DNA of 64,000 nt from Flavobacteriales bacterium UBA4466. Its GTDB lineage: Bacteria; Bacteroidota; Bacteroidia; Flavobacteriales_D; Sanyastnellaceae. Numbering within the stretch: the stretch's first letter is position 1; every line of letters begins with the position of its first letter. Shown one piece after another: positions 1 to 64,000 of this stretch. The DNA lies in the NCBI GenBank assembly GCA_905182895.1, contig CAJJDD010000002.1:46620-110619 (forward strand). Reading direction: 5' to 3'. The translations under genes were made by a program, and so were the position numbers. Under the pieces are notes generated by a model that did no database searches, was not told the DNA's origin, and saw nothing but the letters and a program-made list of their open reading frames with translations.

Positions 1-306
1 AACGCTTCTAATTATGATATGACTGCTTTAACTGATGACGGATCATGCGTATACTTGGGATGTACTGATCCTTTGTTCTTAGAGTATAATCCTTACGCTT
101 TGACTAATGATGGTTCTTGTTCTGTAGTAGTTGTGTTAGGATGTATCTACGATTCAGCAGATAATTATGATGCATCAGCCAATATAGATGATAACTCATG
201 TGTGTTCTCTGGGAATTCTTGTCCTGGTGATTTCACAGGTGATGGTTTTATAAACGTAAGTGATTTAGGAGGGTTCCTTGGAGCTTTCGGTACTTCGTGT
301 GAGTAA
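1..306 (+). CDS. C-terminal end of a secreted Cys-rich repeat protein; the 5' end lies outside the window
   Basis: Frame 1 is open from base 1 (NASNYDMTALTDDGSC...) with no start codon needed. It contains repeats of the type C-x-D-x-x-A-x-NYD...DDGSC and ends in CPGDFTGDGFINVSDLGGFLGAFGT, a dockerin/EF-hand-like motif. A hairpin terminator follows. Confidence 0.6.
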   Translation, partial: NASNYDMTALTDDGSCVYLGCTDPLFLEYNPYALTNDGSCSVVVVLGCIYDSADNYDASANIDDNSCVFSGNSCPGDFTGDGFINVSDLGGFLGAFGTSCE

Positions 307-326
307 GACATAAGATAAGTAACTGT

Positions 327-366
327 AAAACCCCTTATTCCTTTATTGGAGTAAGGGGTTTTTTTT
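327..366 (+). terminator. Rho-independent terminator
   Basis: Stem CCCCTTA(331-337)/TAAGGGG(352-358) extends with one mismatch and is followed by a T8 run, directly after the stop at 306. Confidence 0.6.
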
Positions 367-422
367 GTTACAAGTTTGAATTGTAAAGGGGAAATAAAAT
401 CAATTCATTAGCTTTGGGGTTC

Positions 423-2733
423 ATGATGAACTCAACTTTTATGCGTGGTATTTTTCTTTCCGCTTTAGTCCTTTTATTTATTCCTCAGAAACTACTCACC
501 CAGTGCTGTGATTATACATTGATACTGCAAGACGAGTATGGAGATGGTTGGAACGGAGCTGAGCTTGAAGTTTTTATAAATGCTGAGTCATTCGGAGTGT
601 TTTCTGCAGAAGAGTTTGGAAATAATGTGCTACTTCCCACTTGTAATGGAGAAGAAATCACTCTAAATTATTCAACAGGAGAGTACGAAAATGAAAACAG
701 TTATTTACTCCTAGCATCGGGAGGCGTGCTAGTTCATTCAGATGGGCCAGAACCCAGTGAAGGAGAATCTGGACCTTTCATAGCTGATTGTGATTTAGAA
801 CCAGCACCTGGTGCTAGCCCATGTTCTGCGATGCAATTAACCCCTGATGAATGCATAAGCGCTGATAATTCAGCTGTAGTAGGTTCAGGATATACTCCTA
901 ACTGCTCCGAGTACGATGGCGGAGATATCTGGTATTCTATTGGTGTTCCAGAATCAGGTAATCTTGTTTTTCAAACTGCAGATAATGGAGGTATGAATGA
1001 CACAGGAATTCAGCTTTGGTTTGGAGAAGAATGTTTTTCTTTAGAGGATGGCCCGTGTGATGATGATGGAGGTACAGGGTATTTTTCCTTTATAACTGTG
1101 AGTAATTTAACTCCAGGAGAGATTATTTATGTTCAATTATGGGGCTACGGTGGAGCAGAAGGAAGTTTCGAGTTATGTGCTTTGGATCCAGGAATAGTAG
1201 AACTAGAACAGTCTCTTCTTCCTATATTTTTAATAGAAACCAATGGAGAAGAAATCCTAGATGAACCCAAAATAGATGCTTCTCTCAAGGTGATTTATAA
1301 CGGGCTAGGTGAAGTTAATTTCTTAGCAGATGAACCCGAAAATTATAATGGCCAGATAGGAATAGAAATAAGAGGAGCCACGTCAGCAGGTTACCCGCAG
1401 ACACCATATTCTTTTGAAACTAGAGATGCCTTAGGAGAAAATAACAATGTGAGCCTCGTAGATATGCCAGAAGAGAATGACTGGGTATTGCTGAGTAATT
1501 ACAATGACAAAGTGCTAATGAGAAACCTTCTGGCGAGTCATTTGTTTGAGAGAATGGGAGAGTACGCGCCTAGGGTTCGCTTGTGTGAAGTTCAGATAAA
1601 CGGTGATTACCAGGGGATTTATGCGTTCGGTGAAAAAATAAAAGTGGACGATGGCAGGTTAGATATTGCTACGCTAAATGTAACAGAGAACGATGGAGAT
1701 GATGTGACGGGTGGGTATATCCTAGAACTTAACTATCACAATAGCCAGAATAGCTGGGAGCTAAATAACACCTCTTTGAATCATCCAGATTTTGATGTTC
1801 ACTTGGTTTACAAATACCCCAAGCCAGAAGTGATCACAGAACCACAAAAAGAATACATAGCGTCTTATGTAGATTCTATGGAAACAGCTCTTTATGGTGA
1901 TGATTTCATGAGTATGGATGAAGGGTATAGGAACTATATGGATATAAACTTTTGAAAGAATTGAATAAAGCTGACAATATTGGGCCAATAATGATGGGTT
2001 TAAAAAAAGCAGGAATTTCCACAAAGATAAATCAAGTAATGGGGGCTTATTCAAGGCAGGTCCTTCCTGGGATTTTGATTGGGCCTGGAAAGACATGTAT
2101 ACCTGTGAGATTTTTGAAAATCAAGACGGGTCTGGTTGGGCACATTTGATTAACGACTGCCCTACAGATAATTATAGTCCTGATTGGTATGTGCGTTTGC
2201 AGCAGGACAGCACTTATGTAAATCAGCAGAGGTGCCAATGGGATGAATACAGAGAGGAGTTCTTAAACCAAGAGTATATAAATAACTATGTAGACAGCAT
2301 AGCCTTATTAGTGAGTGCTGCTCAAGAACGTCACTTCCAGAAATGGCCTATTCTAGGACTTGCCACTGCTGCTCCAGAGGTAGAGCCGCTTCCAGATAGT
2401 TATGCTGGAGAAGTAGCGTTTTTTAAGGAATGGATTAATCTAAGAATAAACTGGTTAGATGAGAATTTGCCAGGCTCGTGTGTCGATCCTATAGTAGGAG
2501 TAGAAGAAATAGCTATGGATGTGAGACTTTACCCTAACCCAAACAATGGGCAGTTTACATTAGAATGTATTAAGTGTAGAGGGAGAGAATTAGTATTACT
2601 TGATGTATTTGGTCAAGAGGTCTGGGCCAAAAAAAATCATCATCCAAGAACAGAGATTCAGTTAGATTTACCTAAAGGGGTATATGTTCTTAAGGCAGGT
2701 GGAGAGTACTTGCAAAAAATGGTAATCGAATAA
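423..2733 (+). pseudogene. CotH kinase family protein with T9SS C-terminal sorting domain, frame-disrupted
   Basis: Signal peptide (MMNSTFMRGIFLSALVLLF). N-terminal YGDGWNG module. CotH-like core (IEIRGATSAGYPQTPYSFETRD ... LCEVQINGDYQGIYAFGEKIKVD). The reading continues through two frame changes near 1950 and 1975 (..YMDINF / LLKELNKADN / QYWANNDGFKKSRNFHKDKSSNGGLFKAGPSWDFDWAWK) into ORF 2095..2733, which ends in a T9SS CTD (VRLYPNPNNGQFTLE...GVYVLKAG). Confidence 0.75.
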
Positions 2734-2855
2734 TTCAATTGAGACTGCGAAGAGTTCATTATTTAGACTCAATTTTTTATAGATTTCACTACCAGTATTC
2801 GTTATAATTTCGAGTTATAATTTTGAGTATATTTCTAAAAAAAAAACAAGTCCAG

Positions 2856-3821
2856 ATGAAAATTATTTTTTCTTTAGTTCTAGTGTGCTTTAGTATGGTA
2901 GGTTATACTCAGAGCTCAATAAGCTTAACTTTAAACCATAAAGTAGGAGCAGAAAACTTAGAGTTAAACGCAGATTTCAGTATAGCTAATGGAGACCAGG
3001 TTTCTCTCGATAGATGTGAATATTATATATCTCAAATAGAATTTGTTCATGATGGAGGTCAAGTCACTCTTGCTTCTGATGTTTGGTTATTGGTAGATGC
3101 ATTTGATCAGGAGGTTTTTCAATTGGGTGATTTTGATTTAGATCAGCTAGAGGCCATTTCGTTTTATGTAGGTGTTCAAACTCCTTATAACAATCAAGAC
3201 TTAACATTATGGCCAGGTAATCACCCGTTGGCACCCCAAAACCCTTCTATGCATTGGGGTTGGGCTTCTGGTTATAGGTTTTTAGCTATGGAAGGACTTT
3301 CTGGTACTGGAGGTGCAGAATTTGATTTTCAAGTCCACGCACTAGGGAATAATAATTATTACGTACAAACCTTACCTGTATCGACTTCAGTCTTGAATGG
3401 AGAAATTAATATAGAGCTTGATGCTAACTATTTAGAAGCTTTCAATGAGGTTTCTACTGCTCAGGGAGGGATTACTCATGGTGGTTTTGGTGATGCAGTT
3501 ATTATGCTAGAAAACTTTAGAGATGCTGTATTTTCTCAGGCTGTACTTAGTTTAGAAGAAGAGGGACTCGATAAAATCTCTATGAGAATAGCACCTAACC
3601 CTTCTATAGATGGAGAGAACTCTAAGCTACTCTTAGATTTAAAAAACTTAAGAGATGTAGAGTTGGAAATCTTAGATGTCTCAGGAAAATTGATTTATTC
3701 TGAACTGATAAATGGATCTGTTTCTACTTTAAATCTTCCTTTAACTGAGTCTGGAGTATATCTAATTAGCCTGAAGCACCAAGACACAGTATTAGTTTCA
3801 GAGAAATGGCTGGTTAAATAA
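2856..3821 (+). CDS. MbnP-like periplasmic/secreted protein with T9SS C-terminal domain
   Basis: ATG at 2856 gives a signal peptide (MKIIFSLVLVCFSMVGYTQ). Motifs CEYYISQIEFV and MHWGWASGYRFLAMEG resemble, from memory, the MbnP family that pairs with di-haem MbnH peroxidases. The C-terminus (MRIAPNPSIDG...GVYLISL) is a T9SS CTD. Two peroxidase genes follow immediately. Confidence 0.5.
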   Translation: MKIIFSLVLVCFSMVGYTQSSISLTLNHKVGAENLELNADFSIANGDQVSLDRCEYYISQIEFVHDGGQVTLASDVWLLVDAFDQEVFQLGDFDLDQLEAISFYVGVQTPYNNQDLTLWPGNHPLAPQNPSMHWGWASGYRFLAMEGLSGTGGAEFDFQVHALGNNNYYVQTLPVSTSVLNGEINIELDANYLEAFNEVSTAQGGITHGGFGDAVIMLENFRDAVFSQAVLSLEEEGLDKISMRIAPNPSIDGENSKLLLDLKNLRDVELEILDVSGKLIYSELINGSVSTLNLPLTESGVYLISLKHQDTVLVSEKWLVK

Positions 3822-3830
3822 TCGTTTCTT

Positions 3831-4838
3831 TTGATTAAGTATATTTTAGGAATAGGGGTGGCTTTTATGTTCGCTAATTTTTTAATTGTCCACGACTCCA
3901 AAGAGGATGAAAGTTTGATCATAATTCCTGTAGGGTTTCCTGAAATAGATTTTCCAGAAGATAACTTGCCAAGTGTAGAAAGAATAAATTTAGGTAAAAG
4001 ACTTTTTTTTGACACTCTAATGAGTAAGGATTTTAGTGTTAGCTGTGCCAGTTGTCATAAACCGCATTTGGCTTTTTCTGATAATTTACGGTTTAGTATA
4101 GGGTCAGATTTATCAGAAGGAAAAAGCAACGCCCCTTCTCTAGCGAATGTTGCTTACAGTCCCTATTTAAATAGAGATGGTGGGGTTCCAACCTTAGAAA
4201 TGCAGGTGTTGGTACCTATTCAGGAACATCTAGAATTGGATATGAATATTTTAGAAATAGCTGAGAGGATGAATGAAGATCCGAGCTACATAGATATGAG
4301 CATGATAGCCTATAACCGAGTTCCTGATCCGTATGTAATCACGAGAGCTCTGGCTAACTTTGAAAGGACGCTTATTAGTGGACAAAGTAGATTTGATCAG
4401 TATTATTACCAAGGTGATAAGAAGCAGTTAACTAAAGAAGAGAGAAAAGGAATGGATCTCTTTTTTAGTGATAAAGCGCAGTGTAGCTCGTGTCATGGTG
4501 GGTTTACCTTCACGAATTATGCATTCGAGAATAATGGACTCTATGAGCAGTACATAGACTCAGGAAGAATAAGATTGACAGCAGAAGAGTCCGACAGAGC
4601 CCTATTTAAAGTCCCTACGTTAAGAAATTTAGAATTCACCTCTCCTTATATGCATGATGGAAGCATGGAAACGATAGAGGAGGTTGTAGAGCATTACAGT
4701 AACAGTATTGCAGCGCATAAAAACCGCTCTATAAAATTAAAGCCTTTTCATTTTTCTAAAAAGGAAAAAGAACATTTGGTAGCCTTTTTAAAGAGCCTAA
4801 GCGATGAGAAATTTATAGAAAAGCAGTCCGTAAGATGA
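3831..4838 (+). CDS. Di-haem cytochrome c peroxidase family protein (CCP/MauG/MbnH-like)
   Basis: Two CxxCH haem motifs (CASCH, CSSCH). Conserved FKVPTLRNLEFTSPYMHDG block. N-terminal hydrophobic signal. The stop overlaps the next start (ATGA at 4835). Confidence 0.85.
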   Translation: MIKYILGIGVAFMFANFLIVHDSKEDESLIIIPVGFPEIDFPEDNLPSVERINLGKRLFFDTLMSKDFSVSCASCHKPHLAFSDNLRFSIGSDLSEGKSNAPSLANVAYSPYLNRDGGVPTLEMQVLVPIQEHLELDMNILEIAERMNEDPSYIDMSMIAYNRVPDPYVITRALANFERTLISGQSRFDQYYYQGDKKQLTKEERKGMDLFFSDKAQCSSCHGGFTFTNYAFENNGLYEQYIDSGRIRLTAEESDRALFKVPTLRNLEFTSPYMHDGSMETIEEVVEHYSNSIAAHKNRSIKLKPFHFSKKEKEHLVAFLKSLSDEKFIEKQSVR

Positions 4839-5893
4839 AAAGTATATTTCAGTTTATAATAGTATTGGCCATCGTTTTATCCTCATGTAAAAAGGATGAT
4901 GAATTAGCCTGTGAATCAGAGCCTGTGACCTTGGATGAAACAGCTTATGAGCTAGATTTAGGTAGTTTCCCACCACCTATGACACCTGAAGGATTTCAGC
5001 TTACTACCGCTAAAGTAGCGCTAGGCAGAATGTTATTCTATGAAGAGAAACTATCTTCATTAAACAATCAATCCTGTGCTTCTTGCCATAGCCAAGCTAC
5101 CGGATTTTCCGATATCAACCAGTTTAGTGAGGGTTCAGAAGGTAATGTTGGCGACAGACAGGCTATGGCTGTTATAAATTTAGCCTGGAATAATAATGGT
5201 TTTTTCTGGGATGGAAGATCACCCTCATTAGCTCATCAGTCCTTGCAGCCGATAATAAGTCCAATAGAAATGGCCGAGTCACATGCAAATGTGATTACAA
5301 AGTTGAATGAAATTCAGGGCTATAAAGATCAATTTATTAGAGCTTATGGAAATGAGGAAATAACTCCTCTAAAAATGGGGCAGGCCATGGAGCAGTTTAT
5401 GATGACCAAACTCAAAATTTGACGCTTATTTACTGGGAACTAATAACTTAACGGTACAGGAAATCAACGGATTTAATATTTTCATGGACGAATCAAAAGG
5501 AGATTGTTTTCATTGTCACGGTAGTGAAAATAATCCCTTATGGACTGATAATAAATTTCATAACAACGGATTAGATTCTGCTGTAACAGATCATGGTCTT
5601 GGAGGCATAACAGGTGACCCTTCAGATCATGGGAAATTCAAGTCGCCATCGTTGAGAAACTTAATCTTTACAGCACCCTATATGCATGACGGGCGATTTT
5701 CAACCATAGACGAGGTTATTAACCACTACAGCGAAGGCCTTCAAAACTCACCAACTATAGATCCTTTAATGAAAAAAGTAAGCCAGGGAGGTGTGCAACT
5801 AAACCCACAGGAAAAAGCAACTTAGTAAACTTCCTAAAGACTCTTACGGATGAGTCCTTTATCACTAACCCTGATTTTTCGAGTCCTTTTTAG
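4835..5893 (+). pseudogene. Second di-haem cytochrome c peroxidase family lipoprotein, frame-disrupted
   Basis: Lipoprotein signal (LAIVLSSC). CASCH in piece 4835..5422 and CFHCH plus FKSPSLRNLIFTAPYMHDG in piece 5484..5825. The typical C-terminal LVNFLKTLTDESF is read in a third frame ending at TAG 5891-5893. At least three frame changes. Confidence 0.8.
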
Positions 5894-5947
5894 ATAAGTT
5901 CGGAGTTACTGTTAAAAGTCTTTGTAAATTAGACACACGCAGTTATC

Positions 5948-6763
5948 ATGAACACTCCATCGCACGATTTAAAGAGCCATTCCACTATCACGATAGAATC
6001 CTTGGACTATGTGAATCCGTATGATTTTACGGCAGTTCACCGGCACAACTATTTTGAATTGATTTGTTTCGAAAAAGGTGGAGGAATCCAGTTGGTGGAT
6101 TTTAATGAATACCCTATAAAAGACTATTCTGCCTATCTTATTCATCCTAACCAAATTCATCTGCTCACACGTGAAGTTCGGTCAAAAGGATTTCTCTTTC
6201 AGTTCTATCCAGAGCAGATTATATCCTCAGAAATATCTTCTTATACTGCCTTTTACGATTTGGAGAATCCCGCTTTTTTCGAGGGTGATGAGCATCTTTT
6301 TTCTATGTTGAATAGCTATAAGAGATTATTCGAGCTAGAATCTAGAAAGAGTAAGAAATCAGATTTTTACCTGTTGAATTCTATGCTCCTAGATTTAATC
6401 CGTCCTGCTCAAGTTAACTTTAAGTCAGACTCTGGAAAAACTACGTATCGATTTAAAGAACTATTAGAGAGTGAGTACAAAGGATTTCATAAAGTTTCTC
6501 AATATGCAGACGCGCTTAATGTGTCGTCTAAAAATCTGCACGCCTTGACCAATAAACATTTTGGTTCCAGTCCACTTAAAATGATTCATAACCGCCTTTT
6601 TTTAGAGGCCAAAAGGTTGTTGCTTTTTCAGTCCTTATCTATAAAAGAGATTGGCTATGAATTGGGCTTTTTAGATGCGTCTTCCTTTAGTAATTTTATA
6701 AAATCTAAGTCAGGATCCAGTCCTTTAGCGCTACAACGGGAAATAAGAAAAATTCACGAGTAA
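5948..6763 (+). CDS. AraC family transcriptional regulator
   Basis: C-terminal double HTH typical of AraC/XylS (VSQYADALNVSSKNLHALTNKHFGSSPLKMIHNRLFLEAKRLL...IKEIGYELGFLDASSFSNFIK). N-terminal cupin-like sensor part. Confidence 0.85.
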   Translation: MNTPSHDLKSHSTITIESLDYVNPYDFTAVHRHNYFELICFEKGGGIQLVDFNEYPIKDYSAYLIHPNQIHLLTREVRSKGFLFQFYPEQIISSEISSYTAFYDLENPAFFEGDEHLFSMLNSYKRLFELESRKSKKSDFYLLNSMLLDLIRPAQVNFKSDSGKTTYRFKELLESEYKGFHKVSQYADALNVSSKNLHALTNKHFGSSPLKMIHNRLFLEAKRLLLFQSLSIKEIGYELGFLDASSFSNFIKSKSGSSPLALQREIRKIHE

Positions 6764-6771
6764 TAGAGAAA
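6740..6771. repeat. Direct repeat copy 1 (3' end of the AraC gene)
   Basis: GAAATAAGAAAAATTCACGAGTAATAGAGAAA matches 8149..8180 at 29 of 32 positions, counted base by base. Confidence 0.9.
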
Positions 6772-6852
6772 CCTATCCAACAGTTTTCTTTTTAAAAATC
6801 ACCCATTTATCGTAGGTAAAAAAAGAGCTATTTATTCTAATAGGTTACAAAC

Positions 6853-6886
6853 AAAAAAAGACCTCAATATTGAGGTCTTTTTTTGT
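6853..6886. terminator. Bidirectional hairpin terminator between convergent genes
   Basis: AAAGACCTCAA-TAT-TTGAGGTCTTT perfect stem (6858-6880), flanked by an A7 run on the left and a T7 run on the right. Confidence 0.65.
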
Positions 6887-6903
6887 TTGCTATAGATTTT
6901 AAA

Positions 6904-7719
6904 TTAGAGTGACTTAAATGGTAAATAAGGTGCTTTAACCCATTTTACTAATGTCGAGGCTAATCCAAATATGAATTTATATATAGCTACGGTGATATAT
7001 AAATTGATTAATGTCACTAGTACTGCTATAAATGACCCGCATATTCCCGCAGCTCCATTCATTGTCCAGGCGCTACCATCATAATTCGTTAGATTAGGGC
7101 TTGTTATTTGAGAAATGATATTACTGATGTATCCTATATTTTTTTCTTGCATTAATTCCATTAATGCATTAATTCCGAGTGTATTCATTCCAGACATTGA
7201 AAACATAACACCTTCCATATTGGAAACACCGCTTACATTAAGTGTGGTAATAAAGCTCAATACCGCAGCTATCGCAGCGAATAATCCAACCATTGCTAAA
7301 ACATATCCGCTTAATTTAATAACTGCAACAGGTACGTCTAAAAAGATGAGATTAATGATATTGCTTTTTGAGGAACTAATACTCTCACTAGTATTTCTGA
7401 TAATTTGCGTAATCGGAAAAGCAGCATAAGTCCAGAGCAAAATACCTAAAAGACCTCCTATAATTAATTTGGCTTCTTGTTTCCAAAATCCACCATCACC
7501 CATCCATAGTTGACTAAATAATCCCCATAGGAGTCCTAAAAGCACAACAAGTGCTGCGATATTAAATACTTTGCCAATCCATCCAGCGATGCTGTTTTCA
7601 GAATCCTCTACTGAAGAATTCCAATTGTTCCATGGGAGTTTGTCACTGATCATCTTTGGAGAATCAAGCAACTGATTTGTTAATTGGTTAACCTTGTCCA
7701 TCTTGTTCATTGTTTCCAT
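6904..7719 (-). CDS. Multi-pass membrane protein, unknown function
   Basis: 271-aa ORF with about 5-6 hydrophobic helices. I recognise no family. The antisense ORF 7115..7429 is judged spurious. Confidence 0.55.
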   Translation of the reverse strand: METMNKMDKVNQLTNQLLDSPKMISDKLPWNNWNSSVEDSENSIAGWIGKVFNIAALVVLLGLLWGLFSQLWMGDGGFWKQEAKLIIGGLLGILLWTYAAFPITQIIRNTSESISSSKSNIINLIFLDVPVAVIKLSGYVLAMVGLFAAIAAVLSFITTLNVSGVSNMEGVMFSMSGMNTLGINALMELMQEKNIGYISNIISQITSPNLTNYDGSAWTMNGAAGICGSFIAVLVTLINLYITVAIYKFIFGLASTLVKWVKAPYLPFKSL

Positions 7720-8148
7720 TTTTATTGGTTTTTAAATAATTAGATTTTAAGCTTTTCTATTTTACGCCAAATTAAAGCCTGCTAAGTATCCCGTTTTTAT
7801 AACTTCAAACAACAAAATGTTAACAATCAGAGCTTTGTGTTTTCCTGTCTGTTGACTTGAGTTAAGGTAAGCCCTAAGTACTTCATTATTTATTATGTGA
7901 TTTGTGCTTTTTCATAAGCTTGTATTAAATTAAACAAAGCAGCAAATATTCACTTATTGTTTTAATTGACAAGGATGCTTTTTTGTTTAAAATCAGTTAG
8001 TTAACTGTTTTAATAGCTAAAGTGCATTGATTTATTTTAGTTTTGATTTATTAAAGAGATAGGATTTTATTTGGTTTGTTTTGATGCCTTTTCCATTTGT
8101 TGTTTTATGAGTTTTCTTCCTGAGATGGGTCTATTTGTATTATAATTC

Positions 8149-8180
8149 GAAATGAGAAAAATTCACAAGTAACAGAGAAA
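8149..8180. repeat. Direct repeat copy 2 (relic AraC-like 3' end)
   Basis: GAAATGAGAAAAATTCACAAGTAACAGAGAAA would encode EMRKIHK-stop, compared with EIRKIHE-stop in copy 1. Only about 8 codons are open. Confidence 0.9.
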
Positions 8181-8239
8181 AATCATCAATGAGTACACCA
8201 TTTTATAGTTGTTTATTTACAGAAACAAAAACATATACT

Positions 8240-9508
8240 ATGAGAAAAAAGTTCATTTTTACCTTTGCTACGCTTATAATTTGCTTTTCTCTTTCTGCTC
8301 AAACATGGTATCAAATAGACTCCACGACAGATAGAGAGTTAAAGACTATTCAGTTTATTTCTGATGAAATTGGATTCATCGGAGGGGATAGTATTCTATT
8401 AAAAACACTAGATGGTGGAATTAGCTGGAATGAAATAGTCACCGATTTAGGTGGTGTTGAGTGGGTTCAATACTTAGATGTATATGATCTTCATTTTTTT
8501 GATGAAAACCATGGATATGTTATGTCAGGTCTATATGGTGCTATGCTAGAAACATTCGATGGAGGAATAACGTGGGCTAGTGTGAACATATCTTTAGGTT
8601 TCTGTCAGCAAGCCAGTCTTTATTTTGAAAGCGAGGATTACGGATTTGCAGGTGGAGGAGGGTGTTTTTCAGGCCACTTTATAGAAAAATTTGTGGATGG
8701 AGTATTGACACCAGTAGTGTTCCCAGTTGGTTGGTCGGGAACGGATTATGTGACTACCATTAACTTTAAAAATCCAGAGTTAGGATTTGCTGGTACCGTA
8801 GAGGGGATATTATTAAGAACCACGGATGGTGGAGGTATATGGGACACTATTCCTAACTTGGCCACAGGCTATGCGATTACAGATATAGATTTTGCCGGTG
8901 ATTTAATTAGAATTTCTCACCACAATATCCAGGAGTGGAGTTCTATGACAAGTATCGATGATGGGTTGACCTGGCAGGTTGATTGGGAAATCGGTTCATT
9001 CTTTTACCCTAAATTAAATTCATTACATACTACTTCGGAAGGCCTAGCATACACAGCTGGAGAAATAGATAACTTTGATGGTCAGGAGGGAGTTATTTTT
9101 GAAAGAACAGCTTTTTTCTGGAATTCAGTGCCAGTAGAAAATAGAATAAATGATATAGAATCTCATTCGGGTGCATCTGTTTTTGCGGTAGGAGATAATG
9201 GTTCTATCTATACCAATCAAGCCGACTTGGCCAGTAATATTGGCGAGCCTCAAGCTAACCCAATTCGTGTTTACCCTAATCCTGTTTCGGTAGGCGAGGA
9301 GTTAACCATAGAAAACCCTAAGACAAGTGTATTTTCAGTTCGTCTTTTTGACATTCAAGGAAAGGAAATAGCGAATAAGAATAAAACGACTTTAAACCAG
9401 GAAATGTCTATCTCTACTGAAGGACTGGAAAGAGGTGTTTACTTGATTAAGGTTTATGAAGGAAACGTGATGGTGCCTATTTCTATTCGGAGGTTGGTGG
9501 TTAATTGA
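8240..9508 (+). CDS. BNR/Asp-box repeat (Ycf48/sialidase-like beta-propeller) protein with T9SS C-terminal domain
   Basis: ATG at 8240 gives a signal peptide (MRKKFIFTFATLIICFSLSAQ). Repeated S/T-x-D-G-G-x-(S/T)-W boxes (TLDGGISW, TFDGGITW, TTDGGGIW, IDDGLTW). CTD is IRVYPNPVSVGEEL...GVYLIKV. Confidence 0.7.
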   Translation: MRKKFIFTFATLIICFSLSAQTWYQIDSTTDRELKTIQFISDEIGFIGGDSILLKTLDGGISWNEIVTDLGGVEWVQYLDVYDLHFFDENHGYVMSGLYGAMLETFDGGITWASVNISLGFCQQASLYFESEDYGFAGGGGCFSGHFIEKFVDGVLTPVVFPVGWSGTDYVTTINFKNPELGFAGTVEGILLRTTDGGGIWDTIPNLATGYAITDIDFAGDLIRISHHNIQEWSSMTSIDDGLTWQVDWEIGSFFYPKLNSLHTTSEGLAYTAGEIDNFDGQEGVIFERTAFFWNSVPVENRINDIESHSGASVFAVGDNGSIYTNQADLASNIGEPQANPIRVYPNPVSVGEELTIENPKTSVFSVRLFDIQGKEIANKNKTTLNQEMSISTEGLERGVYLIKVYEGNVMVPISIRRLVVN

Positions 9509-9584
9509 ATCGGTTTTTTATAAGGATGTAATTTAAAAAGTTCTAATGACACTAATCGAACGAATCTTCATTAAATTATAAAGC

Positions 9585-9620
9585 AAAAAAAAGCCTCTTA
9601 TTTCTAAGAGGCTTTAATTT
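9585..9620. terminator. Hairpin terminator serving tRNA-Asp (minus strand) and possibly the upstream plus-strand CDS
   Basis: AAGCCTCTTA-TTTC-TAAGAGGCTT stem (9591-9614). A8 on the left, which is T8 on the minus strand directly after the tRNA 3' end. Confidence 0.6.
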
Positions 9621-9624
9621 TTGT

Positions 9625-9701
9625 TGGCGGTCTGGACGAGACTCGAACTCGCGACCACCTGCGTGACAGGCAGGTATTCTAACCAACTGAACTACCAGAC
9701 C
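9625..9701 (-). tRNA. tRNA-Asp (anticodon GTC), CCA encoded
   Basis: The reverse complement folds by hand as GGTCTGG-TA-GTTC-AGTTGGTTA-GAAT-A-CCTGC-CTGTCAC-GCAGG-TGGTC-GCGAG-TTCGAGT-CTCGT-CCAGACC-G-CCA. It has a 7-bp acceptor stem, a GTC anticodon and a T-loop TTCGAGT. Confidence 0.93.
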
Positions 9702-9800
9702 AGTTTTCTTGTACTCTAAGTCTTTTAACTATTTCGATAATTATCGAGAGAACTATAAGACCAAAACTTCATTATGCTGCTTTTCTCTAAAAGCGGAGCG

Positions 9801-9808
9801 CAAAGATA
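9801..9808 (-). promoter_or_regulatory. Candidate Bacteroidota -7 box (TAtcTTTG) upstream of tRNA-Asp
   Basis: The reverse complement of CAAAGATA is TATCTTTG, about 95 nt upstream of the mature tRNA 5' end. Motif match only. Confidence 0.25.
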
Positions 9809-9941
9809 ATTCCTTTTTTACTTTCAGCAAGTGGTTTACTGAAAAAAAATGAAAAAAGTTTCATTCTTATCTCATTTGCCGTTGTGAAGCCTATCATATA
9901 TAGGAAATGTTATATTTACACTAACTATAGTTTTAGAGCAA

Positions 9942-12900
9942 ATGAAATTCATACTTGGCATAATGATGCTTTTTTTACCGCTAATTTTCACAGCGCAGAT
10001 TAGTCTAAACGAATTATCTGCCAAGGGAGGTGTTGTAAATATGGGGGGGGATGAAGACTGGTTAGAGATTATAAATACCGGGGCTGAGTCTCTCTTTTTA
10101 GCAGACTATTATTTGTCTGATAATGCAGATGATCTTCAGAAATGGAATATGCCGGCATATACACTTACTCCAGGTGAGATACTGCTTGTGTTAGCCTCAG
10201 GAAATAATGTGGGCAGTGGATCAGGTGTTTGGCAGTCTTTCGTGCTGGCAGAAAACACATGGAAATATTTACCAGGAACTACAGAGCCTTCTTTAGATTG
10301 GAATTCATTAGATTTTAATGATTCTGCTTGGGAAGAAGCTTCGGGAGGGTTTGGCTATGCCGATGAAGATGATGGAACAGAGCTAGAAGGATTTCCTTCG
10401 GTATATATTAGAAGGACTTTTCAGGTGTCAGACGCTTCGGCAATCTCTGAAATGATTTTACATGCAGATTATGATGATGCTTTTGTGGCCTATTTGAATG
10501 GAACAGAAATCGCTCGTTCATCAAACATAGAAGGATTTCCACCAGCGTACGATTCGTATGCCACTATAGACCACGAAGCCAATCTTTATGAAGGTGGTAT
10601 TCCCGAAATGTATACGCTGAGCCCAGCAGAGATTAATGTTTTAGTTCAAAATGGTGATAATGTATTGGCTATTCAAACACACAATGTTTCAGCTGAAAGT
10701 TCTGATATGAGTAGTAATTTCTTTTTGAGTGGTTTACTCGATTCTTTTAATCCATCATATTTACCTCTTCCAACTTGGTATCAACCTTTTGTGAATTCTT
10801 CATTTTTCGAGACTAATTTCAAGTTAAGCCCAGGTGAAACTGTGTTTGCTACCAGTGTATTTGGAGATATTACAGATTCAGTTACGATACCAGAAGAGTT
10901 ATCAGGTGGGCTTTCTTATGGAAGAGAGCCAGATGGAACAGGTCCATGGTGCTATTTTGATGTATCCTCTCCAGCAGTTGCTAATGCAAATAGTTGGTGT
11001 TATGCCGGAATAGCAGAAGAACCTACTGTAAGTTTACCTTCAGGATGGTACACCTCAGACCAATTGTTAACTGTAGACGCACAATTTAATGCAGTACGAT
11101 TCACTTCAAATGGAGATGCTCCTACTTTAGATTCGCCCTTATTTATTGAAGCAGAGGTAGATGAAAATATTTCTTATTCATTCAGGTCATTCTCTCAGCA
11201 GAATCTCCTGCCTAGTGTGGTTGTAGATAGAACATACATTTTGGACGAAGATAATTATGAGCTTCCTGTATTCTCTATCCACACCGATGAGGCCCACCTT
11301 TGGGATTGGGAAGATGGTATCTATGTATATGGTCCTAATGCAGACTTAGATAATTATATTAATGGCAGTAATTTCTGGGAGCCATGGTCACGTTTTTCTA
11401 GAGTGGAATTTTTTAATGGAAATAAGGAGCTAAAAGCAGAAGAATATTTAGACCTAGAAATTCACGGAGGATGGAGCAGGGGAGAGAGTCAAAAGTCTTT
11501 TCGGTTTGATTTTAAGTCTGCTTACACTGGAAATTTGGAAGAGTCTCTGTTTTCTCAAAAACCGTTTATAGAGGACGTAAATAACATTAACCTCAGAGCA
11601 GGGGGTCAGCACCTCTGGACAGATAAAATCCAAGATGGTCTTTTTTCAAGAGTAGTAAATGATCTAAATCTAGACAATATGGCTTACGAGCCATGCTTGC
11701 TCTATTTAAATGGAGAATTTTGGGGTGTTTATGCTATGCGTGAAAAAATGGATGAGCACTATGCAGAATCCAACCATGACGTGAATTCTAGTGAAGTAGA
11801 CCTATTAAATTCGTGGGGAGTTTTAGAGGGAACAGACGCTCACTTTATAGAGACCTTTGAAGTCTTAATGCAGGCCAGTTCTAATCTTTCTGAGTTTTAT
11901 CAAGTGGCTGATAGCAGGTTAGATTTAGAGAATTATATGGATTACTTTATAGCAGAAACTTATCTGCAAAATAAAGATTGGATGGGCATAGAATGGGGGT
12001 TAAACAACGTGAAATTATGGAGGCCTCAGACAGAAGGAGGAAAATGGAGGTACATGATGTATGACCTAGATTTTGGGTTTTCTTTTCTATGGGGTTCTGT
12101 TGAGGATAATTTTATAGCTAAAGCAAAAAACCCACCTTATCCGTCTATGCACTCGGAGTTGTTTAATAAACTGTTGACCAATAACCAGTTTAAATGTGAG
12201 TTCGCTCAGCGCTATGCAGATGTAATTAATACAGTATTTCAGCCATCTTATTTCACCGAAAAAAAGGATGAGATAGTAAGCCAGATGGAAGGTGCTATGA
12301 CCATTCATGCAGATAGATGGGCTGAAAACGTACCTGTGGAACAATGGTATTTAGATGTCAATCAAATAGCAAACTATAATACATCTCGAATTCCTACGGC
12401 TAGAGCGCATGTAAATGATGAATTGAACTTAGGTGGTCAAACAGTAATGACTTTTAACGTACTTCCAGAAGGAGCAGGAACCATTCAAGTAAACACGATA
12501 GAGCCAGAATCATTTCCATGGACTGGCGTATATTTCCATGGCTGCCCAGTTCAGATTATAGCCACGCCCAATGAAGGTTTTGTTTTTGATTCTTGGAATG
12601 CCAATGGCATAATTACAGAAGGCTCAGGAGAATCTGTCTTACTAGAAAATTTATTCCAAAACGATACATTCACAGCCAACTTCTTCACTGAGGGAGTAGA
12701 CGTAACAGAAATAGAAACTGTTGTAAATTTAGAGGTGTTTCCTAATCCTACGAATGGATTTACCACCTTAAGTTATGAGTCATCTATAGTAGAAGATGTT
12801 CAAATAGCGGTCTATGACATGGCAGGAAAGCAAGTTTTTTATGAGCAAGTGATGAAAGGGAATAGAGAATTAATATTTCCTATAGACTTAACCTTCTTGA

Positions 12901-12970
12901 AAAGGGAATGTATTTAGTAGAATTGAAGTCTGACTTTAACATAATTTCCACAAGAGTAGCGTTGCAATAG
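9942..12970 (+). CDS. Lamin-tail-domain plus CotH kinase family protein with T9SS C-terminal domain; last ~25 codons are in another frame
   Basis: Signal peptide. LTD-like N-terminus (LNELSAKGG...DWLEIINTGAESLFLADYYLSD). CotH core (LEIHGGWSRGESQKSFRFDF...CLLYLNGEFWGVYAMREKMDEHY). CTD starts at LEVFPNPTNGFTTLSY. The track ORF stops at 12917 (..LTFLKRECI), but a shift near 12895 reads LEKGMYLVELKSDFNIISTRVALQ-stop (TAG 12968-12970), the expected CTD ending. Confidence 0.8.
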
Positions 12971-13025
12971 CAGATCAGCACACCATCCAACTCACGACTA
13001 AAACTAGCCATAGAATCAGAATTAA

Positions 13026-13961
13026 TCAGAGCATTTTTTTCCTTTTGACTAAGTATTGAAGAAGGATTTGATTGAATCCAGCGTTGATGTCTGCTTCTAC
13101 GAAATCTATTCCGTACTGTCCGCACTTGAGCTTGAGCTCAGCGGCAAATTCAGTTATACCTTTTACATATTCCTCTCTTACATCTCTTGGGTTAACCTTT
13201 ACTTCATCACCACTTTCCATATCTACAAAAGTGTAAGGTCTGTTGGCGAAGTCAAAGTCTATCTCCTTAGATTTATCTACGGTATGAAATAAAATAACCT
13301 CGTGTTTGTTGTGTTTTAAATGTTGCAACGCAGAAAACAACTCGTCAGATCTTTCAGAGTTATCTAGCATGTCTGAGAATATAACTACAAGTGAGCGCCT
13401 AGGAATACTTTCCGCTATTTCATGGAGAGCTTCCACGGTAAATGTTTTCTTCTGGCTGGGCTTATCCATGTCATTCAGGAGGCCCTCTAGCTCATTGTAA
13501 AGAAACTGGTGGTGTGAAGCACTACTCTTAGCTTTCGTTTTTAAAGAAACAGTATCAGAAAAAAGACTCAAACCTACGGCATCTCGCTGCCTTCTGAATA
13601 ATTCTATCATAGCCGCAGAGGCGTATATAGAAAATTTCAGCTTGTTGAGGTTATCAGATTCAGCTTTTACGCCAGCAGGGAAATACATACTAGAGCTATG
13701 GTCGATCACTAAATGACATCTCAAGTTGGTTTCTTCCTCGTATCGTTTCACGAAAAGTTTTTCGGAACGGGCATAAAGCTTCCAGTCGATATGTCTTGTA
13801 GATTCTCCAGTATTGTACAATTTATGTTCGGCAAACTCTACGGAGAATCCATGAAATGGACTCTTATGCATTCCCGTTATGAAACCTTCTACAGCTTGCT
13901 TAGCCATGAACTCAAGCTTACTCAGCTGCTGAAATTTCCTTCTATCTATATTTAATGCCAT
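13026..13961 (-). CDS. DUF58 domain protein (vWA-like, usually MoxR-associated)
   Basis: Characteristic N-terminal block GMHKSPFHGFSVEFAEHKLYNTGESTRHIDWKLYARSEKLFVKRYEEETNL. Confidence 0.85.
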   Translation of the reverse strand: MALNIDRRKFQQLSKLEFMAKQAVEGFITGMHKSPFHGFSVEFAEHKLYNTGESTRHIDWKLYARSEKLFVKRYEEETNLRCHLVIDHSSSMYFPAGVKAESDNLNKLKFSIYASAAMIELFRRQRDAVGLSLFSDTVSLKTKAKSSASHHQFLYNELEGLLNDMDKPSQKKTFTVEALHEIAESIPRRSLVVIFSDMLDNSERSDELFSALQHLKHNKHEVILFHTVDKSKEIDFDFANRPYTFVDMESGDEVKVNPRDVREEYVKGITEFAAELKLKCGQYGIDFVEADINAGFNQILLQYLVKRKKML

Positions 13962-14150
13962 ATTCTTTTCGGTAGATGCTAATTTAACGAAACTCAGCTA
14001 CCAATAGTTGTGAAAAATCATTAATAGCGAACTGTTGTATTCTGAAATTAATTTTGTTCGATGCTTGAAGTTTTTTGCTGATGCCATTGCGTAAAGCGAA
14101 TTACCAGTATCTAATCTCCACACTGTCTAAATAAATGGCTTAAACTTTTC

Positions 14151-14158
14151 TAACTTTG
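14151..14158 (+). promoter_or_regulatory. Candidate -7 box (TAacTTTG) ahead of the sulfur-handling cluster
   Basis: TAACTTTG lies 6 nt before an ATG at 14164. Motif match only. Confidence 0.3.
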
Positions 14159-14209
14159 ACTCATGGAAATAGCCTCACATCTTAAAAACGAATTTGCATT
14201 TGAGTTTTA

Positions 14210-14338
14210 GTGGGCGCCTGTCCAAGTCCTATGTTCGTACTCCTAAGTCAAGGATTTGTCTCTATTCTTGTAGTAATCGGTGGAGCTATTCTAGGTACAT
14301 TTGTTTTCAGGATGATTAAAAACTATTTACCTTTTTAG
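14210..14338 (+). pseudogene. Possible remnant of a YeeE/YedE-type (sulfur transport) membrane protein
   Basis: A 43-codon open frame reads VGACPSPMFVLLSQGFVSILVVIGGAILGTFVFRMIKNYLPF-stop and abuts the TauE start. It resembles the last helix of YeeE/YedE-family proteins. An ATG at 14164 is in a different frame and stops after 15 codons. Confidence 0.3.
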
Positions 14339-15139
14339 ATGGAAGAAACCTTAGTCATAGGGTATGGATTTGCCATTGTTATAGGATTAATAATGGGTCT
14401 TTTAGGTGGTGGTGGAAGTATACTCACCGTTCCTGTATTTGTCTATTTATTAGGTTTTGATGAGGTAACTTCTACAGCATATTCACTGTTTGTAATAGGG
14501 GTGACTTCTACAGTAGGTGCTGGGAAAAATGTACTCAGAAAAAATGTAGACTTTAAAAGTGCTCTGGCTTTTGGCTTTCCCTCTTTTATCGCTATTTATT
14601 TTACCAGAAGGTACCTCATTCCTGAAATCCCAGAAGAAATATTCACTTTAGGCACAGAGGTGTTTACCAGAAAAACAATGATGATGTTATTCTTTTCACT
14701 TTTATTAATCGTAGCCGCATTGCCTATGATTAAGAAGAGAAAACTCATATCTTCGGAGGGTTTAGACAAAGTGCTTCCATATACTAAAATGGCTTTTCAA
14801 GGAATAGTTATAGGACTTTTAGCAGGTTTAGTAGGCGCAGGAGGAGGTTTTTTAATTCTGCCAGCTTTGGTGTTGCTTTCTAAATTGCCTATAAAAAAAG
14901 CGATAGGGACTACATTGTTCATAATAGCGTTTAATTCGCTCATAGGTTTTTCTGGTGATGTGCAGAATATAGAAATTGACTGGGAATTCTTACTCCCATT
15001 TACAGCATTTTCTATCTGTGGAATATTGCTTGGAGTATATTTCTCTAAGTTTATAGAAGGACCTAAGTTAAAGCGATTCTTTGGCTTCTTTGTCCTGATA
15101 ATGGCTGCTTACATTATAGTAAAGGAGTTGATTTTATAA
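14339..15139 (+). CDS. Sulfite exporter TauE/SafE family membrane protein
   Basis: Two GGGGS/GAGGGF glycine-rich helix motifs (LLGGGGSILTVPVFVYLLG; LVGAGGGFLILPALV) and about 8 TM segments. Confidence 0.85.
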   Translation: MEETLVIGYGFAIVIGLIMGLLGGGGSILTVPVFVYLLGFDEVTSTAYSLFVIGVTSTVGAGKNVLRKNVDFKSALAFGFPSFIAIYFTRRYLIPEIPEEIFTLGTEVFTRKTMMMLFFSLLLIVAALPMIKKRKLISSEGLDKVLPYTKMAFQGIVIGLLAGLVGAGGGFLILPALVLLSKLPIKKAIGTTLFIIAFNSLIGFSGDVQNIEIDWEFLLPFTAFSICGILLGVYFSKFIEGPKLKRFFGFFVLIMAAYIIVKELIL

Positions 15140-15217
15140 TAAAAGTTTAACATGAGTTTGGTTTTGCGTTGCAACGCTTACAGCAGAACTAAATAACTTT
15201 GTACAAGAAATAAGAAC

Positions 15218-16624
15218 ATGGTAATTCAACAGATATATACAGGATGTTTAGCTCAAGGAGCATATTACATCGAAAGTGAAGGAGAAGTAGCTATCATAGA
15301 TCCACTAAGAGAAGTACAGCCATACATAGAGATGGCAGAAGAAAAAAGAGCGAAGATTAAATATATTTTCGAAACGCACTTTCATGCAGATTTTGTGAGT
15401 GGACATGTCACACTTTCCGAAAAAACTGGAGCATCTATTATTTACGGTCCGAATGCCAATCCATCTTTTAAAGCTACTATAGCCACAGATGGACAGGAGT
15501 TTAAACTGGGTAACTTAACTATAATAGCGCTTCATACTCCGGGTCACACTATGGAAAGCACTACTTATTTGTTGAGAGATGCAGAAGGTAAAGACACTGC
15601 TATTTTCTCAGGAGACACCTTGTTTTTAGGCGATGTAGGAAGACCAGATTTGGCTCAGAAAGCAGCTACTATGACTCAGGAAGATTTAGCAGGAATACTG
15701 TTTGATAGCTTGAGAAATAAGATCATGCCGCTAGCAGATGACATTACTGTTTATCCCGCACATGGAGCAGGTTCTGCTTGTGGAAAGAACATGAGCAAAG
15801 AAACTGTAGGAAATTTGGGAGACCAAAAGTCTACCAACTACGCGTTGAGAGCAGACATGACTAAAGATGAATTTATAGCAGAGGTTACAGATGGATTGTT
15901 GGCTCCTCCAGCCTATTTTCCTTTGAATGTAAAAATGAACAAGGAGGGTTATGTTAGTATAGATGAGGTAATAAAGAAGGGTGATGTGGCACTTTCGGCA
16001 TCGGCTTTTGAAGCTGCAGCTAATGAGATTGGAGCTGTAGTTCTGGATGTTCGTCACCAAGATAAATTTGTAGTAGCTCATATTCCAAATTCTATTTTTA
16101 TAGGTTTAGATGGTGGTTTTGCACCATGGGTAGGTGCCGTTATTTCTGATATTTTTCAACCGATTTTGTTAGTTGTTGATGAGTCTAGAGAAGAAGAGGC
16201 TATCACTAGACTTTCAAGAGTAGGTTTTGATAATGTGATTGGTTATTTAGATGGAGGATTGGAAAACTGGAAAAAAGAAGGAAAAGAAGTAGAGAGCTTA
16301 GAATCTATTTCAGCAGACCAGTTTGCCGCTCAAGTAGAAAAAGACGGAAGAAAAATATTTGACGTAAGAAAACCAGGAGAATGGGATACTGAACATTTAC
16401 CAGATGCAGAAAACACATCACTAGGTGAGTTGAATAATCACTTGGCAGAATTCCCTAAAGAAGACAAGTTTTACATACACTGTGCTGGTGGTTACCGTTC
16501 AGTAATAGCGGCATCTATCCTTAAGTCAAGAGGCATTCATAATATGATAGATGTAAAAGGAGGATTCGATGCGATAAAGAAAACAGAAATGAAGACGTCT
16601 ACTTTTGTTTGTCCAAATTCTTAG
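15218..16624 (+). CDS. MBL-fold hydrolase (persulfide dioxygenase-like) fused to rhodanese domains
   Basis: Metallo-beta-lactamase motif ETHFHADFVSGH plus HTPGHTMES. C-terminal rhodanese active-site loop HCAGGYRS. Confidence 0.85.
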   Translation: MVIQQIYTGCLAQGAYYIESEGEVAIIDPLREVQPYIEMAEEKRAKIKYIFETHFHADFVSGHVTLSEKTGASIIYGPNANPSFKATIATDGQEFKLGNLTIIALHTPGHTMESTTYLLRDAEGKDTAIFSGDTLFLGDVGRPDLAQKAATMTQEDLAGILFDSLRNKIMPLADDITVYPAHGAGSACGKNMSKETVGNLGDQKSTNYALRADMTKDEFIAEVTDGLLAPPAYFPLNVKMNKEGYVSIDEVIKKGDVALSASAFEAAANEIGAVVLDVRHQDKFVVAHIPNSIFIGLDGGFAPWVGAVISDIFQPILLVVDESREEEAITRLSRVGFDNVIGYLDGGLENWKKEGKEVESLESISADQFAAQVEKDGRKIFDVRKPGEWDTEHLPDAENTSLGELNNHLAEFPKEDKFYIHCAGGYRSVIAASILKSRGIHNMIDVKGGFDAIKKTEMKTSTFVCPNS

Positions 16625-16681
16625 TCATCTGTCTTTAGCATTTAGATTAGAAGTAGAATCAGCATTAATAATTTATAAAGA

Positions 16682-16990
16682 ATGGAACAATTAAACGCGC
16701 AGCAGTGGAAGGAGAAGCTAGATGCTTCATCAGATGGGGTCATCGTAGATGTGAGAACTCCAGTAGAATGGGAGGAGGGGATAATTCCGAATGCAGTTTT
16801 AAATAACATACATGAACAACAGGGGTTTATGGATTACGTGGAGTCTTTAGATAAAGACAAGGAGTATTTCATGTACTGCAGAAGTGGCGCTAGAAGCGGG
16901 AATGCTTGTGCCTATATGGAGAGCCAAGGATTCACCAAAACTTATAATTTAGCAGGTGGAATTTTAAATTGGCCTTTTGAGAAAGCTTAG
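16682..16990 (+). CDS. Single-domain rhodanese-like sulfurtransferase
   Basis: 102 aa with active-site loop YCRSGARSG. Confidence 0.85.
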   Translation: MEQLNAQQWKEKLDASSDGVIVDVRTPVEWEEGIIPNAVLNNIHEQQGFMDYVESLDKDKEYFMYCRSGARSGNACAYMESQGFTKTYNLAGGILNWPFEKA

Positions 16991-17272
16991 GAATGAATAT
17001 TCATCTTTGATTGTTGCTAAACTGCTGTGATGATCAGGGTGTAAAAAACACCAAGCTATTCCTAATAGCCTCTCTCACTTTGGATTTAGCTCCTTTCTTT
17101 CCAGAGCCACACATTGTGGAGAAAATAAGATGGACAATAGGCGGAGCAGATGGATGGCTCTAGACTACCGACTAATCTGGTATTAGAATCTCGAATTAAT
17201 AATCCATCATTAACCATTAATAAATAAAAAAGGTAAACTCTTTCACTAATTTTACTCCATCTAATTTCATTT

Positions 17273-18040
17273 ATGAAAGTAACTTTTTTAGGAACAGGAA
17301 CCAGTCAGGGCGTGCCAGTAATCGCGTGTGACTGTGCTGTGTGTAAGTCTGAAGACCCTAAAGATAAGCGACTGAGGGTAAGTGTTCTTGTAGAGGTTGA
17401 TGGACTAAATGTACTTATAGATTCTGGACCAGATTTCAGGCAGCAGATGCTCCGAGAAAACGTCCAAAAGTTAGACGCCATTCTTTTCACTCACGAGCAT
17501 AAAGACCACACCGCGGGATTAGATGATGTAAGAGCCTTCAATTTCAAGTACAAGAAGGATATGGATGTCTATGCACATCCTAGAGTTCAGGAAGCGTTAA
17601 AGATGGAGTTCAGTTACATCTTCGCAGAATTTACATACACCGGAGTTCCTAAAGTTCAGCTACATAATATTTCTAAAGAAAGCGCCTTCACCATAGAATC
17701 TAAAGTAGAAGTTACTCCTATAGAAGTGCTGCATTATAAGCTTCCAGTACTCGGTTTTAGAATTGAGAACTTTACATATATAACAGATGCTAAAACCATT
17801 TCTCCTGAAGAAAAAGACAAGTTCCGAGGGACAGAAGTGTTAGTTTTAAATGCGCTGCACAGAAAAGACCATATCAGTCATTTTAATTTACAGGAGGCAC
17901 TGGACTTAATAGCAGAAATTCAGCCTAAGCAGGCTTACCTTACTCATATTTCTCATTTGTTTGATAAGCATGAGGATATTTTAAGAGACTTACCAGAAAA
18001 TGTTTTTGTAGCGTTTGATGGGTTAAAAATAGAATTATAG
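17273..18040 (+). CDS. MBL-fold metallo-hydrolase (PhnP/YycJ-like)
   Basis: MKVTFLGTGTSQGVPVIACDCAVC ... THEHKDHTAGLDD motifs. Confidence 0.8.
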   Translation: MKVTFLGTGTSQGVPVIACDCAVCKSEDPKDKRLRVSVLVEVDGLNVLIDSGPDFRQQMLRENVQKLDAILFTHEHKDHTAGLDDVRAFNFKYKKDMDVYAHPRVQEALKMEFSYIFAEFTYTGVPKVQLHNISKESAFTIESKVEVTPIEVLHYKLPVLGFRIENFTYITDAKTISPEEKDKFRGTEVLVLNALHRKDHISHFNLQEALDLIAEIQPKQAYLTHISHLFDKHEDILRDLPENVFVAFDGLKIEL

Positions 18041-18937
18041 ATGGGAAACAAGTTGCTGTATAATTTAATAGTAAAACCGCTTTCTTGGCTCCCGTTCTGG
18101 ATGCTTTATGTCATTTCAGATGTAGCTAAGTTTTTTATTTACACTGTTTTTGGTTACCGAAAAAAAGTGGTATTGACTAATATGAGAAATTCTTTTCCTG
18201 AAAAAAGCGAAAAGGAGATATCTAAATTAGCCAGCGAGTTTTATAGTCATTTTACGGATGTTATAGTAGAGAGTGTGAAGCTGTTTAGCATTTCAGAAGC
18301 TAACCTAGCGAAGCGAATGGTTTCTGTGAATTCTGAACTCTTTGATTCATACTATGAGGAAGGCAGAGATATTATTATGGTGTCTAGTCATTTCGGAAAT
18401 TGGGAAATGTGCGCTACCTTCGGTCAGCACCACATGCCACATTCTACTAGAGGTGTTTACATGCCTATGAAAAACAAGTACTGGAACGAGAAGGCTAAAA
18501 CATCTAGGTCTAGATTCGGAATGAACCTAGTTCCTAGGAAAGAAGCGATCAGCCAGTTAGGTATTTCAGACGTTCCTGTGGCGCTCATTCTATTGGTAGA
18601 TCAGAGTCCACATAAAGATAAAAGGTGTTATTGGACTAACTTCTTAAATCAGGAAACTGCTGTAAACTTCGGGATGGAGAGGTTAGCTACTGACCATAAT
18701 GCAGTAGTTATTTATGGCGATATTCAAAAGGTGAAAAGAGGGTATTTCGAGGTGACATATACTGTTATATCAGATGATCCTACCTCTCATCCTTACGGAT
18801 GGCTAACCGAGAAAACAACCCTGAAAATAGAAGAAATAGTTAGAGAAAATCCTCAATACTGGCTTTGGACGCATAAGAGGTGGAAAAGAACAAGGAGAGA
18901 AGATGAAGAGTTATGTAACGTAATAGAAAAAGCATGA
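18041..18937 (+). CDS. Lysophospholipid/lipid A (LpxL/HtrB-like) acyltransferase family protein
   Basis: Length, N-terminal membrane helix and conserved SSHFGNWE (HxxxxE-type) block. Confidence 0.7.
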   Translation: MGNKLLYNLIVKPLSWLPFWMLYVISDVAKFFIYTVFGYRKKVVLTNMRNSFPEKSEKEISKLASEFYSHFTDVIVESVKLFSISEANLAKRMVSVNSELFDSYYEEGRDIIMVSSHFGNWEMCATFGQHHMPHSTRGVYMPMKNKYWNEKAKTSRSRFGMNLVPRKEAISQLGISDVPVALILLVDQSPHKDKRCYWTNFLNQETAVNFGMERLATDHNAVVIYGDIQKVKRGYFEVTYTVISDDPTSHPYGWLTEKTTLKIEEIVRENPQYWLWTHKRWKRTRREDEELCNVIEKA

Positions 18938-20220
18938 GTTTCGCAGACCATACGCCATTAGCAGAGAGGATGCGGCCTAAAACTCTTGATGAGTATATCG
19001 GTCAGGGTCATTTGGTAGGTCAGAACTCTGTGCTCCGAAGGACGCTGTCTAGTGGGAATATTCCTTCATTAATTCTATGGGGACCTCCCGGAGTAGGAAA
19101 AACTACACTAGCTCAGATTATAGCCACTTTGGTGAAAAGGCCATTTTACACATTGAGTGCTATAAACTCAGGTGTTAAAGATATTCGAGAGGTTATAGAA
19201 AAGGTGAAGAACCAAGGGTTATTTGGCGGTGGAAGCGCCATTCTTTTTATCGATGAGATTCACCGTTTTAGTAAAAGTCAGCAGGATTCTTTGCTAGGAG
19301 CGGTAGAAAAAGGAACCATCACACTAATAGGAGCTACTACTGAGAATCCTAGCTTTGAGGTTATTTCTGCTCTTCTCAGTAGGTGCCAAGTCTACACCTT
19401 GAAGTCTCATACTAAGGATGACCTGGAGGGTCTGTTACAGCGAGCAGTGGCATCAGAATCTGCGTTGCAACGTAAAAAAATAAGTCTCCTAGAAACCAAA
19501 GCATTATTAAAATTGAGCGGAGGAGATGCGAGAAGGATGCTTAACTGTTTAGAGCTGGTGATTTCCAGCGCCAACGAAGATGAGTTGGTTATAACAGATG
19601 AGCTCGTAACATCCTTAGTGCAGCAGAACTTGTCTAAATATGACAAGGACGGAGAGCAGCATTATGACATAGTTTCGGCCTTAATAAAGTCCATTAGAGG
19701 AAGCGACCCTAACGCCGCAGTCTACTACTTGGCCAGAATGATAGAAGGCGGAGAGGATCCTAAATTTATAGCCAGGAGATTATTAATCTCAGCGTCTGAA
19801 GATATAGGAAACGCTAACCCTACAGCGCTGGTGATAGCCAATGCAGCTTTCGATGCTGTAGAAAGAATAGGATTCCCCGAAGGGAGGATAGTTCTGAGTC
19901 AGTGCGCAGTTTATTTAGCCACTAGCCCTAAATCTAATAGCACGTATATGGCCATTAATATGGCTCAGGGAGAGGTGCGTAACTCAGGAGATTTATCTGT
20001 TCCGCTAGCACTTAGAAATGCACCTACCAAGCTAATGAAAGAGCTAGGATATGGTGAAGAATATAAATACAGTCATAACGGAGAAGGAAATTTTCAAAGT
20101 CAAGAGTTTTTGCCTAAGGAAATTTCTGGTATGCGGTTTTATGAACCTGGAAATAATTCCAGAGAACTAAAGGACCGCCAGAAATTAAAAGAACTCTGGA
20201 AAGAAAAGTATGGGTATTAG
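18934..20220 (+). CDS. rarA: Replication-associated recombination protein A (AAA+ ATPase)
   Basis: LAERMRPKTLDEYIGQGHLVG...LILWGPPGVGKTTLA, IFIDEIHRFSKSQQD and the C-terminal MgsA domain (YDIVSALIKSIRGSDPNAAVYYLARM). ATGA start/stop overlap with the upstream gene. Confidence 0.9.
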   Translation: MSFADHTPLAERMRPKTLDEYIGQGHLVGQNSVLRRTLSSGNIPSLILWGPPGVGKTTLAQIIATLVKRPFYTLSAINSGVKDIREVIEKVKNQGLFGGGSAILFIDEIHRFSKSQQDSLLGAVEKGTITLIGATTENPSFEVISALLSRCQVYTLKSHTKDDLEGLLQRAVASESALQRKKISLLETKALLKLSGGDARRMLNCLELVISSANEDELVITDELVTSLVQQNLSKYDKDGEQHYDIVSALIKSIRGSDPNAAVYYLARMIEGGEDPKFIARRLLISASEDIGNANPTALVIANAAFDAVERIGFPEGRIVLSQCAVYLATSPKSNSTYMAINMAQGEVRNSGDLSVPLALRNAPTKLMKELGYGEEYKYSHNGEGNFQSQEFLPKEISGMRFYEPGNNSRELKDRQKLKELWKEKYGY

Positions 20221-20296
20221 ATTTTTATAATCAGAGGACTGTGTATAGTCTTGACTGATTTTTAAGTTCTTAAAACCGTTAAGAAGTAGATTCTCC

Positions 20297-20304
20297 TAAA
20301 TTTG
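20297..20304 (+). promoter_or_regulatory. Candidate -7 box (TAaaTTTG) for fabD
   Basis: TAAATTTG lies 24 nt upstream of ATG 20328. Confidence 0.35.
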
Positions 20305-20327
20305 CCCCAACTATTAAAAAACAAAAA

Positions 20328-21221
20328 ATGAAAGCATATGTTTTCCCTGGCCAAGGAGCTCAATTTCCTGGTATGGCTCAAGATATTTATGATAGCAGTT
20401 CCAAAGCACAAGAACGATTTGCTGAAGCCAAAGAAATCTTAGGATTTGATATAAAAGAAATCATGTTCAATGGGTCTGACGAAGACCTCAAACAAACTAA
20501 AGTGACTCAACCAGCAATTTTTCTTCATTCCGTTTTATTGGCAGAAGAGTTAGGGAGTTCTTTTACGCCAGATATGACCGCTGGTCATAGTTTGGGAGAG
20601 TTTTCTGCTCTAGTAGCTTGTGGAGCATTAGACTTCCATAACGGATTAAGCTTGGTTTCCAAAAGAGCCATGGCCATGCAGAAAGCATGTGAATTAAACC
20701 CAAGTACCATGGCTGCTATTCTAGGTTTAGAAGATGCTGCAGTAGAAAGCATTTGTGCAGATACAGAAGGTGTAGTAGTAGCAGCTAACTATAACTGTCC
20801 AGGTCAACTTGTAATCAGTGGGAGTAATGAAGCCATAGATAAGGCGTGTGAAGCATTAACAGCTGCTGGAGCTAAAAGAGCTATAAAACTTCCAGTGGGA
20901 GGAGCCTTTCACTCACCATTAATGGAGCCCGCTAGAGAACAATTAGCTGCAGCTATTCAAGAGGCGAATTTCAGTTCTCCTAAATGTCCTATTTATCAGA
21001 ATGTAACTGCACTTCCAGAAACAGATGCTGCTGTTATCCAAAAGAATTTAGTAGCGCAGTTAACAGCTCCAGTAAAATGGACTCAGATCATGCAAAATAT
21101 GATAGCTAACGGAGCGACTTCAGTAGTAGAAGTAGGACCTGGAAAAGTATTACAAGGGTTGTTTAAGAAGGTGGATAGAAAATTTGAGACATCTAGTGCT
21201 GAAATAGTAACAGAAGTATAG
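20328..21221 (+). CDS. fabD: Malonyl-CoA:ACP transacylase
   Basis: FPGQGAQFPGM, GHSLGEFSALV and the conserved GAFHSPLM block. Confidence 0.92.
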   Translation: MKAYVFPGQGAQFPGMAQDIYDSSSKAQERFAEAKEILGFDIKEIMFNGSDEDLKQTKVTQPAIFLHSVLLAEELGSSFTPDMTAGHSLGEFSALVACGALDFHNGLSLVSKRAMAMQKACELNPSTMAAILGLEDAAVESICADTEGVVVAANYNCPGQLVISGSNEAIDKACEALTAAGAKRAIKLPVGGAFHSPLMEPAREQLAAAIQEANFSSPKCPIYQNVTALPETDAAVIQKNLVAQLTAPVKWTQIMQNMIANGATSVVEVGPGKVLQGLFKKVDRKFETSSAEIVTEV

Positions 21222-21230
21222 TCTAAAAAA

Positions 21231-21256
21231 TAAGGGCTTCCTTTTGGAAGCCCTTA
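21231..21256 (+). terminator. Hairpin after fabD
   Basis: TAAGGGCTTCC-TTTT-GGAAGCCCTTA perfect 11-bp stem with no strong T-tract behind it. Confidence 0.45.
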
Positions 21257-21328
21257 TAACTATATACAACTAAATTGTAATTCCAAACGGAAAACCGACT
21301 GGAATATTTTTGATCTTATTAATCCGTC

Positions 21329-21565
21329 CTAACCATTTATGTGGCTTAATAGGGTCTGAATTTTTTCGTCTTTTCTTTCAGATTCGTTTCTGAGGGTTTC
21401 GATTTCACTATTTAATCTTGAAATTTCTTCGTCAGCTAAGATTAGTTTTCTTTCTGCATCGAAGTAGCGTTTTACTATTTCTTGTTTCTCTTTTGTTTTA
21501 GCATCAATTCCCATAGCAGAATAATTTTTTATCTCAACAGCTAAAATAGGACTTCTAAAGTACAT
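21329..21565 (-). CDS. Small coiled-coil hypothetical protein
   Basis: 78-aa ORF only. Charged heptad-like sequence and no recognisable family. Confidence 0.3.
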   Translation of the reverse strand: MYFRSPILAVEIKNYSAMGIDAKTKEKQEIVKRYFDAERKLILADEEISRLNSEIETLRNESERKDEKIQTLLSHING

Positions 21566-22029
21566 AATATATCGTTAAGTTCGATTGTTTTAAACAAAAA
21601 ATCATAATGAATGACAATCTCGACACGAAGGGTATTTCGATATAACTATATTTAAATCAAATGGTTGTGTGGTTTTGGTGTTCGTGTTCGGCTCTTTTGA
21701 TCTACTAGTTTTTAACAAATTCACTCATCCAAGAGTCGCTTTTAGCTCTAGTGAAGTGAGTAAATGATACGATTTATCGCTTGAACAATAGCTGTTTTGG
21801 AACGAATCCACTTCAGGTTTTGCGTTAGCTTTTTCTCTGGCAGAGTCTAATCCGTATTAGTAATTACATAGGTTTATTTAGCTCTACTAGGAACCAAAAC
21901 AGAAAGCACCGAAGCTAAAAGTATCTGGAAGTGCTGTTTGGGGTGACTCATTTATCTATAATGTTTAAGATAGAGCCATTTATATCAAAAACGATTTAAT
22001 TCACGACTTCCTATTTTAATTTCGGGAAT

Positions 22030-22983
22030 ATGCGCATGAATCGAGTTCTGAAAAATGCGCTCAGAAATTTCAAATCCAAAGTGATTCTACCAAACTTATC
22101 GTGTTTTCAGATCACCATAGAGGTTTGGGAGATGGAGCAGACGATTTTGTGAACTGTGAACAGGTCTGTTTAGAGGCACTTGACTATTACTATATGAATG
22201 GTTACACACTCATTCTTTTGGGTGATGTAGAAGAGTTCTGGGAGTGTGTTTCTCTTCTGGTTATGAGAAAATACAAACAGGTATTAGAGAAAGAAGTACT
22301 CTTTCACAAAGAGGGTCGATTGATAAAGATTTGGGGAAATCACGATGACCATTGGCAGGAAGGTCTATTTAAATCGGCTACGCTTCCATCTATATTTAAA
22401 GGACTTAAAGTTTACGAAGGAATAGTCATAGAACTTAAAGAGAGTAGTTCTCAAAAAAAGATTGAATTGGTGATGATTCATGGGCATCAAGGAACATTGA
22501 GTGGTGATAAACTAGCCCGAATAAGTCGGTGGTTTGTAAGGTGGTTCTGGAGACCCATTCAACAGATATTTAAGATTAAATTAAATGCTACTCCGTCTAC
22601 AGACTTATAATTACGGAGCACACATGATAAAGACATGTATGCTTGGTCTAAGAGCAGAGGAAACACCATGCTATTCTGTGGTCACACGCACCAACCTGTC
22701 TTTATGTCTAATACACATTTAGTGAATTACCGGATTCGCAAGTCTGATTCGTGTAAAGAATTAGAAGATGAAATTAAAAAAATGATGACAATCTACAGAG
22801 TTAAAAGTAGATGATAAATTCCTTATGATTTTAATTCTTGGTTGCTGCTCTTTCGATAACGGAGCTATTACTGGTCTGGAGATTATAGAAGAAAAGATCC
22901 AATTAATCAAATGGAAGGCTGGAGAAGACAAGACGGTGAAGCGTGAAGAATCGCTTTCTAAATTGTTCGAATTATTAGGATAA
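22030..22983 (+). pseudogene. Metallophosphoesterase (calcineurin-like), frame-disrupted
   Basis: ATG 22030. LIVFSDHHRGLGDGADDF, GDVEEFWE and WGNHDDHW lie in ORF 22101..22610. LFCGHTHQP is in a second frame (about 22613-22810). The C-terminal GCCSFDNGAITGLEIIEEKIQLIKWK...ELLG-stop (TAA 22981-22983) is in a third. The minus-strand ORF 22761..23018 is spurious. Confidence 0.7.
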
Positions 22984-23016
22984 CACGATGTACATTTGTA
23001 CCAAAAAATTATAGAC

Positions 23017-23905
23017 ATGAATTCAGTAGCTGTAATCGGAGCAGGAACAATGGGAAATGGAATCGCACATGCATTTCGCTCAAAAAGGATATAACGTTTC
23101 TCTTATAGACGTTTCTCAACCTGCTTTAGATAAAGCTTTGGCCACGATAGCTAAAAATTTAGATCGTCAGGTAACTAAAGGGTTAATGGATGAGGCTGCT
23201 AAAGAAAGTGCGTTGCAAAATATCACCACTTTTACTGAAATGTCTGAAGGCGTAAAAGGAGCAGAGATAGTAATAGAAGCGGCTACTGAAAATGTAGATT
23301 TAAAAATGAAAATCTTTAAATCTTTAGATGAAGTTACAGGAGATGATGTGATTTTGGCTACCAATACGAGTTCTATTTCTATTACTCAAATAGGTGCACA
23401 AACTTCAAAACCGGGTAACGTAATAGGAATGCATTTCATGAATCCTGTACCAGTAATGAAATTGGTTGAAGTGATTCGAGGATATGCTACCTCAGATGAG
23501 GTTACTGCTAAGGTGATGGAGATGTCCAAAAATCTAGGAAAGATTCCTACAGAAGTAAATGATTATCCAGGATTCGTAGCCAATAGAATTCTGATGCCTA
23601 TGATAAATGAGGCTATAATAACACTGCACGAAGGAGTAGCAGGAGTAGCAGAAATAGACACAGTGATGAAATTAGGAATGGCTCATCCAATGGGACCACT
23701 GCAGTTAGCAGATTTTATTGGATTAGATGTTTGTTTATCTATAATGAATGTGCTGCATAGCGGTTTTGGAAATGGAAAATATGCCCCATGTCCATTATTG
23801 GTAAATATGGTAATGGCTGGAAAACTTGGAAGAAAATCAGGAGAAGGATTTTACTCTTGGAGTGGATTACGTTATTTCCTATTTGTAGCAGATAATTTCT
23901 GTTAG
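23017..23905 (+). pseudogene. hbd: 3-hydroxybutyryl-CoA dehydrogenase (3-hydroxyacyl-CoA dehydrogenase family), one frameshift near the 5' end
   Basis: ATG 23017 encodes MNSVAVIGAGTMGNGIAHAF (Rossmann GxGxxG). The frame then slips at GCATTTCGCT (about 23070). The rest (AQKGYNVSLIDVS...) is ORF 23057..23905. Confidence 0.8.
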
Positions 23906-24209
23906 TATGAAAAGTTCTACTACGGGTTTAATTATTAATGGTGAATGATCTCTGTCTCTAAGTCAGTGGCTGCAGAAATATAAGGATCTAAACCTCTTGG
24001 CTTATTCCACATTTCTTCTCCTTCTATTCCTTTCAGGTATGAAGTTGTCTCTATAAGAGTGTAACATACATTATGTCATTGATTTACAGGGGATTTTGGA
24101 AGATATTTTAAGACGTTTTTCTATTTAATGTAACTCGAATTCTGTTAATTTTAAAATGGTATAGGGCGTTTTTGAATCAGACAGACTATTCATAATTAAA
24201 CATTAAGAT

Positions 24210-24836
24210 TTAGTTTAAAGTAAACTGCCAGCCGTTCTCTGTTCGGTCCATTCTTAGCACATCCCATCGTATTAATTTAGCCAATGTGTCTTCTGCTTTC
24301 CATGGTTTTTGACGCATGATGTTACAGAATTTTATAAAAGTGATGTGCTGATTCTCCTCGAGATATTTGAATACCTTCTCTTCTTTTTCAGTGATGGTGA
24401 GCTCTTCTCCATGGTCTTTTTTTTCAAACTCCCACAGCTTTAGTTGAACTCCATTCACCATATAATTATGGTCTGCTTTTCTCACGTACGCCTTCCATGT
24501 ATCGTCTTCTAATTTGGCGTAGTGCGGTCTTTCTTTAGATTTTAAAACAGTAATTTCAAGCACAGCTTTGTTCTCTGTTTTATAAACTTTAGACATGAAC
24601 TCCACTTCAGGCTTGCAGTATAAGTCAGAGGCTCCCTGGATCATGTGGTATTCCTCTTCAGGATCCACTCCTGATATTCTGCCATTGTCTTTAATTCCGA
24701 TTAATATTCTACCACCAGAACAATTGGCAAAAGCCACTAAGGTTTTAGCGATTTTTTTGGAATCATCTATCCGCTGTTTAAAATCCTGCTGTAGGTGTTC
24801 TCCCTGCGCTATGAGTTTTTGGATATAGACTGACAT
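24210..24836 (-). CDS. AlbA_2 (Schlafen-like divergent AAA/DNA-binding) domain protein
   Basis: GEHLQQDFKQRIDD...IAKTLVAFANCSGGRILIGIKDNGRISGV matches the AlbA_2 signature (E-x-L-E-F-K ... AFAN..GG.l.iGv.d.G). Confidence 0.65.
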   Translation of the reverse strand: MSVYIQKLIAQGEHLQQDFKQRIDDSKKIAKTLVAFANCSGGRILIGIKDNGRISGVDPEEEYHMIQGASDLYCKPEVEFMSKVYKTENKAVLEITVLKSKERPHYAKLEDDTWKAYVRKADHNYMVNGVQLKLWEFEKKDHGEELTITEKEEKVFKYLEENQHITFIKFCNIMRQKPWKAEDTLAKLIRWDVLRMDRTENGWQFTLN

Positions 24837-25101
24837 GTAGCACGTAAATCTAGAGTTTTCAGGGAAATAAATGTATATTCATTCTCACAAAGTTGGCTTA
24901 ATAAACGGGATGTAGAATAAGAAGTTTAAAATGGTCAGGAATTCTAGTAGAAACTTATCTGATTGCTATTATCAAACAGATACGTGTGGTTAATTTAGGA
25001 TTAAGCCAGTTTAATGGGGGTGATTATTTAAGGTCTCACTATTATTTTAGCTGTCTTCCTGTCCATAAGAATAAAGTTCTTTGAACCTAGGAAATCATCT
25101 C

Positions 25102-25569
25102 TTACTTCTGCAGCCCAATAAAAATATCCTTAAACTCTGTCCAGAATTCATCTAAGGAGATAAGTTGGGTTTTAAGAAACTCGATGGCTTTAGGTATATC
25201 CTCATCACGAAAAAAATTGATTTGAGTGTCTTCACTCATGACCCGAGCACTAAAAATTCCTGATGCTTCTATTTTATATTCATCTAAAAAAGTAAGTGGG
25301 GTAGAAAAACTGCTTTGCATCACCGTTTTTAATTCTAGGAACTGCTCGAAGAATAATGCTCTTATGCTGGTGTCTTTATGCTGAAGGTCTAGACATAACC
25401 TGCAGCCTTTACCATCGAACTCCATGCGGATATAAAGTTCTTTTACGCAGCTTTTATAGGATAGCCAGCTGACTTTGTTTCCGTGAACACCTCTTACAGG
25501 CGTCATTTCTGAATCTAGTAGAGTCCAGAAATCTGTTCTTCTTTTTTTGAGTTCTTCTTTAGGTAGCAT
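25102..25569 (-). CDS. DUF4268-like hypothetical protein
   Basis: 155 aa with N-terminal FW motif (RRTDFWTLL). Overall layout recalled from DUF4268. Weak call made from memory. Confidence 0.4.
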   Translation of the reverse strand: MLPKEELKKRRTDFWTLLDSEMTPVRGVHGNKVSWLSYKSCVKELYIRMEFDGKGCRLCLDLQHKDTSIRALFFEQFLELKTVMQSSFSTPLTFLDEYKIEASGIFSARVMSEDTQINFFRDEDIPKAIEFLKTQLISLDEFWTEFKDIFIGLQK

Positions 25570-25716
25570 CTAGATGCAAACTTAACAAATGTTATGCTTA
25601 CTAGTGGTGAAATTGAAGGAGGAAGTATTACTTAAGATTTAGTGGTACATAACAGACTTATCTAGGCATAGCATTGATACAACTAGTAAGCTTTAAAGCC
25701 AAGGGGCTAGTTAAGT

Positions 25717-25863
25717 TTAGACATAGTGACTTTTTTTGAGCCACGACTTTAATTCTGTGGCTTCAGCGTCTACTAAGTTTTTGAAAGCTTTTCTAAGCTC
25801 TTTTCTAAAGAGCAGTTGATCAAATCTGACTTTCCCTAATACAGTTTTATAGTATTCTAACAT
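25717..25863 (-). CDS. Possible 48-aa small protein
   Basis: Minus-strand ATG at 25863 encodes MLEYYKTVLGKVRFDQLLFRKELRKAFKNLVDAEATELKSWLKKSHYV-stop. It is below the ORF-track cutoff and the call is based on its open frame only. Confidence 0.25.
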   Translation of the reverse strand: MLEYYKTVLGKVRFDQLLFRKELRKAFKNLVDAEATELKSWLKKSHYV

Positions 25864-26257
25864 TTATTCTAACTGGTTTATGTTTTTACTAAATCAGCTC
25901 AAACGCAGTGATTAGATATAATTTTGTGTTTTCATTTGTGGGAGGTGTTTTCTGTTACGGGATGTTATCTGTTTTTGTTACCATTGGAGGGTGTTTTGTA
26001 TTTTAAGTGTTTGATAATGAAGTAACAAAAATGGTCAGCTCCGTTGAGCTAACCAATTTTATTGTCGCTCTGAGGCGACCTAAACCTTAACCAAAATAAC
26101 TATCAACCAATATCTTTGATCGGATGATTGAGATACTAAAGAATTAGCCATAACTATGCCATAATTGCTTGTGTATTGTTAAACGATGTGAAAAAAAATG
26201 ATGTCCAGATTACGCGGTTAGACCTCAGAAACAGGAGTTTAGAAGAGATGTATTTGC

Positions 26258-26265
26258 TATCTTTG
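26258..26265 (+). promoter_or_regulatory. Candidate -7 box (TAtcTTTG) for the thiolase gene
   Basis: TATCTTTG lies 28 nt upstream of ATG 26293. Confidence 0.35.
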
Positions 26266-26292
26266 CAACGCTAAAAAAACAATCTTAAAAGA

Positions 26293-27469
26293 ATGAAAGA
26301 AGTATATATAGTAAGCGCTAAAAGAACTCCAATAGGTAGTTTTATGGGTTCGTTGTCAACAGTATCAGCTACTAAGCTTGGTGCGGCTGCCATTAAAGGA
26401 GCTATAGAGTCTGCGGGAGTTGATACGGCTCAGATTCAAGAAGTTTTTATGGGAAATGTAATGAGTGCTAATCTTGGTCAAGCACCGGCTAGGCAGGCAG
26501 CTATGTTTGCAGGAATTCCTGATAGTGTTCCTTGTACTACTATAAATAAGGTATGTGCTTCTGGAATGAAGGCCATAGCTCTAGGAGCTCAGTCTATAAA
26601 AACAGGAGATAATGACTTAGTAGTAGTCGGTGGAATGGAGAATATGAGTATGGTTCCGCATTATATGGGTGCTAGAACCGGTCAGAAGCTTGGAGATATG
26701 AAGTTAGTAGACGGGATGGTGAAAGACGGTCTAACTGATGTCTACAATAAAACGCACATGGGTGTATGCGCTGAGCTATGCGCCAAAGAGAAAAGTATTT
26801 CTAGAGAAGAACAAGATGCGTTTACTGTAGAGTCATATAATAGATCTGCTGCTGCATGGAGTGGGGGTAAATTTTCTGATGAAATAACTCCAGTAGAGAT
26901 TCCTCAGAGAAGGGGAGACGCTGTTATCTTTTCTGAAGATGAGGAATACAAGAATGTGAAGATGGAAAAAATTCCAACGCTACGTCCTGTATTTGATAAG
27001 GAGGGAACAATAACTGCGGCCAATGCTTCTACATTAAATGATGGAGCTTCTGCACTGATCTTAGCGAGTGCTGAAAAAGTAGCAGAATTGGGGTTAACGC
27101 CTATCGCTAAAATTAGAGCTTGTGCTGATGCGGCTCATGCTCCAGAATGGTTTACTACTGCACCGAGTAAAGCGCTACCTATTGTCTTTAAAAAGAGCAG
27201 GATTAGAGAACAATGATGTAGATTTTTGGGAATTAAATGAAGCTTTCGCTGTAGTAGGAATAGTCAATAATAAAGAGTTAAATATTGACAAAAACAAAGT
27301 AAATGTCAATGGTGGAGCAGTTTCTTTAGGCCATCCATTAGGAAATAGTGGTTCTAGAATTATAGTTACGCTTATAAATGTGTTAAAGCAGAATGGAGGA
27401 AAAATCGGAGCTGCTGGAATCTGTAATGGCGGCGGTGGTGCCAGCGCGATGGTAATAGAAAACGTATAA
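26293..27469 (+). pseudogene. Acetyl-CoA C-acetyltransferase (thiolase), one frameshift
   Basis: The N-terminal piece carries the active-site NKVCASGMKA. The C-terminal piece carries NEAFAVV, NVNGGAVSLGHPLGNSG and CNGGGGASAMVIE. Frames join at GTCTTTAAAAAGAGC (about 27190-27200), a T3/A5 homopolymer context. Confidence 0.85.
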
Positions 27470-27627
27470 AACAGTCTATTCAGGCATAAAAAAACCTCGT
27501 GAGCTTTCGAGAGTTTTTTATTTTATATGCTTATTGAACTATTCTTTCATGATACTTCTTCCTTTAATAACAGCCGTTTTAAGACCATACATTTTTTCTT
27601 TCAACAGTTCAACTTTTTGGAAAGCAG

Positions 27628-28270
27628 CTATTTCTTCATCTGTACAGAACCCTTTATTTTAGCAGCGTCTAATTTTGCTTGAGCTGCTTGAATTTTAGTA
27701 AGGGCAGAGATTACCTTTCCTTCACTAGCGCTTAGAGATACATTTGCTTGTACTTCTTTCACTTTAGCCTTTTCTATTTTCTCTAATTTATTCACATCAT
27801 CTGCAGACATAGATTCCATCTTATGAAGCTCTTTCTTAGATATTTCTTGCTTTTTCATGAGCTCAGATCTACCATTGGTTATGCTTTTTTCCTGCTTTTC
27901 TTTTCCTTTAGTGCTTAAGTTAGACCCTTTATTGCTCAGGTCCTTCTTAGCTTCTTTTGCTTTAGAAATAGTGGTGTTTAAAGAAGCACGAGCTTTAGAA
28001 ACTTCTGCCTTGAAAGCTCTTTTTTCTTCCTTAGACATCGTAGCTATCTTCTTTGTAATGTCTCCTTTGGACATGTTAGCCAGTGTTTTAAGCTCGAGTT
28101 GGCCAATAAATGCTTTTGGAAATTTCTAAATCTTTTTGAGCAACACTCATATTTTGCTCAGCAATTTTAACTTCGAATCTGTTTTCTTTAGCAGAATTGA
28201 TTACTTCATCAACATTCTTTCACTTGTAAGTTCTGAATAATGCTGTAGCTGCAATAAGTATATATTTCAT
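27628..28270 (-). pseudogene. Secreted Lys-rich coiled-coil protein, unknown function, frame-disrupted
   Basis: ATG at 28270 gives the signal-like MKYILIAATALF, then stops. Two further frames continue into ORF 27628..28074 (KEEKRAFKAEVSKARASL...). Confidence 0.4.
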
Positions 28271-28282
28271 GATATTTCTTTA

Positions 28283-28507
28283 TTAAAAATCTAAATTGTT
28301 TAATGCCTCATCTAGCTCAGCTTCCTTAATTTCCACTTCTTTTAAAGTGCTATCGAGAGCTTTTATTTTTTCGTCAGCGTCTTTTTCTAATTGGTTCACA
28401 TTAGCCTTGTCCATTTCGGGCTTATCTTCTTTATGGCTCTGCTCGCTGCAGCTAGCTATAGCTATAGTTCCGAAGAGAACTGAGGCTAAAAATGTTTTTA
28501 TATTCAT
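28283..28507 (-). CDS. Small lipoprotein
   Basis: MNIKTFLASVLFGTIAIASC lipobox followed by an acidic coiled-coil tail. 74 aa. Confidence 0.5.
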   Translation of the reverse strand: MNIKTFLASVLFGTIAIASCSEQSHKEDKPEMDKANVNQLEKDADEKIKALDSTLKEVEIKEAELDEALNNLDF

Positions 28508-28531
28508 CTTGATTGGTTTTTTTGTATAAAG

Positions 28532-29227
28532 TTAATCTCTTGAATTCACGAGTCTAAGTGCAAAATAGAGAACGTTAGCTACCGCAGCTAAAGCAGCCAC
28601 TAAATACGTTCGAGCAGCCCATTTCAAGGCGTCTTGGGCTCCTACATATTCGTCTTGAGTGACCACGTGACTTTCTTTCATCCAGGCCAGAGCTCTGTTA
28701 CTCGCGTCATATTCTACAGGAAGAGTTACGATACTAAAAAGTGCCACTATTCCAAAGATAACTATAGCTATCCATAAGAAAATAGGAGAGTCCATTAAAG
28801 CGAGCATAAAACCACCCATCAATATAAACTGAGTAGCTTTGCTCGCTATACTAACCATTGGGACTAGCTTAGACCGCATAGTTAACCATTTGTAGGCAGT
28901 AGCGTGCTGCACAGCGTGCCCAACCTCGTGAGCAGCCACTGCAGCAGCTGCAGCATTTCGCTCCCCGTAAACTACCGAGCTTAGGTTTACAGTTTTATTC
29001 TGTGGATTATAATGGTCGGTTAATTGACCCGGAACAGAAATAACTTCTACATCTCTTATCCCGTGGTCAGATAGCATTTTTAAGGCTATTTCCTTTCCAC
29101 TCATTCCATTTTGTAGATGTACTTTCGAGTATTTCTTGAACTTGCTCTTTAATCTAGAGCTGACCAGCATGCTTAAACCACCGAATATGGCGATGATGAC
29201 CATGTATTGTATATAATCTCCTGACAT
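28532..29227 (-). CDS. Membrane zinc metallopeptidase (Zn_peptidase_2 family)
   Basis: HEVGHAVQH zinc motif, N-terminal TM helix and C-terminal TM helices. Size and layout are typical of this family. Confidence 0.85.
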   Translation of the reverse strand: MSGDYIQYMVIIAIFGGLSMLVSSRLKSKFKKYSKVHLQNGMSGKEIALKMLSDHGIRDVEVISVPGQLTDHYNPQNKTVNLSSVVYGERNAAAAAVAAHEVGHAVQHATAYKWLTMRSKLVPMVSIASKATQFILMGGFMLALMDSPIFLWIAIVIFGIVALFSIVTLPVEYDASNRALAWMKESHVVTQDEYVGAQDALKWAARTYLVAALAAVANVLYFALRLVNSRD

Positions 29228-29500
29228 TATTTTAGGGTTGTATTTTCATTGCCTAAATAACTACAATTCTCCATTATCTCCAAGGTTTTAGAAGAAACTA
29301 TGGTATTATAATAATTATCGGTGTACTTTATAAAAAAAACAAGACAGAATTCAAAACAAAGTAAATGCAGGCTCTTATGATTTTGGGTTGATTCTAATGG
29401 AAGTTCATTCTAGAGTCTCATGTCCAGGGTTCTTCTGAATCCAAACTAGCGTTTTTTTCTAAACCGTGAAACAGACTTCTTGGCAAATCCTTTAAAGAAA

Positions 29501-29737
29501 TCATGACATCCCAAACAGATAACCGTAGGCCATTAAGAATAGAATATAAATTGGAAAAATAAGAATGAAGTAAATCACCGAGAACAGTACAGATTTTTCA
29601 CCACCAGTAAAAAAAGCCACTACAGGTTTCTTTAGAAAAGCGATAGTACTTCCTGTAAGTGCAAATACGATTAATATAAGAATCACCTGCTTCCCAGTAA
29701 CTCCCCATCTATTCTGTAATTTCTCGAACCAACCCAT
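29501..29737 (-). CDS. Small two-helix membrane protein
   Basis: 78 aa, MGWFEKLQNRWGVTGKQVILILIVFALTGS... It is a conserved-looking Bacteroidota small membrane protein, but I cannot name the family securely. Confidence 0.5.
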   Translation of the reverse strand: MGWFEKLQNRWGVTGKQVILILIVFALTGSTIAFLKKPVVAFFTGGEKSVLFSVIYFILIFPIYILFLMAYGYLFGMS

Positions 29738-29781
29738 CTTTTTTTAATTGTTAATGTTGAATTATTAATTCTAATACTAGA

Positions 29782-29829
29782 GTTTAGTCTAAAGTCAGCT
29801 TTACACGAATACTCGTTTAGTCCAAAGTC
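29782..29829. repeat. Two 15-nt direct repeats GTTTAGTC(T/C)AAAGTC
   Basis: Copies at 29782-29796 and 29815-29829 match at 14 of 15 positions. They lie in the intergenic region upstream of the minus-strand gene 29501..29737. Confidence 0.8.
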
Positions 29830-29882
29830 TAGAGAGTTGGCAGTTCGGCTAACACTGAGTCAGCGTAAGTTCTGCTAACTTA

Positions 29883-31073
29883 TTAATCAATCCAATCCGC
29901 CACGAAAACATTCGTAGCTCCACCATGTGCATTGGGGTCAGCGTTGTTTCCTCTATTGCTAGAGAAAGCTATTTTTTTTCCGTCAAATGAGAACATAGGG
30001 AAAGAGTCAAACACGTTATCGAAAGTTACTTGCTCCAGTCCAGTTCCATCTAAGTTCATTAAAAACAAGTTAAATAATCTACCAGACTTGCTGTGGTGGT
30101 TAGAAGCGAATAGAACTTTCTCTCCACTCGGGTGGAAAAAAGGAGCCCAGTTGGCACCACCTAACTCTGTAATCTGTCTAGCCTCAGAACCATCCGCTTT
30201 AGCGATGTATAATTCCATTTCAGTAGGCTGAACCAGTCCTTTCTTCAGTAAAGCTTTGTACTGAGCTTGCGCTTCTTCCGTTTGTGGTCTGCTTGATCTC
30301 CACAATAAGTATTCACCATCTGGAGAGAAAAATGCGCCTCCATCATATCCTAAACCAGAAGTGATTTGTTTCACATCAGAACCGTCTATGTTCATCGTAT
30401 ACAACTCTAAATCACCACTTCTTAATGAAGTAAATACAATTTTATCTCCCTTCGGAGAAACAGTAGCTTCAGCATCATATCCAGGTCCATCTGTTAACTG
30501 CTGAATGATGTTTCCTTCCAAATCAGCCACGAATATGTCAAACTCAGGATAGATAGGCCACACATACTCGCCATTAGGCCCTCTATGCGGAACAGGTGGG
30601 CAAGTGTCCATAGCCAAATGTGTAGAAGCATATAAAATAGTAGAATCTCCAGGCATAAAATAACTACAGGTAGTTCTTCCTTTTCCAGTACTCACCATTG
30701 TGGGAGTTTGGTCATGGTATTGTTCATCCGCATTCATGATAAAAATCTGGTCACAGGATGTATTCCATTTTTCATAAGACGCTTGAAAGACCAATTTATC
30801 ATCTGCAAAACTCCAGTAGGCCTCCGCATTATCTCCGCCATTAGTCATCATGATCATATTGGCAAAATGCTTTTCGCTAGGGTATAGAAAATCTTCTCCT
30901 AATACTGGAGTCTCAGCTTGCTCACTATTACTGTGGTGTGGATTTTCTCCATGCTTTCCTTCATGACCATCACCGTGTTTTTTATCGCCATGTTCATGGT
31001 TGTGAGGTTGACCTCCACAGGCAAGTAAGAGCGTAGCAATACAGAAAGTAGCGCAGAAAAATATTTTAGACAT
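29883..31073 (-). CDS. TolB-like PD40/WD40 beta-propeller lipoprotein with His-rich N-terminal tract
   Basis: Lipobox LLLACGG, then HNHEHGDKKHGDGHEGKHGENPHHSN. Repeated PD40 motifs follow (SPKGDKIVFTS, FSPDGEYLLWRS, FHPSGEKVLFAS, FSFDGKKIAFSS). Confidence 0.75.
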   Translation of the reverse strand: MSKIFFCATFCIATLLLACGGQPHNHEHGDKKHGDGHEGKHGENPHHSNSEQAETPVLGEDFLYPSEKHFANMIMMTNGGDNAEAYWSFADDKLVFQASYEKWNTSCDQIFIMNADEQYHDQTPTMVSTGKGRTTCSYFMPGDSTILYASTHLAMDTCPPVPHRGPNGEYVWPIYPEFDIFVADLEGNIIQQLTDGPGYDAEATVSPKGDKIVFTSLRSGDLELYTMNIDGSDVKQITSGLGYDGGAFFSPDGEYLLWRSSRPQTEEAQAQYKALLKKGLVQPTEMELYIAKADGSEARQITELGGANWAPFFHPSGEKVLFASNHHSKSGRLFNLFLMNLDGTGLEQVTFDNVFDSFPMFSFDGKKIAFSSNRGNNADPNAHGGATNVFVADWID

Positions 31074-31202
31074 TTAATCGAATTTTCCGCGAAAATACTC
31101 AAGTCGTCTTTAATATGAATGCCAAAATAGAACTGCTAACAGATAATTATGAAAAATACCATGAATAGGGTATGATATTTCAGCACTCGGAGAGTAATTT
31201 TG

Positions 31203-32516
31203 ATGTTCAAATTAGAAAAGATGAACCTTTCCATTAAGAGTATAGTTTACGCAGGATGTTTCTTTAGTTTAATCAGTATAGCATCCACCTGCGGAACACA
31301 AAGGCCATTGATTAAAGCTCCCTCTGTATATGAGTTTTCACAAGTAGAAGTGCTTACTGTTTTAGCTTCAGATGATATGGAAGGCCGTGAAGTAGGAAAA
31401 GTGGGAGGATTAAAAGCCGCAGATTTCATCCAATCAGAAATGACTAACATAGGGTTAGTTCCTAAAGGAGAGAATGGATTTTTTTTCCAAGATTTTAATT
31501 TTAAGCCTATCAGCGTAAGTCCGCACGGAACTGCAGATGGGATAGGCTTAGGTCAAAGTAAAGTAGTGACTGTAAACGGCAGAAATGTAGTTTCTGGAAT
31601 AGATAATGGAGCTGCTCACACTATCGTTATAGGAGCACATTATGACCATTTAGGATATGGAAATGAATTCTCATTATTCAAGGGAGATTCAGCTATTCAC
31701 AATGGAGCAGATGACAATGCCAGCGGTGTAGTAGCTATGCTCAAACTAGCCAATACGATAACGAGTCAGTCGGAAAAGTTCAATGCCTACAACTACCTGT
31801 TCATCGCTTTTAGCGGAGAAGAATATGGGCTGATTGGTTCAAACCATTTCGTGAAAAACCCCACTATAGATTTAACCAAGGTGAGCTGCATGCTGAACTT
31901 TGATATGGTAGGAAGACTAAAAGAAGATAATGCGCTAGCCGTGTATGGAAATGGAACCAGTCCCGTGTGGACTGATATAGTGAACGAGGCCAACCAAGGA
32001 AAATTCAAATTGGTTTTTGAAGAATCCGGAGTAGGGCCTTCTGACCATACTTCTTTCTACTTGGCAGACATGCCAGTGCTTCACTTTTTCACGGGGCAGC
32101 ACGAAGATTACCACAAGCCATCTGATGATGTAGAAAAAATCAACTTTGAAGGATTAAAATCGGTAACAGGATTTGTGGAGGATATTGTTCTGGCATTGCA
32201 ACGCTTAGAAAAACTAGAATTCACTAAAACCAAGGACTCTTCAAGAGAAGATATGTCTTTTAAAGTAACGCTAGGAGTAGTGCCAGATTACATGTTCACA
32301 GAAGGCGGAATGCGCATAGATGGCGTCTCAGAAGGTCGTCCAGCAGCAGCTGCTGGAATGCAAAAAGGAGACATCGTGATCAAAATGGGCGAGTTCTCCG
32401 TAAACGACATGATGGGCTACATGGAATGCCTAGGTAAATTCTCAGAAGGAGAAACGACTAAAGTCATAGTGAAAAGAGGAGAGGAAGAGGTAGAAATCGA
32501 TGTGACTTGGGATTGA
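31203..32516 (+). CDS. M28 family zinc aminopeptidase with C-terminal PDZ domain
   Basis: AHYDHLGYG, GADDNASG and FSGEEYGLIGS are metal and catalytic motifs. The PDZ-like tail is GMQKGDIVIKMGEFSV. An alternative start at ATG 31224 (MNLSIKS...) would fit a TAATTTTG box at 31194-31201. Confidence 0.85.
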   Translation: MFKLEKMNLSIKSIVYAGCFFSLISIASTCGTQRPLIKAPSVYEFSQVEVLTVLASDDMEGREVGKVGGLKAADFIQSEMTNIGLVPKGENGFFFQDFNFKPISVSPHGTADGIGLGQSKVVTVNGRNVVSGIDNGAAHTIVIGAHYDHLGYGNEFSLFKGDSAIHNGADDNASGVVAMLKLANTITSQSEKFNAYNYLFIAFSGEEYGLIGSNHFVKNPTIDLTKVSCMLNFDMVGRLKEDNALAVYGNGTSPVWTDIVNEANQGKFKLVFEESGVGPSDHTSFYLADMPVLHFFTGQHEDYHKPSDDVEKINFEGLKSVTGFVEDIVLALQRLEKLEFTKTKDSSREDMSFKVTLGVVPDYMFTEGGMRIDGVSEGRPAAAAGMQKGDIVIKMGEFSVNDMMGYMECLGKFSEGETTKVIVKRGEEEVEIDVTWD

Positions 32517-32629
32517 ATTAATGATTAATTCAGATACTAATAGTAGTTAGTCCAGAATCGAAAAGTGTTGATTTTTAAAACTTTCATCTTCTTGACTGAT
32601 GCGTCATCCGAAGTGCCAATCTAAAACCT

Positions 32630-33944
32630 CTACTCCACCAAAGAAATCCGTACCTTCTTTTTCTTCAATCTAGAATTACTCAACGCCTCAATCAGTGAGA
32701 AAGCTTTGTGAGCAGGAACTGCTACAAAAGAGCTTTCTTGTTTAAGTTCTATAATACCCAGCTCATCTTTCTTAAGTCCACCTTGCTTAAAGAACAGTCC
32801 GGCTATATCACCCTTAGAGATTTTGTCTTTTCTACCCCCAGAAATATGAAGTGTTTCCCACTTGCTTTTTACTATTTCAGTAGTTGAGTCTATTTTAAGT
32901 TCCTCATAATCGGTAATGAAATCTGGCAATTCTTCGTTCTCCCATTTGATAACGATGGCTCTACCGTTTCTATTCATTCTAGCTGTACGCCCGTTTCTGT
33001 GCGTGAACTCATCTGCTTTTTCAGGAATCTCAAAGTGGATAATATAATCCAGTTCAGGTACATCTATTCCTCTAGCCGCTAAGTCAGAAGAGACCAATAT
33101 TCTCTCCGTTCCATTACGGAATTTCATAAGTGCTCTCTCTCTGTCTATTTGTTCTAAACCACCATAAAAACTGGTGTGCCCAATATTTTTTCGTTGTAAA
33201 TCATCACTAACCTCCAGGATAGTATCCTTTAAGCTACAGAAAACGATACCGTTTTTATCTCCCAGATGGCCTAGGAGACGCTCCAGCATAATGAGCTTAT
33301 TCTTCGAGTGAGAAACGACCACTTCGACTTTTAACCGAGCCACACCTTCAGAAAGGTAATCCAGTTTTACAGGATTTTTTATTCTCGTAAAAGCAGGAAT
33401 TTCTAACTTTTGCGTAGCAGAAGTAAGTACCTTCTTTCTAAGCATAGGCAGCGCATCCATAATTTCGCGCATCTCATTTTCGAATCCCGTCTCTAAAGAT
33501 TTATCGAATTCATCTAGGATGAGCGTGTGTACATTTTTAGTGTAAATATTTTCTCTTCTAATATGGTCAGACGACCCTTCCAGGAGTTCCTATAAGTAGA
33601 GCAGGAGAGTGCTTTAGTTCAGCTTTGTCCTTAGAGCCAGAACGTCCACCATAAACAGCATTTATCTTGAATCCGCTCCCTATTTCTCTAGCCACTTGCT
33701 CTATCTGCATAGCTAGTTCTCTAGAAGGAACTAAGATCATAGCTTGAAGCTCATCATCAGTTCTATCTAAATCCTCTAGAAGAGGAAGTAAAAAAGCCAA
33801 GGTTTTCCCTGTTCCTGTAGGAGAGAGGATAATGGTTTCAGGATTCTCTAGAATGACCTCATAGGCCTCTTTTTGCATGGCATTCAGTTCTCTTATTCCG
33901 AGTTTTTTAAGAATGGCATCTAGATTTTTTATTGGAGCAGACAT
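32630..33944 (-). pseudogene. DEAD-box ATP-dependent RNA helicase with DbpA-type C-terminal RNA-binding domain, one frameshift
   Basis: The N-terminal piece has the Q-motif and SPTGTGKT. After a shift near 33565 the sequence continues LILDEFDK..., then VSSDLAARGIDV, HRNGRTAR and the DbpA-like tail (ISGGRKDKISKGDIAGLF). Confidence 0.85.
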
Positions 33945-34025
33945 AGGCGCAAAGGTATTTCATTTAAGCCCTTATGATGTATATAGATTGGAACCAATTT
34001 CATATTGATTAATAGATGAAACAGT

Positions 34026-36333
34026 TTATTTAGATTTCAATTTAATTCCAATGAAAATGGTTCTAGGTTGAGAAGGACCATACACGAAATTACTGTCTCT
34101 ATTTTTACCTATATCAAACTGATCTTGGTAGGCATTCAAAATATTCTTCACTCCTGTGTAGAGCTCAATTTTAGAATTTATCTTTTTCAATCCGATAGAA
34201 TACGCGAACTTGAAGCTCACTTCAGAAAAAGAAGCTGAACTAATTATTTCATCCACAGTTTGGTTCGGAGCACCAGCAAAATGCGGGACTAACATACTTC
34301 CGGTATAGATGTAATTCATGTTGGCGTTAATCCGTTTATTCGGAGTAAAGCTTAGCGTAGCAAAACCGTATTCATTGGGAGTTCTCACAAATTCTTTGAT
34401 TCCATCTAAGCCATCTATGTAGGCCACTTCCTCATCAAACTCTGAAGTTTGGATTGTAATTCCAGCCTCTAATTGAGCCTTTCTATTGTAATTGGCTCTT
34501 AGTTCTAGTGTACCTCCAGTAACGGTAGCTCCCTGCCCGTTTTGCTTTTCAAATAATTCACCGAACTCATCTTCTCCAATAGGAGCCAGATAGAAGGCTC
34601 TGTTTAATCTGGTATAAAATCCTTCAAGTGTGAACCCTAGAATGAACTTATCTGTAGGCATATCATAATTTATATGAACCACTAAAACTACTTGATATTT
34701 CTTCTCTCAAATCATCTGCTAAAGATATTCTTGAAATTCCTCCACCAGCAAATGCAATATGTAAGTCCGTATCAAATGCTTGAGGCGCTCTAAAACCTGA
34801 TGAGTAAGAGATTCTAATTTGTGAATTCGCTCTTAAGTTATAAAGTAAAGAGAGTCTTGGACTAGCCACAAAATTATGTATGTCCATTCTCACACCAGAC
34901 AGCAGAGTGATATTCTTTGCTATTTTCCAGTCGCTTTGCAGAAAAGTACCATAATTCCTGGTCGTTTGGTCTATCAAGTAATTGTATGCTGGAATAGCAT
35001 CACTTACTTCATCATAGATAAACTCAGTACCTAGAGTGAATACATTCTCTCCAGTTAGAAACTTGTTTATTTTATGATTCAGCTGCACACCGGTATTAAA
35101 AGTAGTTACATCAGAAGTTCCATAAGGAGGGTTTTCTAAATGTTCGAGTAGCGCTTCATTTTCGTCAGGAATAATTCCTGTGTAGTGATCTCTGACTGTG
35201 GATTGCCATGCAGCGTAGGTAATAAGGCTCGACTTATTCTTATTAAAATTAATCTGATAATCTGCACTTCCCATCCACACGTTATGCGTTCTTTCTTCAG
35301 ACTGAGCTGCTAAGTAAGCAGGTTTTTCGGTCACCATTTCGCCACCGAATCTATATTCGTTTAGGTTACTCAGGCTTACTTCCAGTTTCTGATTGTCGTT
35401 CGGTAAAAAGAACATATTCATCCCTATAGAAGTGTTTTCTATCAACGGTATTTCAGAAAAATCATCTCCATTATGGTCGTAGAACCCTCTATTTCTATTA
35501 TTTATAAAAAGAGAGATGCCAGAATTGGACGACTTAGAAACTAAGGTAGCGTTGGCTAGAGTTTGATTATCTCCAGTCTGCTTGTTGATATTCTGGTAGT
35601 TGTAATTCAACTCATAGCTGTTCTTTCTTGGAGTTTTGGTAATTACATTTACAGTTCCGCCTATAGCGCTAGAACCATATAATGAAGAACCTCCACCACG
35701 CACCACTTCTATGCGCTCTATCATATTTACAGGAAGCTGTTCCATACCGTAAAGCCCTGTAAGCGGACTGAAAATAGGTCTTCCGTTAATCAATATTTGT
35801 GAATATCCACCCGCTAGTCCATTCATTCTTAACTGAGTGTAGTTACAGGTTTGACAGTCGTTTTCTACCCTAAGTCCCGGTTGAAACTTCAGTCCCTCAG
35901 ACAGGTTACATGCCTGCACATTATCTAGCGTTTTGCTGCTCAGCACATTGACTATCACCGGTGAGTCTGTTTGTCTTTTATATGTCTTAGTTCCAGAGAT
36001 AACTATTTCATCTAAATCCATAGTTTGTTCAGTAAGGGAGAACTCTATATTTAAATTGGGAGAGTCGCTGCTCAAGGTGATTTCTTGAGAAACCAGTTCA
36101 TAGCCTATATAGCTTGCTGTGATTGTATATGTTCCATAGGGTATGTCATGCAGATGCGCTTTACCACTAGAGGTAGTAACAGAAGAAACGCTTAGTTCTT
36201 CTATGCTGAGCGTAGCAAATGCAACAGGTTCAGACTCCTTTTTTACACTAGCATGGATGTCTCCTGTTTGACAGAAAGCTATAGGTGAAATTAAGATGAA
36301 AACATACAGGAGTATGTTTTTTAGGGAAATCAT
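34026..36333 (-). pseudogene. TonB-dependent outer-membrane receptor with carboxypeptidase-regulatory-like N-domain, one frameshift
   Basis: Signal peptide, CarbopepD_reg-like segment (GTYTITASYIGYE), a plug (VVRGGGSSLYGSSAIGGTVNVITK) and a barrel ending in ...IFIGIKLKSK. The pieces overlap at about 34663-34682. Confidence 0.85.
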
Positions 36334-36352
36334 TTATTATTATTTAGGAGTG

Positions 36353-36360
36353 CAAATATA
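36353..36360 (-). promoter_or_regulatory. Candidate -7 box (TAtaTTTG) for the TonB-dependent receptor
   Basis: The reverse complement of CAAATATA is TATATTTG, 20 nt upstream of the ATG at 36333. A perfect palindrome ATTTTTAGGC-TT-GCCTAAAAAT lies just upstream (36363-36384). Confidence 0.3.
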
Positions 36361-36527
36361 TAATTTTTAGGCTTGCCTAAAAATTGAAGGCGTTAAATTA
36401 TCTATTTTAATTTTGCGCGTTTATTTCATCTATGAATATTTCACCATTTCATTCTTAACTAATTCTTCATTCACAATATTAAGTAGCGTCTCATTGTTCT
36501 ACATTACACTTACTAAATCGCACCTTC

Positions 36528-37241
36528 ATGAGTGAATCAGAAAACATAGTAGAAATTAAACATGCCACGATAGCACAGTCGGATAATATCATCCTGTCTG
36601 GATTAAACCTAGAGATTAAGGGTGGGGAGTTTATTTATCTGATAGGTAGAACTGGCTCGGGTAAGTCCAGTTTAATGAAAACGCTTTATGGAGAAATAAA
36701 GCTAAAATCTGGAGAGGGAAGTGTTTGTGGATATGATTTGGTAAACATGAAGAGGAAACAAGTTCCCTTTTTAAGAAGAAAAATCGGGATTGTCTTTCAG
36801 GATTTCGAGTTGCTGATGGACAGGACAGTAGAGGATAATTTATTCTTTGTAATGAAAGCTACTGGCTGGAGGGACAGGAAGAAGATGGAGATAAGAAAAG
36901 ATGAGGTGTTGGATGATGTCGGTTTAAAAACCAAAGGATTCAAGATGCCTCATGAGCTTTCTGGTGGAGAGCGCCAGAGAGTATCTATAGCTAGGGCGCT
37001 CATTAATGAGCCTGAGTTGATTTTGGCTGATGAACCTACGGGAAATTTAGACCCGAAGACTACAGAAGATATTTTAGGTTTATTGCACCGCATAAGCCAG
37101 CAGGGAATTCCAGTAGTAATGGCCACACATGATTACATCTACATGAAGAAATTCTCTTCACGCGTGCTTATATGTGAAAACGGAAAGTTGGTTTCTCAGT
37201 CTGAAGTAGATGATATTATTCAATTTACTGAATTAGGTTAG
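36528..37241 (+). CDS. ftsE: Cell-division ABC ATPase FtsE-like
   Basis: Walker A GRTGSGKSS, FtsE-typical VPFLRRKIGIVFQDFELL, signature LSGGERQR and Walker B ILADEPTGNLD. About 237 aa with no fused permease. Confidence 0.7.
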   Translation: MSESENIVEIKHATIAQSDNIILSGLNLEIKGGEFIYLIGRTGSGKSSLMKTLYGEIKLKSGEGSVCGYDLVNMKRKQVPFLRRKIGIVFQDFELLMDRTVEDNLFFVMKATGWRDRKKMEIRKDEVLDDVGLKTKGFKMPHELSGGERQRVSIARALINEPELILADEPTGNLDPKTTEDILGLLHRISQQGIPVVMATHDYIYMKKFSSRVLICENGKLVSQSEVDDIIQFTELG

Positions 37242-37243
37242 CC

Positions 37244-38119
37244 ATGCTTAGTATCCTGATTCCAGTATATGAATATGAAGTTTCCTTGATGGTAAAAGAA
37301 GTTCATCGTCAGGCTTCATCGCTGGGCATTGATTTTGAAATCATCTGCCTAAATGATGCGTCTTTTAGCAAAAATCCCGCCTCAGAACTTTCTAATTTTA
37401 AGTGGATAGAGAATAAAACTAATTTAGGAAGAGCTAAGAGCAGGAATAAGCTAGTAAGCGCGGCAATGCATAGAAACCTTCTATTCTTAGATGCAGATAT
37501 GCAGCTCACTAATCCTGAGTTTATACAGAATTACATTACTCATCTAGATGCTTCTCTGGTGATTTGTGGAGGCATAAGTTATCAGAAGAAACCACCTATG
37601 ACGGGCTTAAGGCTGAGGTGGAATTACGGAAATATTTATGAATCTGCAACTGCTTTAGAGAGGAGTAAAGAACCTTATGGGTCTTTTATGACAGGTAATT
37701 TCTTGGCTACTAAAGAAGTTTTGGAGAACCATCCGTTTGATGATACGCTCATTATTTATGGGCATGAGGATACGCTATTTGGAAAGGCGTTATTGGAAGG
37801 TGGTATTTCTATTTTACACATAGAAAATCCAGCACTTCATGCAGGACTAGAAGAAAATGACGTATTCATAGAGAAAACAAAGGAAGGTCTGGGAAGTTTG
37901 CTTCAGATGTATACAGAGAAGAAAATCACTCGTGATTATTCGCGCATAATTAAAACCTTTGAGCTTCTGAAAAAGTCTGGAACACCGTATTTAGTGGTGT
38001 TATCTATTTCGCTGCTAGAAAAACTGTTTTACCCCAAGCTATTGGCTCAAGGAAAGCATATATGGTTCTTCCAGCTATTAAAATTAAAGTGGTTTCTAGA
38101 GCTAGCTAGGAAGTCTTAG
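37244..38119 (+). CDS. Family 2 glycosyltransferase
   Basis: LSILIPVYEYE...ICLNDAS...FLDADM (DxD) pattern. Confidence 0.75.
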   Translation: MLSILIPVYEYEVSLMVKEVHRQASSLGIDFEIICLNDASFSKNPASELSNFKWIENKTNLGRAKSRNKLVSAAMHRNLLFLDADMQLTNPEFIQNYITHLDASLVICGGISYQKKPPMTGLRLRWNYGNIYESATALERSKEPYGSFMTGNFLATKEVLENHPFDDTLIIYGHEDTLFGKALLEGGISILHIENPALHAGLEENDVFIEKTKEGLGSLLQMYTEKKITRDYSRIIKTFELLKKSGTPYLVVLSISLLEKLFYPKLLAQGKHIWFFQLLKLKWFLELARKS

Positions 38120-38944
38120 CAGCTTTCCATTTGTCATGCTCTTCAGTAAGTTTCTTTTTGGTGTACAGAGCGAAATCTCCATTCATCATCCAGGCGTAAT
38201 ATCCTCTTTCTTTTTCGAAGATAGCAGTTAGTTTATCTCCTTTGAATTTCCCGAAATTAAGGCATACGTCACCATCGGCATCGTATACTAGTCTTCCTGC
38301 AAAATCTGCTACTTTATGCCTCTGGCTAGTGTTATGTAAAACCTTCATATCATTTTGTACAGGCTTTATGAGTTCCCCTTTGTCGTTCAATACTTCGACA
38401 TCTTGGTAGCGCTCTATTTGCGCCTTAAGAATTTCATAAGTGGCTACGGTATCGGGAAGAGCTTCGTGGGCATCTGGCAGTTCTTTTCCACAGTAGAATT
38501 TATATCCAGCACCAAGTGTTCTCTTTTCCATCATGTGAAAAATAACTTGAACATCTAAGACATTTCTACCTTCCATACTAAAGTCTACACCTACTCTCAT
38601 AAACTCTTCTGCCAGTAGAGGGATATCGAATTTATTTGAATTAAATCCGGCCAAATCACAGTCATGAAGAAACTTGAATAACCCTTTCGCTATTTGTCTA
38701 AAAGTTGGTTGGTCAGCTACATGTTCATCGAATATACCATGAATTGCGCTGTTTCAGCTGGAATAGGTATTTCGGGGTTCACTAAAAATCTCTGCTGGTC
38801 TACACCTTTCTCAGGTCTAGTGATGATAGTTCCATCGGGCATTACTTTTACGCATGCTATTTCTACTATTCTGTCTTTAGACACGTTAATACCAGTGGTT
38901 TCTAGATCGAAAAATACGAGAGGTTTTTTGAGATTTAATTGCAT
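38106..38944 (-). pseudogene. DEDDh 3'-5' exonuclease (DnaQ/epsilon-like) domain protein, frame-disrupted
   Basis: The N-terminal piece has VFFDLETTGINVSKDRIVEIA (Exo I). The second piece has GFNSNKFDIPLL (Exo II) and HEALPDT (Exo III). The break lies between 38655 and 38716. Confidence 0.75.
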
Positions 38945-39054
38945 GTTGATAAGTGGAAATGGATTTATGTACGAAACCCTTTTTAAATGCGTTTAATAAA
39001 AAGGTAGAGTAGTAGACTTCGGATCGGGTACTCGGAAAGGTCTGATTCGAAGAT

Positions 39055-39098
39055 AAAAAAGGGCTGTGTCTGGTTAGCTGATACAGCCCTCTTTATTT
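39055..39098 (-). terminator. Hairpin terminator after the PD40/OmpA-like gene
   Basis: GGGCTGTxTC ... GATACAGCCC stem (39061-39089). On the minus strand it is followed by T6 (A6 at 39055-39060). Confidence 0.55.
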
Positions 39099-39105
39099 AA
39101 AAATA

Positions 39106-41255
39106 TTATTTAGCCGATACTTTAATGTATTGATAAAGCTCATAAGCAGCTCTGTTTTCCTTTGCGTCATTTTTATATGCCGGTCCTTGAACTTTAGCTA
39201 AGGGCTTGGCAAAGGTGATTTTGTTTATATCTACGCCTCTTCTCTTAGTGGCTTCAATAATTTGATTTTTGGCTTTAGCGGCCCTCGAGTCTGCTAATTT
39301 ATTGTTATTAGAAAACCTAGAAGAAGGACGTAAGATGCACTCGCTTCTATGAGTATTTCTACTTCACCTTTTATAGCAATAATCTTTTTTAAATTATTAG
39401 AGAACTCCTCGAATTTACTCTCCTGTAATCCGAAATCATTGAAATCATATACGAAGTATCTTGTATACTTGGCTTCAGCTTTTGCTTCATCGAATGTAGA
39501 AGAAATAGGAGATTCAGGTTGTGAAACGCTTTTCTTAATTAGTTTCTTCGTGAGAAGATCTATTTGTTCTTGAAGTTTTGCTATATCATCATCACATGGA
39601 GTTCCTTCAGCTTTCAGTTGCCAGGCTTAAATCTTCTTTTTTAAGTTGAACAGGAAGAAGGAATACTTCTCTGTCAATAGTTTTATAACCTGCCTCACAT
39701 GGAACATTAATAAACTCTTCTTCTACCAATTCGTCCTTCACGAAGTATTCAATTTCATAAGCCATACATGGCGGAAGGATTGCCACGTAGCTACCATCTC
39801 TTTGTCTAACACTATACTCAGTTACCTCACCAGTATTTTTATTAGTCACGACTACCAAGCAATTTTCAGGAAGTTTTTCTCCTTCTGCTGGATATACATA
39901 ACCTTTAAGAACAGATAAGTCAGAACCTATTTCAGAATCAGGCATGTCTATTGCGTAGATATCTTTAAGGCCTAAACCGCCTTCTTTTCTAGAAGAGTAA
40001 TAAGCTCTATTGTTATCAGCTGTGGGATAAAAGAACACATCTGCATCTGTAGTGTTTAGTGGGTATCCTATGTTTTCTGGTTTAGACCATTCTCCATCAT
40101 CTCCTAAGGAAGAGAAGAAGATATCGAAATCTCCCATACTCTTATGACCGTTGAAGAAAAGTAAAGTGTTTTGCCATCTGCCGAAAGGAAAACAGCATCT
40201 TCATCATAGGGTGTATTTACCGATGGGCCTACGTTTAACGCTTTACTCCATTCATTGGTAGGTAATTTCACACATTGGTAAATATCTCTTCCGCCATACC
40301 CGTTCTCTCTATCAGAGATGAAGAATAATGTCTTTTCATCACTAGAAACAGTAATATGTGTTTCCCAGGCGGGTGAGTTAATATCAGAACCCATTGGCTC
40401 AGGAGTAGTCCAGCTTTCTCCTACAAGTTGACTTTTATAAATGTCACCATTTCCGCCTTGATCAAAATAGATGTAAAGCGTTTGGGCGTCTGGCGAAACA
40501 CTAATAGAAGCAGCATGCCCATCCGTATTAATATTTAGAAGTTCCGGACTCTGCCATTCGTTGTCCTGATCTTTATAACTAACGTAGATGTCTTCTTTGT
40601 TCTCGCCAGTATCATCATCCGTAATGTTAATATTCGTACTGTCCATTCGAACTCTTCTAGAAGTGAAGAATAGTGTTTTCTCATTAAGCGAAATTACAGG
40701 GGAGTAATCATTATAGTTACTGTTAATAGTGCTCCCTACATTGGATATGGTATAGTTCTGTGGATTAGTTACTTGAAAAATAGCTTGATTACACATCTCT
40801 ATCTGTCTCTCAGCTAAGGGAGCTAATCTATGCTTACTAGGAATGTCTGCCAATAACTGAGTGTAATTGATTATCGCTTTCTCCATTTGATAATCTAAAT
40901 GAAGAGCTCGAGATAAATAGTACTTAGAATCTATTGGTGCTTTTTTCTCGCTTGGGTCAAATGGGTCATAATTTTTAGATATCCCTGCTTCAACGGCTAG
41001 CTCTAGATATTTTAGAGATTCTAATTTTCTGTTTGCAGTTTCTAAAAGACAGTAACCAAGTTTGTAGTTCACGTTTCCGTTAAATTGGTCTTCTAAGATC
41101 AGTTGACTCCAAATATTGGAAGCTCTATTCCAAAGCTTTTCTTCCATTAGTTGATTCGCTTCTATAAATTTAGAGTTGAAGTTGGACCCGGATATTTGAG
41201 CTTTCACTCCAATTACTAGAAGAGAGAAAAATAAAAGTGCTACTCCTTTTTTCAT
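39106..41255 (-). pseudogene. TPR + PD40 beta-propeller + OmpA-like C-terminal domain outer-membrane protein, at least three frame breaks
   Basis: Signal peptide (MKKGVALLFFSLLVIGVKAQ). PD40 repeats (YSPVISLNEKTLFFTS, VSPDAQTLYIY, VSSDEKTLFFISD, LSADGKTLYFSS). Continues in ORF 39607..40137. Two more frames then read ...GEVEILIEASASYVPSSRFSNNNKLADSRAAKAKNQII...YIKVSAK-stop (TAA complement at 39106-39108). Confidence 0.7.
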
Positions 41256-41337
41256 TATGATTTAATATTAGTACCGTCTTTAAAATATAAAGGTAGTAAT
41301 TAAGCCTGTTAATCAATGGATTCGGGCTTAATTAGTT

Positions 41338-42330
41338 TTACATTTCTCTGTTAGTGTCAAAATTCTCTAAGTACTCAGCAACTCGTTTTACAAATGTTCC
41401 TCCAAGCATTCCGTCTACTACTCTGTGGTCGTAAGAGTGTGAAAGGAACATCATGTGTCTGATTCCAATTAAGTCACCGTGCTCAGTTTCTATTACTGCA
41501 GGCTTCTTTCTTATAGCTCCAGCGGCCATAATAGCTACTTGAGGTTGGTTAATAATAGGGGTTCCCATTACATTACCGAATGTCCCCACGTTGGTGAAGG
41601 TGTATGTCCCACCTTGTATATCTTCTGGTTTTAGAGCGTTTGTTCTAGATCTGTTTGCTAAGTCATTAACTTTCTTCGCCATTCCGACAAGATTCAGCGT
41701 ATCCGCATCTTTAATCACCGGAACGATAAGATTTCCTGTAGGGAGTGCTGCTGCCATTCCTATGTTAATGTGCTTTCTCTTAATGATTTTAGTCCCGTCT
41801 ACAGAAACATTTACCCCTGGCATATCCTTAATAGCCTTTGCGATAGCTTCAATAATAATAGGAGTGAAGGTGATTTTCTCTCCTTCTTTCTCTATGAATT
41901 TGTCTTTGACTTTGTTTCTCCAATTAACCACATTGGTCATGTCTACTTCTACATACGAAGTTACATGTGGACTTACTCTTACAGACATGACCATGTGGTC
42001 AGCTATAAGCTTTCTCATTCGGTCCATTTCTACGATCTCATCTCCACTTCCTATAGAAATCATAGGAGCTTTGGGCTGAGATGTAGGTGGCTTAACTTTT
42101 TCAGGTTTGCTTTCGGTTGCCTTAGGAGTAGGACTGGCGTTCTGGTTCTGAGGTGCAGCTACTGGAGCCGCAGAGCCCTTGTTTTCGATGTAACCTAAAA
42201 TATCAGCTTTAGTTACTCTGCTTTCTTTGCCTGTCCCGTTAATTCCGTCTAATTCGGTTTGTGAAATACCTTCGGTTTTAGCTATATTCTTCACCAGAGG
42301 AGAATAAAACCGGTGAGAGAGTTTCGTGTT
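41338..42330 (-). pseudogene. 2-oxo-acid dehydrogenase E2 (dihydrolipoamide acyltransferase) lacking its N-terminal lipoyl domain
   Basis: Peripheral subunit-binding domain (RFYSPLVKNIAKTEGISQTELDGINGTG), a Pro/Ala-rich linker and a catalytic domain with SHSYDHRVVDG. The frame is closed by TAG at 42331-42333. I found no lipoyl (TDK) domain in any frame upstream. Confidence 0.8.
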
Positions 42331-42547
42331 CTAATTCGTATACACATGCACTCTTATAAAAGAGTTCAGTGGGATTGAGATATCTCAGGCCGATTGTATT
42401 CCCTGTATTCATACCAACAATACCATACATTTCGTCTTCGACTCCGTCTTCATTTACTAAGACTTTGACTATATCATTTTCAATTATTTCAGAGGGCACA
42501 ATCATGCTTAGAGTTTTCGGACAAAAAATAATAAGGGATAATATCAC
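42278..42547 (-). CDS. Hypothetical ORF at the E2 breakpoint
   Basis: An 89-aa ORF only (..IVKVLVNEDGVEDEMYGIVGMNTGNTIGLRYLNPTELFYKSACVYELEHE..). It is not a lipoyl domain and I recognise no family. Confidence 0.3.
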   Translation of the reverse strand: MILSLIIFCPKTLSMIVPSEIIENDIVKVLVNEDGVEDEMYGIVGMNTGNTIGLRYLNPTELFYKSACVYELEHETLSPVLFSSGEEYS

Positions 42548-42549
42548 AG

Positions 42550-42648
42550 ATGAAAGTTATTATTTATTCGAAGGAAGGTTGTGAGTATTGTGACCATGCA
42601 AAGACACTATGTGAGTCGGAGAACTTCGACCATGACTTGCGAAATTAA
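42550..42648 (+). pseudogene. Glutaredoxin/NrdH-like N-terminal fragment
   Basis: MKVIIYSKEGCEYCDHAKTLCESENFDHDLRN-stop has the classic beta1-CxxC-alpha1 start of a glutaredoxin. It is cut off after 32 codons. Confidence 0.45.
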
Positions 42649-42697
42649 GGATTTATGCCATGTAATCAGAACAAAATTGACGTAGATATTAAGGGTT

Positions 42698-44614
42698 TTA
42701 TACAGTTAGATTTCCTAGGTTTTTAATAAGTGTAGAAAGGTCATTTCTCCACTTGTAATCTCTGGCGTATAGAATGTTCATTTTCTGAATAATATCTATT
42801 GAAGCAGACTCTTTTACCGTAGGAATGATGCATGGTTTTAGGCTTGGTAGGTCTTTAGGCTTATTTATTTTCCCTGCATACCCCACCAGAGTTTTGCTGC
42901 CAAGGACTAATTTACATAGGTTTTTCACCAATTGAACTACTGATCTGTTCATGATGGTCAGAATGGGTAAGAGTAAGAATAGGAGTAAGCCTGCCAGTAA
43001 ATCGAATGTTCGCTTTTTCTTTTTATTCTCGTTTTTAGAAATAGAGTTCACGTCTAGAATAAATAGATCTCCTTTTTTGTCGATGCTATTACTGCCAATA
43101 ATATATAGAGATTCTGGCGGTGCAATTTTGAAATCTATATGCTTATTACCAGACAAACTCATTAATCGAATAATGTCTGATGAGCTTAAATTGACTGCGC
43201 AAAAAACGATTTCATTCAAGTTATATACATTGATTAATTCGTCTATTTGCTCGATTTTTTCCTTCTCCTTTTCGATGTCGAAATGGATGTACTCAGAATC
43301 TAAAGTTCTGGTTTGAGAAATTAATTCTGTAACTCTAGTGTACTCGGCAGTATCACCTATGATTCCGAATCGGGTGCTCTTGTCTGTTCTAAATGGAAAG
43401 CGCTTTTTAGAGATCGTGTTCAATAACCCTCTTGACGCCATTAAGTATACTCCCGCGATAAGAGGTGATAATAAGATTATGGCTCTAGAGAAGCGCATCG
43501 TGTCTGGCATTAAACTATAAATCCCTAGTGAAATAGCGAAACCTAGAATACATGACTGAAAGAGGCTCCACTTTTTCCATGGTTTTCGAAAGGCTCCTCG
43601 GAAGAAGAGTGAGCTTATGTAGACCGCAGAAACTCCGAGTAGGACCTTATTGGTTAGGTCTTTATCGTAGTCTATTAGTTGCCATTGGCCATACCATTGC
43701 AACGCAAAAAGGAATAGTCCAAATAGCACCAAAAAATCGACTGTAGGAAGAGTGATTTTCTTAATAAATCGCACGAGTATGGACCAGGATGCTCTTAGCC
43801 AAATAGCGATGTTTATCAGTCTAGAAAAGATAGCGGCATTTTTAGAGCTGAAATGCTTTTTGGCGAAAATCACCATGGCGTTATAGAAAACGAAGACGTA
43901 GTTCAGGCTTCCTTTTTTTGTACTTTCTCCTTTATAATGAATAATGCTGGTTTCTGGGAAATAATAATTCTTATATCCACCAAGAATAATTCTGTAGCTG
44001 AGATCGATGTCTTCTCCATACATGAAATACGCCTCGTCTAACAACCCTACTTCATCCAATGCTTTTTTTCTCATAAACATAAAAGCACCACTTAGAATTT
44101 CTATTTCATTCGTATCATCAAATGATAAATGGCCTAGGTAATATCTGTTAATTCTCTTCGAGTTGGGGAATAACTTATTTAGTCCGGTAATTTTATAGAA
44201 AGCTGTTTCTGGGGTAGGAAGACCTCTTTTCGATTCAGGAAGGATGATTCCTTTTCCATCGACCATCTTTACGCCTACGCTCCCTGCGTCAGGTCGTTCA
44301 TCCATGAAGGTGATGCATTTTTTAAGCGTATCCTCCTCTATTACTGTGTCGGGATTTAGTAGAAGAACGTACTCAGCTTGAGACATTCTCATAGCTTGGT
44401 TATTCGCTTTACTGAAACCTAAGTTTTCTTTGTTGTCCACTACGATAACAGAAGGAAATTTTTCTTGTACCATTTTCACAGAGCCATCCACCGAGGCGTT
44501 GTCTACCATGTAGATGTCTACGTCTAATTCATTAGAGGCCTTGAGCACAGAAAGAATACACTGCTCTAAAAAGTACTCTACGTTATAATTAACTATGATT
44601 ACGGATAGTTTCAT
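42698..44614 (-). CDS. Family 2 glycosyltransferase fused to a membrane and WbaP-like (CoA-binding-type plus degenerate sugar-transferase) C-terminal region
   Basis: The likely start is MKLSVIIVNYN (ATG at 44614, directly abutting the recR stop). GT2 motifs are VDNASVDGS and LLNPDT. Several TM helices follow. The tail contains KRTFDLLAGLLLFLLLPIL and LGSKTLVGY but not the catalytic core in between. Confidence 0.7.
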   Translation of the reverse strand: MKLSVIIVNYNVEYFLEQCILSVLKASNELDVDIYMVDNASVDGSVKMVQEKFPSVIVVDNKENLGFSKANNQAMRMSQAEYVLLLNPDTVIEEDTLKKCITFMDERPDAGSVGVKMVDGKGIILPESKRGLPTPETAFYKITGLNKLFPNSKRINRYYLGHLSFDDTNEIEILSGAFMFMRKKALDEVGLLDEAYFMYGEDIDLSYRIILGGYKNYYFPETSIIHYKGESTKKGSLNYVFVFYNAMVIFAKKHFSSKNAAIFSRLINIAIWLRASWSILVRFIKKITLPTVDFLVLFGLFLFALQWYGQWQLIDYDKDLTNKVLLGVSAVYISSLFFRGAFRKPWKKWSLFQSCILGFAISLGIYSLMPDTMRFSRAIILLSPLIAGVYLMASRGLLNTISKKRFPFRTDKSTRFGIIGDTAEYTRVTELISQTRTLDSEYIHFDIEKEKEKIEQIDELINVYNLNEIVFCAVNLSSSDIIRLMSLSGNKHIDFKIAPPESLYIIGSNSIDKKGDLFILDVNSISKNENKKKKRTFDLLAGLLLFLLLPILTIMNRSVVQLVKNLCKLVLGSKTLVGYAGKINKPKDLPSLKPCIIPTVKESASIDIIQKMNILYARDYKWRNDLSTLIKNLGNLTV

Positions 44615-44615
44615 G

Positions 44616-45239
44616 CTACTTGGCCATGGAGTCTGAGTAAGGAGAACGATTGGTGATGGATCTTCCCAATGAGATTTCATCGGCGTATTCGAGGTCATCA
44701 CCTACGGCTATGCCCCGAGCGATAGTGGTTACTTTGATGTTTAACGGGTCTAATTTCCTGAAAAGATAAAAGCCGGTAGTTTCTCCTTCCATATTTCCTT
44801 TGAGGGCTATAATTACTTCTTTGAGGGCTTTTTCTTCTGCTCGTTCTATCAATGATGAGATGTTAAGGTCATTTGGTCCTATACCGTCCATAGGAGAGAT
44901 CACTCCGCCTAAAACATGGTAAACTCCGAAATATTGAGAGGTGCTTTCTATAGCTAATATGTCCCTGATGTCCTGTACGACACATATCTGAGATTGATCG
45001 CGACTCTTAGAGTTGCAAATAGAGCACAACTGTTCATCAGAGATATTTCTACATTTTTCGCAAAACTTTATTTGAGCCTTTAATTTGGTGAAAGCACTAG
45101 AAAATCTATCGATCTCATGGGTTTCTCTTTCTAGTAAATTTAAGACCAGTCTTAACGCTGTTTTCCTTCCTATACCTGGAAGAGAAGACATCTGGTCTAC
45201 TGCTTCTTCTATTAATTTACTCGAGGAACTGTTGTTCAT
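44616..45239 (-). CDS. recR: Recombination protein RecR
   Basis: HhH (LPGIGRKTALRL), Cys4 zinc finger (CEKC...CSIC) and Toprim (ICVVQDIRD). Confidence 0.92.
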   Translation of the reverse strand: MNNSSSSKLIEEAVDQMSSLPGIGRKTALRLVLNLLERETHEIDRFSSAFTKLKAQIKFCEKCRNISDEQLCSICNSKSRDQSQICVVQDIRDILAIESTSQYFGVYHVLGGVISPMDGIGPNDLNISSLIERAEEKALKEVIIALKGNMEGETTGFYLFRKLDPLNIKVTTIARGIAVGDDLEYADEISLGRSITNRSPYSDSMAK

Positions 45240-45358
45240 GGCTCAAAGGTAATGCACTGCGCATAACTTGTATATCTCTGTGGGTAAAAAATCTGTGACA
45301 GAGGTTTAAACTTTCTAAATGTCTATGAAATTGCATGTGTATTAAAAAAAAATATCAC

Positions 45359-46882
45359 ATGACCCCTGGACTTATATTAGGATTTGTTGGATTATACTTC
45401 ATAGTGCTCTTTGCCATAGCTAGATGGACCTCTAAAGGTGCTACTAATTCAGATTTTTTTGTAGCTGGAAAAAAAGCTCCTTGGTATTTGGTAGCCTTTG
45501 GAATGATAGGCGCATCTCTTAGTGGTGTTACTTTTATTTCTATTCCAGGACAGGTTGCTGGGAGTGAGTTTAGCTACATGCAGATGGTTTTAGGTTACAT
45601 CTTGGGTTATGTAGTGATCGCTTATGTTTTAATCCCAGTTTTTTACAGGCTTAATTTAGTTTCTATTTATACCTACTTAAAAGGGAGGTTCGGAACAGTA
45701 AGTCATAAAACTGGAGCTGCATTTTTTCTTTTTTCCAGAACGTTAGGAGCAGGAATTAGACTTCTTTTGGTGGCCAATGTTCTTCAGTATTTAGTTTTTG
45801 AACAATGGGGAGTGCCATTCGAGATTACCGTATTATTATCTATAGCATTAATTTGGCTCTACACACATAAAGGAGGATTGAAAACGATTATTTGGACAGA
45901 TACTCTTCAGACGGGGTTTATGCTTGTTTCTCTTGGTTTGACGATTTACTTTCTTTCTGTAGGTTTGGGTTTCGAAGGCATTTCGGAAACGTTCAGTCAG
46001 GTCGGAGATAGCAAATACGCGAAGATTTTCTTTATGGACGACTGGTTAAGCGGAAATTATTTTTACAAGCATTTTTTCGGAGGAATGTTCATAGCTATCG
46101 GCATGACAGGCCTAGATCAGGATATGATGCAGAAGAATCTAAGTTGTAAATCAGCCAAAGAAGCACAGAAGAACATGATGAGTTTTACCGCTGTGCTGGT
46201 TTTCGTGAATTTATTTTTTCTAGGTTTAGGTGCTCTACTCTATATGTATGCTAGTAAGACGGGAGTAGAAGTGCCTGTTGTCGATGGAGTTCCAAGAACA
46301 GATTTACTTTTCAGTAAAATAGCTTTGAATTCGGGATTAGGAATGTCTGTAGCTATTTTCTTCTTGCTTGGATTGATAGCGGCGGCTTATTCTAGTGCTG
46401 ATTCTGCGCTAGCTTCTTTAACCACTTCTGTAAGTGTGGATTTTTTAGACATAGGGTCTAAATCAGTTTTAGATCAGGAAAGAGTGCGAAAAAGAACACA
46501 TATAATAATGTCTGCAGTGTTATTTGTGGTCATTCTAATTTTAGACAAAACATTCGATAGAAGTGCGATATTTCAGATCATATTTCTTGCTGGTTTTACT
46601 TACGGTCCGCTTATAGGCCTCTACTTCTTTGGGTTATTTACTAAACTTAAAGTGTCTGACAGTTGGGTTCCTTTAGTTTGTTTGAGCTCAGTGGCAATTA
46701 CGGTGTTCTTGTGGTATACTTCTTTTAGAGCACTAGAGGGCCAAGTGGCAGAACAGTGTTTATTCGGAGGGTATAGATTCGGGGCTGAGCTGATAATAAT
46801 TAATGCATTATTGACTTTTATAGGAATGCTGATTTTAAGTGCGGTGGGTGGGTTTAAAACGATGGATAAGGTAGGTTTATAA
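45359..46882 (+). CDS. Sodium:solute symporter family transporter
   Basis: About 13 TM helices. SSF-like blocks (DFFVAGKKAPW, GGLKTIIWTDTLQ). The track ORF starts at 45335, but ATG 45359 (MTPGLILG) seems more likely. Confidence 0.8.
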   Translation: MTPGLILGFVGLYFIVLFAIARWTSKGATNSDFFVAGKKAPWYLVAFGMIGASLSGVTFISIPGQVAGSEFSYMQMVLGYILGYVVIAYVLIPVFYRLNLVSIYTYLKGRFGTVSHKTGAAFFLFSRTLGAGIRLLLVANVLQYLVFEQWGVPFEITVLLSIALIWLYTHKGGLKTIIWTDTLQTGFMLVSLGLTIYFLSVGLGFEGISETFSQVGDSKYAKIFFMDDWLSGNYFYKHFFGGMFIAIGMTGLDQDMMQKNLSCKSAKEAQKNMMSFTAVLVFVNLFFLGLGALLYMYASKTGVEVPVVDGVPRTDLLFSKIALNSGLGMSVAIFFLLGLIAAAYSSADSALASLTTSVSVDFLDIGSKSVLDQERVRKRTHIIMSAVLFVVILILDKTFDRSAIFQIIFLAGFTYGPLIGLYFFGLFTKLKVSDSWVPLVCLSSVAITVFLWYTSFRALEGQVAEQCLFGGYRFGAELIIINALLTFIGMLILSAVGGFKTMDKVGL

Positions 46883-46958
46883 GGTTAGGTTTACAATAAG
46901 TTGTGTTTTCTGATTTATCTTTTACAGACGCTTTCTTTAATTTAATTTCCAAATCAAA

Positions 46959-47768
46959 ATGAAAAAAATTTTATTCTTTTTTACTGCGGTAATTAGCGCA
47001 GTAAGTATTAATGCCCAAATCGGAGCTACAGCTCCAGATTTTACTGTTACTGATATTGGTGGTAACGAGATTAGTCTTTATGCTGATATCCTTGACCAAG
47101 GATATGTGGCTATACTAGACTGTTCTGCTACATGGTGTGGTCCTTGTTGGGCTATGCACGATTCTCATACATTACAAGAGGTTCATGAGGCATATGGTCC
47201 AAACGGAACTAATCAGGTGAGGGTTGTTTTTTATGAGGCAGATGCGGAAACGACACAAGCCGATTTAGAAGGAACTGGTCCAAGTACAATAGGTGATTGG
47301 ATAACAGGAGTTACTTACCCTATCGTAAATGAAAGTCCTCTGCAGTTATCTGGAGGTGAATATTGGCCGTTAGGATTTCCTACAGTTAATGTTATCAGAC
47401 CAAGTGATGGAGTGATAGTAGCAGACCCATGGAATCAAACTACTTTCGAGAGTTTCGTTGCAGCAGTAAACGCTGTAGACACGGGCGTTACTTTAGGAGC
47501 AGTTAATGTATCTGAAGCAGATGCTGAAAACGCAGATATTAATGTTTATCCTAACCCGTCATCTGATTGGGCTACTCTGAGTCTTTCAGGATTTACCGGA
47601 GCGGTGAATGTTCAAGTTTACGATTTATTAGGGAAAGAAGTAATGTCATTTACTTCTAATTCATTTAAAGAGGTGGTTGATGTAACGAGCTTAGAAATAG
47701 GTAGCTACGTGGTTAAGGCTACTAGCGGAGTTTCTGAGATCACTAAAAGAATTAGTGTAATTCGATAA
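46959..47768 (+). CDS. Thioredoxin-fold (TlpA/redoxin-like) secreted protein with T9SS C-terminal domain
   Basis: Signal peptide, WCGPC active site and CTD (INVYPNPSSDWATLSL...GSYVVKA). Confidence 0.75.
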   Translation: MKKILFFFTAVISAVSINAQIGATAPDFTVTDIGGNEISLYADILDQGYVAILDCSATWCGPCWAMHDSHTLQEVHEAYGPNGTNQVRVVFYEADAETTQADLEGTGPSTIGDWITGVTYPIVNESPLQLSGGEYWPLGFPTVNVIRPSDGVIVADPWNQTTFESFVAAVNAVDTGVTLGAVNVSEADAENADINVYPNPSSDWATLSLSGFTGAVNVQVYDLLGKEVMSFTSNSFKEVVDVTSLEIGSYVVKATSGVSEITKRISVIR

Positions 47769-47796
47769 TTTTTTAGCATAATTAATGCTTGATTTA

Positions 47797-47826
47797 GGGC
47801 GATCCATTTGGGTCGCCTTTTTTTGT
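47797..47826 (+). terminator. Rho-independent terminator
   Basis: GGCGATCC-ATTT-GGGTCGCC stem followed by T7. Confidence 0.65.
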
Positions 47827-47881
47827 TGGAAAAAGTAAGTGAAAACTTAAGAAAGTAACGTGCTTTTTATTGGAGGTTTAA

Positions 47882-47889
47882 TAGCTTTG
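47882..47889 (+). promoter_or_regulatory. Candidate -7 box (TAgcTTTG) for the aminotransferase gene
   Basis: TAGCTTTG lies 46 nt upstream of ATG 47935. Confidence 0.3.
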
Positions 47890-47934
47890 TAACGCATAAA
47901 TGAGTAGTTAACTCCACTTAAATAAAATAATACC

Positions 47935-49134
47935 ATGAGTACTAAAACCTATGTTTCTGATTTACTTAATCGTCTTCCTGAGTCGGCTACTTTGGCCATG
48001 GCAAGAATGAGTAGAGAATTAAAAGAATCTGGAAAAGATGTTAATATCTTTGAGTTTAGGTGAGCCTGATTTTAATGCTCCAGACTTCGTGAAAGAGGCG
48101 TGCAAGCAGGCTGTAGATGATAATTACTCTCATTATCCACCAGTAAATGGGTATGGAGAATTAAGAGAGGCTATTTGCCATAAGTTTAAAAGAGACAATG
48201 ACTTAGTGTATACACCAGACCAAATAGTGGTCAGTACAGGTGCTAAGCAGACTATAAGTAATATCGTTTATGCATTAGTGAATCCAGGAGATGAGGTGTT
48301 GTTGCCAGCTCCGTTTTGGGTGAGTTATGCTGCTATGGTTCAATTGGCAGGAGGAGTTCCAGTAATTATTCCTACCCAAATAGAAAATGATTTTAAAATT
48401 ACACCATCACAATTAGAAGCGGCGATTACGCCATAAAACAAAGCAATGATTATCTACATCAGCCTTGTAATCCATCAGGTTCTGTTTACAGTAAAGATGA
48501 GTTAACAGCTTTAGCAGAAGTGATCAAGTCTAAGCCAGACTTTTTTGTGGTATCTGATGAGATATATGAACATATTAATTATACAGGAGAGCATGCTAGT
48601 TTAGGAACTATTCCTGGCATTTTTGACCAAGTAATTACTGTGAACGGTGTGAGTAAAGCTTTCGCTATGACCGGATATAGGATAGGCTATTTAGGAGCGC
48701 CAACATGGATAGCTAAGGCTTGTTCTAAAATGCAAGGCCAGGTTACCTCTGCTCCATCTGGTGTGAGTCAAATGGCTGCTAAAGCTGCAGTTTTGGCAGA
48801 TCCGTCTTCGGTTTCTTACATGAAAGATGCTTTTCTTAAAAGAAGAGATATGATGCTAGAGAAATTAGGTGAAATACCGGGGTTAAAGTTAAACGTACCT
48901 GAGGGAGCTTTTTATATCTTTCCTAACTGTATGGAATTACTCGGAACTGTAACTGATGATGGGAAGGAGATTAACACGTCTTCTGATCTATGCATGTATC
49001 TTTTACAAGCAGAGAATGTAGCTCTAGTAGCAGGAGATGCTTTCGGTGCGGCTGAATGTTTTAGACTTTCATACGCAGCTAGTGAAGAGATGCTAGTAGA
49101 GGCTAGCAGAAGGTCCGTCTCTAGCATTTGGTAA
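47935..49134 (+). pseudogene. Class I/II pyridoxal-phosphate aminotransferase (aspartate/aromatic type), disrupted by two frameshifts and one in-frame stop
   Basis: ATG 47935 (MSTKTYVSDLLNRLPESATLAMARMSRELKESGKDV) shifts near 48045 into ORF 48038..48436. An in-frame TAA lies at 48434-48436 (ITP-stop-NKAMII). A shift near 48450 follows (QPCNPSGSVYSKDEL). The PLP lysine block SKAFAMTGYRIGY is in ORF 48520..49134. Confidence 0.85.
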
Positions 49135-49157
49135 ATTAAAAAAACAGAACTAAGCCT

Positions 49158-50147
49158 GTGGATTATAAGTCTATAGTAAACAGTTTTCAAGGAGCGAATG
49201 TGCTTATAGTAGGCGATGTGATGATAGACGCCTACTTGTCTGGTAGCGCAGATAGAATTTCTCCAGAAGCTCCAGTTCCTGTCTTAAAAATTGATGAGGA
49301 AGTCTATAGATTAGGCGGGGCTGCCAACGTGGCTTTAAACGTGATGACTTTAGCCGCTAATTCTATTATTTGTTCAGTGATAGGCGAAGTGAAATCGGAA
49401 AGGTTTTTAGGCCTTCTGCGTGAAAGAGGTTTTTCTGAAAATGGAATTATTCTATCTAAGGATAGAAAAACCACACAAAAAACGAGGGTTTTAGATAAGG
49501 GAAAACAGCTTTTAAGAGTAGACGAGGAAAGTACTCATGACTTAACTGCTGATGAAGAAAACAAACTTCTGTCCCGAATAGAAGAAATAGTAAATGCAAA
49601 TTCGATAGACGTTCTAATTCTTCAAGATTATAATAAAGGAGTGCTGACTAGTAATGTGATTACAAAATGTATCCAGCTCTGCAAGAAAGGTAATATTCCT
49701 ACCGCGGTAGATCCTAAGTTAAAGCACTTTTTATCGTACAAAGGAGTCACTTTATTCAAGCCAAATCTTAAAGAAATTAATGAAGGGCTGAACCTTGAAG
49801 TGAGCGGTGATAATTTGGAATCGTTAAAGGCGGCTATTGAAGCGCTAGAAGGAGAATTAGAAAATCAAATTTCCTTTGTCACTCTTTCGGAGAATGGAGT
49901 GGTCATAAATGAAGGCGGTAATTTTATTCATCTTCCTGCTCACCACAGAGACATAGTAGATGTGTCAGGTGCTGGAGATACCGTTATTAGCGTAGCGGCT
50001 CTCTGCCTGGCTAGAGGGGCGAATATAAAAGAACTCGCAGAGCTGTCTAATTTAGCGGGAGGATTAGTCTGTGAAAAAGTAGGGGTGGTTCCTATTAATA
50101 AAGAAGAGCTAATTTTAGCTTCAGAAAACCAACTGGATGTCCTTTAG
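49158..50147 (+). CDS. PfkB-family sugar kinase, RfaE/HldE domain I-like (heptose-7-phosphate kinase-like)
   Basis: VLIVGDVMIDAY...ISPEAPVPVL...GGAANVA N-terminal pattern and C-terminal DVSGAGDTVISV. Confidence 0.7.
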   Translation: MDYKSIVNSFQGANVLIVGDVMIDAYLSGSADRISPEAPVPVLKIDEEVYRLGGAANVALNVMTLAANSIICSVIGEVKSERFLGLLRERGFSENGIILSKDRKTTQKTRVLDKGKQLLRVDEESTHDLTADEENKLLSRIEEIVNANSIDVLILQDYNKGVLTSNVITKCIQLCKKGNIPTAVDPKLKHFLSYKGVTLFKPNLKEINEGLNLEVSGDNLESLKAAIEALEGELENQISFVTLSENGVVINEGGNFIHLPAHHRDIVDVSGAGDTVISVAALCLARGANIKELAELSNLAGGLVCEKVGVVPINKEELILASENQLDVL

Positions 50148-51966
50148 CAATCTCAGAGAAAAGGCGAATTTTTTCTTATATGAGAATAAATCTCAGGTAC
50201 TGCTTATTTGTCGTATTTCCCATGTAATTATTTCTTTCACTGCATTAATAGTGTTGGGCTTTCTTTATGGATTTGATCATTCGGCAGATGAAAAGAAATT
50301 TCTCCTCGGAATCATAGAGGCTTCTTTTGTATTCTACTCTCTCTACTTTTTTATTCGATGGATTTACGAATTTAACCCCAGGGAGTTCATCAAGAAAAAC
50401 TGGCTAGAGTCCCTAGTCATACTCACTCTTGTAGTAGAAGGAATAAGCTACAATATATTTGGAGTATTCCTACTAGAAGAATTAGCTAAAAGTTCTAGTA
50501 TATCTGATTATACAGACATTTCTAATGTCCTCATTCAGTTGTATTTTTTCTTTACTATCCTTATTACATCTGGGAAAGGAGGGAGGCTCTTCTCTTCGGT
50601 TAAAGTCCATCCAGCCATGGTCTTTATTTTTAGTTTCTTACTGCTTATATTTATAGGAACAGTGCTGTTAATGCTCCCTAAAATGACTCATACTTTCAAT
50701 GGAATGGGGTTCGTAGATGCTTTGTTTACGAGTACAAGTGCTACCTGCGTAACCGGTTTAATGGTAGAGGATGCAGCTAATTTTTTCACCTTTAGAGGTC
50801 AAGTTATTATTCTGATTCTAATCAAGCTTGGTGGGTTGAATATCATAGCTTTTGGTTACTTTATGGCATTTGCAGGTAGGCTTGGGTTTAAGGTGAAGCA
50901 GCATGATGTGATAGAAGATTTCGTGAATAAAGAAACAGCTCTTAACGCACGAGCTATGCTCGGGAAAGTGGTGGCTTGCAGTATAGGAATAGAGATACTG
51001 GGAGCGCTAATGTTATTTGCGGTTTGGGGTCAGGACATGTTTGCTACGCTAGGAGACAGAATTTACCACTCCATATTTTTATCTGTTTCAGCGTTTAACA
51101 ATGCTGGAATATCACTGTTTACCGATGGATTAGCTGATATGGAATCTGGTGTAGGAACTAACTATTTAGTGCATTTAGTAGTCACGTTTGTGGTGTTCTT
51201 CGGGGCATTGGGAATGGTGGCTATATTTGATTTATTCGACCCTAAGAATCTTAGAGAGCGACTTCAGAAGCCCTGGAAAACCATTTCTTTCAGCACTAAG
51301 ATAGCGCTCTATTTCTCGCTTATTTTGGTAGGAGTAGGAGCCCTGGCATACTTCTGCTTGGAGTATAACAATACCTTAGCTGATTTAGGACCAGTAGAAG
51401 CCATTATCACTTCCCTTTTTCAATCCGTGACTAGAACTTCTGGATTTAATACTGTAGATATCGGTTCCATAGGAGCGCCTATGCTTTTCTTGATGATTAT
51501 TCTAATGTTCATAGGGTCATCTTCAAGCTCCACGGGCGGAGGGATTAAAACCAGCACATTCGCAGTGATTCTGGCAGATGTTACCGCTACTATTAAGGGT
51601 TTGAAACACACGTCATTATTTAAAAGAACTATTCCAGCTGCGCTAAGATCTAGAGCTTATGGGGTGTTGGTTATATTTATCGTAGGAAATGCGGTAGGAA
51701 TTTTCATTTTAAGTATATCAGAAATCGAGATACTTAACACGCATAAAGATGGTATGTTAGCCTTAGTTTTCGAGCAGGTTTCTGCTATGGGAACAGTAGG
51801 GCTCTCCATGGGTATAACTCCCGATTTAACTGATGTGGGAAAAATGGTACTGGCCGTGAGCATGTTCGTGGGAAGGGTGGGAACACTGACGGTAGCCTTC
51901 GCTTTGGGAAGAAAGCTTATAAGTAAGAATTTTAAATATGCCGAAGGTCATACGATGGTCGGTTAA
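50137..51966 (+). CDS. TrkH/KtrB family potassium transporter
   Basis: Repeated M-P-M units with selectivity-filter-like TATCVTG, AFNNAGIS, RTSGFNTVD and SSSSTGGGIKTST. Confidence 0.85.
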   Translation: MSFSNLREKANFFLYENKSQVLLICRISHVIISFTALIVLGFLYGFDHSADEKKFLLGIIEASFVFYSLYFFIRWIYEFNPREFIKKNWLESLVILTLVVEGISYNIFGVFLLEELAKSSSISDYTDISNVLIQLYFFFTILITSGKGGRLFSSVKVHPAMVFIFSFLLLIFIGTVLLMLPKMTHTFNGMGFVDALFTSTSATCVTGLMVEDAANFFTFRGQVIILILIKLGGLNIIAFGYFMAFAGRLGFKVKQHDVIEDFVNKETALNARAMLGKVVACSIGIEILGALMLFAVWGQDMFATLGDRIYHSIFLSVSAFNNAGISLFTDGLADMESGVGTNYLVHLVVTFVVFFGALGMVAIFDLFDPKNLRERLQKPWKTISFSTKIALYFSLILVGVGALAYFCLEYNNTLADLGPVEAIITSLFQSVTRTSGFNTVDIGSIGAPMLFLMIILMFIGSSSSSTGGGIKTSTFAVILADVTATIKGLKHTSLFKRTIPAALRSRAYGVLVIFIVGNAVGIFILSISEIEILNTHKDGMLALVFEQVSAMGTVGLSMGITPDLTDVGKMVLAVSMFVGRVGTLTVAFALGRKLISKNFKYAEGHTMVG

Positions 51967-51983
51967 TTAAGAAAAACAATATT

Positions 51984-52718
51984 TTGGGAACTAAAGTAAC
52001 TCCGTATAGTAATGAGGCGAGTAAGAAAGAACAAGTAGCTGAGATGTTCGATAACATAGCACACAGCTATGATTTTCTGAACCACTTTTTCTCTTTAGGA
52101 ATAGATAAGTTATGGCGTAAGAAAGCTATAAATATTCTTAAGAAAGAGAACCCAGGTAGTATTTTAGATGTGGCCACAGGCACAGGAGATTTCGCATTGC
52201 AAAGCATAAAAAACGGTCTTCCTTCTACCGGAAAAATAACTGGATTAGATATCTCTAACGGTATGTTAGAGGTAGGAAGAAAGAAAATAACCAAGAAAAA
52301 TCTATCTGATAGAATAGATATGGTTCAGGGTGATTCAGAGAACATGCCGTTTGAGGACAATACGTTTGACGCTACCATGGTAGCTTTTGGAGTGAGAAAC
52401 TTCCAAAACTTAAAGCCTGGATTACAGGATATGTATAGAGTAATCAAACCAAATGCTTTATGTGTAGTGCTTGAATTTTCGAAGCCAAAAGTATTTCCGA
52501 TTAAACAATTATTCGGATTTTACTTTAAAAGGATCATGCCTTTCTTTGGTAAACTGGTGAGTAAAGACGCTAGAGCTTATACTTATCTTCCCGAGTCTGT
52601 AGACGCTTTTCCAGAGGGTGAGGCGTTTAAAGGAATTATGAAGGAGTGTGGTTATAGAGAGATAGAGCAGAAAATGCTTTTTGGAGGAGTAGCTTCTATT
52701 TATTGGGGAAGGAAGTAG
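51984..52718 (+). CDS. ubiE: Demethylmenaquinone/ubiquinone C-methyltransferase
   Basis: VAEMFDNIAHSYDFLNHFFSLGIDKLWRKKA and SAM motif ILDVATGTGD. The C-terminal GVASIYWGRK is typical of UbiE/MenG. Confidence 0.88.
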   Translation: MGTKVTPYSNEASKKEQVAEMFDNIAHSYDFLNHFFSLGIDKLWRKKAINILKKENPGSILDVATGTGDFALQSIKNGLPSTGKITGLDISNGMLEVGRKKITKKNLSDRIDMVQGDSENMPFEDNTFDATMVAFGVRNFQNLKPGLQDMYRVIKPNALCVVLEFSKPKVFPIKQLFGFYFKRIMPFFGKLVSKDARAYTYLPESVDAFPEGEAFKGIMKECGYREIEQKMLFGGVASIYWGRK

Positions 52719-52788
52719 ATCTACCCGATAGTTTTCTGTAAAAGGTTTCTTGTTCATAGTGTGATCCATTTATACTACCCATAACCGA

Positions 52789-53586
52789 CTACTCCAAGCC
52801 TAGTTTCAACATCTTTATTAAGTGGTGTGAATCTTTTAGCTCTAGAAATGGATACTCAATCCTGCTCAGAAACAGGCCATTCGGAAGGGCTGGCTGCTTG
52901 TCTTTCAGTTGTTTTTTTCGCTTCAAAATCTCCTCAAATTCTTCCAAGGTCATTTTACCGCTTCCCACCTGTAATAAGAAGAAAACACAGTAGCGAACCA
53001 TACCTCTGAGGAATCCGATTACTGGTGATGGTAAACCGCAGTCGTCCCTTATCTTCATTGATGAATAATTCAGAATTCGTTACTCTGCATAACGTGTTTT
53101 TATATACATCGGGCTGTTTGCAAAGCGGTCTGAAATCTTTCGTTTCTAAGATAAGCCCCGCAGCCTTTTTCATGAGGTCGAAGTCCAATGTTAAATCCTC
53201 ATAGAACGAGCTGTAGCGAATAAGAATAGGATCCTTCTTTAAATGAATAAAATAGTCATAGGTACGAGATACAGCGCTATGTCTAGCATGTTGCTTATTG
53301 TCTACTTCAAATATTTCAAAAACAGCAATCGTATCAGGTAAATTCTTGTTTAGGCGGAACATTAAATCAAATGAAGGGTCTTCATCCAATTCTATTTGAA
53401 CCACATACTGACTAGAGTGAACACCTGCATCAGTTCTTCCACAGCCGTTTGCAGTCACTTCTTTCTTAAATACTTTAGAGAGAACATCCTCTATAACCTT
53501 CCTGTACTGTGTTTCGAGGTTTAGTTTGTCTCTGCCAACCTCTGTATGGGGTGCCGTCAAATCCTAGGTGTATGAAATAGCGCATC
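52789..53586 (-). pseudogene. truA: tRNA pseudouridine(38-40) synthase TruA, two frame breaks
   Basis: ATG at 53586 gives MRYFIHLGFDGTPYRGWQRQ. ORF 52955..53560 carries the catalytic GCGRTDAGVHS. ORF 52789..53058 carries FLRGMVRYCV...PNGLFLSRIEY. Confidence 0.85.
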
Positions 53587-53815
53587 TGTAAATTATAACA
53601 AGAGTAGGCTTAATTTTTATGAATTAGCATTAAATGGCTAAACTAATTTCAAATTATCTCTCTTTTTTCAAGGTCTTTATATACCTATCAGTTTGTGCAG
53701 TTAAACTCGGTCCTTAAGCTCATTTCAGCCAATAATATTTGGTTAAAATGAGGTTAGAAATTATGATTACCATCCAGTACAAATTTTATGAGGCACTGTT
53801 TCTATTACTATCAGC

Positions 53816-55975
53816 TTACGGTCCCGTGATAGGGTTGGCGCTCACATTAAAAGTAGGTAAGAAATTCTGGTACAATTCAGAATTAGTGATGACATCAACT
53901 GAAACAATGTTGACTAAATCATTTGGGATCTCTGCTACAGCCTCAATTGTGAATACTTTGGTGTCGTCCCAGTTTTCTGAATCCCAGTATAACATTGTTG
54001 GTGTTATTGAAACGCTGGATGCAGAGCTTATTAAGTTCACAGTCAATCCAATATCTGTTCCCTGTAGGCTTATAATGGGATCTGTTAATGTGACTGAAAC
54101 TTCATAGGTCTCTCCAATCTGAGTGAAGTTTATATTCTTAATGTCAAAGTTGATTATTTCTGTTACATCAGAATCATATTCACAAGACCCATCATCTGTA
54201 TTAGCTAAAGCATTATAGTTTGTAGCTGTAGAATCTATACAGCCTAATAAAGTTGATGTTGAACATGGAGTACCGAAAGCCCCAAGGAAGCCACCTAAGT
54301 CACTTACGTTTACATTACCGTCACCAGAAAAATCTCCAGGACACACAGAGGCTACACCAGCATCAAAAGCCTCTTGGTTGTCTGACGCTATGTCTGGGCA
54401 CTCAAATACACAAGTCCCATCATCTATCGTGACTGCCGAATCGTAGTTCGTTGCTGAGGGATAAGTACAGCCACTATTACAGGAAATAAATTCACATGAC
54501 CCATCATCACACGTTGCAACAGAATCGTAGTTACATGCCGTTGAATCTATGCACCCATTAATTAGTTGACATGAATCATCGTCATACAGCGCATCTGGGT
54601 CGAAGTTACATGCCATTGGATCCATACAACCACAAGCACTATTGTTGGCGCCGCCTTCTACATAAAAGGTTCCAATAAGAACGTCCCCGGCATTCGAATC
54701 ATCCCAGAAAAGGTCTAACAAAAAGCCTTCTGAAGATTCTACAAAAACACCTCCATAAACATTCTCCCATATCCAGCCGTCCCCATAGCTATCTGAGAGT
54801 TCGAGAGTATAAGTACCCTCAGACAATGAAATAGTTTGTCCTATTAAGTAATATCCTTCTAATTCTGGATCGCTTCCATTAACATCAAACTGGAGCTGGT
54901 CAGGAAACTCTCCATCTGCGACGATAAGACTACCATCTTCAACGTACATCAAATTAGCTATTAGATTCCCTGCTTCATCATAAATATTTGCAGATGCCTC
55001 GGCAACATAATAGTCAAACTCGTAATTGAATGACACCAACGATGGTCCAGCACATGAGCAATAATAACATGATCCATCATCGCATCCTGCGGTCGGATCA
55101 AAATTACATGCTATAGAATCAGCACAACCTGGGTAGGTGCATAATCCATCATCACAGATTGCAGCTGAATCATAGTTACACGCTGTTGAATCAGTACATC
55201 CATCAGGCAATACACATGATCCATCATCGCAACCTGCGGCTGGGTCATAGTTACACGCTGTTAAATCAGTGCATCCATCAGGCAATACACATGATCCATC
55301 ATCGCAACCTGCGGCTGGGTCATAGTTACACGCTGTTAAATCAGTGCATCCTGGATAGGTGCATAACCCATCATCACAAGTTGCTGCTGAATCATAGTTA
55401 CACGCTGTTAAATCAGTGCATCCATCAGGCAATACACATGATCCATCATCGCAACCTGCGAATAAATTGTAGTTGCATGCTGCAACATTGTTACACCCAG
55501 GATAGGTGCAAAAGCCATTATCTATAGTTGCTTGTGCATTGAAGTTACACGCAGTCATATCAGTACATCCTAAATTAGGGTCACAGTTTTCAGTTGTGTA
55601 AGGATTAAAATTTGGATCTAAACTTTGCCACATGCCACACTGGTTGATTACACCCAAATTTTCAACCACCCCTAGATTAATCACGTCCCCGTTATTATCT
55701 ACAGATCCAGTTGGCTCATTTACAACCGCACCCGAATCATGGATCAAAAAATACCCCTCATTATCAATGAAACCATCATTATAAATAAATCCAAAATTTT
55801 CAATACTCGCATAATTCTCTATGACTCCTGATAAGTTGATGATACTACCATCAGGTTGAATCTCAATTATCGCAGTTCCATAAGCTGATATATTCCCAAT
55901 GTTTTCAATGGTTCCGGTGACAACTATAGATGCTTCATTAACAAGTGTTGCATTCGTTGTGCAAGGTGTAATCAA
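53816..55975 (-). CDS. Block 3 of the Cys-rich modular secreted-protein locus
   Basis: It has no signal peptide or ATG of its own; the track start is a TTG right after a stop cluster. Order of elements: xGxIxN beta-helix-like repeats, QCGMW, seven 23-25-aa C-T-D-x-T-A-C-N-Y-D...C-D-D-G-S-C units, a SYGDGW module, four more Cys units, a dockerin-like CPGDFSGDGNVNVSDLGGFLGAFGT, and a Cys-free tail. There is no T9SS CTD. Confidence 0.65.
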   Translation of the reverse strand: MITPCTTNATLVNEASIVVTGTIENIGNISAYGTAIIEIQPDGSIINLSGVIENYASIENFGFIYNDGFIDNEGYFLIHDSGAVVNEPTGSVDNNGDVINLGVVENLGVINQCGMWQSLDPNFNPYTTENCDPNLGCTDMTACNFNAQATIDNGFCTYPGCNNVAACNYNLFAGCDDGSCVLPDGCTDLTACNYDSAATCDDGLCTYPGCTDLTACNYDPAAGCDDGSCVLPDGCTDLTACNYDPAAGCDDGSCVLPDGCTDSTACNYDSAAICDDGLCTYPGCADSIACNFDPTAGCDDGSCYYCSCAGPSLVSFNYEFDYYVAEASANIYDEAGNLIANLMYVEDGSLIVADGEFPDQLQFDVNGSDPELEGYYLIGQTISLSEGTYTLELSDSYGDGWIWENVYGGVFVESSEGFLLDLFWDDSNAGDVLIGTFYVEGGANNSACGCMDPMACNFDPDALYDDDSCQLINGCIDSTACNYDSVATCDDGSCEFISCNSGCTYPSATNYDSAVTIDDGTCVFECPDIASDNQEAFDAGVASVCPGDFSGDGNVNVSDLGGFLGAFGTPCSTSTLLGCIDSTATNYNALANTDDGSCEYDSDVTEIINFDIKNINFTQIGETYEVSVTLTDPIISLQGTDIGLTVNLISSASSVSITPTMLYWDSENWDDTKVFTIEAVAEIPNDLVNIVSVDVITNSELYQNFLPTFNVSANPITGP
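55058..55570. repeat. Array of seven 69-75-bp coding repeats (CxDxxACNYDxxAxCDDGxC units)
   Basis: Hand-counted from aa 136-305 of the block 3 translation. Confidence 0.9.
55201..55350. repeat. Two base-for-base identical 75-bp tandem units
   Basis: 55201-55275 equals 55276-55350 (CATCAGGCAATACACATGATCC...AATCAGTGCATC), read directly. Confidence 0.95.
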
Positions 55976-55996
55976 TGTCTAAACCATCCCTTATAA

Positions 55997-56839
55997 TCAC
56001 ATTTGATCCAATTGAACAGTAGCATCGTTCCCCGGACCGGGAAATCCATTATCCCAGTTACCTTCAGTGTGCCAGTCTGAACTTATGACACCGGTAAAAA
56101 TGGTTCCGCCAGTTCCTCCTGAACAACTTGGGTTTGATGCACAATCTGGGTCGTCGCAGTCTATCAGTCCATCACCTTCATTATCTATACCGTCTGCACA
56201 ATCGCATTCGTAAAGGGTACAATCAACGCATTCAGAGGCAGATACACAATCTGAATCGTTACAGTCTATCTGTCCATCACCATCATTGTCTATACCGTCT
56301 GCACAATCGCATTCGTAAGCAATGCAATCGACACATTCAGGGGCAGATGCACAATCTGGATCGTCACAGTCTATTAGTCCATCACCTTCATTATCTATAC
56401 CGTCTGCACAATCACATTCGTAAAGGGTACAATCAATTTCATTCTGGCAAGCGGCAGTTTCCAAAGGATTTCCATTTGGATCTGAACCATTCCAAAAACC
56501 GCATTGGTTGATGAGCCCACTATTTTCAACAGCCCCATCATTAAAAACCTCCCCACTGTTATCTATAAATCCTGTTGGCTCATTTACAACCGCACCCGAA
56601 TCATGGATCAAAAAATACCCCTCATTATCAATGAAACCATCATTATAAATAAATCCATCATTATAAATACTCGCATAATTAGAAATGACTCCTGATAAGT
56701 TGATGATACTACCACTTGGTTGAATCTCAATTAGCGCAGTTCCATAAGCTGATATATTCCCAATGTTTTCAATGGTTCCGGTGACAACTATAGATGCTTC
56801 ATTAACAAGTGTTGCTTTCGTTGTGCAAGGTGTAATCAA
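55997..56839 (-). CDS. Block 2 of the Cys-rich modular locus
   Basis: TTG-initiated ORF in the same frame as blocks 1 and 3. Order of elements: xGxIxN repeats, QCGFW, three 35-aa CxxYECDCADGIDN(D/E)GDGxIDCxDxxC units, then SGGTGGTIFTGVISSDWHTEGNWDNGFPGPGNDATV and stop. Confidence 0.6.
   Translation of the reverse strand: MITPCTTKATLVNEASIVVTGTIENIGNISAYGTALIEIQPSGSIINLSGVISNYASIYNDGFIYNDGFIDNEGYFLIHDSGAVVNEPTGFIDNSGEVFNDGAVENSGLINQCGFWNGSDPNGNPLETAACQNEIDCTLYECDCADGIDNEGDGLIDCDDPDCASAPECVDCIAYECDCADGIDNDGDGQIDCNDSDCVSASECVDCTLYECDCADGIDNEGDGLIDCDDPDCASNPSCSGGTGGTIFTGVISSDWHTEGNWDNGFPGPGNDATVQLDQM
56117..56431. repeat. Three 105-bp coding repeats (35-aa Asp/Cys-rich calcium-binding-like units); a second set lies at 56981..57295
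   Basis: The period of 105 was measured on CGTCTGCACA landmarks (56191, 56296, 56401). Confidence 0.9.
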
Positions 56840-56860
56840 TGTCTAAACCATCCCTTATAA

Positions 56861-58573
56861 TCACATTTGATCCAATTGAACAGTAGCATCGTTCCCCGGA
56901 CCGGGAAATCCATTATCCCAGTTACCTTCAGTGTGCCAGTCTGAACTTATGACACCGGTAAAAATGGTTCCGCCAGTTCCTCCTGAACAACTTGGGTTTG
57001 ATGCACAATCTGGGTCGTCGCAGTCTATCAGTCCATCACCCTCATTATCTATACCGTCTGCACAATCGCATTCGTAAAGGGTACAATCAACGCATTCAGA
57101 GGCAGATACACAATCTGAATCGTTACAGTCTATCTGTCCATCACCATCATTGTCTATACCGTCTGCACAATCGCATTCGTAAGCAATGCAATCGACACAT
57201 TCAGGGGCAGATGCACAATTTGAATCGTCACAGTCTATCTGTCCATCACCATCATTGTCTATACCGTCTGCACAATCACATTCGTAAAGAATACAATCCT
57301 CGCCATCTTCACCTGTGCAAGATCCCCAAGATCCCCAAGAACCATTTGCGCAGGTTCTCGTTTGCGTTCCGCTATTATTGTTTCCGCAGGCTATTGTTTC
57401 TTGAGAGCCATTTGTGCAAACATCTGGGTCATTACAACTTCCCCAAGCTCCGCTTGTGCAGGTTTGAGTTCCGTTGTTGTTTAAACCGCAAGCTTGTGTT
57501 GCGCCTTCTGTACAATCAGAATTTTCATCAATTTCACTATCACAGTCATCATCAATATCGTTGTTTGGTATTTCGATCGCTCCCGGATATATAGTATCGT
57601 CACTGTCGTTGCAATCTAAATCTGAGTAGTATCCATCTCCCAATCATGTTCCATCCTGATTCTAAGTCTCTACTTAAACACCATTTATCTATGGTATTCT
57701 CAACACAATCACCAATTGAATATATGCAAGACCCATCGTCTACTTCTTGCAGTCGAATCGTAGTTCGTAGCAGCTGAATAGGTACAACCAGCGCAAGAAG
57801 TAAACTCACAAGAACTGTCGTCGATTGTTGCAGTGGCATCGTAGTTACATGCCGTAGTATCTGTACAACCTGGCCCAGCACATGGTGTGTAGAGGTTAAA
57901 TATTGGATCGCCTCCACCCCAGAAGCCGCATTGGTTGATGGTCCCGCTCGTTCTCGATGGTCCCGTCGTTATTGATGCTCCCGCCGTGTTGTCGATGGTC
58001 CCGTGTTGTTGATTTCCCGAGTGTTGACATCCCGCCGTTATTGATGCTCCCGCCGTTGTTGTTGTTGATATTCCCGAAGTTGTTGAAGATGCCCCCGTAG
58101 TTGACGATGGTCCCGAAGTTGTTGAAGATGCCCCCGTTGTTGAAGATGCCCCCGTTGTTGTCGATGGTCCCGTCGTTGTCGATGGTCCCGTCGTTATAGA
58201 TGGTCCCGCCGTCGTTGAAGATGGTCCCGCTCGTTGATGATGGTCCCGCCGTCGTTGTAGATGGTCCCGTCAGTTGGTAGATGGCCCGCCGTTCTCGATG
58301 GTCCCGTAGTTGTTGATATTCCCGTAGTTGTAGATGGTCCCGCTGTGAGATTTCGATTGATGATTCCCGTCGTTGAAGATGTCCCATCCGTATGATAACA
58401 GTGGATCCAGAGGGAATAGTGGCGTCATTGCCCATGGCAGGAAGCCCATTGTCCCAGTTTCCAGCCTCAGCCCAATCGTAACTTATGACACCCGTAAAGG
58501 TGGTTTGAGAGAGGGCTTCTGTCGTAAATAAGATTGTAAAAATCAATAATATAAATGCAAATAATTTTTTCAT
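56861..58573 (-). pseudogene. Block 1 of the Cys-rich modular locus; the only block with a start and signal peptide, and heavily frame-scrambled
   Basis: ATG at 58573 (MKKLFAFILLIFTILFTTEALSQ), then TTFTGVISYDWAEAGNWDNGLPAMGNDATIPSGSTVII. GTIxNxG heptad repeats follow and need several frame changes. Next come QCGFWGGGDP, two CTDTTACNYD-type units, a MopE-like DGYYSDLDCNDSDDTIYPGAIEIPNNDIDDDCD, a WGSWGSC segment and three 35-aa units. Pieces in the ORF track: 57896..58594, 57600..57917 and 56861..57643. Confidence 0.6.
57931..58390. repeat. GC-rich ~21-nt repeats (GATGGTCCCGxCGTTGTTGAx on the plus strand; GTIxNxG on the minus strand)
   Basis: Read directly. More than 15 units contain GATGGTCCCG or GATGCCCCCG. 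Confidence 0.85.
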
Positions 58574-58642
58574 TACGGGATTGTTTGAGAGCAACTATTA
58601 AGTTACAATTTAAATAAGTCTAATCTATTAGATTTCATTCAA

Positions 58643-58650
58643 CAAAAATA
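58643..58650 (-). promoter_or_regulatory. Candidate -7 box (TAttTTTG) for the modular locus
   Basis: The reverse complement of CAAAAATA is TATTTTTG, about 70 nt upstream of ATG 58573. Confidence 0.25.
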
Positions 58651-58781
58651 TATGGAATGTTTTCCACGCTCAAATGCAAATACGGAATAGGCCCCGATTA
58701 GTTGCGTTTACTCTAGTATAACTTCTTGAAACTTTAAATTTCATATTTCTGTCTTTTCTTTTTAGTAACCTCGATTATATC

Positions 58782-61700
58782 TTAATCAATCAATATCTCA
58801 TCTACAAAAATCCATGGAGTTTCTCCTGCGCTTATATGCCAGCTTGGCATAGGACCCCAATTAACTGCCTTTACTCTTACATAGCGCGCTAGAGTGAATA
58901 TTTCTGCTCCTGCTAATCCATGTTCCACATCTTCTTCTAGTGGCTCTAAAGAGAATGTAATGCTGGAGTATGGCTCCCAGATTTCTTTGTCTGCAGAAGT
59001 TTCTATTACTACTGCGCTTGGTGGGAAAATCCAAGGCTTGGTATCTTTTAAGTAGCTGAGGTGAATAGATGATATGGCTGTTTTAGCTCCCAAATCCACT
59101 ATGGCGTTTAGGTCTTCTCCCCAGTACCCTTGGAAATCACCGCTTTTATAATCAGGCCTAGATCTTATTCCATCTATCAGCGCCATGTCTCCACCACCAG
59201 TGTATTGATTGTTATACTCAGAGAAAAGTTCTATGGCCCAGTCGGCTTTTCTTTTTATAACTATAGCTTTCACTATTCCGCTAGCAGAGGCCACTTGTTT
59301 TTGGCTCCTAGCTTCTATCGTCATGGATTCATTTATGTTAAATGGCTCGGTATATAATTCCCAATCAGTCGTATCTATTACTGCAGTAGTTCTATACTCT
59401 GTCCGTGCTCCTTTTTCAGAAGAGATGGTCACGGTAGTTTCATCTAGAAAACTTCTCTCAACAGTAATGGTGGGAGCCATGGTAATATCAAAACCATCTA
59501 TTTTAGAGGTAGGGCGGTTTGTTTGGTGCCGTTCCCCATGATTGTATTTGGGACTAGGGGACAGTTCAAATGACAAGATGCTCCGCCTTCCATAATCATA
59601 TCATGAGTGATGTATGAGTTTGGCCAGTCGGCTCCGTTATACCTCACGCTAGAGATATACCTTCTTTTCTCTTTAGGGGCTATTTCTTCTAGTTCCATCT
59701 CCAGCATAGAAGTAGAGATAGAAAACGTATTTCCGTTTTCTAGATGAATGGCAGCACTGTCTATAATAGGCGCGCTCAGGGCATATTCCCTGCTTCCTGG
59801 AGTTACAGAGTATATTCCCATAGCAGAGAGTACGTACCAGCTGCTCATCTGGCCGCAGTCTTCATTTCCACTGAGACCATCGGGAGTAGGAGAGTAAAGG
59901 TCCCTTAAAATTTCTTGAGTTCTGTACTGCGTTTTCCATGGCTGTCCAGAGTAATTATATAAGTAGGCCATGTGATGGCTAGGCTCATTTCCATGGGCGT
60001 ATTGGCCTATTAAACCGGTAATATCTGGCTGGTGTCTTCCTGCTAAATCCATAGGGGCTGTAAAGAGTTTATCTAGCAGTTCATTGAATCTTTTCTCGCC
60101 TCCTACATGGGTTATTAATCCATCCACATCTTGAGGAACGAAGAAGCTGTACTGGTAAGAATTGGCTTCTGTAAAATTGAAATTTACCTCAGAAGGATCG
60201 AACGGTGAAATCCAATCTCCATTTCTCTTGGCTCTGCAGTAACCAATTTCTCCATCTATAGTATTTCTATAATTCTGTGCACTTCTGTAATAGGTCTCTG
60301 CCACTTCCATGTTTCCTAGCGCTTCAGCAAAAATGGCTATGCACCAGTCGTTATAGGCATACTCTAAGTTCTTAGACACAGATTCTCCTTCATCTTCCAT
60401 AGAGATATATCCTTTCTCTCTAAAATGCTCTTTTCCGAATTCTACTGCTTCTGAGGTTTTTACCATGGCTTCCAACGCCTTCTGCGTATCGAAATCAGTA
60501 ATCCCCTTCATGTATGCGTCTACTATTACAGGCACAGCATTATACCCTATCATGCAGTGCGTGTAATTTCCTGCGAGCTCCCACATTGGGAGGTCTCCTC
60601 CCTGATCGTACATCTTCAGAAATGAGTGTATGAAATCTTTAGTTTTATCTCTCTGCGTAATGGTGTAAAGTGGGTGCGAAGCTCTAAATGTATCCCATAG
60701 AGAAAATACCGTGTACTGCTCATGGTCAGTGGCAGAGTGTGTTTCCATATCCACGCCTCTGTATCTTCCGTCTACATCTGTAAACGTATTCGGTACGGTG
60801 TAGGAGTGATAAAGTGCCGTGTAGAAATTTTGTAGTATGGCAGTGTCCTGCGTTGCAATATCTATTTTGCTCAATTCCTCTAACCACGCTTTTTTAGCCG
60901 CTGTTTTATATCTCCCAAAATCCCAATGCGGAGCTTCTGTTTTTAAGTTTTGCAACAAACTTTCAATATCTACTGGTGAAAGTTTTTCTTTTACATTAAA
61001 TCAGCTCCTTGATTAAAGACTAGCGGGAACACAGGAACCATCTCTTGGTAATTTCTGATTTCTCCATTATCCAGTTCCTCATAAACGATTTCGAAGGTCT
61101 GATCTGTATAGGTAAATGGTCTGGAAAACTCTGCTACGAAGTAAACATGCTGTTCTTCTGCCCATTCTTTAGAAACTCTCATTCCGGCTACAGTAGAATC
61201 ATTCAACGGATAAAATTGATATTCAATTAGCGGGTCTCTGTGTGCTAAATCTATAAATACAGTGAAACTATCAGCTTGATTAGTTAAGTGGTATTTGTGA
61301 ATTCCCACTCTGGTGGTAGTCGTTAATTCGGTTTCTATATTCTGGTCATCCAGAAAAACAGAGTAGTATCCAGGAGAGGCTTTTTCAGTTTCTTTTCGGA
61401 ATGCACTTCTGTACCTCTCCCCCCAGTTTTTTCCTTGATGCACAGCGCTATTTGTAGGCGACAGAAGAACATCACCATAATCAGAGATTCCAGTTCCCTG
61501 CAGGTGTGTGTGACTGAATCCGTATATCAAAGAATCTGAATCATGGTATCCACCGCAGCCATCCCATCCCGTAAGCCGCGTGTCTGGACTTAACTGCACC
61601 ATCCCGAATGGCATAGTAGCTCCTGGGTAAGTATGGCCGTGACCTCCAGTTCCTACGAATGGATTTACGAAGTCACATACGGTAGGTTCTTCTAGAAGTT

Positions 61701-61794
61701 CTGCTGCTGGTGTGGTTTTCTTATTCGCAGTGCACGAAGCCAGAGCTAAGAGCGCTAGTATAGTTAGTAATGAAAGTGAGGTGAGAAATTTCAT
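58782..61794 (-). pseudogene. GH92 family alpha-mannosidase with C-terminal carbohydrate-binding-type extension, two frame breaks
   Basis: Signal/lipoprotein (LLALASC). GH92 N-domain GTGGHGHTYPGATMPFGMVQLSPDT. Catalytic part with HGNEPSHHMAYLYNYSGQPWKTQ. The join at 60958-60991 reads ADLNVKEKLSPVDIESLLQNL if one A is added to TTAATG. The third piece, 58782..59576, is a beta-sandwich-like tail. Confidence 0.85.
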
Positions 61795-61883
61795 AATCTG
61801 ATTAATGATTTATAGTGAGTAAAGGTAAAAGGAAAATTGATTTTAAATAGGGGGATGTTCGGCTGTGGATAATTTTTAAATCC

Positions 61884-61891
61884 TAGTTTTG
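61884..61891 (+). promoter_or_regulatory. Candidate -7 box (TAgtTTTG)
   Basis: TAGTTTTG lies 20 nt upstream of ATG 61911. Confidence 0.3.
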
Positions 61892-61910
61892 GACCTCAAA
61901 AGAAAATCCA

Positions 61911-62240
61911 ATGTCAGTATCTACTTCTACTATTATTTCTGCAGTCATACAGGCTTGTATGACTAATGATTTAACGGTTATTAAGCCGTTGATTTTTTCG
62001 GAGTCGGTAGAAATAAGTGGCCAGAATAAAGAGAAGTTTTTTCAGTTTTTCGAAAAGACAGTAAACGGAGCACATAGAAAAGCGAAGGGAGATTGGAATA
62101 TGAGTATAGAACCAGCAGAATGGTTAAAAGAGAAAAACGCAGTGGTCTATGATTTTTACGAGGGGAAAGGAAATCAACCGGTTATTTCGGTAGTTGTTGA
62201 AGAAAAAAGCGAGGTACTCTGGATGGAAGTTTTAAAGTAA
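61911..62240 (+). CDS. Hypothetical protein
   Basis: 109-aa ORF with a plausible promoter. No family recognised. Confidence 0.45.
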   Translation: MSVSTSTIISAVIQACMTNDLTVIKPLIFSESVEISGQNKEKFFQFFEKTVNGAHRKAKGDWNMSIEPAEWLKEKNAVVYDFYEGKGNQPVISVVVEEKSEVLWMEVLK

Positions 62241-62410
62241 TCTGTCGCTTATTTGTCTTTCATCTAGAGCTAATGCGCTGGTCGTTTCACGAAAATCTTT
62301 TCCTCATTAGCGTTTTGATATTTTATCTCATTACCTATGTATGTAGTTAAAAATGAACGATAATTATACTTGGATTTTAAACGGGTTACTAACCAAGATA
62401 ACTTTTAATT

Positions 62411-63822
62411 ATGAGGTCAATTTTACTACTTGTACTGTTTCTAGGAATGGCGAATTTCTCTTCAGCACAAGAATCTGCAGATGCTTTAAGCGCTTTCGTG
62501 AATAGTGAAGAACTGAAAAATGCCAGTGTAGGGTTTTCTCTACTAGATCCATCTGGAAAAGAAATCCAGTCCTATAATTCCGAAAAAAGTTTGGCGCCAG
62601 CTTCTACGGTAAAGCTTTTAACGAGCATCACAGCTTTAGAGGTTTTGGGGTATGACCATAAGTTCGTAACCACCTTAACTATACAAGGGACGGTTATGGA
62701 AGGAAAGCTAATAGGGAATGTTATTGTGAAAAGTGGAGGAGATCCTACGTTAGGAGCATCCGATTTTAAAAATCATTATGGAGACTTTGTGGGTGAATGG
62801 GTAGAAGCTATAAAAGCAGAAGGCATTACAGAAATAGACGGTAGGATTTTAATTGATGATGGCGCTTTAGAAGGAGACAGAAATGCGGGATCTACTGCAC
62901 TGAATGATGTAGGAAATTATTATGGTGCGGGAGCGCCAGGGTTTTCGTTTATGGATAATGAGTTTACCGTATTCTTCAATACTGCCGGAGTAGGAGCGGC
63001 TAGTGTAGGTAGTAAAGACAGAGCCAGCACTTCCTGATTCCGTAGAGTTAGTTAATGAGGTAAAAGTAGGAAGTAAAAGTGGAGACAATGTGATTATCTA
63101 TTCACTTGATGGAGGAAATCAAGTTTTCTTTAAGGGGGAGCTGCCGGCCAATAAAAAGGGTTTTCAAGTTAGAGGATCTATTCCCGATGTGACAGGTTTT
63201 GCTCAGGCTTATCTTCAAAGGGCTATAGAAAATTCTGGAATATCTATCACGGCAGTAGAAAAGAAGGGCCCGTTGTTTATGCATTCCAAAGAACTAGTGC
63301 GAACTAAATCTCCTGCGCTCATAGAGATACTTAAAGTACTCAATAAGAAAAGCGTAAACAGCTATGCAGATGTCCTGCTAAAACACATAGGGAAAGCCAG
63401 TGGAAGAGCAGCTACATTTGAAGGGGGCTCAGAAGCGGTGAAGGCTTATTGGAAGGAGAAAGGGTTGGATACCAGTGGGATTTATATAGAAGACGGAAGC
63501 GGTCTTTCTAGAAAAAACAATATCACGGCTAAATTTATGACCGGTTTATTGCAAAGTCAGGTAGAGGATGAGCAGGTAAATAAGATGATGAATGAAGCTT
63601 CTTTGTCCTTCTTCTGTGAAGTCCATGTGGGGCGAGGCTTTCAGAGGTCAGATTCAGGCTAAGAGCGGATATATAGGGAGAGTAATGGCATACGCTGGTT
63701 ATATCATTAGGGATGGAGAAAAATATCCTTTCTACCTTACCGTAAATAATTTTTCGGGTAGTGATTCTAAAATGAGAAAGTTAATGGGAGCGGCGTTAAG
63801 AGGAGTGAGACTTGAACTTTAG
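62411..63822 (+). pseudogene. dacB: D-alanyl-D-alanine carboxypeptidase/endopeptidase (PBP4, peptidase S13), two frame breaks
   Basis: Signal peptide, SxxK (PASTVKLLTS), SGLSRKNNITA and KSGYIGRVMAYAGYI (KTG-like). The three ORF pieces 62411..63037, 63090..63662 and 63592..63822 are in three different frames. Confidence 0.85.
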
Positions 63823-63823
63823 A

Positions 63824-64000
63824 TTAATTCATTGATATATTTAATTCAGAAACGGCTACATCTCCTGTTCTGATTCTCTGTACGATTTCTTCTATCATCC
63901 AGTCGTCTCCAGTAGGGTCATACTGGTGCTTTAAACTTGAGCTAAATATTCTGGCTACACTCTGCCATAAAAATGCGCTACCACCGCCTCTAATCTCTTT
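63824..64000 (-). CDS. 3' end of an unidentified gene whose start lies beyond the window
   Basis: The minus frame is open from base 64000: KEIRGGGSAFLWQSVARIFSSSLKHQYDPTGDDWMIEEIVQRIRTGDVAVSELNISMN-stop (TAA complement 63824-63826). Family not recognised. Confidence 0.4.
   Translation of the reverse strand, partial: KEIRGGGSAFLWQSVARIFSSSLKHQYDPTGDDWMIEEIVQRIRTGDVAVSELNISMN

Follow-up and report, generated by a model that had tools for sequence, protein, structure and literature searches.

Frame-disrupted genes in a 64,000-nt stretch of Flavobacteriales bacterium UBA4466 most likely reflect consensus error and chimerism in a draft metagenome bin

Mass pseudogenisation belongs to the reductive evolution of recently host-restricted bacteria, such as Mycobacterium leprae and Sodalis. 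In metagenome-assembled genomes (MAGs) built from long reads, indel errors also fragment ORFs and lower completeness (PMC8103633). The window analyzed here is a stretch of 64,000 nt from Flavobacteriales bacterium UBA4466 (GCA_905182895.1 CAJJDD010000002.1:46620-110619), in which many genes can be read only by changing frame. Most likely, the window comes from a draft genome that is rich in errors and in part chimeric, a metagenome bin belonging to a common marine Flavobacteriales species (probability about 0.93). The living organism almost certainly carries intact copies of the broken genes.

The bin that holds the window is 1.65 Mb in size and 62.9% complete, and its assembly consists of 27 contigs, each >23 kb. 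The assembly resolves tandem arrays built of 153-nt units (~5 kb) and of 108-nt units (4 kb), and contig ends overlap yet stay unmerged. The resolved multi-kb arrays and the contig sizes indicate a poorly polished long-read metagenome bin; noisy long reads (a platform that we infer) were very likely combined with incomplete or mis-recruited polishing. Foreign reads might enter the consensus by cross-mapping during consensus or polishing. The independent reference was a set of conspecific ENA contigs, assembled from short-read metagenomes of different samples (from TARA and further cruises, with metaSPAdes, MEGAHIT, and scaffold names), including L023-L026 and L139-L143. These contigs share 97.7-99.2% identity with the window and cover ~52 kb of it. 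The parts compared were 1-7815, 9614-27601, 29446-40837, 42632-53617, and 58384-64000.

The original prediction held that at least 16 genes need more than one reading frame. This was correct for 15 of the 16; the metallophosphoesterase has an in-frame stop and a degenerate end instead. A profile search of the window found complementary parts of one Pfam profile on neighbouring ORFs in different frames, also in the second di-haem peroxidase and truA. The genes are given below, with the lengths of the single ORFs in the conspecific contigs.

414..2733, plus strand: CotH kinase-family gene 1 with T9SS tail; Pfam profile 1-170 and 183-322; frame lost in a scrambled patch, 1944-1986, with 15 substitutions and 6 gaps (net -2), second patch at 2014-2036; intact (770 aa) in L139-L141.
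4835..5825, plus strand: second di-haem cytochrome c peroxidase; Pfam halves; native residues end at ...MEQFMMT, followed by an out-of-frame foreign block (5407-5820); intact (363 aa) in L139-L142.
9942..12970, plus strand: CotH gene 2 (LTD, CotH, T9SS tail); one-base deletion at 12898, by which half of the T9SS tail is lost (Por_Secre_tail matched at profile positions 1-42 of 75 only); intact (1010 aa) in L023.
22020..22811, plus strand: apparent metallophosphoesterase relic; in-frame TAA at 22608-22610 (GAA in relatives), degenerate C-terminus; mostly missing from conspecific L023, and also from G003 and G006.
23020..23905, plus strand: 3-hydroxybutyryl-CoA dehydrogenase (hbd); +1 at 23072, which cuts off the NAD-binding N-terminus; intact (295 aa) in L023.
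26293..27469, plus strand: thiolase; extra T at 27185, and a scrambled in-frame patch at 27283-27296; Pfam N domain on one ORF, C domain 31-122 on the next; intact (391 aa) in L023.
27542..28279, minus strand: coiled-coil lipoprotein; tblastn pieces in three frame segments (-2, -3, -2); one 248-aa ORF in the sister species G003.
32630..33944, minus strand: DbpA-type DEAD-box helicase; one extra base and substitutions at 33571-33576; Pfam DEAD 2-105 and 107-161 on separate ORFs; intact (437 aa) in L143.
34026..36333, minus strand: TonB-dependent receptor; two scrambled patches, 34675-34774 with 22 substitutions and 11 gaps (net +1), and 34800-34870 (net -12); Pfam barrel 57-280 and 286-436 on separate ORFs; intact (772 aa) in L143.
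38106..38992, minus strand: DEDDh (RNase T-like) exonuclease; one-base deletion at 38751; Pfam RNase_T 1-56 and 55-164; intact (279 aa) in L024.
39109..41255, minus strand: PD40 beta-propeller/OmpA-like protein; three shifts (-1 at 39328, +1 at 39611, -1 at 40153), and -1 at 39053 at the gene end; one ORF of at least 576 aa in L024.
47945..49134 (start approximate), plus strand: class I/II aminotransferase; Pfam 3-138 and 153-356; +1 at 48049 in patch 48027-48052, patch 48409-48462 (net +2), +1 at 49105, then patch 49110-49122; intact (404 aa) in ten contigs.
52789..53560, minus strand: truA pseudouridine synthase; extra C at 53015 and at 53497; intact (264 aa) in ten conspecific contigs.
53816..58594, minus strand: Cys-rich modular secreted-protein locus; -1/-2 pairs.
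58782..61794, minus strand: GH92 alpha-mannosidase with F5/8 type C tail; N domain and catalytic domain in different frames; five one-base insertions in 59528-59582, -1 at 60994 adjoining a 5-nt scrambled patch; intact (1002 aa) in L025 and L026.
62411..63819, plus strand: dacB (peptidase S13, PBP4); +1 at 63007 and at 63607; Pfam S13 4-148 and 198-365 on separate ORFs; intact (469 aa) in L025 and L026.

A comparison with orthologues in close relatives had been proposed as a check, and all 13 comparable genes, including the E2 gene described below, are intact single ORFs in the ENA contigs. Ten conspecific contigs are unanimous against the window at its indels and patches, though they differ from one another at 269 sites over 11 kb. 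The earlier list of broken genes was real, but it was an undercount: ~31 frame-disrupting events were found in the ~52 kb compared, and some of these private indels lie between genes. An alternative genetic code was rejected; reassignment of one stop raised the number of ORFs of at least 100 aa from 2073 to 2857-3983, but that of ORFs of at least 600 aa only from 100 to 108-141. Programmed frameshifting via a common slippery motif was also rejected, as the frame changes sit in unrelated sequence contexts.

Chimerism had been named as a possible cause, and one block bears it out directly. In the second peroxidase gene, the 414-nt block 5407-5820 shares 87% nucleotide identity, with no gaps, with a Flavobacteriaceae-type cytochrome c peroxidase (CCP) gene (L144:2952-3365), and 93% amino acid identity with CCPs of this type; its nucleotide match to the conspecific gene is only short and weak (64 nt at 75%). 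The flanks are native (100% and 97%), whereas the block comes from another family and sits at the homologous position in the same orientation. A second replaced block lies in the following gene:

41338..42632, minus strand: 2-oxoacid dehydrogenase E2; lipoyl-domain region 42311-42632 replaced by unrelated sequence; 448-450 aa, carrying Biotin_lipoyl, in conspecific contigs.

The replaced region is native only in a 27-nt island (42445-42471), and the block has no match in phages, in 300 genomes of the order, or elsewhere in its own genome. A biological origin for a minority of the differences, with the metallophosphoesterase as a true relic that the species cluster is losing and the peroxidase block as a product of natural inter-family gene conversion, is very unlikely. 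If gene conversion had occurred, the strain would have a mosaic peroxidase gene that it acquired recently and that is still out of frame.

It is highly improbable that the main cause is an indel-prone chemistry (454, Ion Torrent, early nanopore) miscalling the length of homopolymers. The assembly has a long-read look (multi-kb arrays resolved, unmerged overlapping ends, large contigs), and a few events do lie in runs, such as the A9 run at 39053 and a change from AAA to AA in the modular-locus linker. However, the original prediction that the breaks sit at short homopolymers did not hold. The reference run length is 0-2 at 88 of the 92 one-base gaps relative to the conspecific contigs (0-1 at 75); only 4 (4%) are at runs of at least 3, as against 20% of the window bases in such runs, and the window indels do not rise with run length. 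The thiolase break was thought to lie in a homopolymer, but it is a T inserted in TTG[T]CTTT, outside the A run; the hbd break, placed at TTT, is an extra C (ATG[C]ATTT). The gaps comprise 49 insertions and 43 deletions, near parity, and affect all four bases. Many lesions extend over several bases, as scrambled patches or foreign blocks.

The lesions are of three kinds: isolated one-base indels in arbitrary context, scrambled patches of 3-50 nt, and larger blocks of ~320 and 414 nt. They are grouped into noisy stretches of 1-3 kb, separated by clean stretches of 3-6 kb. Between 42.6 and 53.6 kb, there are 70 private substitutions, mostly in ~10 patches; none falls in the 3.4 kb of the SSF and TrkH genes. 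Private indels are about as frequent as isolated private substitutions, which is unlike natural divergence. Some scrambled patches are in step with the codons, and their translations are plausible peptide variants (VVSID to VLKID in PfkB; ELGLDPSKV to ELNIDKNKV in thiolase); these look like real foreign or variant alleles more than random noise. The absence of homopolymer bias, together with the equal insertions and deletions, differs from the textbook nanopore or 454 error profile and speaks against the artefact view.

Genuine pseudogenisation, in which a decaying, host-restricted, or relaxed lineage truly lacks these functions, is extremely unlikely. The broken functions of the window are mostly dispensable, the bin is small, and the metallophosphoesterase resembles a true relic, being even less kept in conspecific and sister genomes. 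However, essential genes outside the window are broken in the same manner. The rpoC gene lies in three open frames (550, 322, and 604 aa), compared with 1435-1438 aa in G006 and G001; EF-Tu (tuf) lies in three frames, with a stop adjoining the RHY...DCPGH region; and topA is broken too. The genome-wide frame-disruption rate, another count that had been called for, is 0.45 frame changes per kb (61 in 135 kb of orthologous coding sequence, based on 118 orthologues of one sister species). The numbers of broken genes per length class were 8, 9, 12, 7, and 5, against Poisson expectations of 8.7, 12.1, 9.1, 8.5, and 5.4; breakage thus tracks gene length, not function, and fits a Poisson-like process. 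The genes are intact in the conspecific contigs and the lesions are not common to the lineage; private substitutions are almost nil outside the patches, and no dispersed signal of relaxed selection was found. The relatives are free-living, with same-genus marine MAGs of 2.3-5.6 Mb, and the bin itself is merely 63% complete.

The assembly also contains an internal replicate, which argues against pseudogenisation as well. Two of its own contigs (C6:1-16132 and C20:40380-56527) overlap over 16 kb. They are 99.0% identical there, and 107 substitutions and 44 indels separate them; the first 7 kb contains 5 of these differences, and the density then climbs to as much as 44 per kb. A long gene in the overlap is interrupted near 14.3 and 15.0 kb in one copy; in the second copy, the break lies near 12.6 kb. 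The original prediction favoured consensus error with chimerism over decay, and this preference is supported: the lesions are private to the assembly and hit essential genes, breakage is Poisson-like, overlapping contigs conflict, and the peroxidase block is foreign.

Chimeras from multiple displacement amplification (MDA), with uneven coverage in a single-amplified genome, would be consistent with the incomplete genome (63%) and the abrupt breakpoints at 5407, 42311, and 53617, yet this origin is exceedingly improbable. MDA chimeras fuse pieces of the same genome, usually inverted, whereas the peroxidase block derives from another family and lies uninverted at the homologous position; this form of chimerism, also suggested at first, was therefore not upheld. 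The E2 block is not found elsewhere in the genome or the order, short-read single-cell assemblies do not yield ~0.5 indels per kb, and the assembly resolves multi-kb tandem arrays. A purely biological reading would have the bacterium tolerate the rpoC and tuf frameshifts via some correction mechanism; it is contradicted by the disagreement of the assembly's own two copies of one locus.

Some features may be of a different kind. The modular locus is ~2.3 kb longer in the window than in L025. Its "three-stop linkers" (55979-55999 and 56843-56863) are products of out-of-frame reading: a -1 shift occurs first, and a -2 shift ~75 nt after it. The same -1/-2 lesion is present in both copies of an 864-nt tandem unit, so that the error must be systematic, the duplication artefactual, or the mutation real. 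A gap adjoins the locus:

53617..53804, no strand: hydrolase gap; 187 nt replace ~1.29 kb, which encodes a 285-aa alpha/beta hydrolase in all conspecific contigs.

Real differences between strains may lie behind the variable presence of the metallophosphoesterase, the lack of the hydrolase, and the extra length of the modular locus.

Each lesion shifts or stops the frame, so gene callers report split genes. This genome is a species representative, yet about one third of its genes are split and some segments are foreign. The errors probably lower its completeness estimate. Pseudogene calls, gene-loss inferences, three-stop linkers, clipped domains, and orphan ORFs from this window should first be verified against the conspecific short-read contigs, which are abundant, and the same caution extends to readings of the E2 breakpoint and the modular locus. 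The frameshifts themselves hold no new biology; their value is mainly as a warning.

Compared with the reductive genomes of Mycobacterium leprae and Sodalis, the window shares dense frameshifted genes and many dispensable functions among them. It differs in that essential genes are hit, the lesions are missing from conspecifics, private substitutions are not spread along the sequence, and the relatives are free-living. The likeness to indel errors in long-read MAGs (PMC8103633; the 'ideel' truncated-ORF diagnostic) extends to several features: genes split between frames, essential genes affected, length-proportional breakage, and low completeness with high contiguity and resolved repeats. Unlike such errors, those of the window have no homopolymer bias, are blocky, and include multi-base scrambled patches. 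The window also resembles inter-genome metagenome chimerism, with a 414-nt block of another family at the homologous position in a native peroxidase gene, and with conserved genes (EF-Tu, rpoC, thiolase) whose patches resemble variant alleles. Whereas usual chimeric contigs have kb-scale joins, the window mixes tens to hundreds of bases inside native genes.

All stop-to-stop ORFs of the window were translated and then scanned against Pfam. Complementary parts of one Pfam profile were found on neighbouring ORFs in different frames for CotH 1 (the first of two CotH kinase-family genes), the second di-haem peroxidase, and thiolase; one profile was likewise divided over neighbouring ORFs in different frames for the DbpA-type DEAD helicase, the TonB-dependent receptor, the DEDDh exonuclease, the aminotransferase, truA, GH92, and dacB. 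The T9SS tail of CotH 2 is only half present, the hbd match to its profile lacks positions 1-15, four pieces make up the PD40/OmpA-like gene, and the coiled-coil lipoprotein occupies three frames, compared with a single 248-aa ORF in a relative (G003). These results uphold the headline of the original prediction, that at least 16 genes need more than one frame; the exception is the metallophosphoesterase, which is interrupted by an in-frame TAA (GAA in relatives), and whose C-terminal end has no match to relatives. Neither the truncated thiolase fragment nor the Zn-peptidase had a record in an exact look-up in other assemblies. These frame breaks are not a biological feature; judging from sequence comparison, they are very probably an artefact of the assembly (probability of about 0.93). 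This reading is supported by intact conspecific genes, broken essential genes, a Poisson-like rate of breakage, and contigs that contradict one another.

The source genome consists of 27 contigs (1.65 Mb, 38% GC, zero Ns; the window is C2:46620-110619), and its completeness was estimated at 62.9%. The relatives, with which the DNA of the window was compared piecewise, are marine Flavobacteriales MAGs, including UBA1958 (G006) and Cryomorphaceae ASP10-05a (G003). Genome sizes within the genus range over 2.3-5.6 Mb, an unusually wide spread for one genus; G001 has 5.6 Mb in 4 contigs, and the others have 2.3-3.6 Mb. In the sister-species MAG G003, MgsA is in two pieces (C7:76559-77832), and rpoC extends over two contigs (C23 and C37) and several frames; this MAG, too, is imperfect as a reference.

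Metagenome contigs from other samples were found in ENA by exact-protein look-ups with intact proteins of the window. Going by their names, they come from metaSPAdes, MEGAHIT, and scaffolded short-read assemblies, with TARA samples among them. These conspecific contigs share 97.7-99.2% identity with the window and jointly cover about 52 kb of it. Each comparable gene is a single ORF in them, as listed below.

Length of the intact ORF in conspecific contigs
CotH 1, 770 aa
Second peroxidase, 363 aa
CotH 2, 1010 aa
hbd, 295 aa
Thiolase, 391 aa
TonB receptor, 772 aa
Helicase, 437 aa
Exonuclease, 279 aa
PD40/OmpA-like protein, at least 576 aa
2-oxoacid dehydrogenase E2 (41338..42632, minus strand), with lipoyl domain, 448-450 aa
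Aminotransferase, 404 aa
truA, 264 aa
GH92, 1002 aa
dacB, 469 aa

At 42.6-53.6 kb, ten contigs differ from one another at 269 sites, with 17-21 gap openings each against the window; the gap lists, compared for two of the ten, are essentially identical. The lesions are private to this assembly, because ten mutually divergent contigs each show a like number of gaps against the window. Intergenic lesions occur as well, among them those at 26228, 27478, 62245, and 62387. An identical 244-aa UbiE protein (window 51984-52715) is indexed in 193 blocks of a public assembly collection, TARA samples included; from this count, the species evidently has a wide oceanic distribution.

The lesions are of three kinds: lone one-base insertions or deletions in arbitrary sequence context; scrambled patches of 3-50 nt, dense in substitutions and gaps; and larger replaced blocks.

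Examples of the three kinds of lesions
Thiolase, one-base lesion, TTG[T]CTTT
hbd, one-base lesion, ATG[C]ATTT
truA, one-base lesion, GGAAT[C]CGATT
1944-1986, scrambled patch in CotH 1
34675-34870, scrambled patches in the TonB receptor
48409-48462 and 49105-49122, scrambled patches in the aminotransferase
59528-59582, scrambled patch with five insertions in GH92
5407-5820, replaced block in the second peroxidase
42311-42632, replaced block in E2

Some patches keep the frame, such as that in PfkB (49283-49292). The one-base gaps comprise 49 insertions and 43 deletions, with all four bases represented. The breaks had been placed at short homopolymers, and no such association was found: 88 of the 92 one-base gaps lie at a reference run length of 0-2. 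The errors are strongly over-dispersed (variance-to-mean ratio per kb of 7.9), and 26 of 45 kb-bins are without any indel. At 42.6-53.6 kb, nearly all of the 70 private substitutions fall within about ten patches, and two genes (3.4 kb in total) have none. Natural divergence would not give such a mix of indels, patches, and clean stretches. Small inversions or a base permutation (colour-space) gave no consistent mapping for those scrambled patches that were checked by eye. Copying of alleles from the sister species G003 or G006 was also rejected; the thiolase patch is unlike both, and also unlike the conspecific locus L023.

Several local differences may be biological. The N-terminal 769 nt of the metallophosphoesterase (window 22032-22801) are replaced by 116 nt in L023 and absent from G003 and G006; the gene is thereby largely missing from all three, and the whole gene is kept in the more distant G001 and G005. 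This distribution suggests a true loss in this clade. A 285-aa hydrolase is missing at window 53617-53804, which could be due to strain variation or misassembly. At window 29446-29830, DUF6787 (with +1 at 29505) is followed by a Zn-metallopeptidase gene, and in the conspecific locus L143 (8438-9588) by a PPK2 gene; strain variation, rearrangement, or misassembly could account for the differing neighbour.

In the Cys-rich modular secreted-protein locus (53816..58594, minus strand), the window is short of one A at TTCAAATT, and two further bases are missing about 75 nt downstream; the same stretch in the conspecific locus L025 reads ...IQIESNVIISDGLDIDYTLHNEG... The "linker with three stops" is an out-of-frame reading. 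The locus is about 2.3 kb longer in the window than in L025. Since short-read contigs tend to stop inside it, some of its structure may be genuine, and resolvable by long reads only. The 864-nt tandem unit (window 55567-57295) has an identical -1/-2 lesion in both copies; candidate causes are systematic error, duplication as an artefact, and a real mutation that was duplicated.

Chimerism, also raised in the original prediction, was borne out in the second peroxidase, where a Flavobacteriaceae-type block lies between native flanks. The frame changes after ...MEQFMMT, and a different but perfectly good di-haem peroxidase C-terminal half follows, which is 80-93% identical to Flavobacteriaceae cytochrome c peroxidases (Flavivirga, Gaetbulibacter, Seonamhaeicola, and marine metagenome proteins). 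Window 5407-5820 shares 87% gapless DNA identity with 2952-3365 of a locus carrying such a gene (L144), and its flanks match the conspecific gene at 100% and 97% identity. At the homologous position, 435 nt were replaced by about 403 nt; the junctions fall within conserved motifs, NSK(F/Y)D and E(E/Q)(D/E)K. In E2, the lipoyl domain is replaced, and a 27-nt island is the sole remnant of the original. No further copy of this block was found in the genome or the fetched loci, and searches of 50,697 phage records (DNA and protein) and of 300 genomes of the order (protein) gave no match. The short thiolase and EF-Tu patches are readable as plausible variant alleles.

Essential genes outside the window are also broken. 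In place of the single rpoC ORF of G006 and G001 (1435-1438 aa), this genome has three open frames (550, 322, and 604 aa), separated by a scrambled patch (C5:14469-14512) and by the deletion of one base (C5:15355). About 320 kb of G006 was fetched, and its ORFs, used as queries, found 118 orthologues, 43 of them with at least one lesion. The 114 orthologues with at least 90% coverage have 61 frame changes in 135 kb (0.45 per kb). Topoisomerase I is among the broken genes, as is EF-Tu (three frames, with a stop inside a highly conserved segment). By length class, 8, 9, 12, 7, and 5 genes are broken, versus 8.7, 12.1, 9.1, 8.5, and 5.4 under Poisson. Genome decay, the alternative offered originally, is contradicted by the broken rpoC, EF-Tu, and topoisomerase I, and by this Poisson-like breakage by length; decay in a living lineage is ruled out because selection has not filtered the lesions. 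Reassignment of TGA, TAG, or TAA in an alternative genetic code gave more short ORFs, barely changed the long-ORF count, and did not rescue the genes.

The assembly also contains an internal replicate. Within the bin, two contigs share an unmerged 16-kb overlap in reverse orientation (C6:1-16132 and C20:40380-56527; 99.0% identity). Between the copies there are 107 substitutions and 44 short indels; the first 7 kb holds only 5 of these differences, and beyond it they reach up to 44 per kb. The breaks in one long gene differ in place: one copy has them near 14.3 and 15.0 kb, the other near 12.6 kb. The assembly contradicts itself here just as seen in the window. Resolved tandem arrays (C8:12651-17621, about 5 kb of 153-nt units; C4:5746-9835, about 4 kb of 108-nt units; about 98% identity between copies), contigs all longer than 23 kb, and unmerged overlapping ends point to a long-read assembly. 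Among the 40 longest of 576 matches in the genome self-comparison, no MDA-type palindromic joins were seen, and two inter-contig matches have 88-90% identity over about 3.7-3.9 kb.

A coherent, though unproven, account of the artefact is that in a low-coverage bin, reads of other taxa might be drawn in during consensus or polishing, with recruitment of foreign reads at conserved or seed-sharing places. The value of the finding is as a quality flag, both for this genome and for other annotations of the window. Indel errors that fragment ORFs and lower completeness are well described in long-read MAGs (PMC8103633); in contrast to these, the window has no homopolymer bias, and has fine-scale foreign patches. 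Mass pseudogenisation, as in host-restricted bacteria, is excluded for this genome by the above tests on the lesions.

Follow-up and report, generated by a model that had tools for sequence, protein, structure and literature searches.

A probable single gene for a three-head modular secreted protein, interrupted by small indels, in a marine Flavobacteriales assembly

The minus strand of the window (the whole 64,000-nt stretch of DNA that was analysed, from an uncultured marine Flavobacteriales bacterium) carries a cysteine-rich modular locus, which is flanked by a GH92 glycosidase gene and truA (Table 1). A single signal peptide opens the locus, as a preliminary description of the sequence had stated; it was recognised by inspection (MKK, a 15-residue hydrophobic core and an ALS-Q boundary) and is conserved in intact relatives, where it is likewise N-terminal (P0001, P0002, P0240, P0245 and P0248). 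A signal peptide followed by Q is consistent with secreted proteins of Bacteroidota. The promoter-like TAnnTTTG match upstream of the ATG is weak evidence, since chance alone would give about 2.3 matches in the 5.1 kb scanned, where the sole second match lies at 55106 and none precedes heads 2 or 3. Blocks 2 and 3 indeed have no start codon, promoter-like motif or signal peptide of their own. Each of the three blocks contains the xGxIxN repeats and the NQCG(F/M)W motif that had been described, the latter in three copies (57936-57919, 56509-56492 and 55645-55628).

Table 1. Features of the locus, in the direction of transcription.
Feature	Position	Strand	Basis or remark
TAnnTTTG, match to the Bacteroidota -7-like promoter consensus, 77 nt upstream of the ATG	58643..58650	-	weak evidence
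Start codon (ATG 58573) and Sec-type signal peptide MKKLFAFILLIFTILFTTEALS, then Q	58505..58573	-	direct reading
Head 1: FTGVISYDW..GNWDNGLPAMGNDATIP, then ~25 hexapeptide GxIxNx repeats, ending in NQCGFW	57919..58504	-	three-frame reading
Block 1 cargo, part 1: two CxDxxACNYD...DDxSC-type Cys modules	57747..57918	-	frame of the end of head 1 (f1)
107-nt mosaic patch in its own frame, EVDDGSCIYSIGDCVENTIDKWCLSRDLESGWNMIG	57640..57746	-	frame changes coincide with both ends
MopE-like putative metal-binding motif GDGYYSDLDCNDSDDTIYPGAIEIPNNDIDDDCDSEIDE	57524..57640	-	PF11617 profile
Cys/Gly/Thr-rich stretch with AWGSC and SWGSWGSC	57317..57523	-	TSP1-like by eye only
Three 35-aa acidic double-disulfide repeats, CxxYECDCADGIDNxGDGxIDCxDxxC, end of block 1	57005..57295	-	NF033662
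Head 2: FTGVISSDWHTEGNWDNGFPGPGNDAT ... NQCGFW, predicted beta-solenoid	56492..56962	-	collinear with head A of L001/L021
Junction 1-2: stops at 56863-56840, deletions of 1 nt (~56879) and 2 nt (~56806)	56806..56879	-	relative to intact relatives
Three acidic double-disulfide repeats, block 2 cargo	56141..56431	-	NF033662, E 1.7e-23
Junction 2-3: stops at 55999-55976, same 1-nt and 2-nt deletions	55942..56015	-	relative to intact relatives
Head 3: FTGVISSDW ... NQCGMW	55628..56098	-	collinear with head B of L001/L021
Seven tandem Cys modules of ~24-25 aa, GCTDxTACNYDxxAxCDDGSC	55052..55570	-	repeat families D2, D4, D7
SYGDGW module, ~130 aa, beta-rich, no named family	54650..55033	-	motif inspection and Pfam
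Four further Cys modules	54212..54631	-	motif coordinates
Single EF-hand/dockerin-like loop DFSGDGNVNVSDLGGFLGAFG	54272-54343	-	inside the segment of four Cys modules
Conserved C-terminal tail domain, ~117 aa, ending ...FNVSANPITGP, and stop	53816..54169	-	not a recognisable T9SS sorting domain

Three ORFs (56861-57643, 55997-56839 and 53816-55975) share the frame of ATG 58573, and the spacing between the first base of a stop and the next ORF is 24 nt, as first reported. The reading of the locus as three same-frame blocks stands for these ORFs, their frame and their gaps, but block 1 is not one ORF, and out-of-frame stretches of ~70 nt at the junctions had been missed. In a three-frame reading the coding frame of block 1 shifts at ~11 sites between 58391 and 57640, with head 1 broken by ~9 small indels (near 58391, 58383, 58285, 58270, 58232, 58030, 58003, 57985 and 57948), and the NQCGFW motif and first two Cys modules of this block lie in a frame that differs from that of the signal peptide. 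The repeats of head 1 have an 18-nt DNA period (repeat families D3 and D5), the Cys modules behind them belong to family D2 (57794-57870), and an intact homologous head is found in P0029, at the orthologous locus L061.

At each junction the 24-nt gap holds three stops (TGA, TAA and TAG) within a stretch of ~70 nt that is open in another frame and in this shifted frame encodes SIGSNVIIRDGLDIDYTLHNE, as in the intact relatives, relative to which both junctions have a 1-nt deletion at one edge and a 2-nt deletion at the other. Junction 2-3 sits in a direct repeat of ~450 nt (55900-56355 versus 56764-57219) with only two mismatches, and the two breaks are identical because both lie inside this near-perfect internal repeat. 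With TGA, TAA and TAG all present at each junction, no alternative genetic code rescues the reading frame. Programmed recoding, whether by ribosomal frameshifting, stop read-through or an alternative code, would join the blocks and account for the frame that all of them share with the signal peptide; given three different stops within 24 nt, the need for ~15 (at least 13) heterogeneous shift sites with no common slippery motif, and the absence of these shifts from the relatives, it is regarded as extremely improbable.

Repair of 15 small indels yields an uninterrupted ORF of 1,590 codons with no stops, a signal far beyond chance, and the repaired codons contain neither nonsense substitutions nor large deletions. 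This bears out the first of two explanations initially offered, that of a giant protein of ~1,590 aa with a broken frame, as do the relatives, which are uninterrupted across the junction of blocks 2 and 3. A search for intact homologous ORFs, as had been proposed, found them at the GH92 - gene - truA locus of independent short-read assemblies (L001, L002, L020, L021 and L062), whose loci are near-identical to that of the window. The intact relatives have one head (786/793 aa) or two (1,074 aa), with signal peptide and C-terminus as here, and in P0001, P0002, P0245 and P0248 a single ORF, signal peptide included, runs through the block 2-block 3 junction. The cluster of hypothetical, multi-module secreted proteins from marine Flavobacteriales MAGs around MEJ6795186.1 (P0001, GCA_037625835.1), with P0240, P0245, P0248 and P0250 at the same locus, shares signal peptide, heads, Cys modules, SYGDGW and tail with the window protein at 88-90% amino-acid identity over block 3; its members are intact with one or two heads, whereas the window has three, the extra block 1 cargo (MopE, WGSWGSC) and ~15 frame-breaking indels.

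The second explanation initially offered placed promoterless cassettes behind an expressed gene; such cassettes would be silent and serve antigenic or phase variation by recombination. The lack of start codons, promoter-like motifs and signal peptides in blocks 2 and 3 would fit this, as would the strain-dependent number of heads and the long identical stretches between them, which could recombine. This explanation is very improbable, given that the relatives encode the blocks contiguously, with heads 2 and 3 in one continuous ORF, that the breaks are indels of 1-2 nt behind which the conserved peptide survives in the shifted frame, that the blocks are adjacent and collinear with no separate array of partial copies, and that breaks of the same kind occur in neighbouring housekeeping genes. 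Silent-cassette systems of the pilE/pilS or vlsE type, whose promoterless partial copies lie apart from the expressed gene and never belong to a continuous ORF, were considered and set aside on the continuity of the four relatives named above and on the 1-2-nt size of the breaks.

The breakage extends beyond the locus. Set against L001, L002 and L021, the window shows the same 15 single-base indels within 5.6 kb of flanking sequence, while L001 and L021 differ from each other by 49 mismatches and no gaps over 5.4 kb. Genes for GH92, peptidase S13, truA, a TonB-dependent receptor and a CotH/T9SS protein are also split in the window, and are intact in relatives at 98% identity, where GH92 has 1,002 aa. 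The stretch from 58573 to 53816 is thus read, with a probability of roughly 0.7, as a single modular secreted-protein gene whose frame breaks are mainly assembly errors; the separation of the blocks by stops would then not be biology, and the ~15 indels of one or two bases most likely arose as consensus errors in an assembly prone to them, although recent mutations would leave similar marks. In a genuine pseudogene the indels would be real, the three-head allele dead or recently inactivated, and the pair of junction indels copied by duplication or gene conversion. The uneven indel density (block 1 has ~11 in 0.95 kb, blocks 2-3 have 4 in 3.15 kb and the flank has 10 in 5.2 kb) speaks for such an inactivation, since block 1 exceeds the flanks, as do the identical indel pairs inside the homogenised 450-nt repeat and the second junction indel, which is embedded in real-looking divergence (six substitutions in 21 nt) that is unusual for pure sequencing error. 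Strain-variable surface-protein loci also tolerate gene loss, and this one varies among L001, L020 and L061. Single-base breaks of the same kind in all five of the other split genes, the zero indels among the relatives that keep these genes intact, and the 1,590 repaired codons free of nonsense substitutions argue the other way, so that a pseudogene is considered unlikely. The substitutions found only in the window show no clear enrichment for non-synonymous changes.

A further doubt concerns block 1 (58390-56970), which may be chimeric. The 107-nt patch is identical at 106 of 107 positions to L022:5974-6080, within an unrelated intact ORF of 648 aa, while its flanks are unrelated, and the frame changes at its ends look like a chimera or recombination junction rather than a simple miscall. 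Were block 1 a misassembly, it would be pieced together from a P0029-type allele that belongs to a co-occurring strain, part of an unrelated paralogue and a second copy of the acidic repeats and junction, and the true gene would be the two-head form of 1,074 aa. Consistent with this, the sequence changes right after the signal peptide from L001-type (upstream region and signal peptide) to L061/P0029-type, the patch is out of frame at both ends, the last 450 nt of block 1 are a duplicate of the sequence that closes block 2, three heads occur in no other assembly, and the repeat region breaks short-read scaffolds. By contrast, there is no near-identical source elsewhere for the segment that carries MopE and WGSWGSC (57640-57300), the patch borders show no shared k-mer that could mislead an assembler, and block 1, once repaired, reads in one open frame and meets head 2 at the inter-head motif of intact two-head genes. 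A chimeric block 1 is therefore judged possible but improbable. Between the conserved flanking genes, alleles of 562, 786/793, 1,074 and ~1,590 aa are seen, with no independent intact three-head version among the assemblies compared; short-read scaffolds break within the repeats, and part of the apparent variation could be an assembly collapse of internal repeats.

Under the single-gene reading, the product of ~1,590 aa would begin with a Sec signal peptide, continue with three "head plus cargo" blocks and close with the conserved tail of ~117 aa. Each head would comprise the motif FTGxxxxxW..GNWDNGxP..GNDAT and, behind it, a beta-solenoid of hexapeptide repeats with NQCGxW at its end, and the cargo would be made up of CxDxxACNYD..DDGSC units, acidic double-disulfide repeats, one MopE-type motif, the SYGDGW beta module and an EF-hand-like loop. 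The Cys/Asp-rich modules first described are present, and two pass curated HMM cut-offs. PF11617 (Cu-binding_MopE) matches residues 10-40 of ORF 56861-57643 over profile positions 1-30 of 30 with 33.3 bits (Pfam gathering cut-off 27 bits; E 5.6e-08), and NF033662 (acidic double-disulfide repeat, cut-off 41) matches three stretches each of ORF 55997-56839 (82.0 bits) and ORF 56861-57643 (71.9 bits, E 2.4e-20). The other families that had been suggested find no support in Pfam: TSP type 1 (PF00090, the WSxW...C repeat) does not match ORF 56861-57643 at E <= 0.1 or the isolated 77-aa stretch at E <= 10, TSP type 3 (PF02412) does not match any of five ORFs at E <= 0.1, its presumed repeats being captured by NF033662 instead, and dockerin type I (PF00404) does not match the 55-aa segment at E <= 10, and this segment has one DxxGDGxVNxxD loop only, where a dockerin has a duplicated calcium-binding loop-helix pair. 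For parallel beta-helix and haemagglutinin repeats (PF13229, PF05594) no match exceeds the cut-off, with nothing for head 2 at E <= 10 and Fil_haemagg on ORF 57896-58594 reaching 14.3 bits, below its cut-off of 21.5. The initial remark that the overall architecture matches no recognised family is fair for the head, the CxDxxACNYD...DDGSC unit, SYGDGW and the tail, none of which has a Pfam or NCBIfam model, but the modules are common in databases, with 6,437 matches at E <= 0.001 and thousands of uncharacterised proteins that share them. The SYGDGW motif is also present in P0122, in L022 (ORF 1) and in the CotH protein encoded at 414-1955 of the window.

An AlphaFold2 model of the head orthologous to head 2 (pLDDT 84.8, pTM 0.79) predicts 21 strands of ~4 residues in a beta-solenoid, and in the model of the 719-aa ORF only the region of seven Cys modules reaches pLDDT 80-89. 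Foldseek searches of the PDB with the head model returned beta-helix proteins only, none significant (best E 0.08, TM 0.30), the best being beta-helix adhesins, ice-binding proteins and bactofilin. The stack of short strands in the model recalls the beta-solenoid passenger domains of self-associating autotransporter adhesins such as TibA (4Q1Q) and Ag43 (7KOH), but the beta-barrel of these adhesins is absent from the window protein, and their repeat of 19 residues is longer than the 6-residue repeat of its head. Likeness to Methylococcus capsulatus MopE (2VOV; weak match, E 0.0035) is confined to the single putative motif of 30 aa, whose start adjoins the mosaic patch. The 35-aa units match the NF033662 family, although acidic repeats make up only ~13% of the protein, and the similarity of those in block 1 to teneurins (7PLP, 6CMX) is weak, covering one short repeat at a marginal E-value (8.6e-05 for the C-rich domain of 7PLP). 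Given their DxDxDG-like pattern, the acidic repeats may bind calcium.

The locus ends without a T9SS sorting domain, as noted at the outset, and the intact relatives stop at the same residue; P0029, P0240, P0245, P0248 and P0250 share this tail and its end. Por_Secre_tail (PF18962/TIGR04183) was detected neither in the 719-aa ORF (E <= 0.1) nor in the tail alone (E <= 10), no T9SS C-terminal domain lies downstream of the ORF in any frame, and none of the intact relatives at the GH92 - truA locus carries one. Of the features of T9SS type A cargo, the window protein thus has the N-terminal Sec signal peptide, by inspection, and lacks the C-terminal Por_Secre_tail domain. Many homologues that share its modules do carry PF18962, whereas this protein and all its close relatives end in ...FNVSANxxTGP, with no match to PF18962 or a type B CTD, and would be exported by a route independent of a T9SS domain. 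Two other proteins of the window (8189-9508 and 9942-12917) contain PF18962.

A single site at which closely related genomes carry differing alleles of a surface protein recalls the "metagenomic islands" of cell-surface genes that vary between strains in abundant aquatic bacteria, for example Salinibacter ruber (PMC2800850), but the site in the window holds one gene in place of an island of several. The locus is most likely ordinary and not a cassette system. Judging from motif composition, the small disulfide-rich acidic cargo units probably bind calcium or another metal, and the protein would act as a secreted or cell-surface, adhesin-like binding protein encoded at a strain-variable site.

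Five minus-strand ORFs are listed within 58594-53816 (see table). The ATG at 58573 shares one frame with ORFs 56861-57643, 55997-56839 and 53816-55975, and at both junctions, i.e. the borders between blocks 1 and 2 and between blocks 2 and 3, 24 nt lie between the stop and the start of the next ORF. The preliminary description, which read the locus as three same-frame ORFs, was right in this frame and spacing, and the motifs that it listed are found in the locus, but block 1 is not a single ORF. In a three-frame reading the GxIxN repeats, the NQCGFW motif and the first Cys modules (CxDxxACNYD..DDGSC units) beyond GNDATIPSGSTVII are spread over all three frames, the frame switching about nine times between 58391 and 57948 and twice more at about 57748 and 57640, so that the earlier observation is real but was incompletely read. 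Each 24-nt gap contains three stops (TGA, TAA and TAG), and ~70 nt around it are open in another frame, coding for SIGSNVIIRDGLDIDYTLHNE. Once bases are inserted or removed at 15 sites, 11 of them in block 1 and two at each junction, 58573-53816 reads as 1,590 stop-free codons. Four plus-strand ORFs of 122-200 aa also lie inside the locus (53739-54107, 55159-55527, 56128-56511 and 56992-57594), but were rejected as genes, since on inspection their His/Arg-rich, periodic translations seem to be antisense images of the repeats on the coding strand.

Positions of the focal ORFs, of genes with broken frames and of T9SS-tagged proteins in the window
Feature	Position	Strand	Length	Remark
Focal ORF	57896-58594	-	232 aa	signal peptide at start
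Focal ORF	57600-57917	-	105 aa	
Focal ORF	56861-57643	-	260 aa	
Focal ORF	55997-56839	-	280 aa	
Focal ORF	53816-55975	-	719 aa	
truA (tRNA pseudouridine synthase)	52789-53600	-		split in window
GH92 (alpha-mannosidase family)	58782-61794	-		three ORFs; relatives one 1,002-aa ORF
Peptidase S13 (D-Ala-D-Ala carboxypeptidase)	62411-63662	+		two ORFs; relatives one 469-aa ORF
TonB-dependent receptor	34026-36333	-		appears frameshifted/split
CotH-domain protein with T9SS C-terminal tail	414-2733	+		three ORFs: 414-1955, 1952-2149, 2095-2733
BNR-like secreted protein	8189-9508	+		T9SS Por_Secre_tail
CotH and lamin-tail-domain secreted protein	9942-12917	+		T9SS Por_Secre_tail

Longer relatives of the 719-aa ORF exist at 88-90% identity. 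Two of them, P0001 (from the NCBI MAG GCA_037625835.1) and P0002 (from TARA), begin with the same signal peptide as the focal gene and continue through a head A, three acid repeats (NF033662 units), ...GNDATIPIGSNVIISDGLDIDYNLFNEGNIEINE... and a head B into block 3 as a single ORF. In a DNA alignment with four intact sequences, both junctions carry the same two deletions, one of 1 nt (TTCCAATT -> TTCAATT) and one of 2 nt located 72 nt downstream of it. The head of block 1 has an intact counterpart in P0029 (562 aa), which supports the 15-site reconstruction. One giant protein with a broken frame, the first alternative of the preliminary description, is thus borne out by the repair and by the continuous relatives. 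Its second, an expressed gene followed by promoterless cassettes, is very unlikely, because the ORFs of the relatives are continuous and the stretch in the shifted frame retains the conserved peptide. A Bacteroidota-type TAnnTTTG motif is located 77 nt upstream of the ATG, with none ahead of heads 2 or 3, but about two matches are expected by chance, which makes this weak. Programmed recoding, by which the stops would be bypassed, is hardly conceivable given three different stops at each junction and about 15 heterogeneous sites, none of which is present in the relatives.

An assembly prone to indels most likely produced the layout with its separating stops, as the neighbouring genes suggest. 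The window differs from three other assemblies (L001, L002 and L021) by the same 15 single-base gaps in each over 5.6 kb (64000-58384, 98% identity), compared with 0 such gaps between L001 and L021 over 5.4 kb (99.1% identity). The GH92 gene carries five clustered 1-nt insertions together with about 8 substitutions within 55 nt (59582-59528), as well as a 1-nt deletion at 60995; the peptidase S13 gene has indels at 63608 and 63007, its halves covering Pfam profile positions 4-148 and 205-365 of 444; and in truA single unpaired nucleotides are inserted at 53498 and 53014, as seen against the uninterrupted 264-aa gene of L020. Farther away, ORF 34663-36333 of the TonB-dependent receptor runs out with the barrel at profile position 280/436, and is overlapped by a following 218-aa ORF in a different frame. 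The ORF of a 2-oxoacid dehydrogenase E2 (41338-42294, minus strand, 318 aa, GTG start) comprises the catalytic domain only, with no obvious lipoyl domain upstream, so that its start may have been miscalled or the frame may be broken here too. Single-base indels that hit conserved genes and that three independent, near-identical assemblies lack are characteristic of consensus errors; the alternative, very recent decay, would have to be implausibly broad. Window-only substitutions in GH92 and S13 split 16/14 into synonymous and non-synonymous, compared with 17/9 among short-read assemblies, and neither this split nor codon position tells errors from divergence in these two genes.

Both junction breaks sit within a ~450-nt direct repeat (55900-56355 and 56764-57219, with only two mismatches), which explains why they are identical: a systematic miscall or cross-mapped polishing would affect both copies. 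Block 1 fits less well, since its density of about 11 breaks per 0.95 kb is several-fold above that of the flanks and is at odds with a simple error model, nine of the breaks falling in an 18-nt tandem repeat region that is hard to sequence. That the focal gene is a real pseudogene is unlikely. The last two breaks of block 1 delimit a 107-nt patch (57746-57640, minus strand) with 106/107 identity to the JGI metagenome contig Ga0206129_10009596 (L022:5974-6080), where the counterpart lies inside an unrelated, intact DUF1566-type ORF and the flanks are unrelated. Recombination, polishing or chimera formation could each account for the patch. Furthermore, the window is of the L001 type in the upstream region and the signal peptide, and changes directly past the signal peptide to the type of P0029 and of L061. 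L061 is the ortholog of this locus in a different strain, with an identity of 93% at the end of GH92 and 96% at the start of truA. The patch borders at frame switches and this change of sequence type mean that block 1 could have arisen by real recombination or by chimeric assembly. A chimeric block 1 is doubtful, and would be compatible with assembly error as the cause of the breaks in blocks 2 and 3.

The order GH92 (1,002 aa), focal gene, truA (264 aa), with both neighbours intact, recurs in five loci of other assemblies (L001, L002, L020, L021 and L062). Complete proteins of 786/793 aa, consisting of the signal peptide and block 3 only, and two-head proteins of 1,074 aa belong to the 90% cluster of the window ORF, and all of them terminate in ...FNVSANxxTGP. 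Across alleles the signal peptide and the tail are constant and the middle part is variable. The site also varies in that a 285-aa gene for an alpha/beta-hydrolase separates the surface-protein gene from truA in L061 (3548-4405) and L062 (6429-7286) but not in the window or L020, further evidence of differences between strains. The two-head gene of L062 (the short-read scaffold ZHAN22-3 scaffold_80) has at least four acid repeats ahead of a 100-N gap inside these repeats (L062:2600-4100); the number of acid repeats varies, and assemblers fail in this region. P0251 (728 aa), which starts right after the junction, was rejected as an independent frameshift, because this 100-N gap lies there and both sides are in frame. 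No intact three-head gene was found in a protein search with the repaired block 1 or a metagenome scan with its cargo, which matched only the P0029-type head and the source of the 107-nt patch, and among GTDB representative genomes the 719-aa ORF has only distant relatives (≤ 50% identity). A bolder reading takes the GH92-truA site as a hotspot of strain-level diversification, where recombination at the conserved FTGVIS...GNWDNG...GNDAT junction would add, remove or swap head-plus-cargo blocks to yield alleles with one, two or three heads as well as alternative heads. The three-head allele, its compensated junction frameshifts and the patch would then be genuine, inactivated or switched off, and the head an unnamed hexapeptide beta-solenoid domain; we consider this combination quite improbable.

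The repaired protein comprises a Sec-type signal peptide (cleavage ALS|Q); head 1 followed by two Cys modules, the mosaic patch, a MopE motif, a Cys/Gly-rich stretch and three acid repeats; head 2 with three acid repeats; head 3 with seven Cys modules, a SYGDGW module and another four Cys modules with a single EF-hand-like loop; and a conserved tail of ~117 aa. A D.YGDGWNG module as in block 3 is also found at the N-terminus of the CotH protein at 414-2733. The suspected MopE-like motif is confirmed by PF11617 (33.3 bits, cut-off 27), with a weak match to 2VOV, and the acidic double-disulfide repeat NF033662 is present in three copies in each of two ORFs (72-82 bits, cut-off 41); it weakly resembles the teneurin Cys-rich domain (7PLP, E 8.6e-05), and a literature search on its name found nothing. 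By contrast, a threshold as loose as E ≤ 10 gave no Pfam or NCBIfam match for the supposed TSP-like WGSWGSC stretch and dockerin-like loop, nor for the tail, the SYGDGW module, the CxDxxACNYD..DDGSC unit and the head.

An AlphaFold2 model of an orthologous head, built on an alignment of 15 heads, has about 21 four-residue strands (pLDDT 84.8, pTM 0.79), so that the head is predicted to be a beta-solenoid. Foldseek against the PDB returned only beta-helix proteins (TibA, Ag43, ice-binding proteins and bactofilin), none significant (best E 0.08). The 719-aa block was modelled poorly overall (pLDDT 57.8), with confidence in the small Cys modules only. In homologues the head nearly always lies directly behind the signal peptide, one per protein, and internal heads are peculiar to the GH92-truA locus. 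The 719-aa ORF has 6,437 module-sharing matches. The head subtype is rare, since a HMMER search of 1.84 billion proteins with 120 aa of head 2 retrieved only 99 representatives (E ≤ 0.001); Pfam named no family in their repeat regions, and a head-only protein search, limited by its word index, gave nothing useful.

No T9SS C-terminal domain occurs in the ORF or in any downstream frame, as had been noted before, and the shared ending of all cluster relatives indicates that this absence is native and not due to truncation. Two other window proteins with a Por_Secre_tail show that the organism uses T9SS, though the focal protein lacks the tag, and its constant tail may serve in export or anchoring. 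From the modules and from the constant ends and variable middle we infer an adhesin-type protein, secreted or surface-exposed and stabilised by disulfides, that putatively binds calcium or metal and is encoded at a site variable between strains.

The locus matters mainly as a caution: in a window so rich in single-base indels, patterns of a “split gene,” “cassette” or “pseudogene” need to be checked against relatives first. The biology is modest and offers no new mechanism, the residual interest being the polymorphism in head number and the unnamed modules. Nevertheless, the gene is real, varies between strains of an abundant uncultured lineage of marine Flavobacteriales and probably encodes a surface protein, one of a large group of uncharacterised modular proteins that marine Flavobacteriales secrete. 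Its predicted hexapeptide beta-solenoid head, CxDxxACNYD..DDGSC unit, SYGDGW module and conserved non-T9SS tail are unnamed but widespread, and naming and testing them would aid the annotation of thousands of hypothetical marine proteins.

Follow-up and report, generated by a model that had tools for sequence, protein, structure and literature searches.

Tandem and partly identical copies of surface-protein sequence are found in the Neisseria pilE/pilS system, the Borrelia vlsE/vls cassettes and the Mycoplasma MgPa repeats, in which the cassettes are known to be truncated and unexpressed in every strain and to recombine into a separate expression site. Two ORFs that lie in different frames and encode one conserved protein are a feature of programmed ribosomal frameshifting, as in the -1 events of dnaX and IS elements and the +1 event of prfB. 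Compensated frameshift pairs, in which the lengths of two neighbouring indels add up to a multiple of three and an out-of-frame stretch with stops is enclosed, occur in bacterial pseudogenes. Marine Flavobacteriales encode modular secreted proteins with Cys-rich CNYD-type repeats and MopE-like CDCxDGxDNDGDG motifs (PF11617). Artefactual, gene-fragmenting frameshifts have also been documented in assemblies whose consensus is error-prone or a collapsed mosaic. In such draft, long-read, single-cell and metagenome assemblies, genes are frameshifted or prematurely stopped although intact in close relatives, many genes are hit on one contig, and the apparent frameshifts vanish in better assemblies (PMC12007338; PMC9262707; PMC8445201).

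The window, by which we mean the whole stretch of 64,000 nucleotides that was analysed, contains a gene for a modular surface protein that resembles those of marine Flavobacteriales in its signal peptide and repeats (Table 1). The protein is composed of a signal peptide, GxIxN domains, which are probably beta-solenoid-like, Cys-rich repeats (three of 35 aa, CDCADGIDNxGDGxIDC) and numerous CNYD repeats. It differs from the known modular proteins in the linker-bearing GxIxN domain, which has neither a Pfam match (hmmscan of the full L007 orthologue, E <= 1) nor a close homologue in representative genomes, where the only hits of a protein-guided scan were distant relatives with CNYD repeats in other Flavobacteriales MAGs, with no GxIxN-domain orthologue among them. 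For the window fragment P0001 a match to PF11617 (MopE-like putative metal-binding motif) is precomputed, and at E <= 1 the hmmscan of the complete L007 orthologue yielded no family. Apart from the fragment of the window itself, protein homology searches retrieved nothing but MopE-like repeat proteins; since the known orthologues are missing from the results, these searches are uninformative on truncated alleles. Each of the two tandem units carries the Cys-rich CDCADGIDNxGDG repeat three times, together with the N-terminal portion of the GxIxN domain. The sequence from ~55720 to 56420 is 99-100% identical to the copy located 864 nt further. In conspecific assemblies the gene is a single ORF of 793, 1082 or 1129 aa, and the number of modules is hypervariable. 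Upstream of the units, in block 0, GxIxN motifs occur in each of the three frames and the reading frame changes about ten times altogether, and an allele of the block 0 type is intact in L004 (327-aa).

Table 1. Coordinates of the features discussed, in window positions.
Feature	Position	Strand	Remarks
Secreted modular surface-protein gene, whole	53816..58594	-	at least 5 ORFs in the window
Block 0, domain copy and following segment	57600..58400	-	GC-rich; GC 0.54 in the 57900-58400 core
Two tandem 864-nt units	55590..57298	-	~100% identical over roughly 700 nt; divergent toward 55600-55720
Linker copy, block 1/2 junction	56837..56869	-	identical to the block 2/3 copy; exact match, three-frame translation
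Linker copy, block 2/3 junction	55973..56005	-	exact match, three-frame translation
Out-of-frame stretch, copy 1/2	56808..56877	-	matches the copy 2/3 stretch; gaps at 56878/56877 (1 nt) and 56808/56807 (2 nt); alignment
Out-of-frame stretch, copy 2/3	55944..56013	-	~70 nt, from the 1-nt gap to the 2-nt gap; MAFFT, translation
Private patch	55941..55953	-	GAA(T)GCAACACT--TGTT, orthologues GAAGGT(G/A)ATATTGAGATT; alignment
TonB-dependent receptor patch	34675..34726	-	gene-breaking; intact in L021, 772 aa
Aminotransferase patch	48404..48461	+	20 private differences and 3 indel columns in 55 nt; elsewhere intact, 404 aa
GH92 patch	59528..59582	-	five 1-nt insertions and 8 substitutions in 55 nt; elsewhere intact, 1002 aa

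The first-pass annotation of this DNA had reported two identical linkers carrying TGA, TAA and TAG, and an exact-match search bears this out: the 33-mer CAAATGTGATTATAAGGGATGGTTTAGACATTG has two exact copies on the minus strand, with 0 mismatches and 0 chance matches expected. Both read CAA ATG TGA TTA TAA GGG ATG GTT TAG ACA TTG, and the positions assigned to them at that time, 55979-55999 and 56843-56863, are the exact TGA...TAG bounds. Three-frame translation agrees with two further statements of the annotation, namely that the stops are in frame with both the upstream ORF (...GNDATVQLDQM*) and the downstream ORF (TLITPCTT...), and that the domain continues in the neighbouring frame, in which the linker region reads SIGSNVIIRDGLDIDYTLHNE; the N-terminal copy of the domain reads TFTGVISYDWAEAGNWDNGLPAMGNDATIPSGSTVIIR. 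The identity of the linkers is nothing specific to them, because they sit in the 864-nt tandem duplication, within the part (~55720 to 56420) whose two copies are 99-100% identical. Three stops in an off-frame stretch of this length are not unusual either: among the 21-codon windows read in the off-frames of an intact orthologue, 34% contain at least three stops and 4% include every one of the three kinds.

A comparison with orthologous loci, which had been proposed as a check, shows that the linker region is open in all seven orthologous copies, derived from four conspecific assemblies that are independent of one another (L001, an NCBI MAG; L002 and L003, from ENA, including TARA; L007, from JGI), although these represent other strains and so do not prove what the window strain carries. 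The copies read GNDATIQIESNVIISDGLDIDYTLHNEGDIEINE or GNDAIIPIGSNVIISNGLDIDYNLFNEGNIEINE at the site. The surface-protein gene is 93-94% identical to its orthologues, and the tandem period in L007 is 867 nt (864 + 3). A MAFFT alignment of the window with the seven copies reveals that 1 nt is absent between TTC and AATTGG (56014/56013), where the window has TTC-AATTGG in place of TTCCAATTGG or TTCAAATTGA, and that 2 nt are absent about 70 nt downstream, at ~55944/55943 within a private patch; the other unit has the equivalent gaps (Table 1). The annotation had instead placed a missing T in GGATC-AAATG, near 56003-56010, and an extra C in TACACC-TTG, near 55963-55972. Both motifs turned out to be conserved; the first gap lies at 56014/56013, and the second event is the absence of two bases. 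The net change of -3 (-1 and -2) accounts for the frame shared by the flanking ORFs. Shifted by one base, the stretch in copy 2/3 encodes IGSNVIIRDGLDIDYTLHNE.

The linker is therefore no designed element but a segment of about 70 nt, out of register, from the N-terminal part of the repeated GxIxN domain. Deletion of the same base in the intact copy 2 of L007 yields NDAIIQLDQM*LYRMV*TLIT, which is nearly the linker peptide. Both junctions in the window consensus read TTCAATTGG, with a spacing ahead of AATGAAGC of 28 nt and not 30 nt. The counterpart of the private patch, at 56805-56817, has an A at 56816 where the patch has a T at 55952, and this is the sole difference between the copies across the linker region, that is, the out-of-frame stretch and the patch. 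The patch sequence, GCAACACTTGTT, is no simple mixture of the two known copy types.

Programmed recoding would require the ribosome to shift twice, by -1 at the first site and by +1 some 23 codons later, and thereby to produce the full-length protein in spite of the stops. The net change of -3, by which the flanking ORFs remain in frame with each other, and the conservation of the intervening peptide in the shifted frame are consistent with such a mechanism, and, as in dnaX, IS elements and prfB, two ORFs of the window lie in different frames and correspond to one conserved protein. However, neither shift site has an X XXY YYZ heptamer, a homopolymer or a simple-sequence repeat, and the domain is encoded in a single frame in all orthologues, so that there is no conserved recoding signal. 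No slippery heptamer or known +1 site was found in 55900-56060 on the minus strand, no stable local RNA structure at the linker (MFE z-score -0.43), and no Rfam element in 53500-59000 at E <= 1 (0 matches). The window thus lacks the slippery sequence, the stimulatory structure and the conserved shift of the known systems, and recoding is exceedingly improbable. To our knowledge, no arrangement of two opposite frameshifts 23 codons apart has been described. A phase-variable contingency locus was ruled out as well: no run of at least 4 bases and no simple-sequence repeat is present at CTGTTC/AATTGG or AACACT/TGTTAA, the two gap sites.

The annotation had also raised, as its last option, a deliberate translational insulation between an expressed gene and silent cassettes. 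In such a system stop-rich linkers would set the gene apart from cassettes that lack a promoter and serve surface variation through gene conversion. The tandem, near-identical modules at a hypervariable surface-protein locus recall the pilS, vls and MgPa cassettes, and TGA, TAA and TAG all fall inside 8 codons. By contrast with pilS and vls, however, the presumed cassettes follow one another as in-frame domains of a single uninterrupted ORF in L002, L003 and L007, and no linker lies between them. Removing a single base from an intact copy is enough to produce the stops, their density is ordinary for off-frame sequence at this locus, and the upstream gene that should be expressed is itself broken about ten times. 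The open orthologues contradict insulation, to which we assign only a minimal probability.

The disruption of reading frames extends along the entire contig. At least seven other conserved genes are split on it (truA, GH92, PBP4, thiolase, TonB-dependent receptor, DEAD helicase and aminotransferase), with GH92 and PBP4/S13 each in three pieces in the window. All of them except the thiolase gene, which lies outside the compared region and is covered by no relative, are intact in the comparison assemblies L001-L006 or L021, and the flanks of the broken genes are about 98% identical in nucleotide sequence to these assemblies. Within the regions compared (29.4-38.2 kb and 40.2-64 kb), 201 differences over 17,968 compared bases are private to the window; 133 of the 201 are confined to 12 patches of 5-89 nt, which also hold most of the indels. 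Another frame-breaking patch is located at 53015, and further patches lie at 60994 and 63007.

The substitutions inside and outside the patches differ in character. Those in patches are distributed over codon positions as 22/21/28, with synonymous to nonsynonymous changes of 25:46 and transitions to transversions of 45:68 (0.66), although alignment ambiguity in indel-rich patches may inflate their apparent randomness. The isolated private substitutions, with values of 9/9/40, 38:20 and 43:22 (about 2), look evolutionary, whereas those in patches appear unselected. Natural differences between L003 and L004 show a transition to transversion count of 60:27. The indels lie mostly outside homopolymers and cluster with substitutions, and single-base insertions outnumber deletions about 3:1. 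This rules out a pure homopolymer-error model of the nanopore or 454 type, and the insertion-rich patches of 5-89 nt are unlike the classic nanopore homopolymer-deletion profile. Likewise, the patches were rejected as divergent alleles imported by recombination, because they break frames and have no codon-position or transition bias.

A further common trait of the two units is found at 14 sites that separate the copy-1 and copy-2 types in other assemblies. Both window copies share the same mosaic at these sites, 11221111122211, and the linker indels are located at or beside its switch points. A shared alternating mosaic is the expected output of a pooled-read consensus.

We estimate a probability of about 0.8 that the linker frameshifts are a consensus or assembly artefact present in both repeat units. 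The technical origin of the indels, as opposed to real mutations of the strain, is the most likely reading of the observed indel positions, the frame that is open in conspecifics, the mosaic common to both copies and the patches that break genes throughout the contig. TGA, TAA and TAG are a wrong-frame reading of the AT-rich coding sequence of the domain, and the two indels and the patch would be errors of the kind scattered along the entire contig. The likeness of the copies would reflect read pooling across the two units, or the double placement of a single collapsed repeat consensus, as is assumed here given that the 864-nt units are nearly identical; the T/A difference inside the patch excludes a literal copy-and-paste of the units. 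As in the published artefacts, many genes are hit on one contig, the consensus is a mosaic of repeat or allele types, and the frameshifts are absent from other assemblies (PMC12007338; PMC9262707; PMC8445201). The first preference of the annotation, a consensus error or repeat collapse reproduced in both copies, is favoured by the open orthologues and the contig-wide patches, with paired frameshifts indeed present in each copy, but its details of the indels do not hold.

Alternatively, and in line with the second option of the annotation, the strain may carry a real double frameshift (-1, -2) in a surface gene that was already dead, the unit having then been copied or homogenised by unequal crossing-over or gene conversion. 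The ~100% identity of the copies over roughly 700 nt, indels included, fits a recent duplication or gene conversion, and the locus naturally varies in its number of modules among conspecific assemblies. The about ten additional frame switches upstream in the gene suggest that selection may already be lost, and the copies do differ at one base inside the patch. However, many conserved single-copy genes are broken on the same contig and intact in every conspecific assembly, a degree of breakage that is implausible for a free-living strain ~98% identical to its relatives. A real compensated pair in a pseudogene would stand alone in an intact genome, whereas the window pair is one of many patches with error-like statistics, namely an unselected and transversion-rich spectrum. 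Four copy-type switches within ~130 nt, the same in both copies, fit a pooled consensus better than conversion tracts. No independent assembly contains the frameshifted allele: the ENA and NCBI loci are all open, in JGI metagenome contigs every match to a DNA pattern that allowed both forms, open and frameshifted, was open, and the same pattern gave 0 matches in GTDB representative genomes. Real frameshifts at this site are accordingly unlikely, and that they would represent concerted evolution continuing in a pseudogene, with a dead module homogenised between tandem copies at a strain-variable surface locus, is slightly less likely still. Were the frameshifts real, they would show only a dead gene copy in this strain.

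With the artefact as the preferred reading, the linker is most likely not a real feature and holds no new biology. It illustrates that a duplicated stop pattern of designed appearance arises automatically from a repeated coding segment that is one base off, and that repeat collapse lends such an out-of-register pattern a false look of conservation. The contig is to be flagged as being of low consensus quality, so that other oddities of the window, among them split genes and short ORFs, carry correspondingly little weight. The underlying biology is modest: an abundant, Flavobacteriales-like marine bacterium has a modular surface-protein locus that varies from strain to strain. At this locus the repeats are flanked by unique sequence, at 57300-57600 on the upstream side and 55400-55570 on the downstream side.

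On the minus strand, 58594–53816 translates as one large secreted modular protein, in which a signal peptide precedes a GxIxN-repeat domain (opening TFTGVISxDW...GNWDNG), 35-aa Cys-rich CDCADGIDNxGDGxIDC repeats, the second and third copies of the GxIxN domain, many CNYD-type Cys repeats and a C-terminal region. The gene is split into at least five ORFs in the window, of which 56861–57643 encodes the 260-aa fragment P0001. An exact string search found the 33-nt linker CAAATGTGATTATAAGGGATGGTTTAGACATTG twice in the window, where none is expected by chance. The frame 5' of both copies translates as ...GNWDNGFPGPGNDATVQLDQM* and continues 3' as TLITPCTT(N/K)ATLVNEASIVVTGTIEN..., while the neighbouring frame reads SIGSNVIIRDGLDIDYTLHNE across the linker, corresponding to TFTGVISYDWAEAGNWDNGLPAMGNDATIPSGSTVIIR in the N-terminal copy of the domain. 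The first-pass annotation described the linker correctly, as two exact copies with stops in the flanking frame and a domain-like neighbouring frame, and its coordinates, checked against sequence and translation, delimit the stretch from TGA to TAG exactly. The linkers are identical because both sit inside an 864-nt tandem duplication, in which ~55720–56420 is 99–100% identical to the sequence lying 864 nt beyond it, with divergence only toward 55600–55720; the linker is no more conserved between the copies than its flanks.

Orthologous loci were reached through the neighbouring intact TrkH: independent metagenomes and MAGs contain at least 22 contigs that encode it identically. These contigs share ~98% identity with the window in the flanks and 93–94% in the surface-protein gene, and come from strains other than that of the window. 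A further contig, L007, was found by a DNA pattern accepting open and frameshifted linker forms alike. The gene is one ORF in L002, L003 and L007, and the orthologues read GNDATIQIESNVIISDGLDIDYTLHNEGDIEINEVSLV or GNDAIIPIGSNVIISNGLDIDYNLFNEGNIEINEASIV across the linker; the comparison of related loci proposed earlier thus shows the domain open at this point. The blocks of L007 are spaced by 867 nt (864 + 3), and window positions 56969–53804 are colinear with L007 464–3635. A word-indexed protein search recovered P0001 and none of the 786–1082 aa orthologues known by other routes; since it misses known orthologues, its silence is no evidence against relatives of this repetitive protein. The proposal that the linker insulates an expressed gene from silent cassettes is contradicted, because the "cassettes" are elsewhere successive domains of one ORF, and we regard it as extremely improbable.

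Aligned with seven orthologous copies, both copies from the window show a 1-nt gap (TTC-AATTGG versus TTCCAATTGG or TTCAAATTGA) and a 2-nt gap (GAA(T/A)GCAACACT--TGTT versus GAAGGT(G/A)ATATTGAGATT). Indels had been postulated at GGATC-AAATG and TACACC-TTG; both sites are conserved in all aligned copies, and the indels lie elsewhere. Removal of the same single base from the intact copy 2 of L007 yields NDAIIQLDQM*LYRMV*TLIT..., a near match to the window peptide. In the intact orthologue, off-frame stop densities are 0.056 and 0.132 per codon, and 34% of 21-codon off-frame windows contain at least three stops (all three kinds in 4%). The stop cluster is, therefore, at chance level for out-of-frame reading of this AT-rich gene. 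Recoding across the shift sites has a negligible probability: the orthologues are all in one frame, hence without a conserved recoding signal; neither site carries a slippery heptamer, a homopolymer of four or more bases or a simple-sequence repeat; RNA structure at the linker region is unremarkable (z = -0.43), and Rfam gave no match at the surface-protein locus.

Positions of linker copies, alignment gaps, broken genes, patches and orthologous ORFs
Feature	Sequence	Positions	Strand	Remark
Linker copy, block 2/3 junction	window	55973-56005	minus	exact match
Linker copy, block 1/2 junction	window	56837-56869	minus	exact match
1-nt gap	window	56014/56013 and 56878/56877	minus	alignment
2-nt gap	window	~55944/55943 and ~56808/56807	minus	alignment; within private-substitution patch
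Thiolase	window	26293-27469		frameshift-split; beyond region covered by comparison assemblies
DEAD-box helicase	window	32630-33944		frameshift-split; intact in conspecific assemblies
TonB-dependent receptor	window	34026-36333		frameshift-split; intact in conspecific assemblies
Aminotransferase	window	48038-49134		frameshift-split; intact in conspecific assemblies
truA	window	52789-53560		frameshift-split; intact in conspecific assemblies
GH92	window	58782-61794		three pieces; intact in conspecific assemblies
PBP4/S13	window	62411-63822		three pieces; intact in conspecific assemblies
Patch	window	48404-48458		20 private differences
Patch	window	59528-59582		five 1-nt insertions
Surface-protein ORF	L003 (TARA)	14777-17158		793 aa; one domain block
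Surface-protein ORF	L002 (ENA)	14623-18012		at least 1129 aa; two domain blocks; N gap in scaffold
Surface-protein ORF	L007 (JGI contig)	375-3623		1082 aa; two domain blocks
GC-rich allele	L004	12116-13099		327 aa

Many other reading frames on the contig are broken, and the entire window should be handled as low consensus quality. Over 17,968 window bases compared with four to six assemblies, 201 differences are private to the window; 133 of these, and most indels, fall within 12 patches of 5–89 nt, at whose positions the other assemblies agree with each other. A like pattern is seen against the conspecific locus L021 at 34675–34726 and 34865. Patch substitutions are distributed 22/21/28 over codon positions 1/2/3 (syn:nonsyn 25:46, ts:tv 45:68), isolated private substitutions 9/9/40 (38:20, 43:22), and natural differences between L003 and L004 have a ts:tv of 60:27. 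Substitutions inside the patches do not resemble evolutionary change. The indels lie mostly outside homopolymers, comprise more single-base insertions than deletions and cluster with substitutions, which is the textbook profile of no single sequencing platform. The linker patch (~70 nt, roughly ten substitutions, two indels) is built in the same way as the other patches. An intergenic patch at 46915–46949 carries 18 private differences, 13 of them indel columns, against six other assemblies.

In the other assemblies 14 sites distinguish copy-1 from copy-2 types; at these sites the two copies of the window share one alternating mosaic, 11221111122211, with indels at or adjoining the switch points, as would be expected of a consensus of pooled reads from both tandem units. 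We consider the linker to be a consensus or assembly artefact duplicated through repeat handling, with a probability of about 0.8. Open orthologues and error-like patches back the compensating frameshifts and consensus error that the first-pass annotation had favoured, its indel positions needing correction. Indels that fragment genes, and apparent frameshifts that arise where a consensus is mosaic or collapsed, are described in the literature as artefacts of assembly (PMC12007338, PMC9262707 and PMC8445201). A real strain-specific double frameshift, a dead allele later spread by gene conversion, is unlikely, as it demands either numerous real inactivations of conserved genes on this one contig or a linker patch that is the single real one amid many error-like patches.

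The core of block 0, the N-terminal GC-rich domain copy, has a GC content of 0.54 (57900–58400) versus 0.385 for the window. On the minus strand of 57600–58400 the frame changes about ten times, with perfect GxIxN motifs kept in whichever frame is read, and GTIxNxG repeats are legible in all three frames across block 0. Indels occur here about once per 70 nt, far more densely than in the flanks, and the frame switches point to recent indels on which selection has not acted. L004 carries an intact allele of this type. The surface-protein locus is hypervariable among conspecific assemblies (327, 793, 1082 and at least 1129 aa); that of the window (53816–58594), in which the domain starts three times, looks as if an L004-type N-terminus had been joined to an L007-type gene.

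Antisense to the Cys-rich repeats, long His/Arg/Leu-rich ORFs occur at 55159–55527(+), 56128–56511(+) and 56992–57594(+), and again in the orthologous loci; they are by-products of repeat composition, not genes. Between truA and the surface-protein gene, 53617–53804 spans 187 nt in the window versus ~1.13 kb in all six conspecific assemblies (L001–L006), where it holds an alpha/beta-hydrolase gene of 285–313 aa that left no tblastn trace anywhere in the window. Either a genuine deletion in this strain or a mis-join could account for the missing segment.
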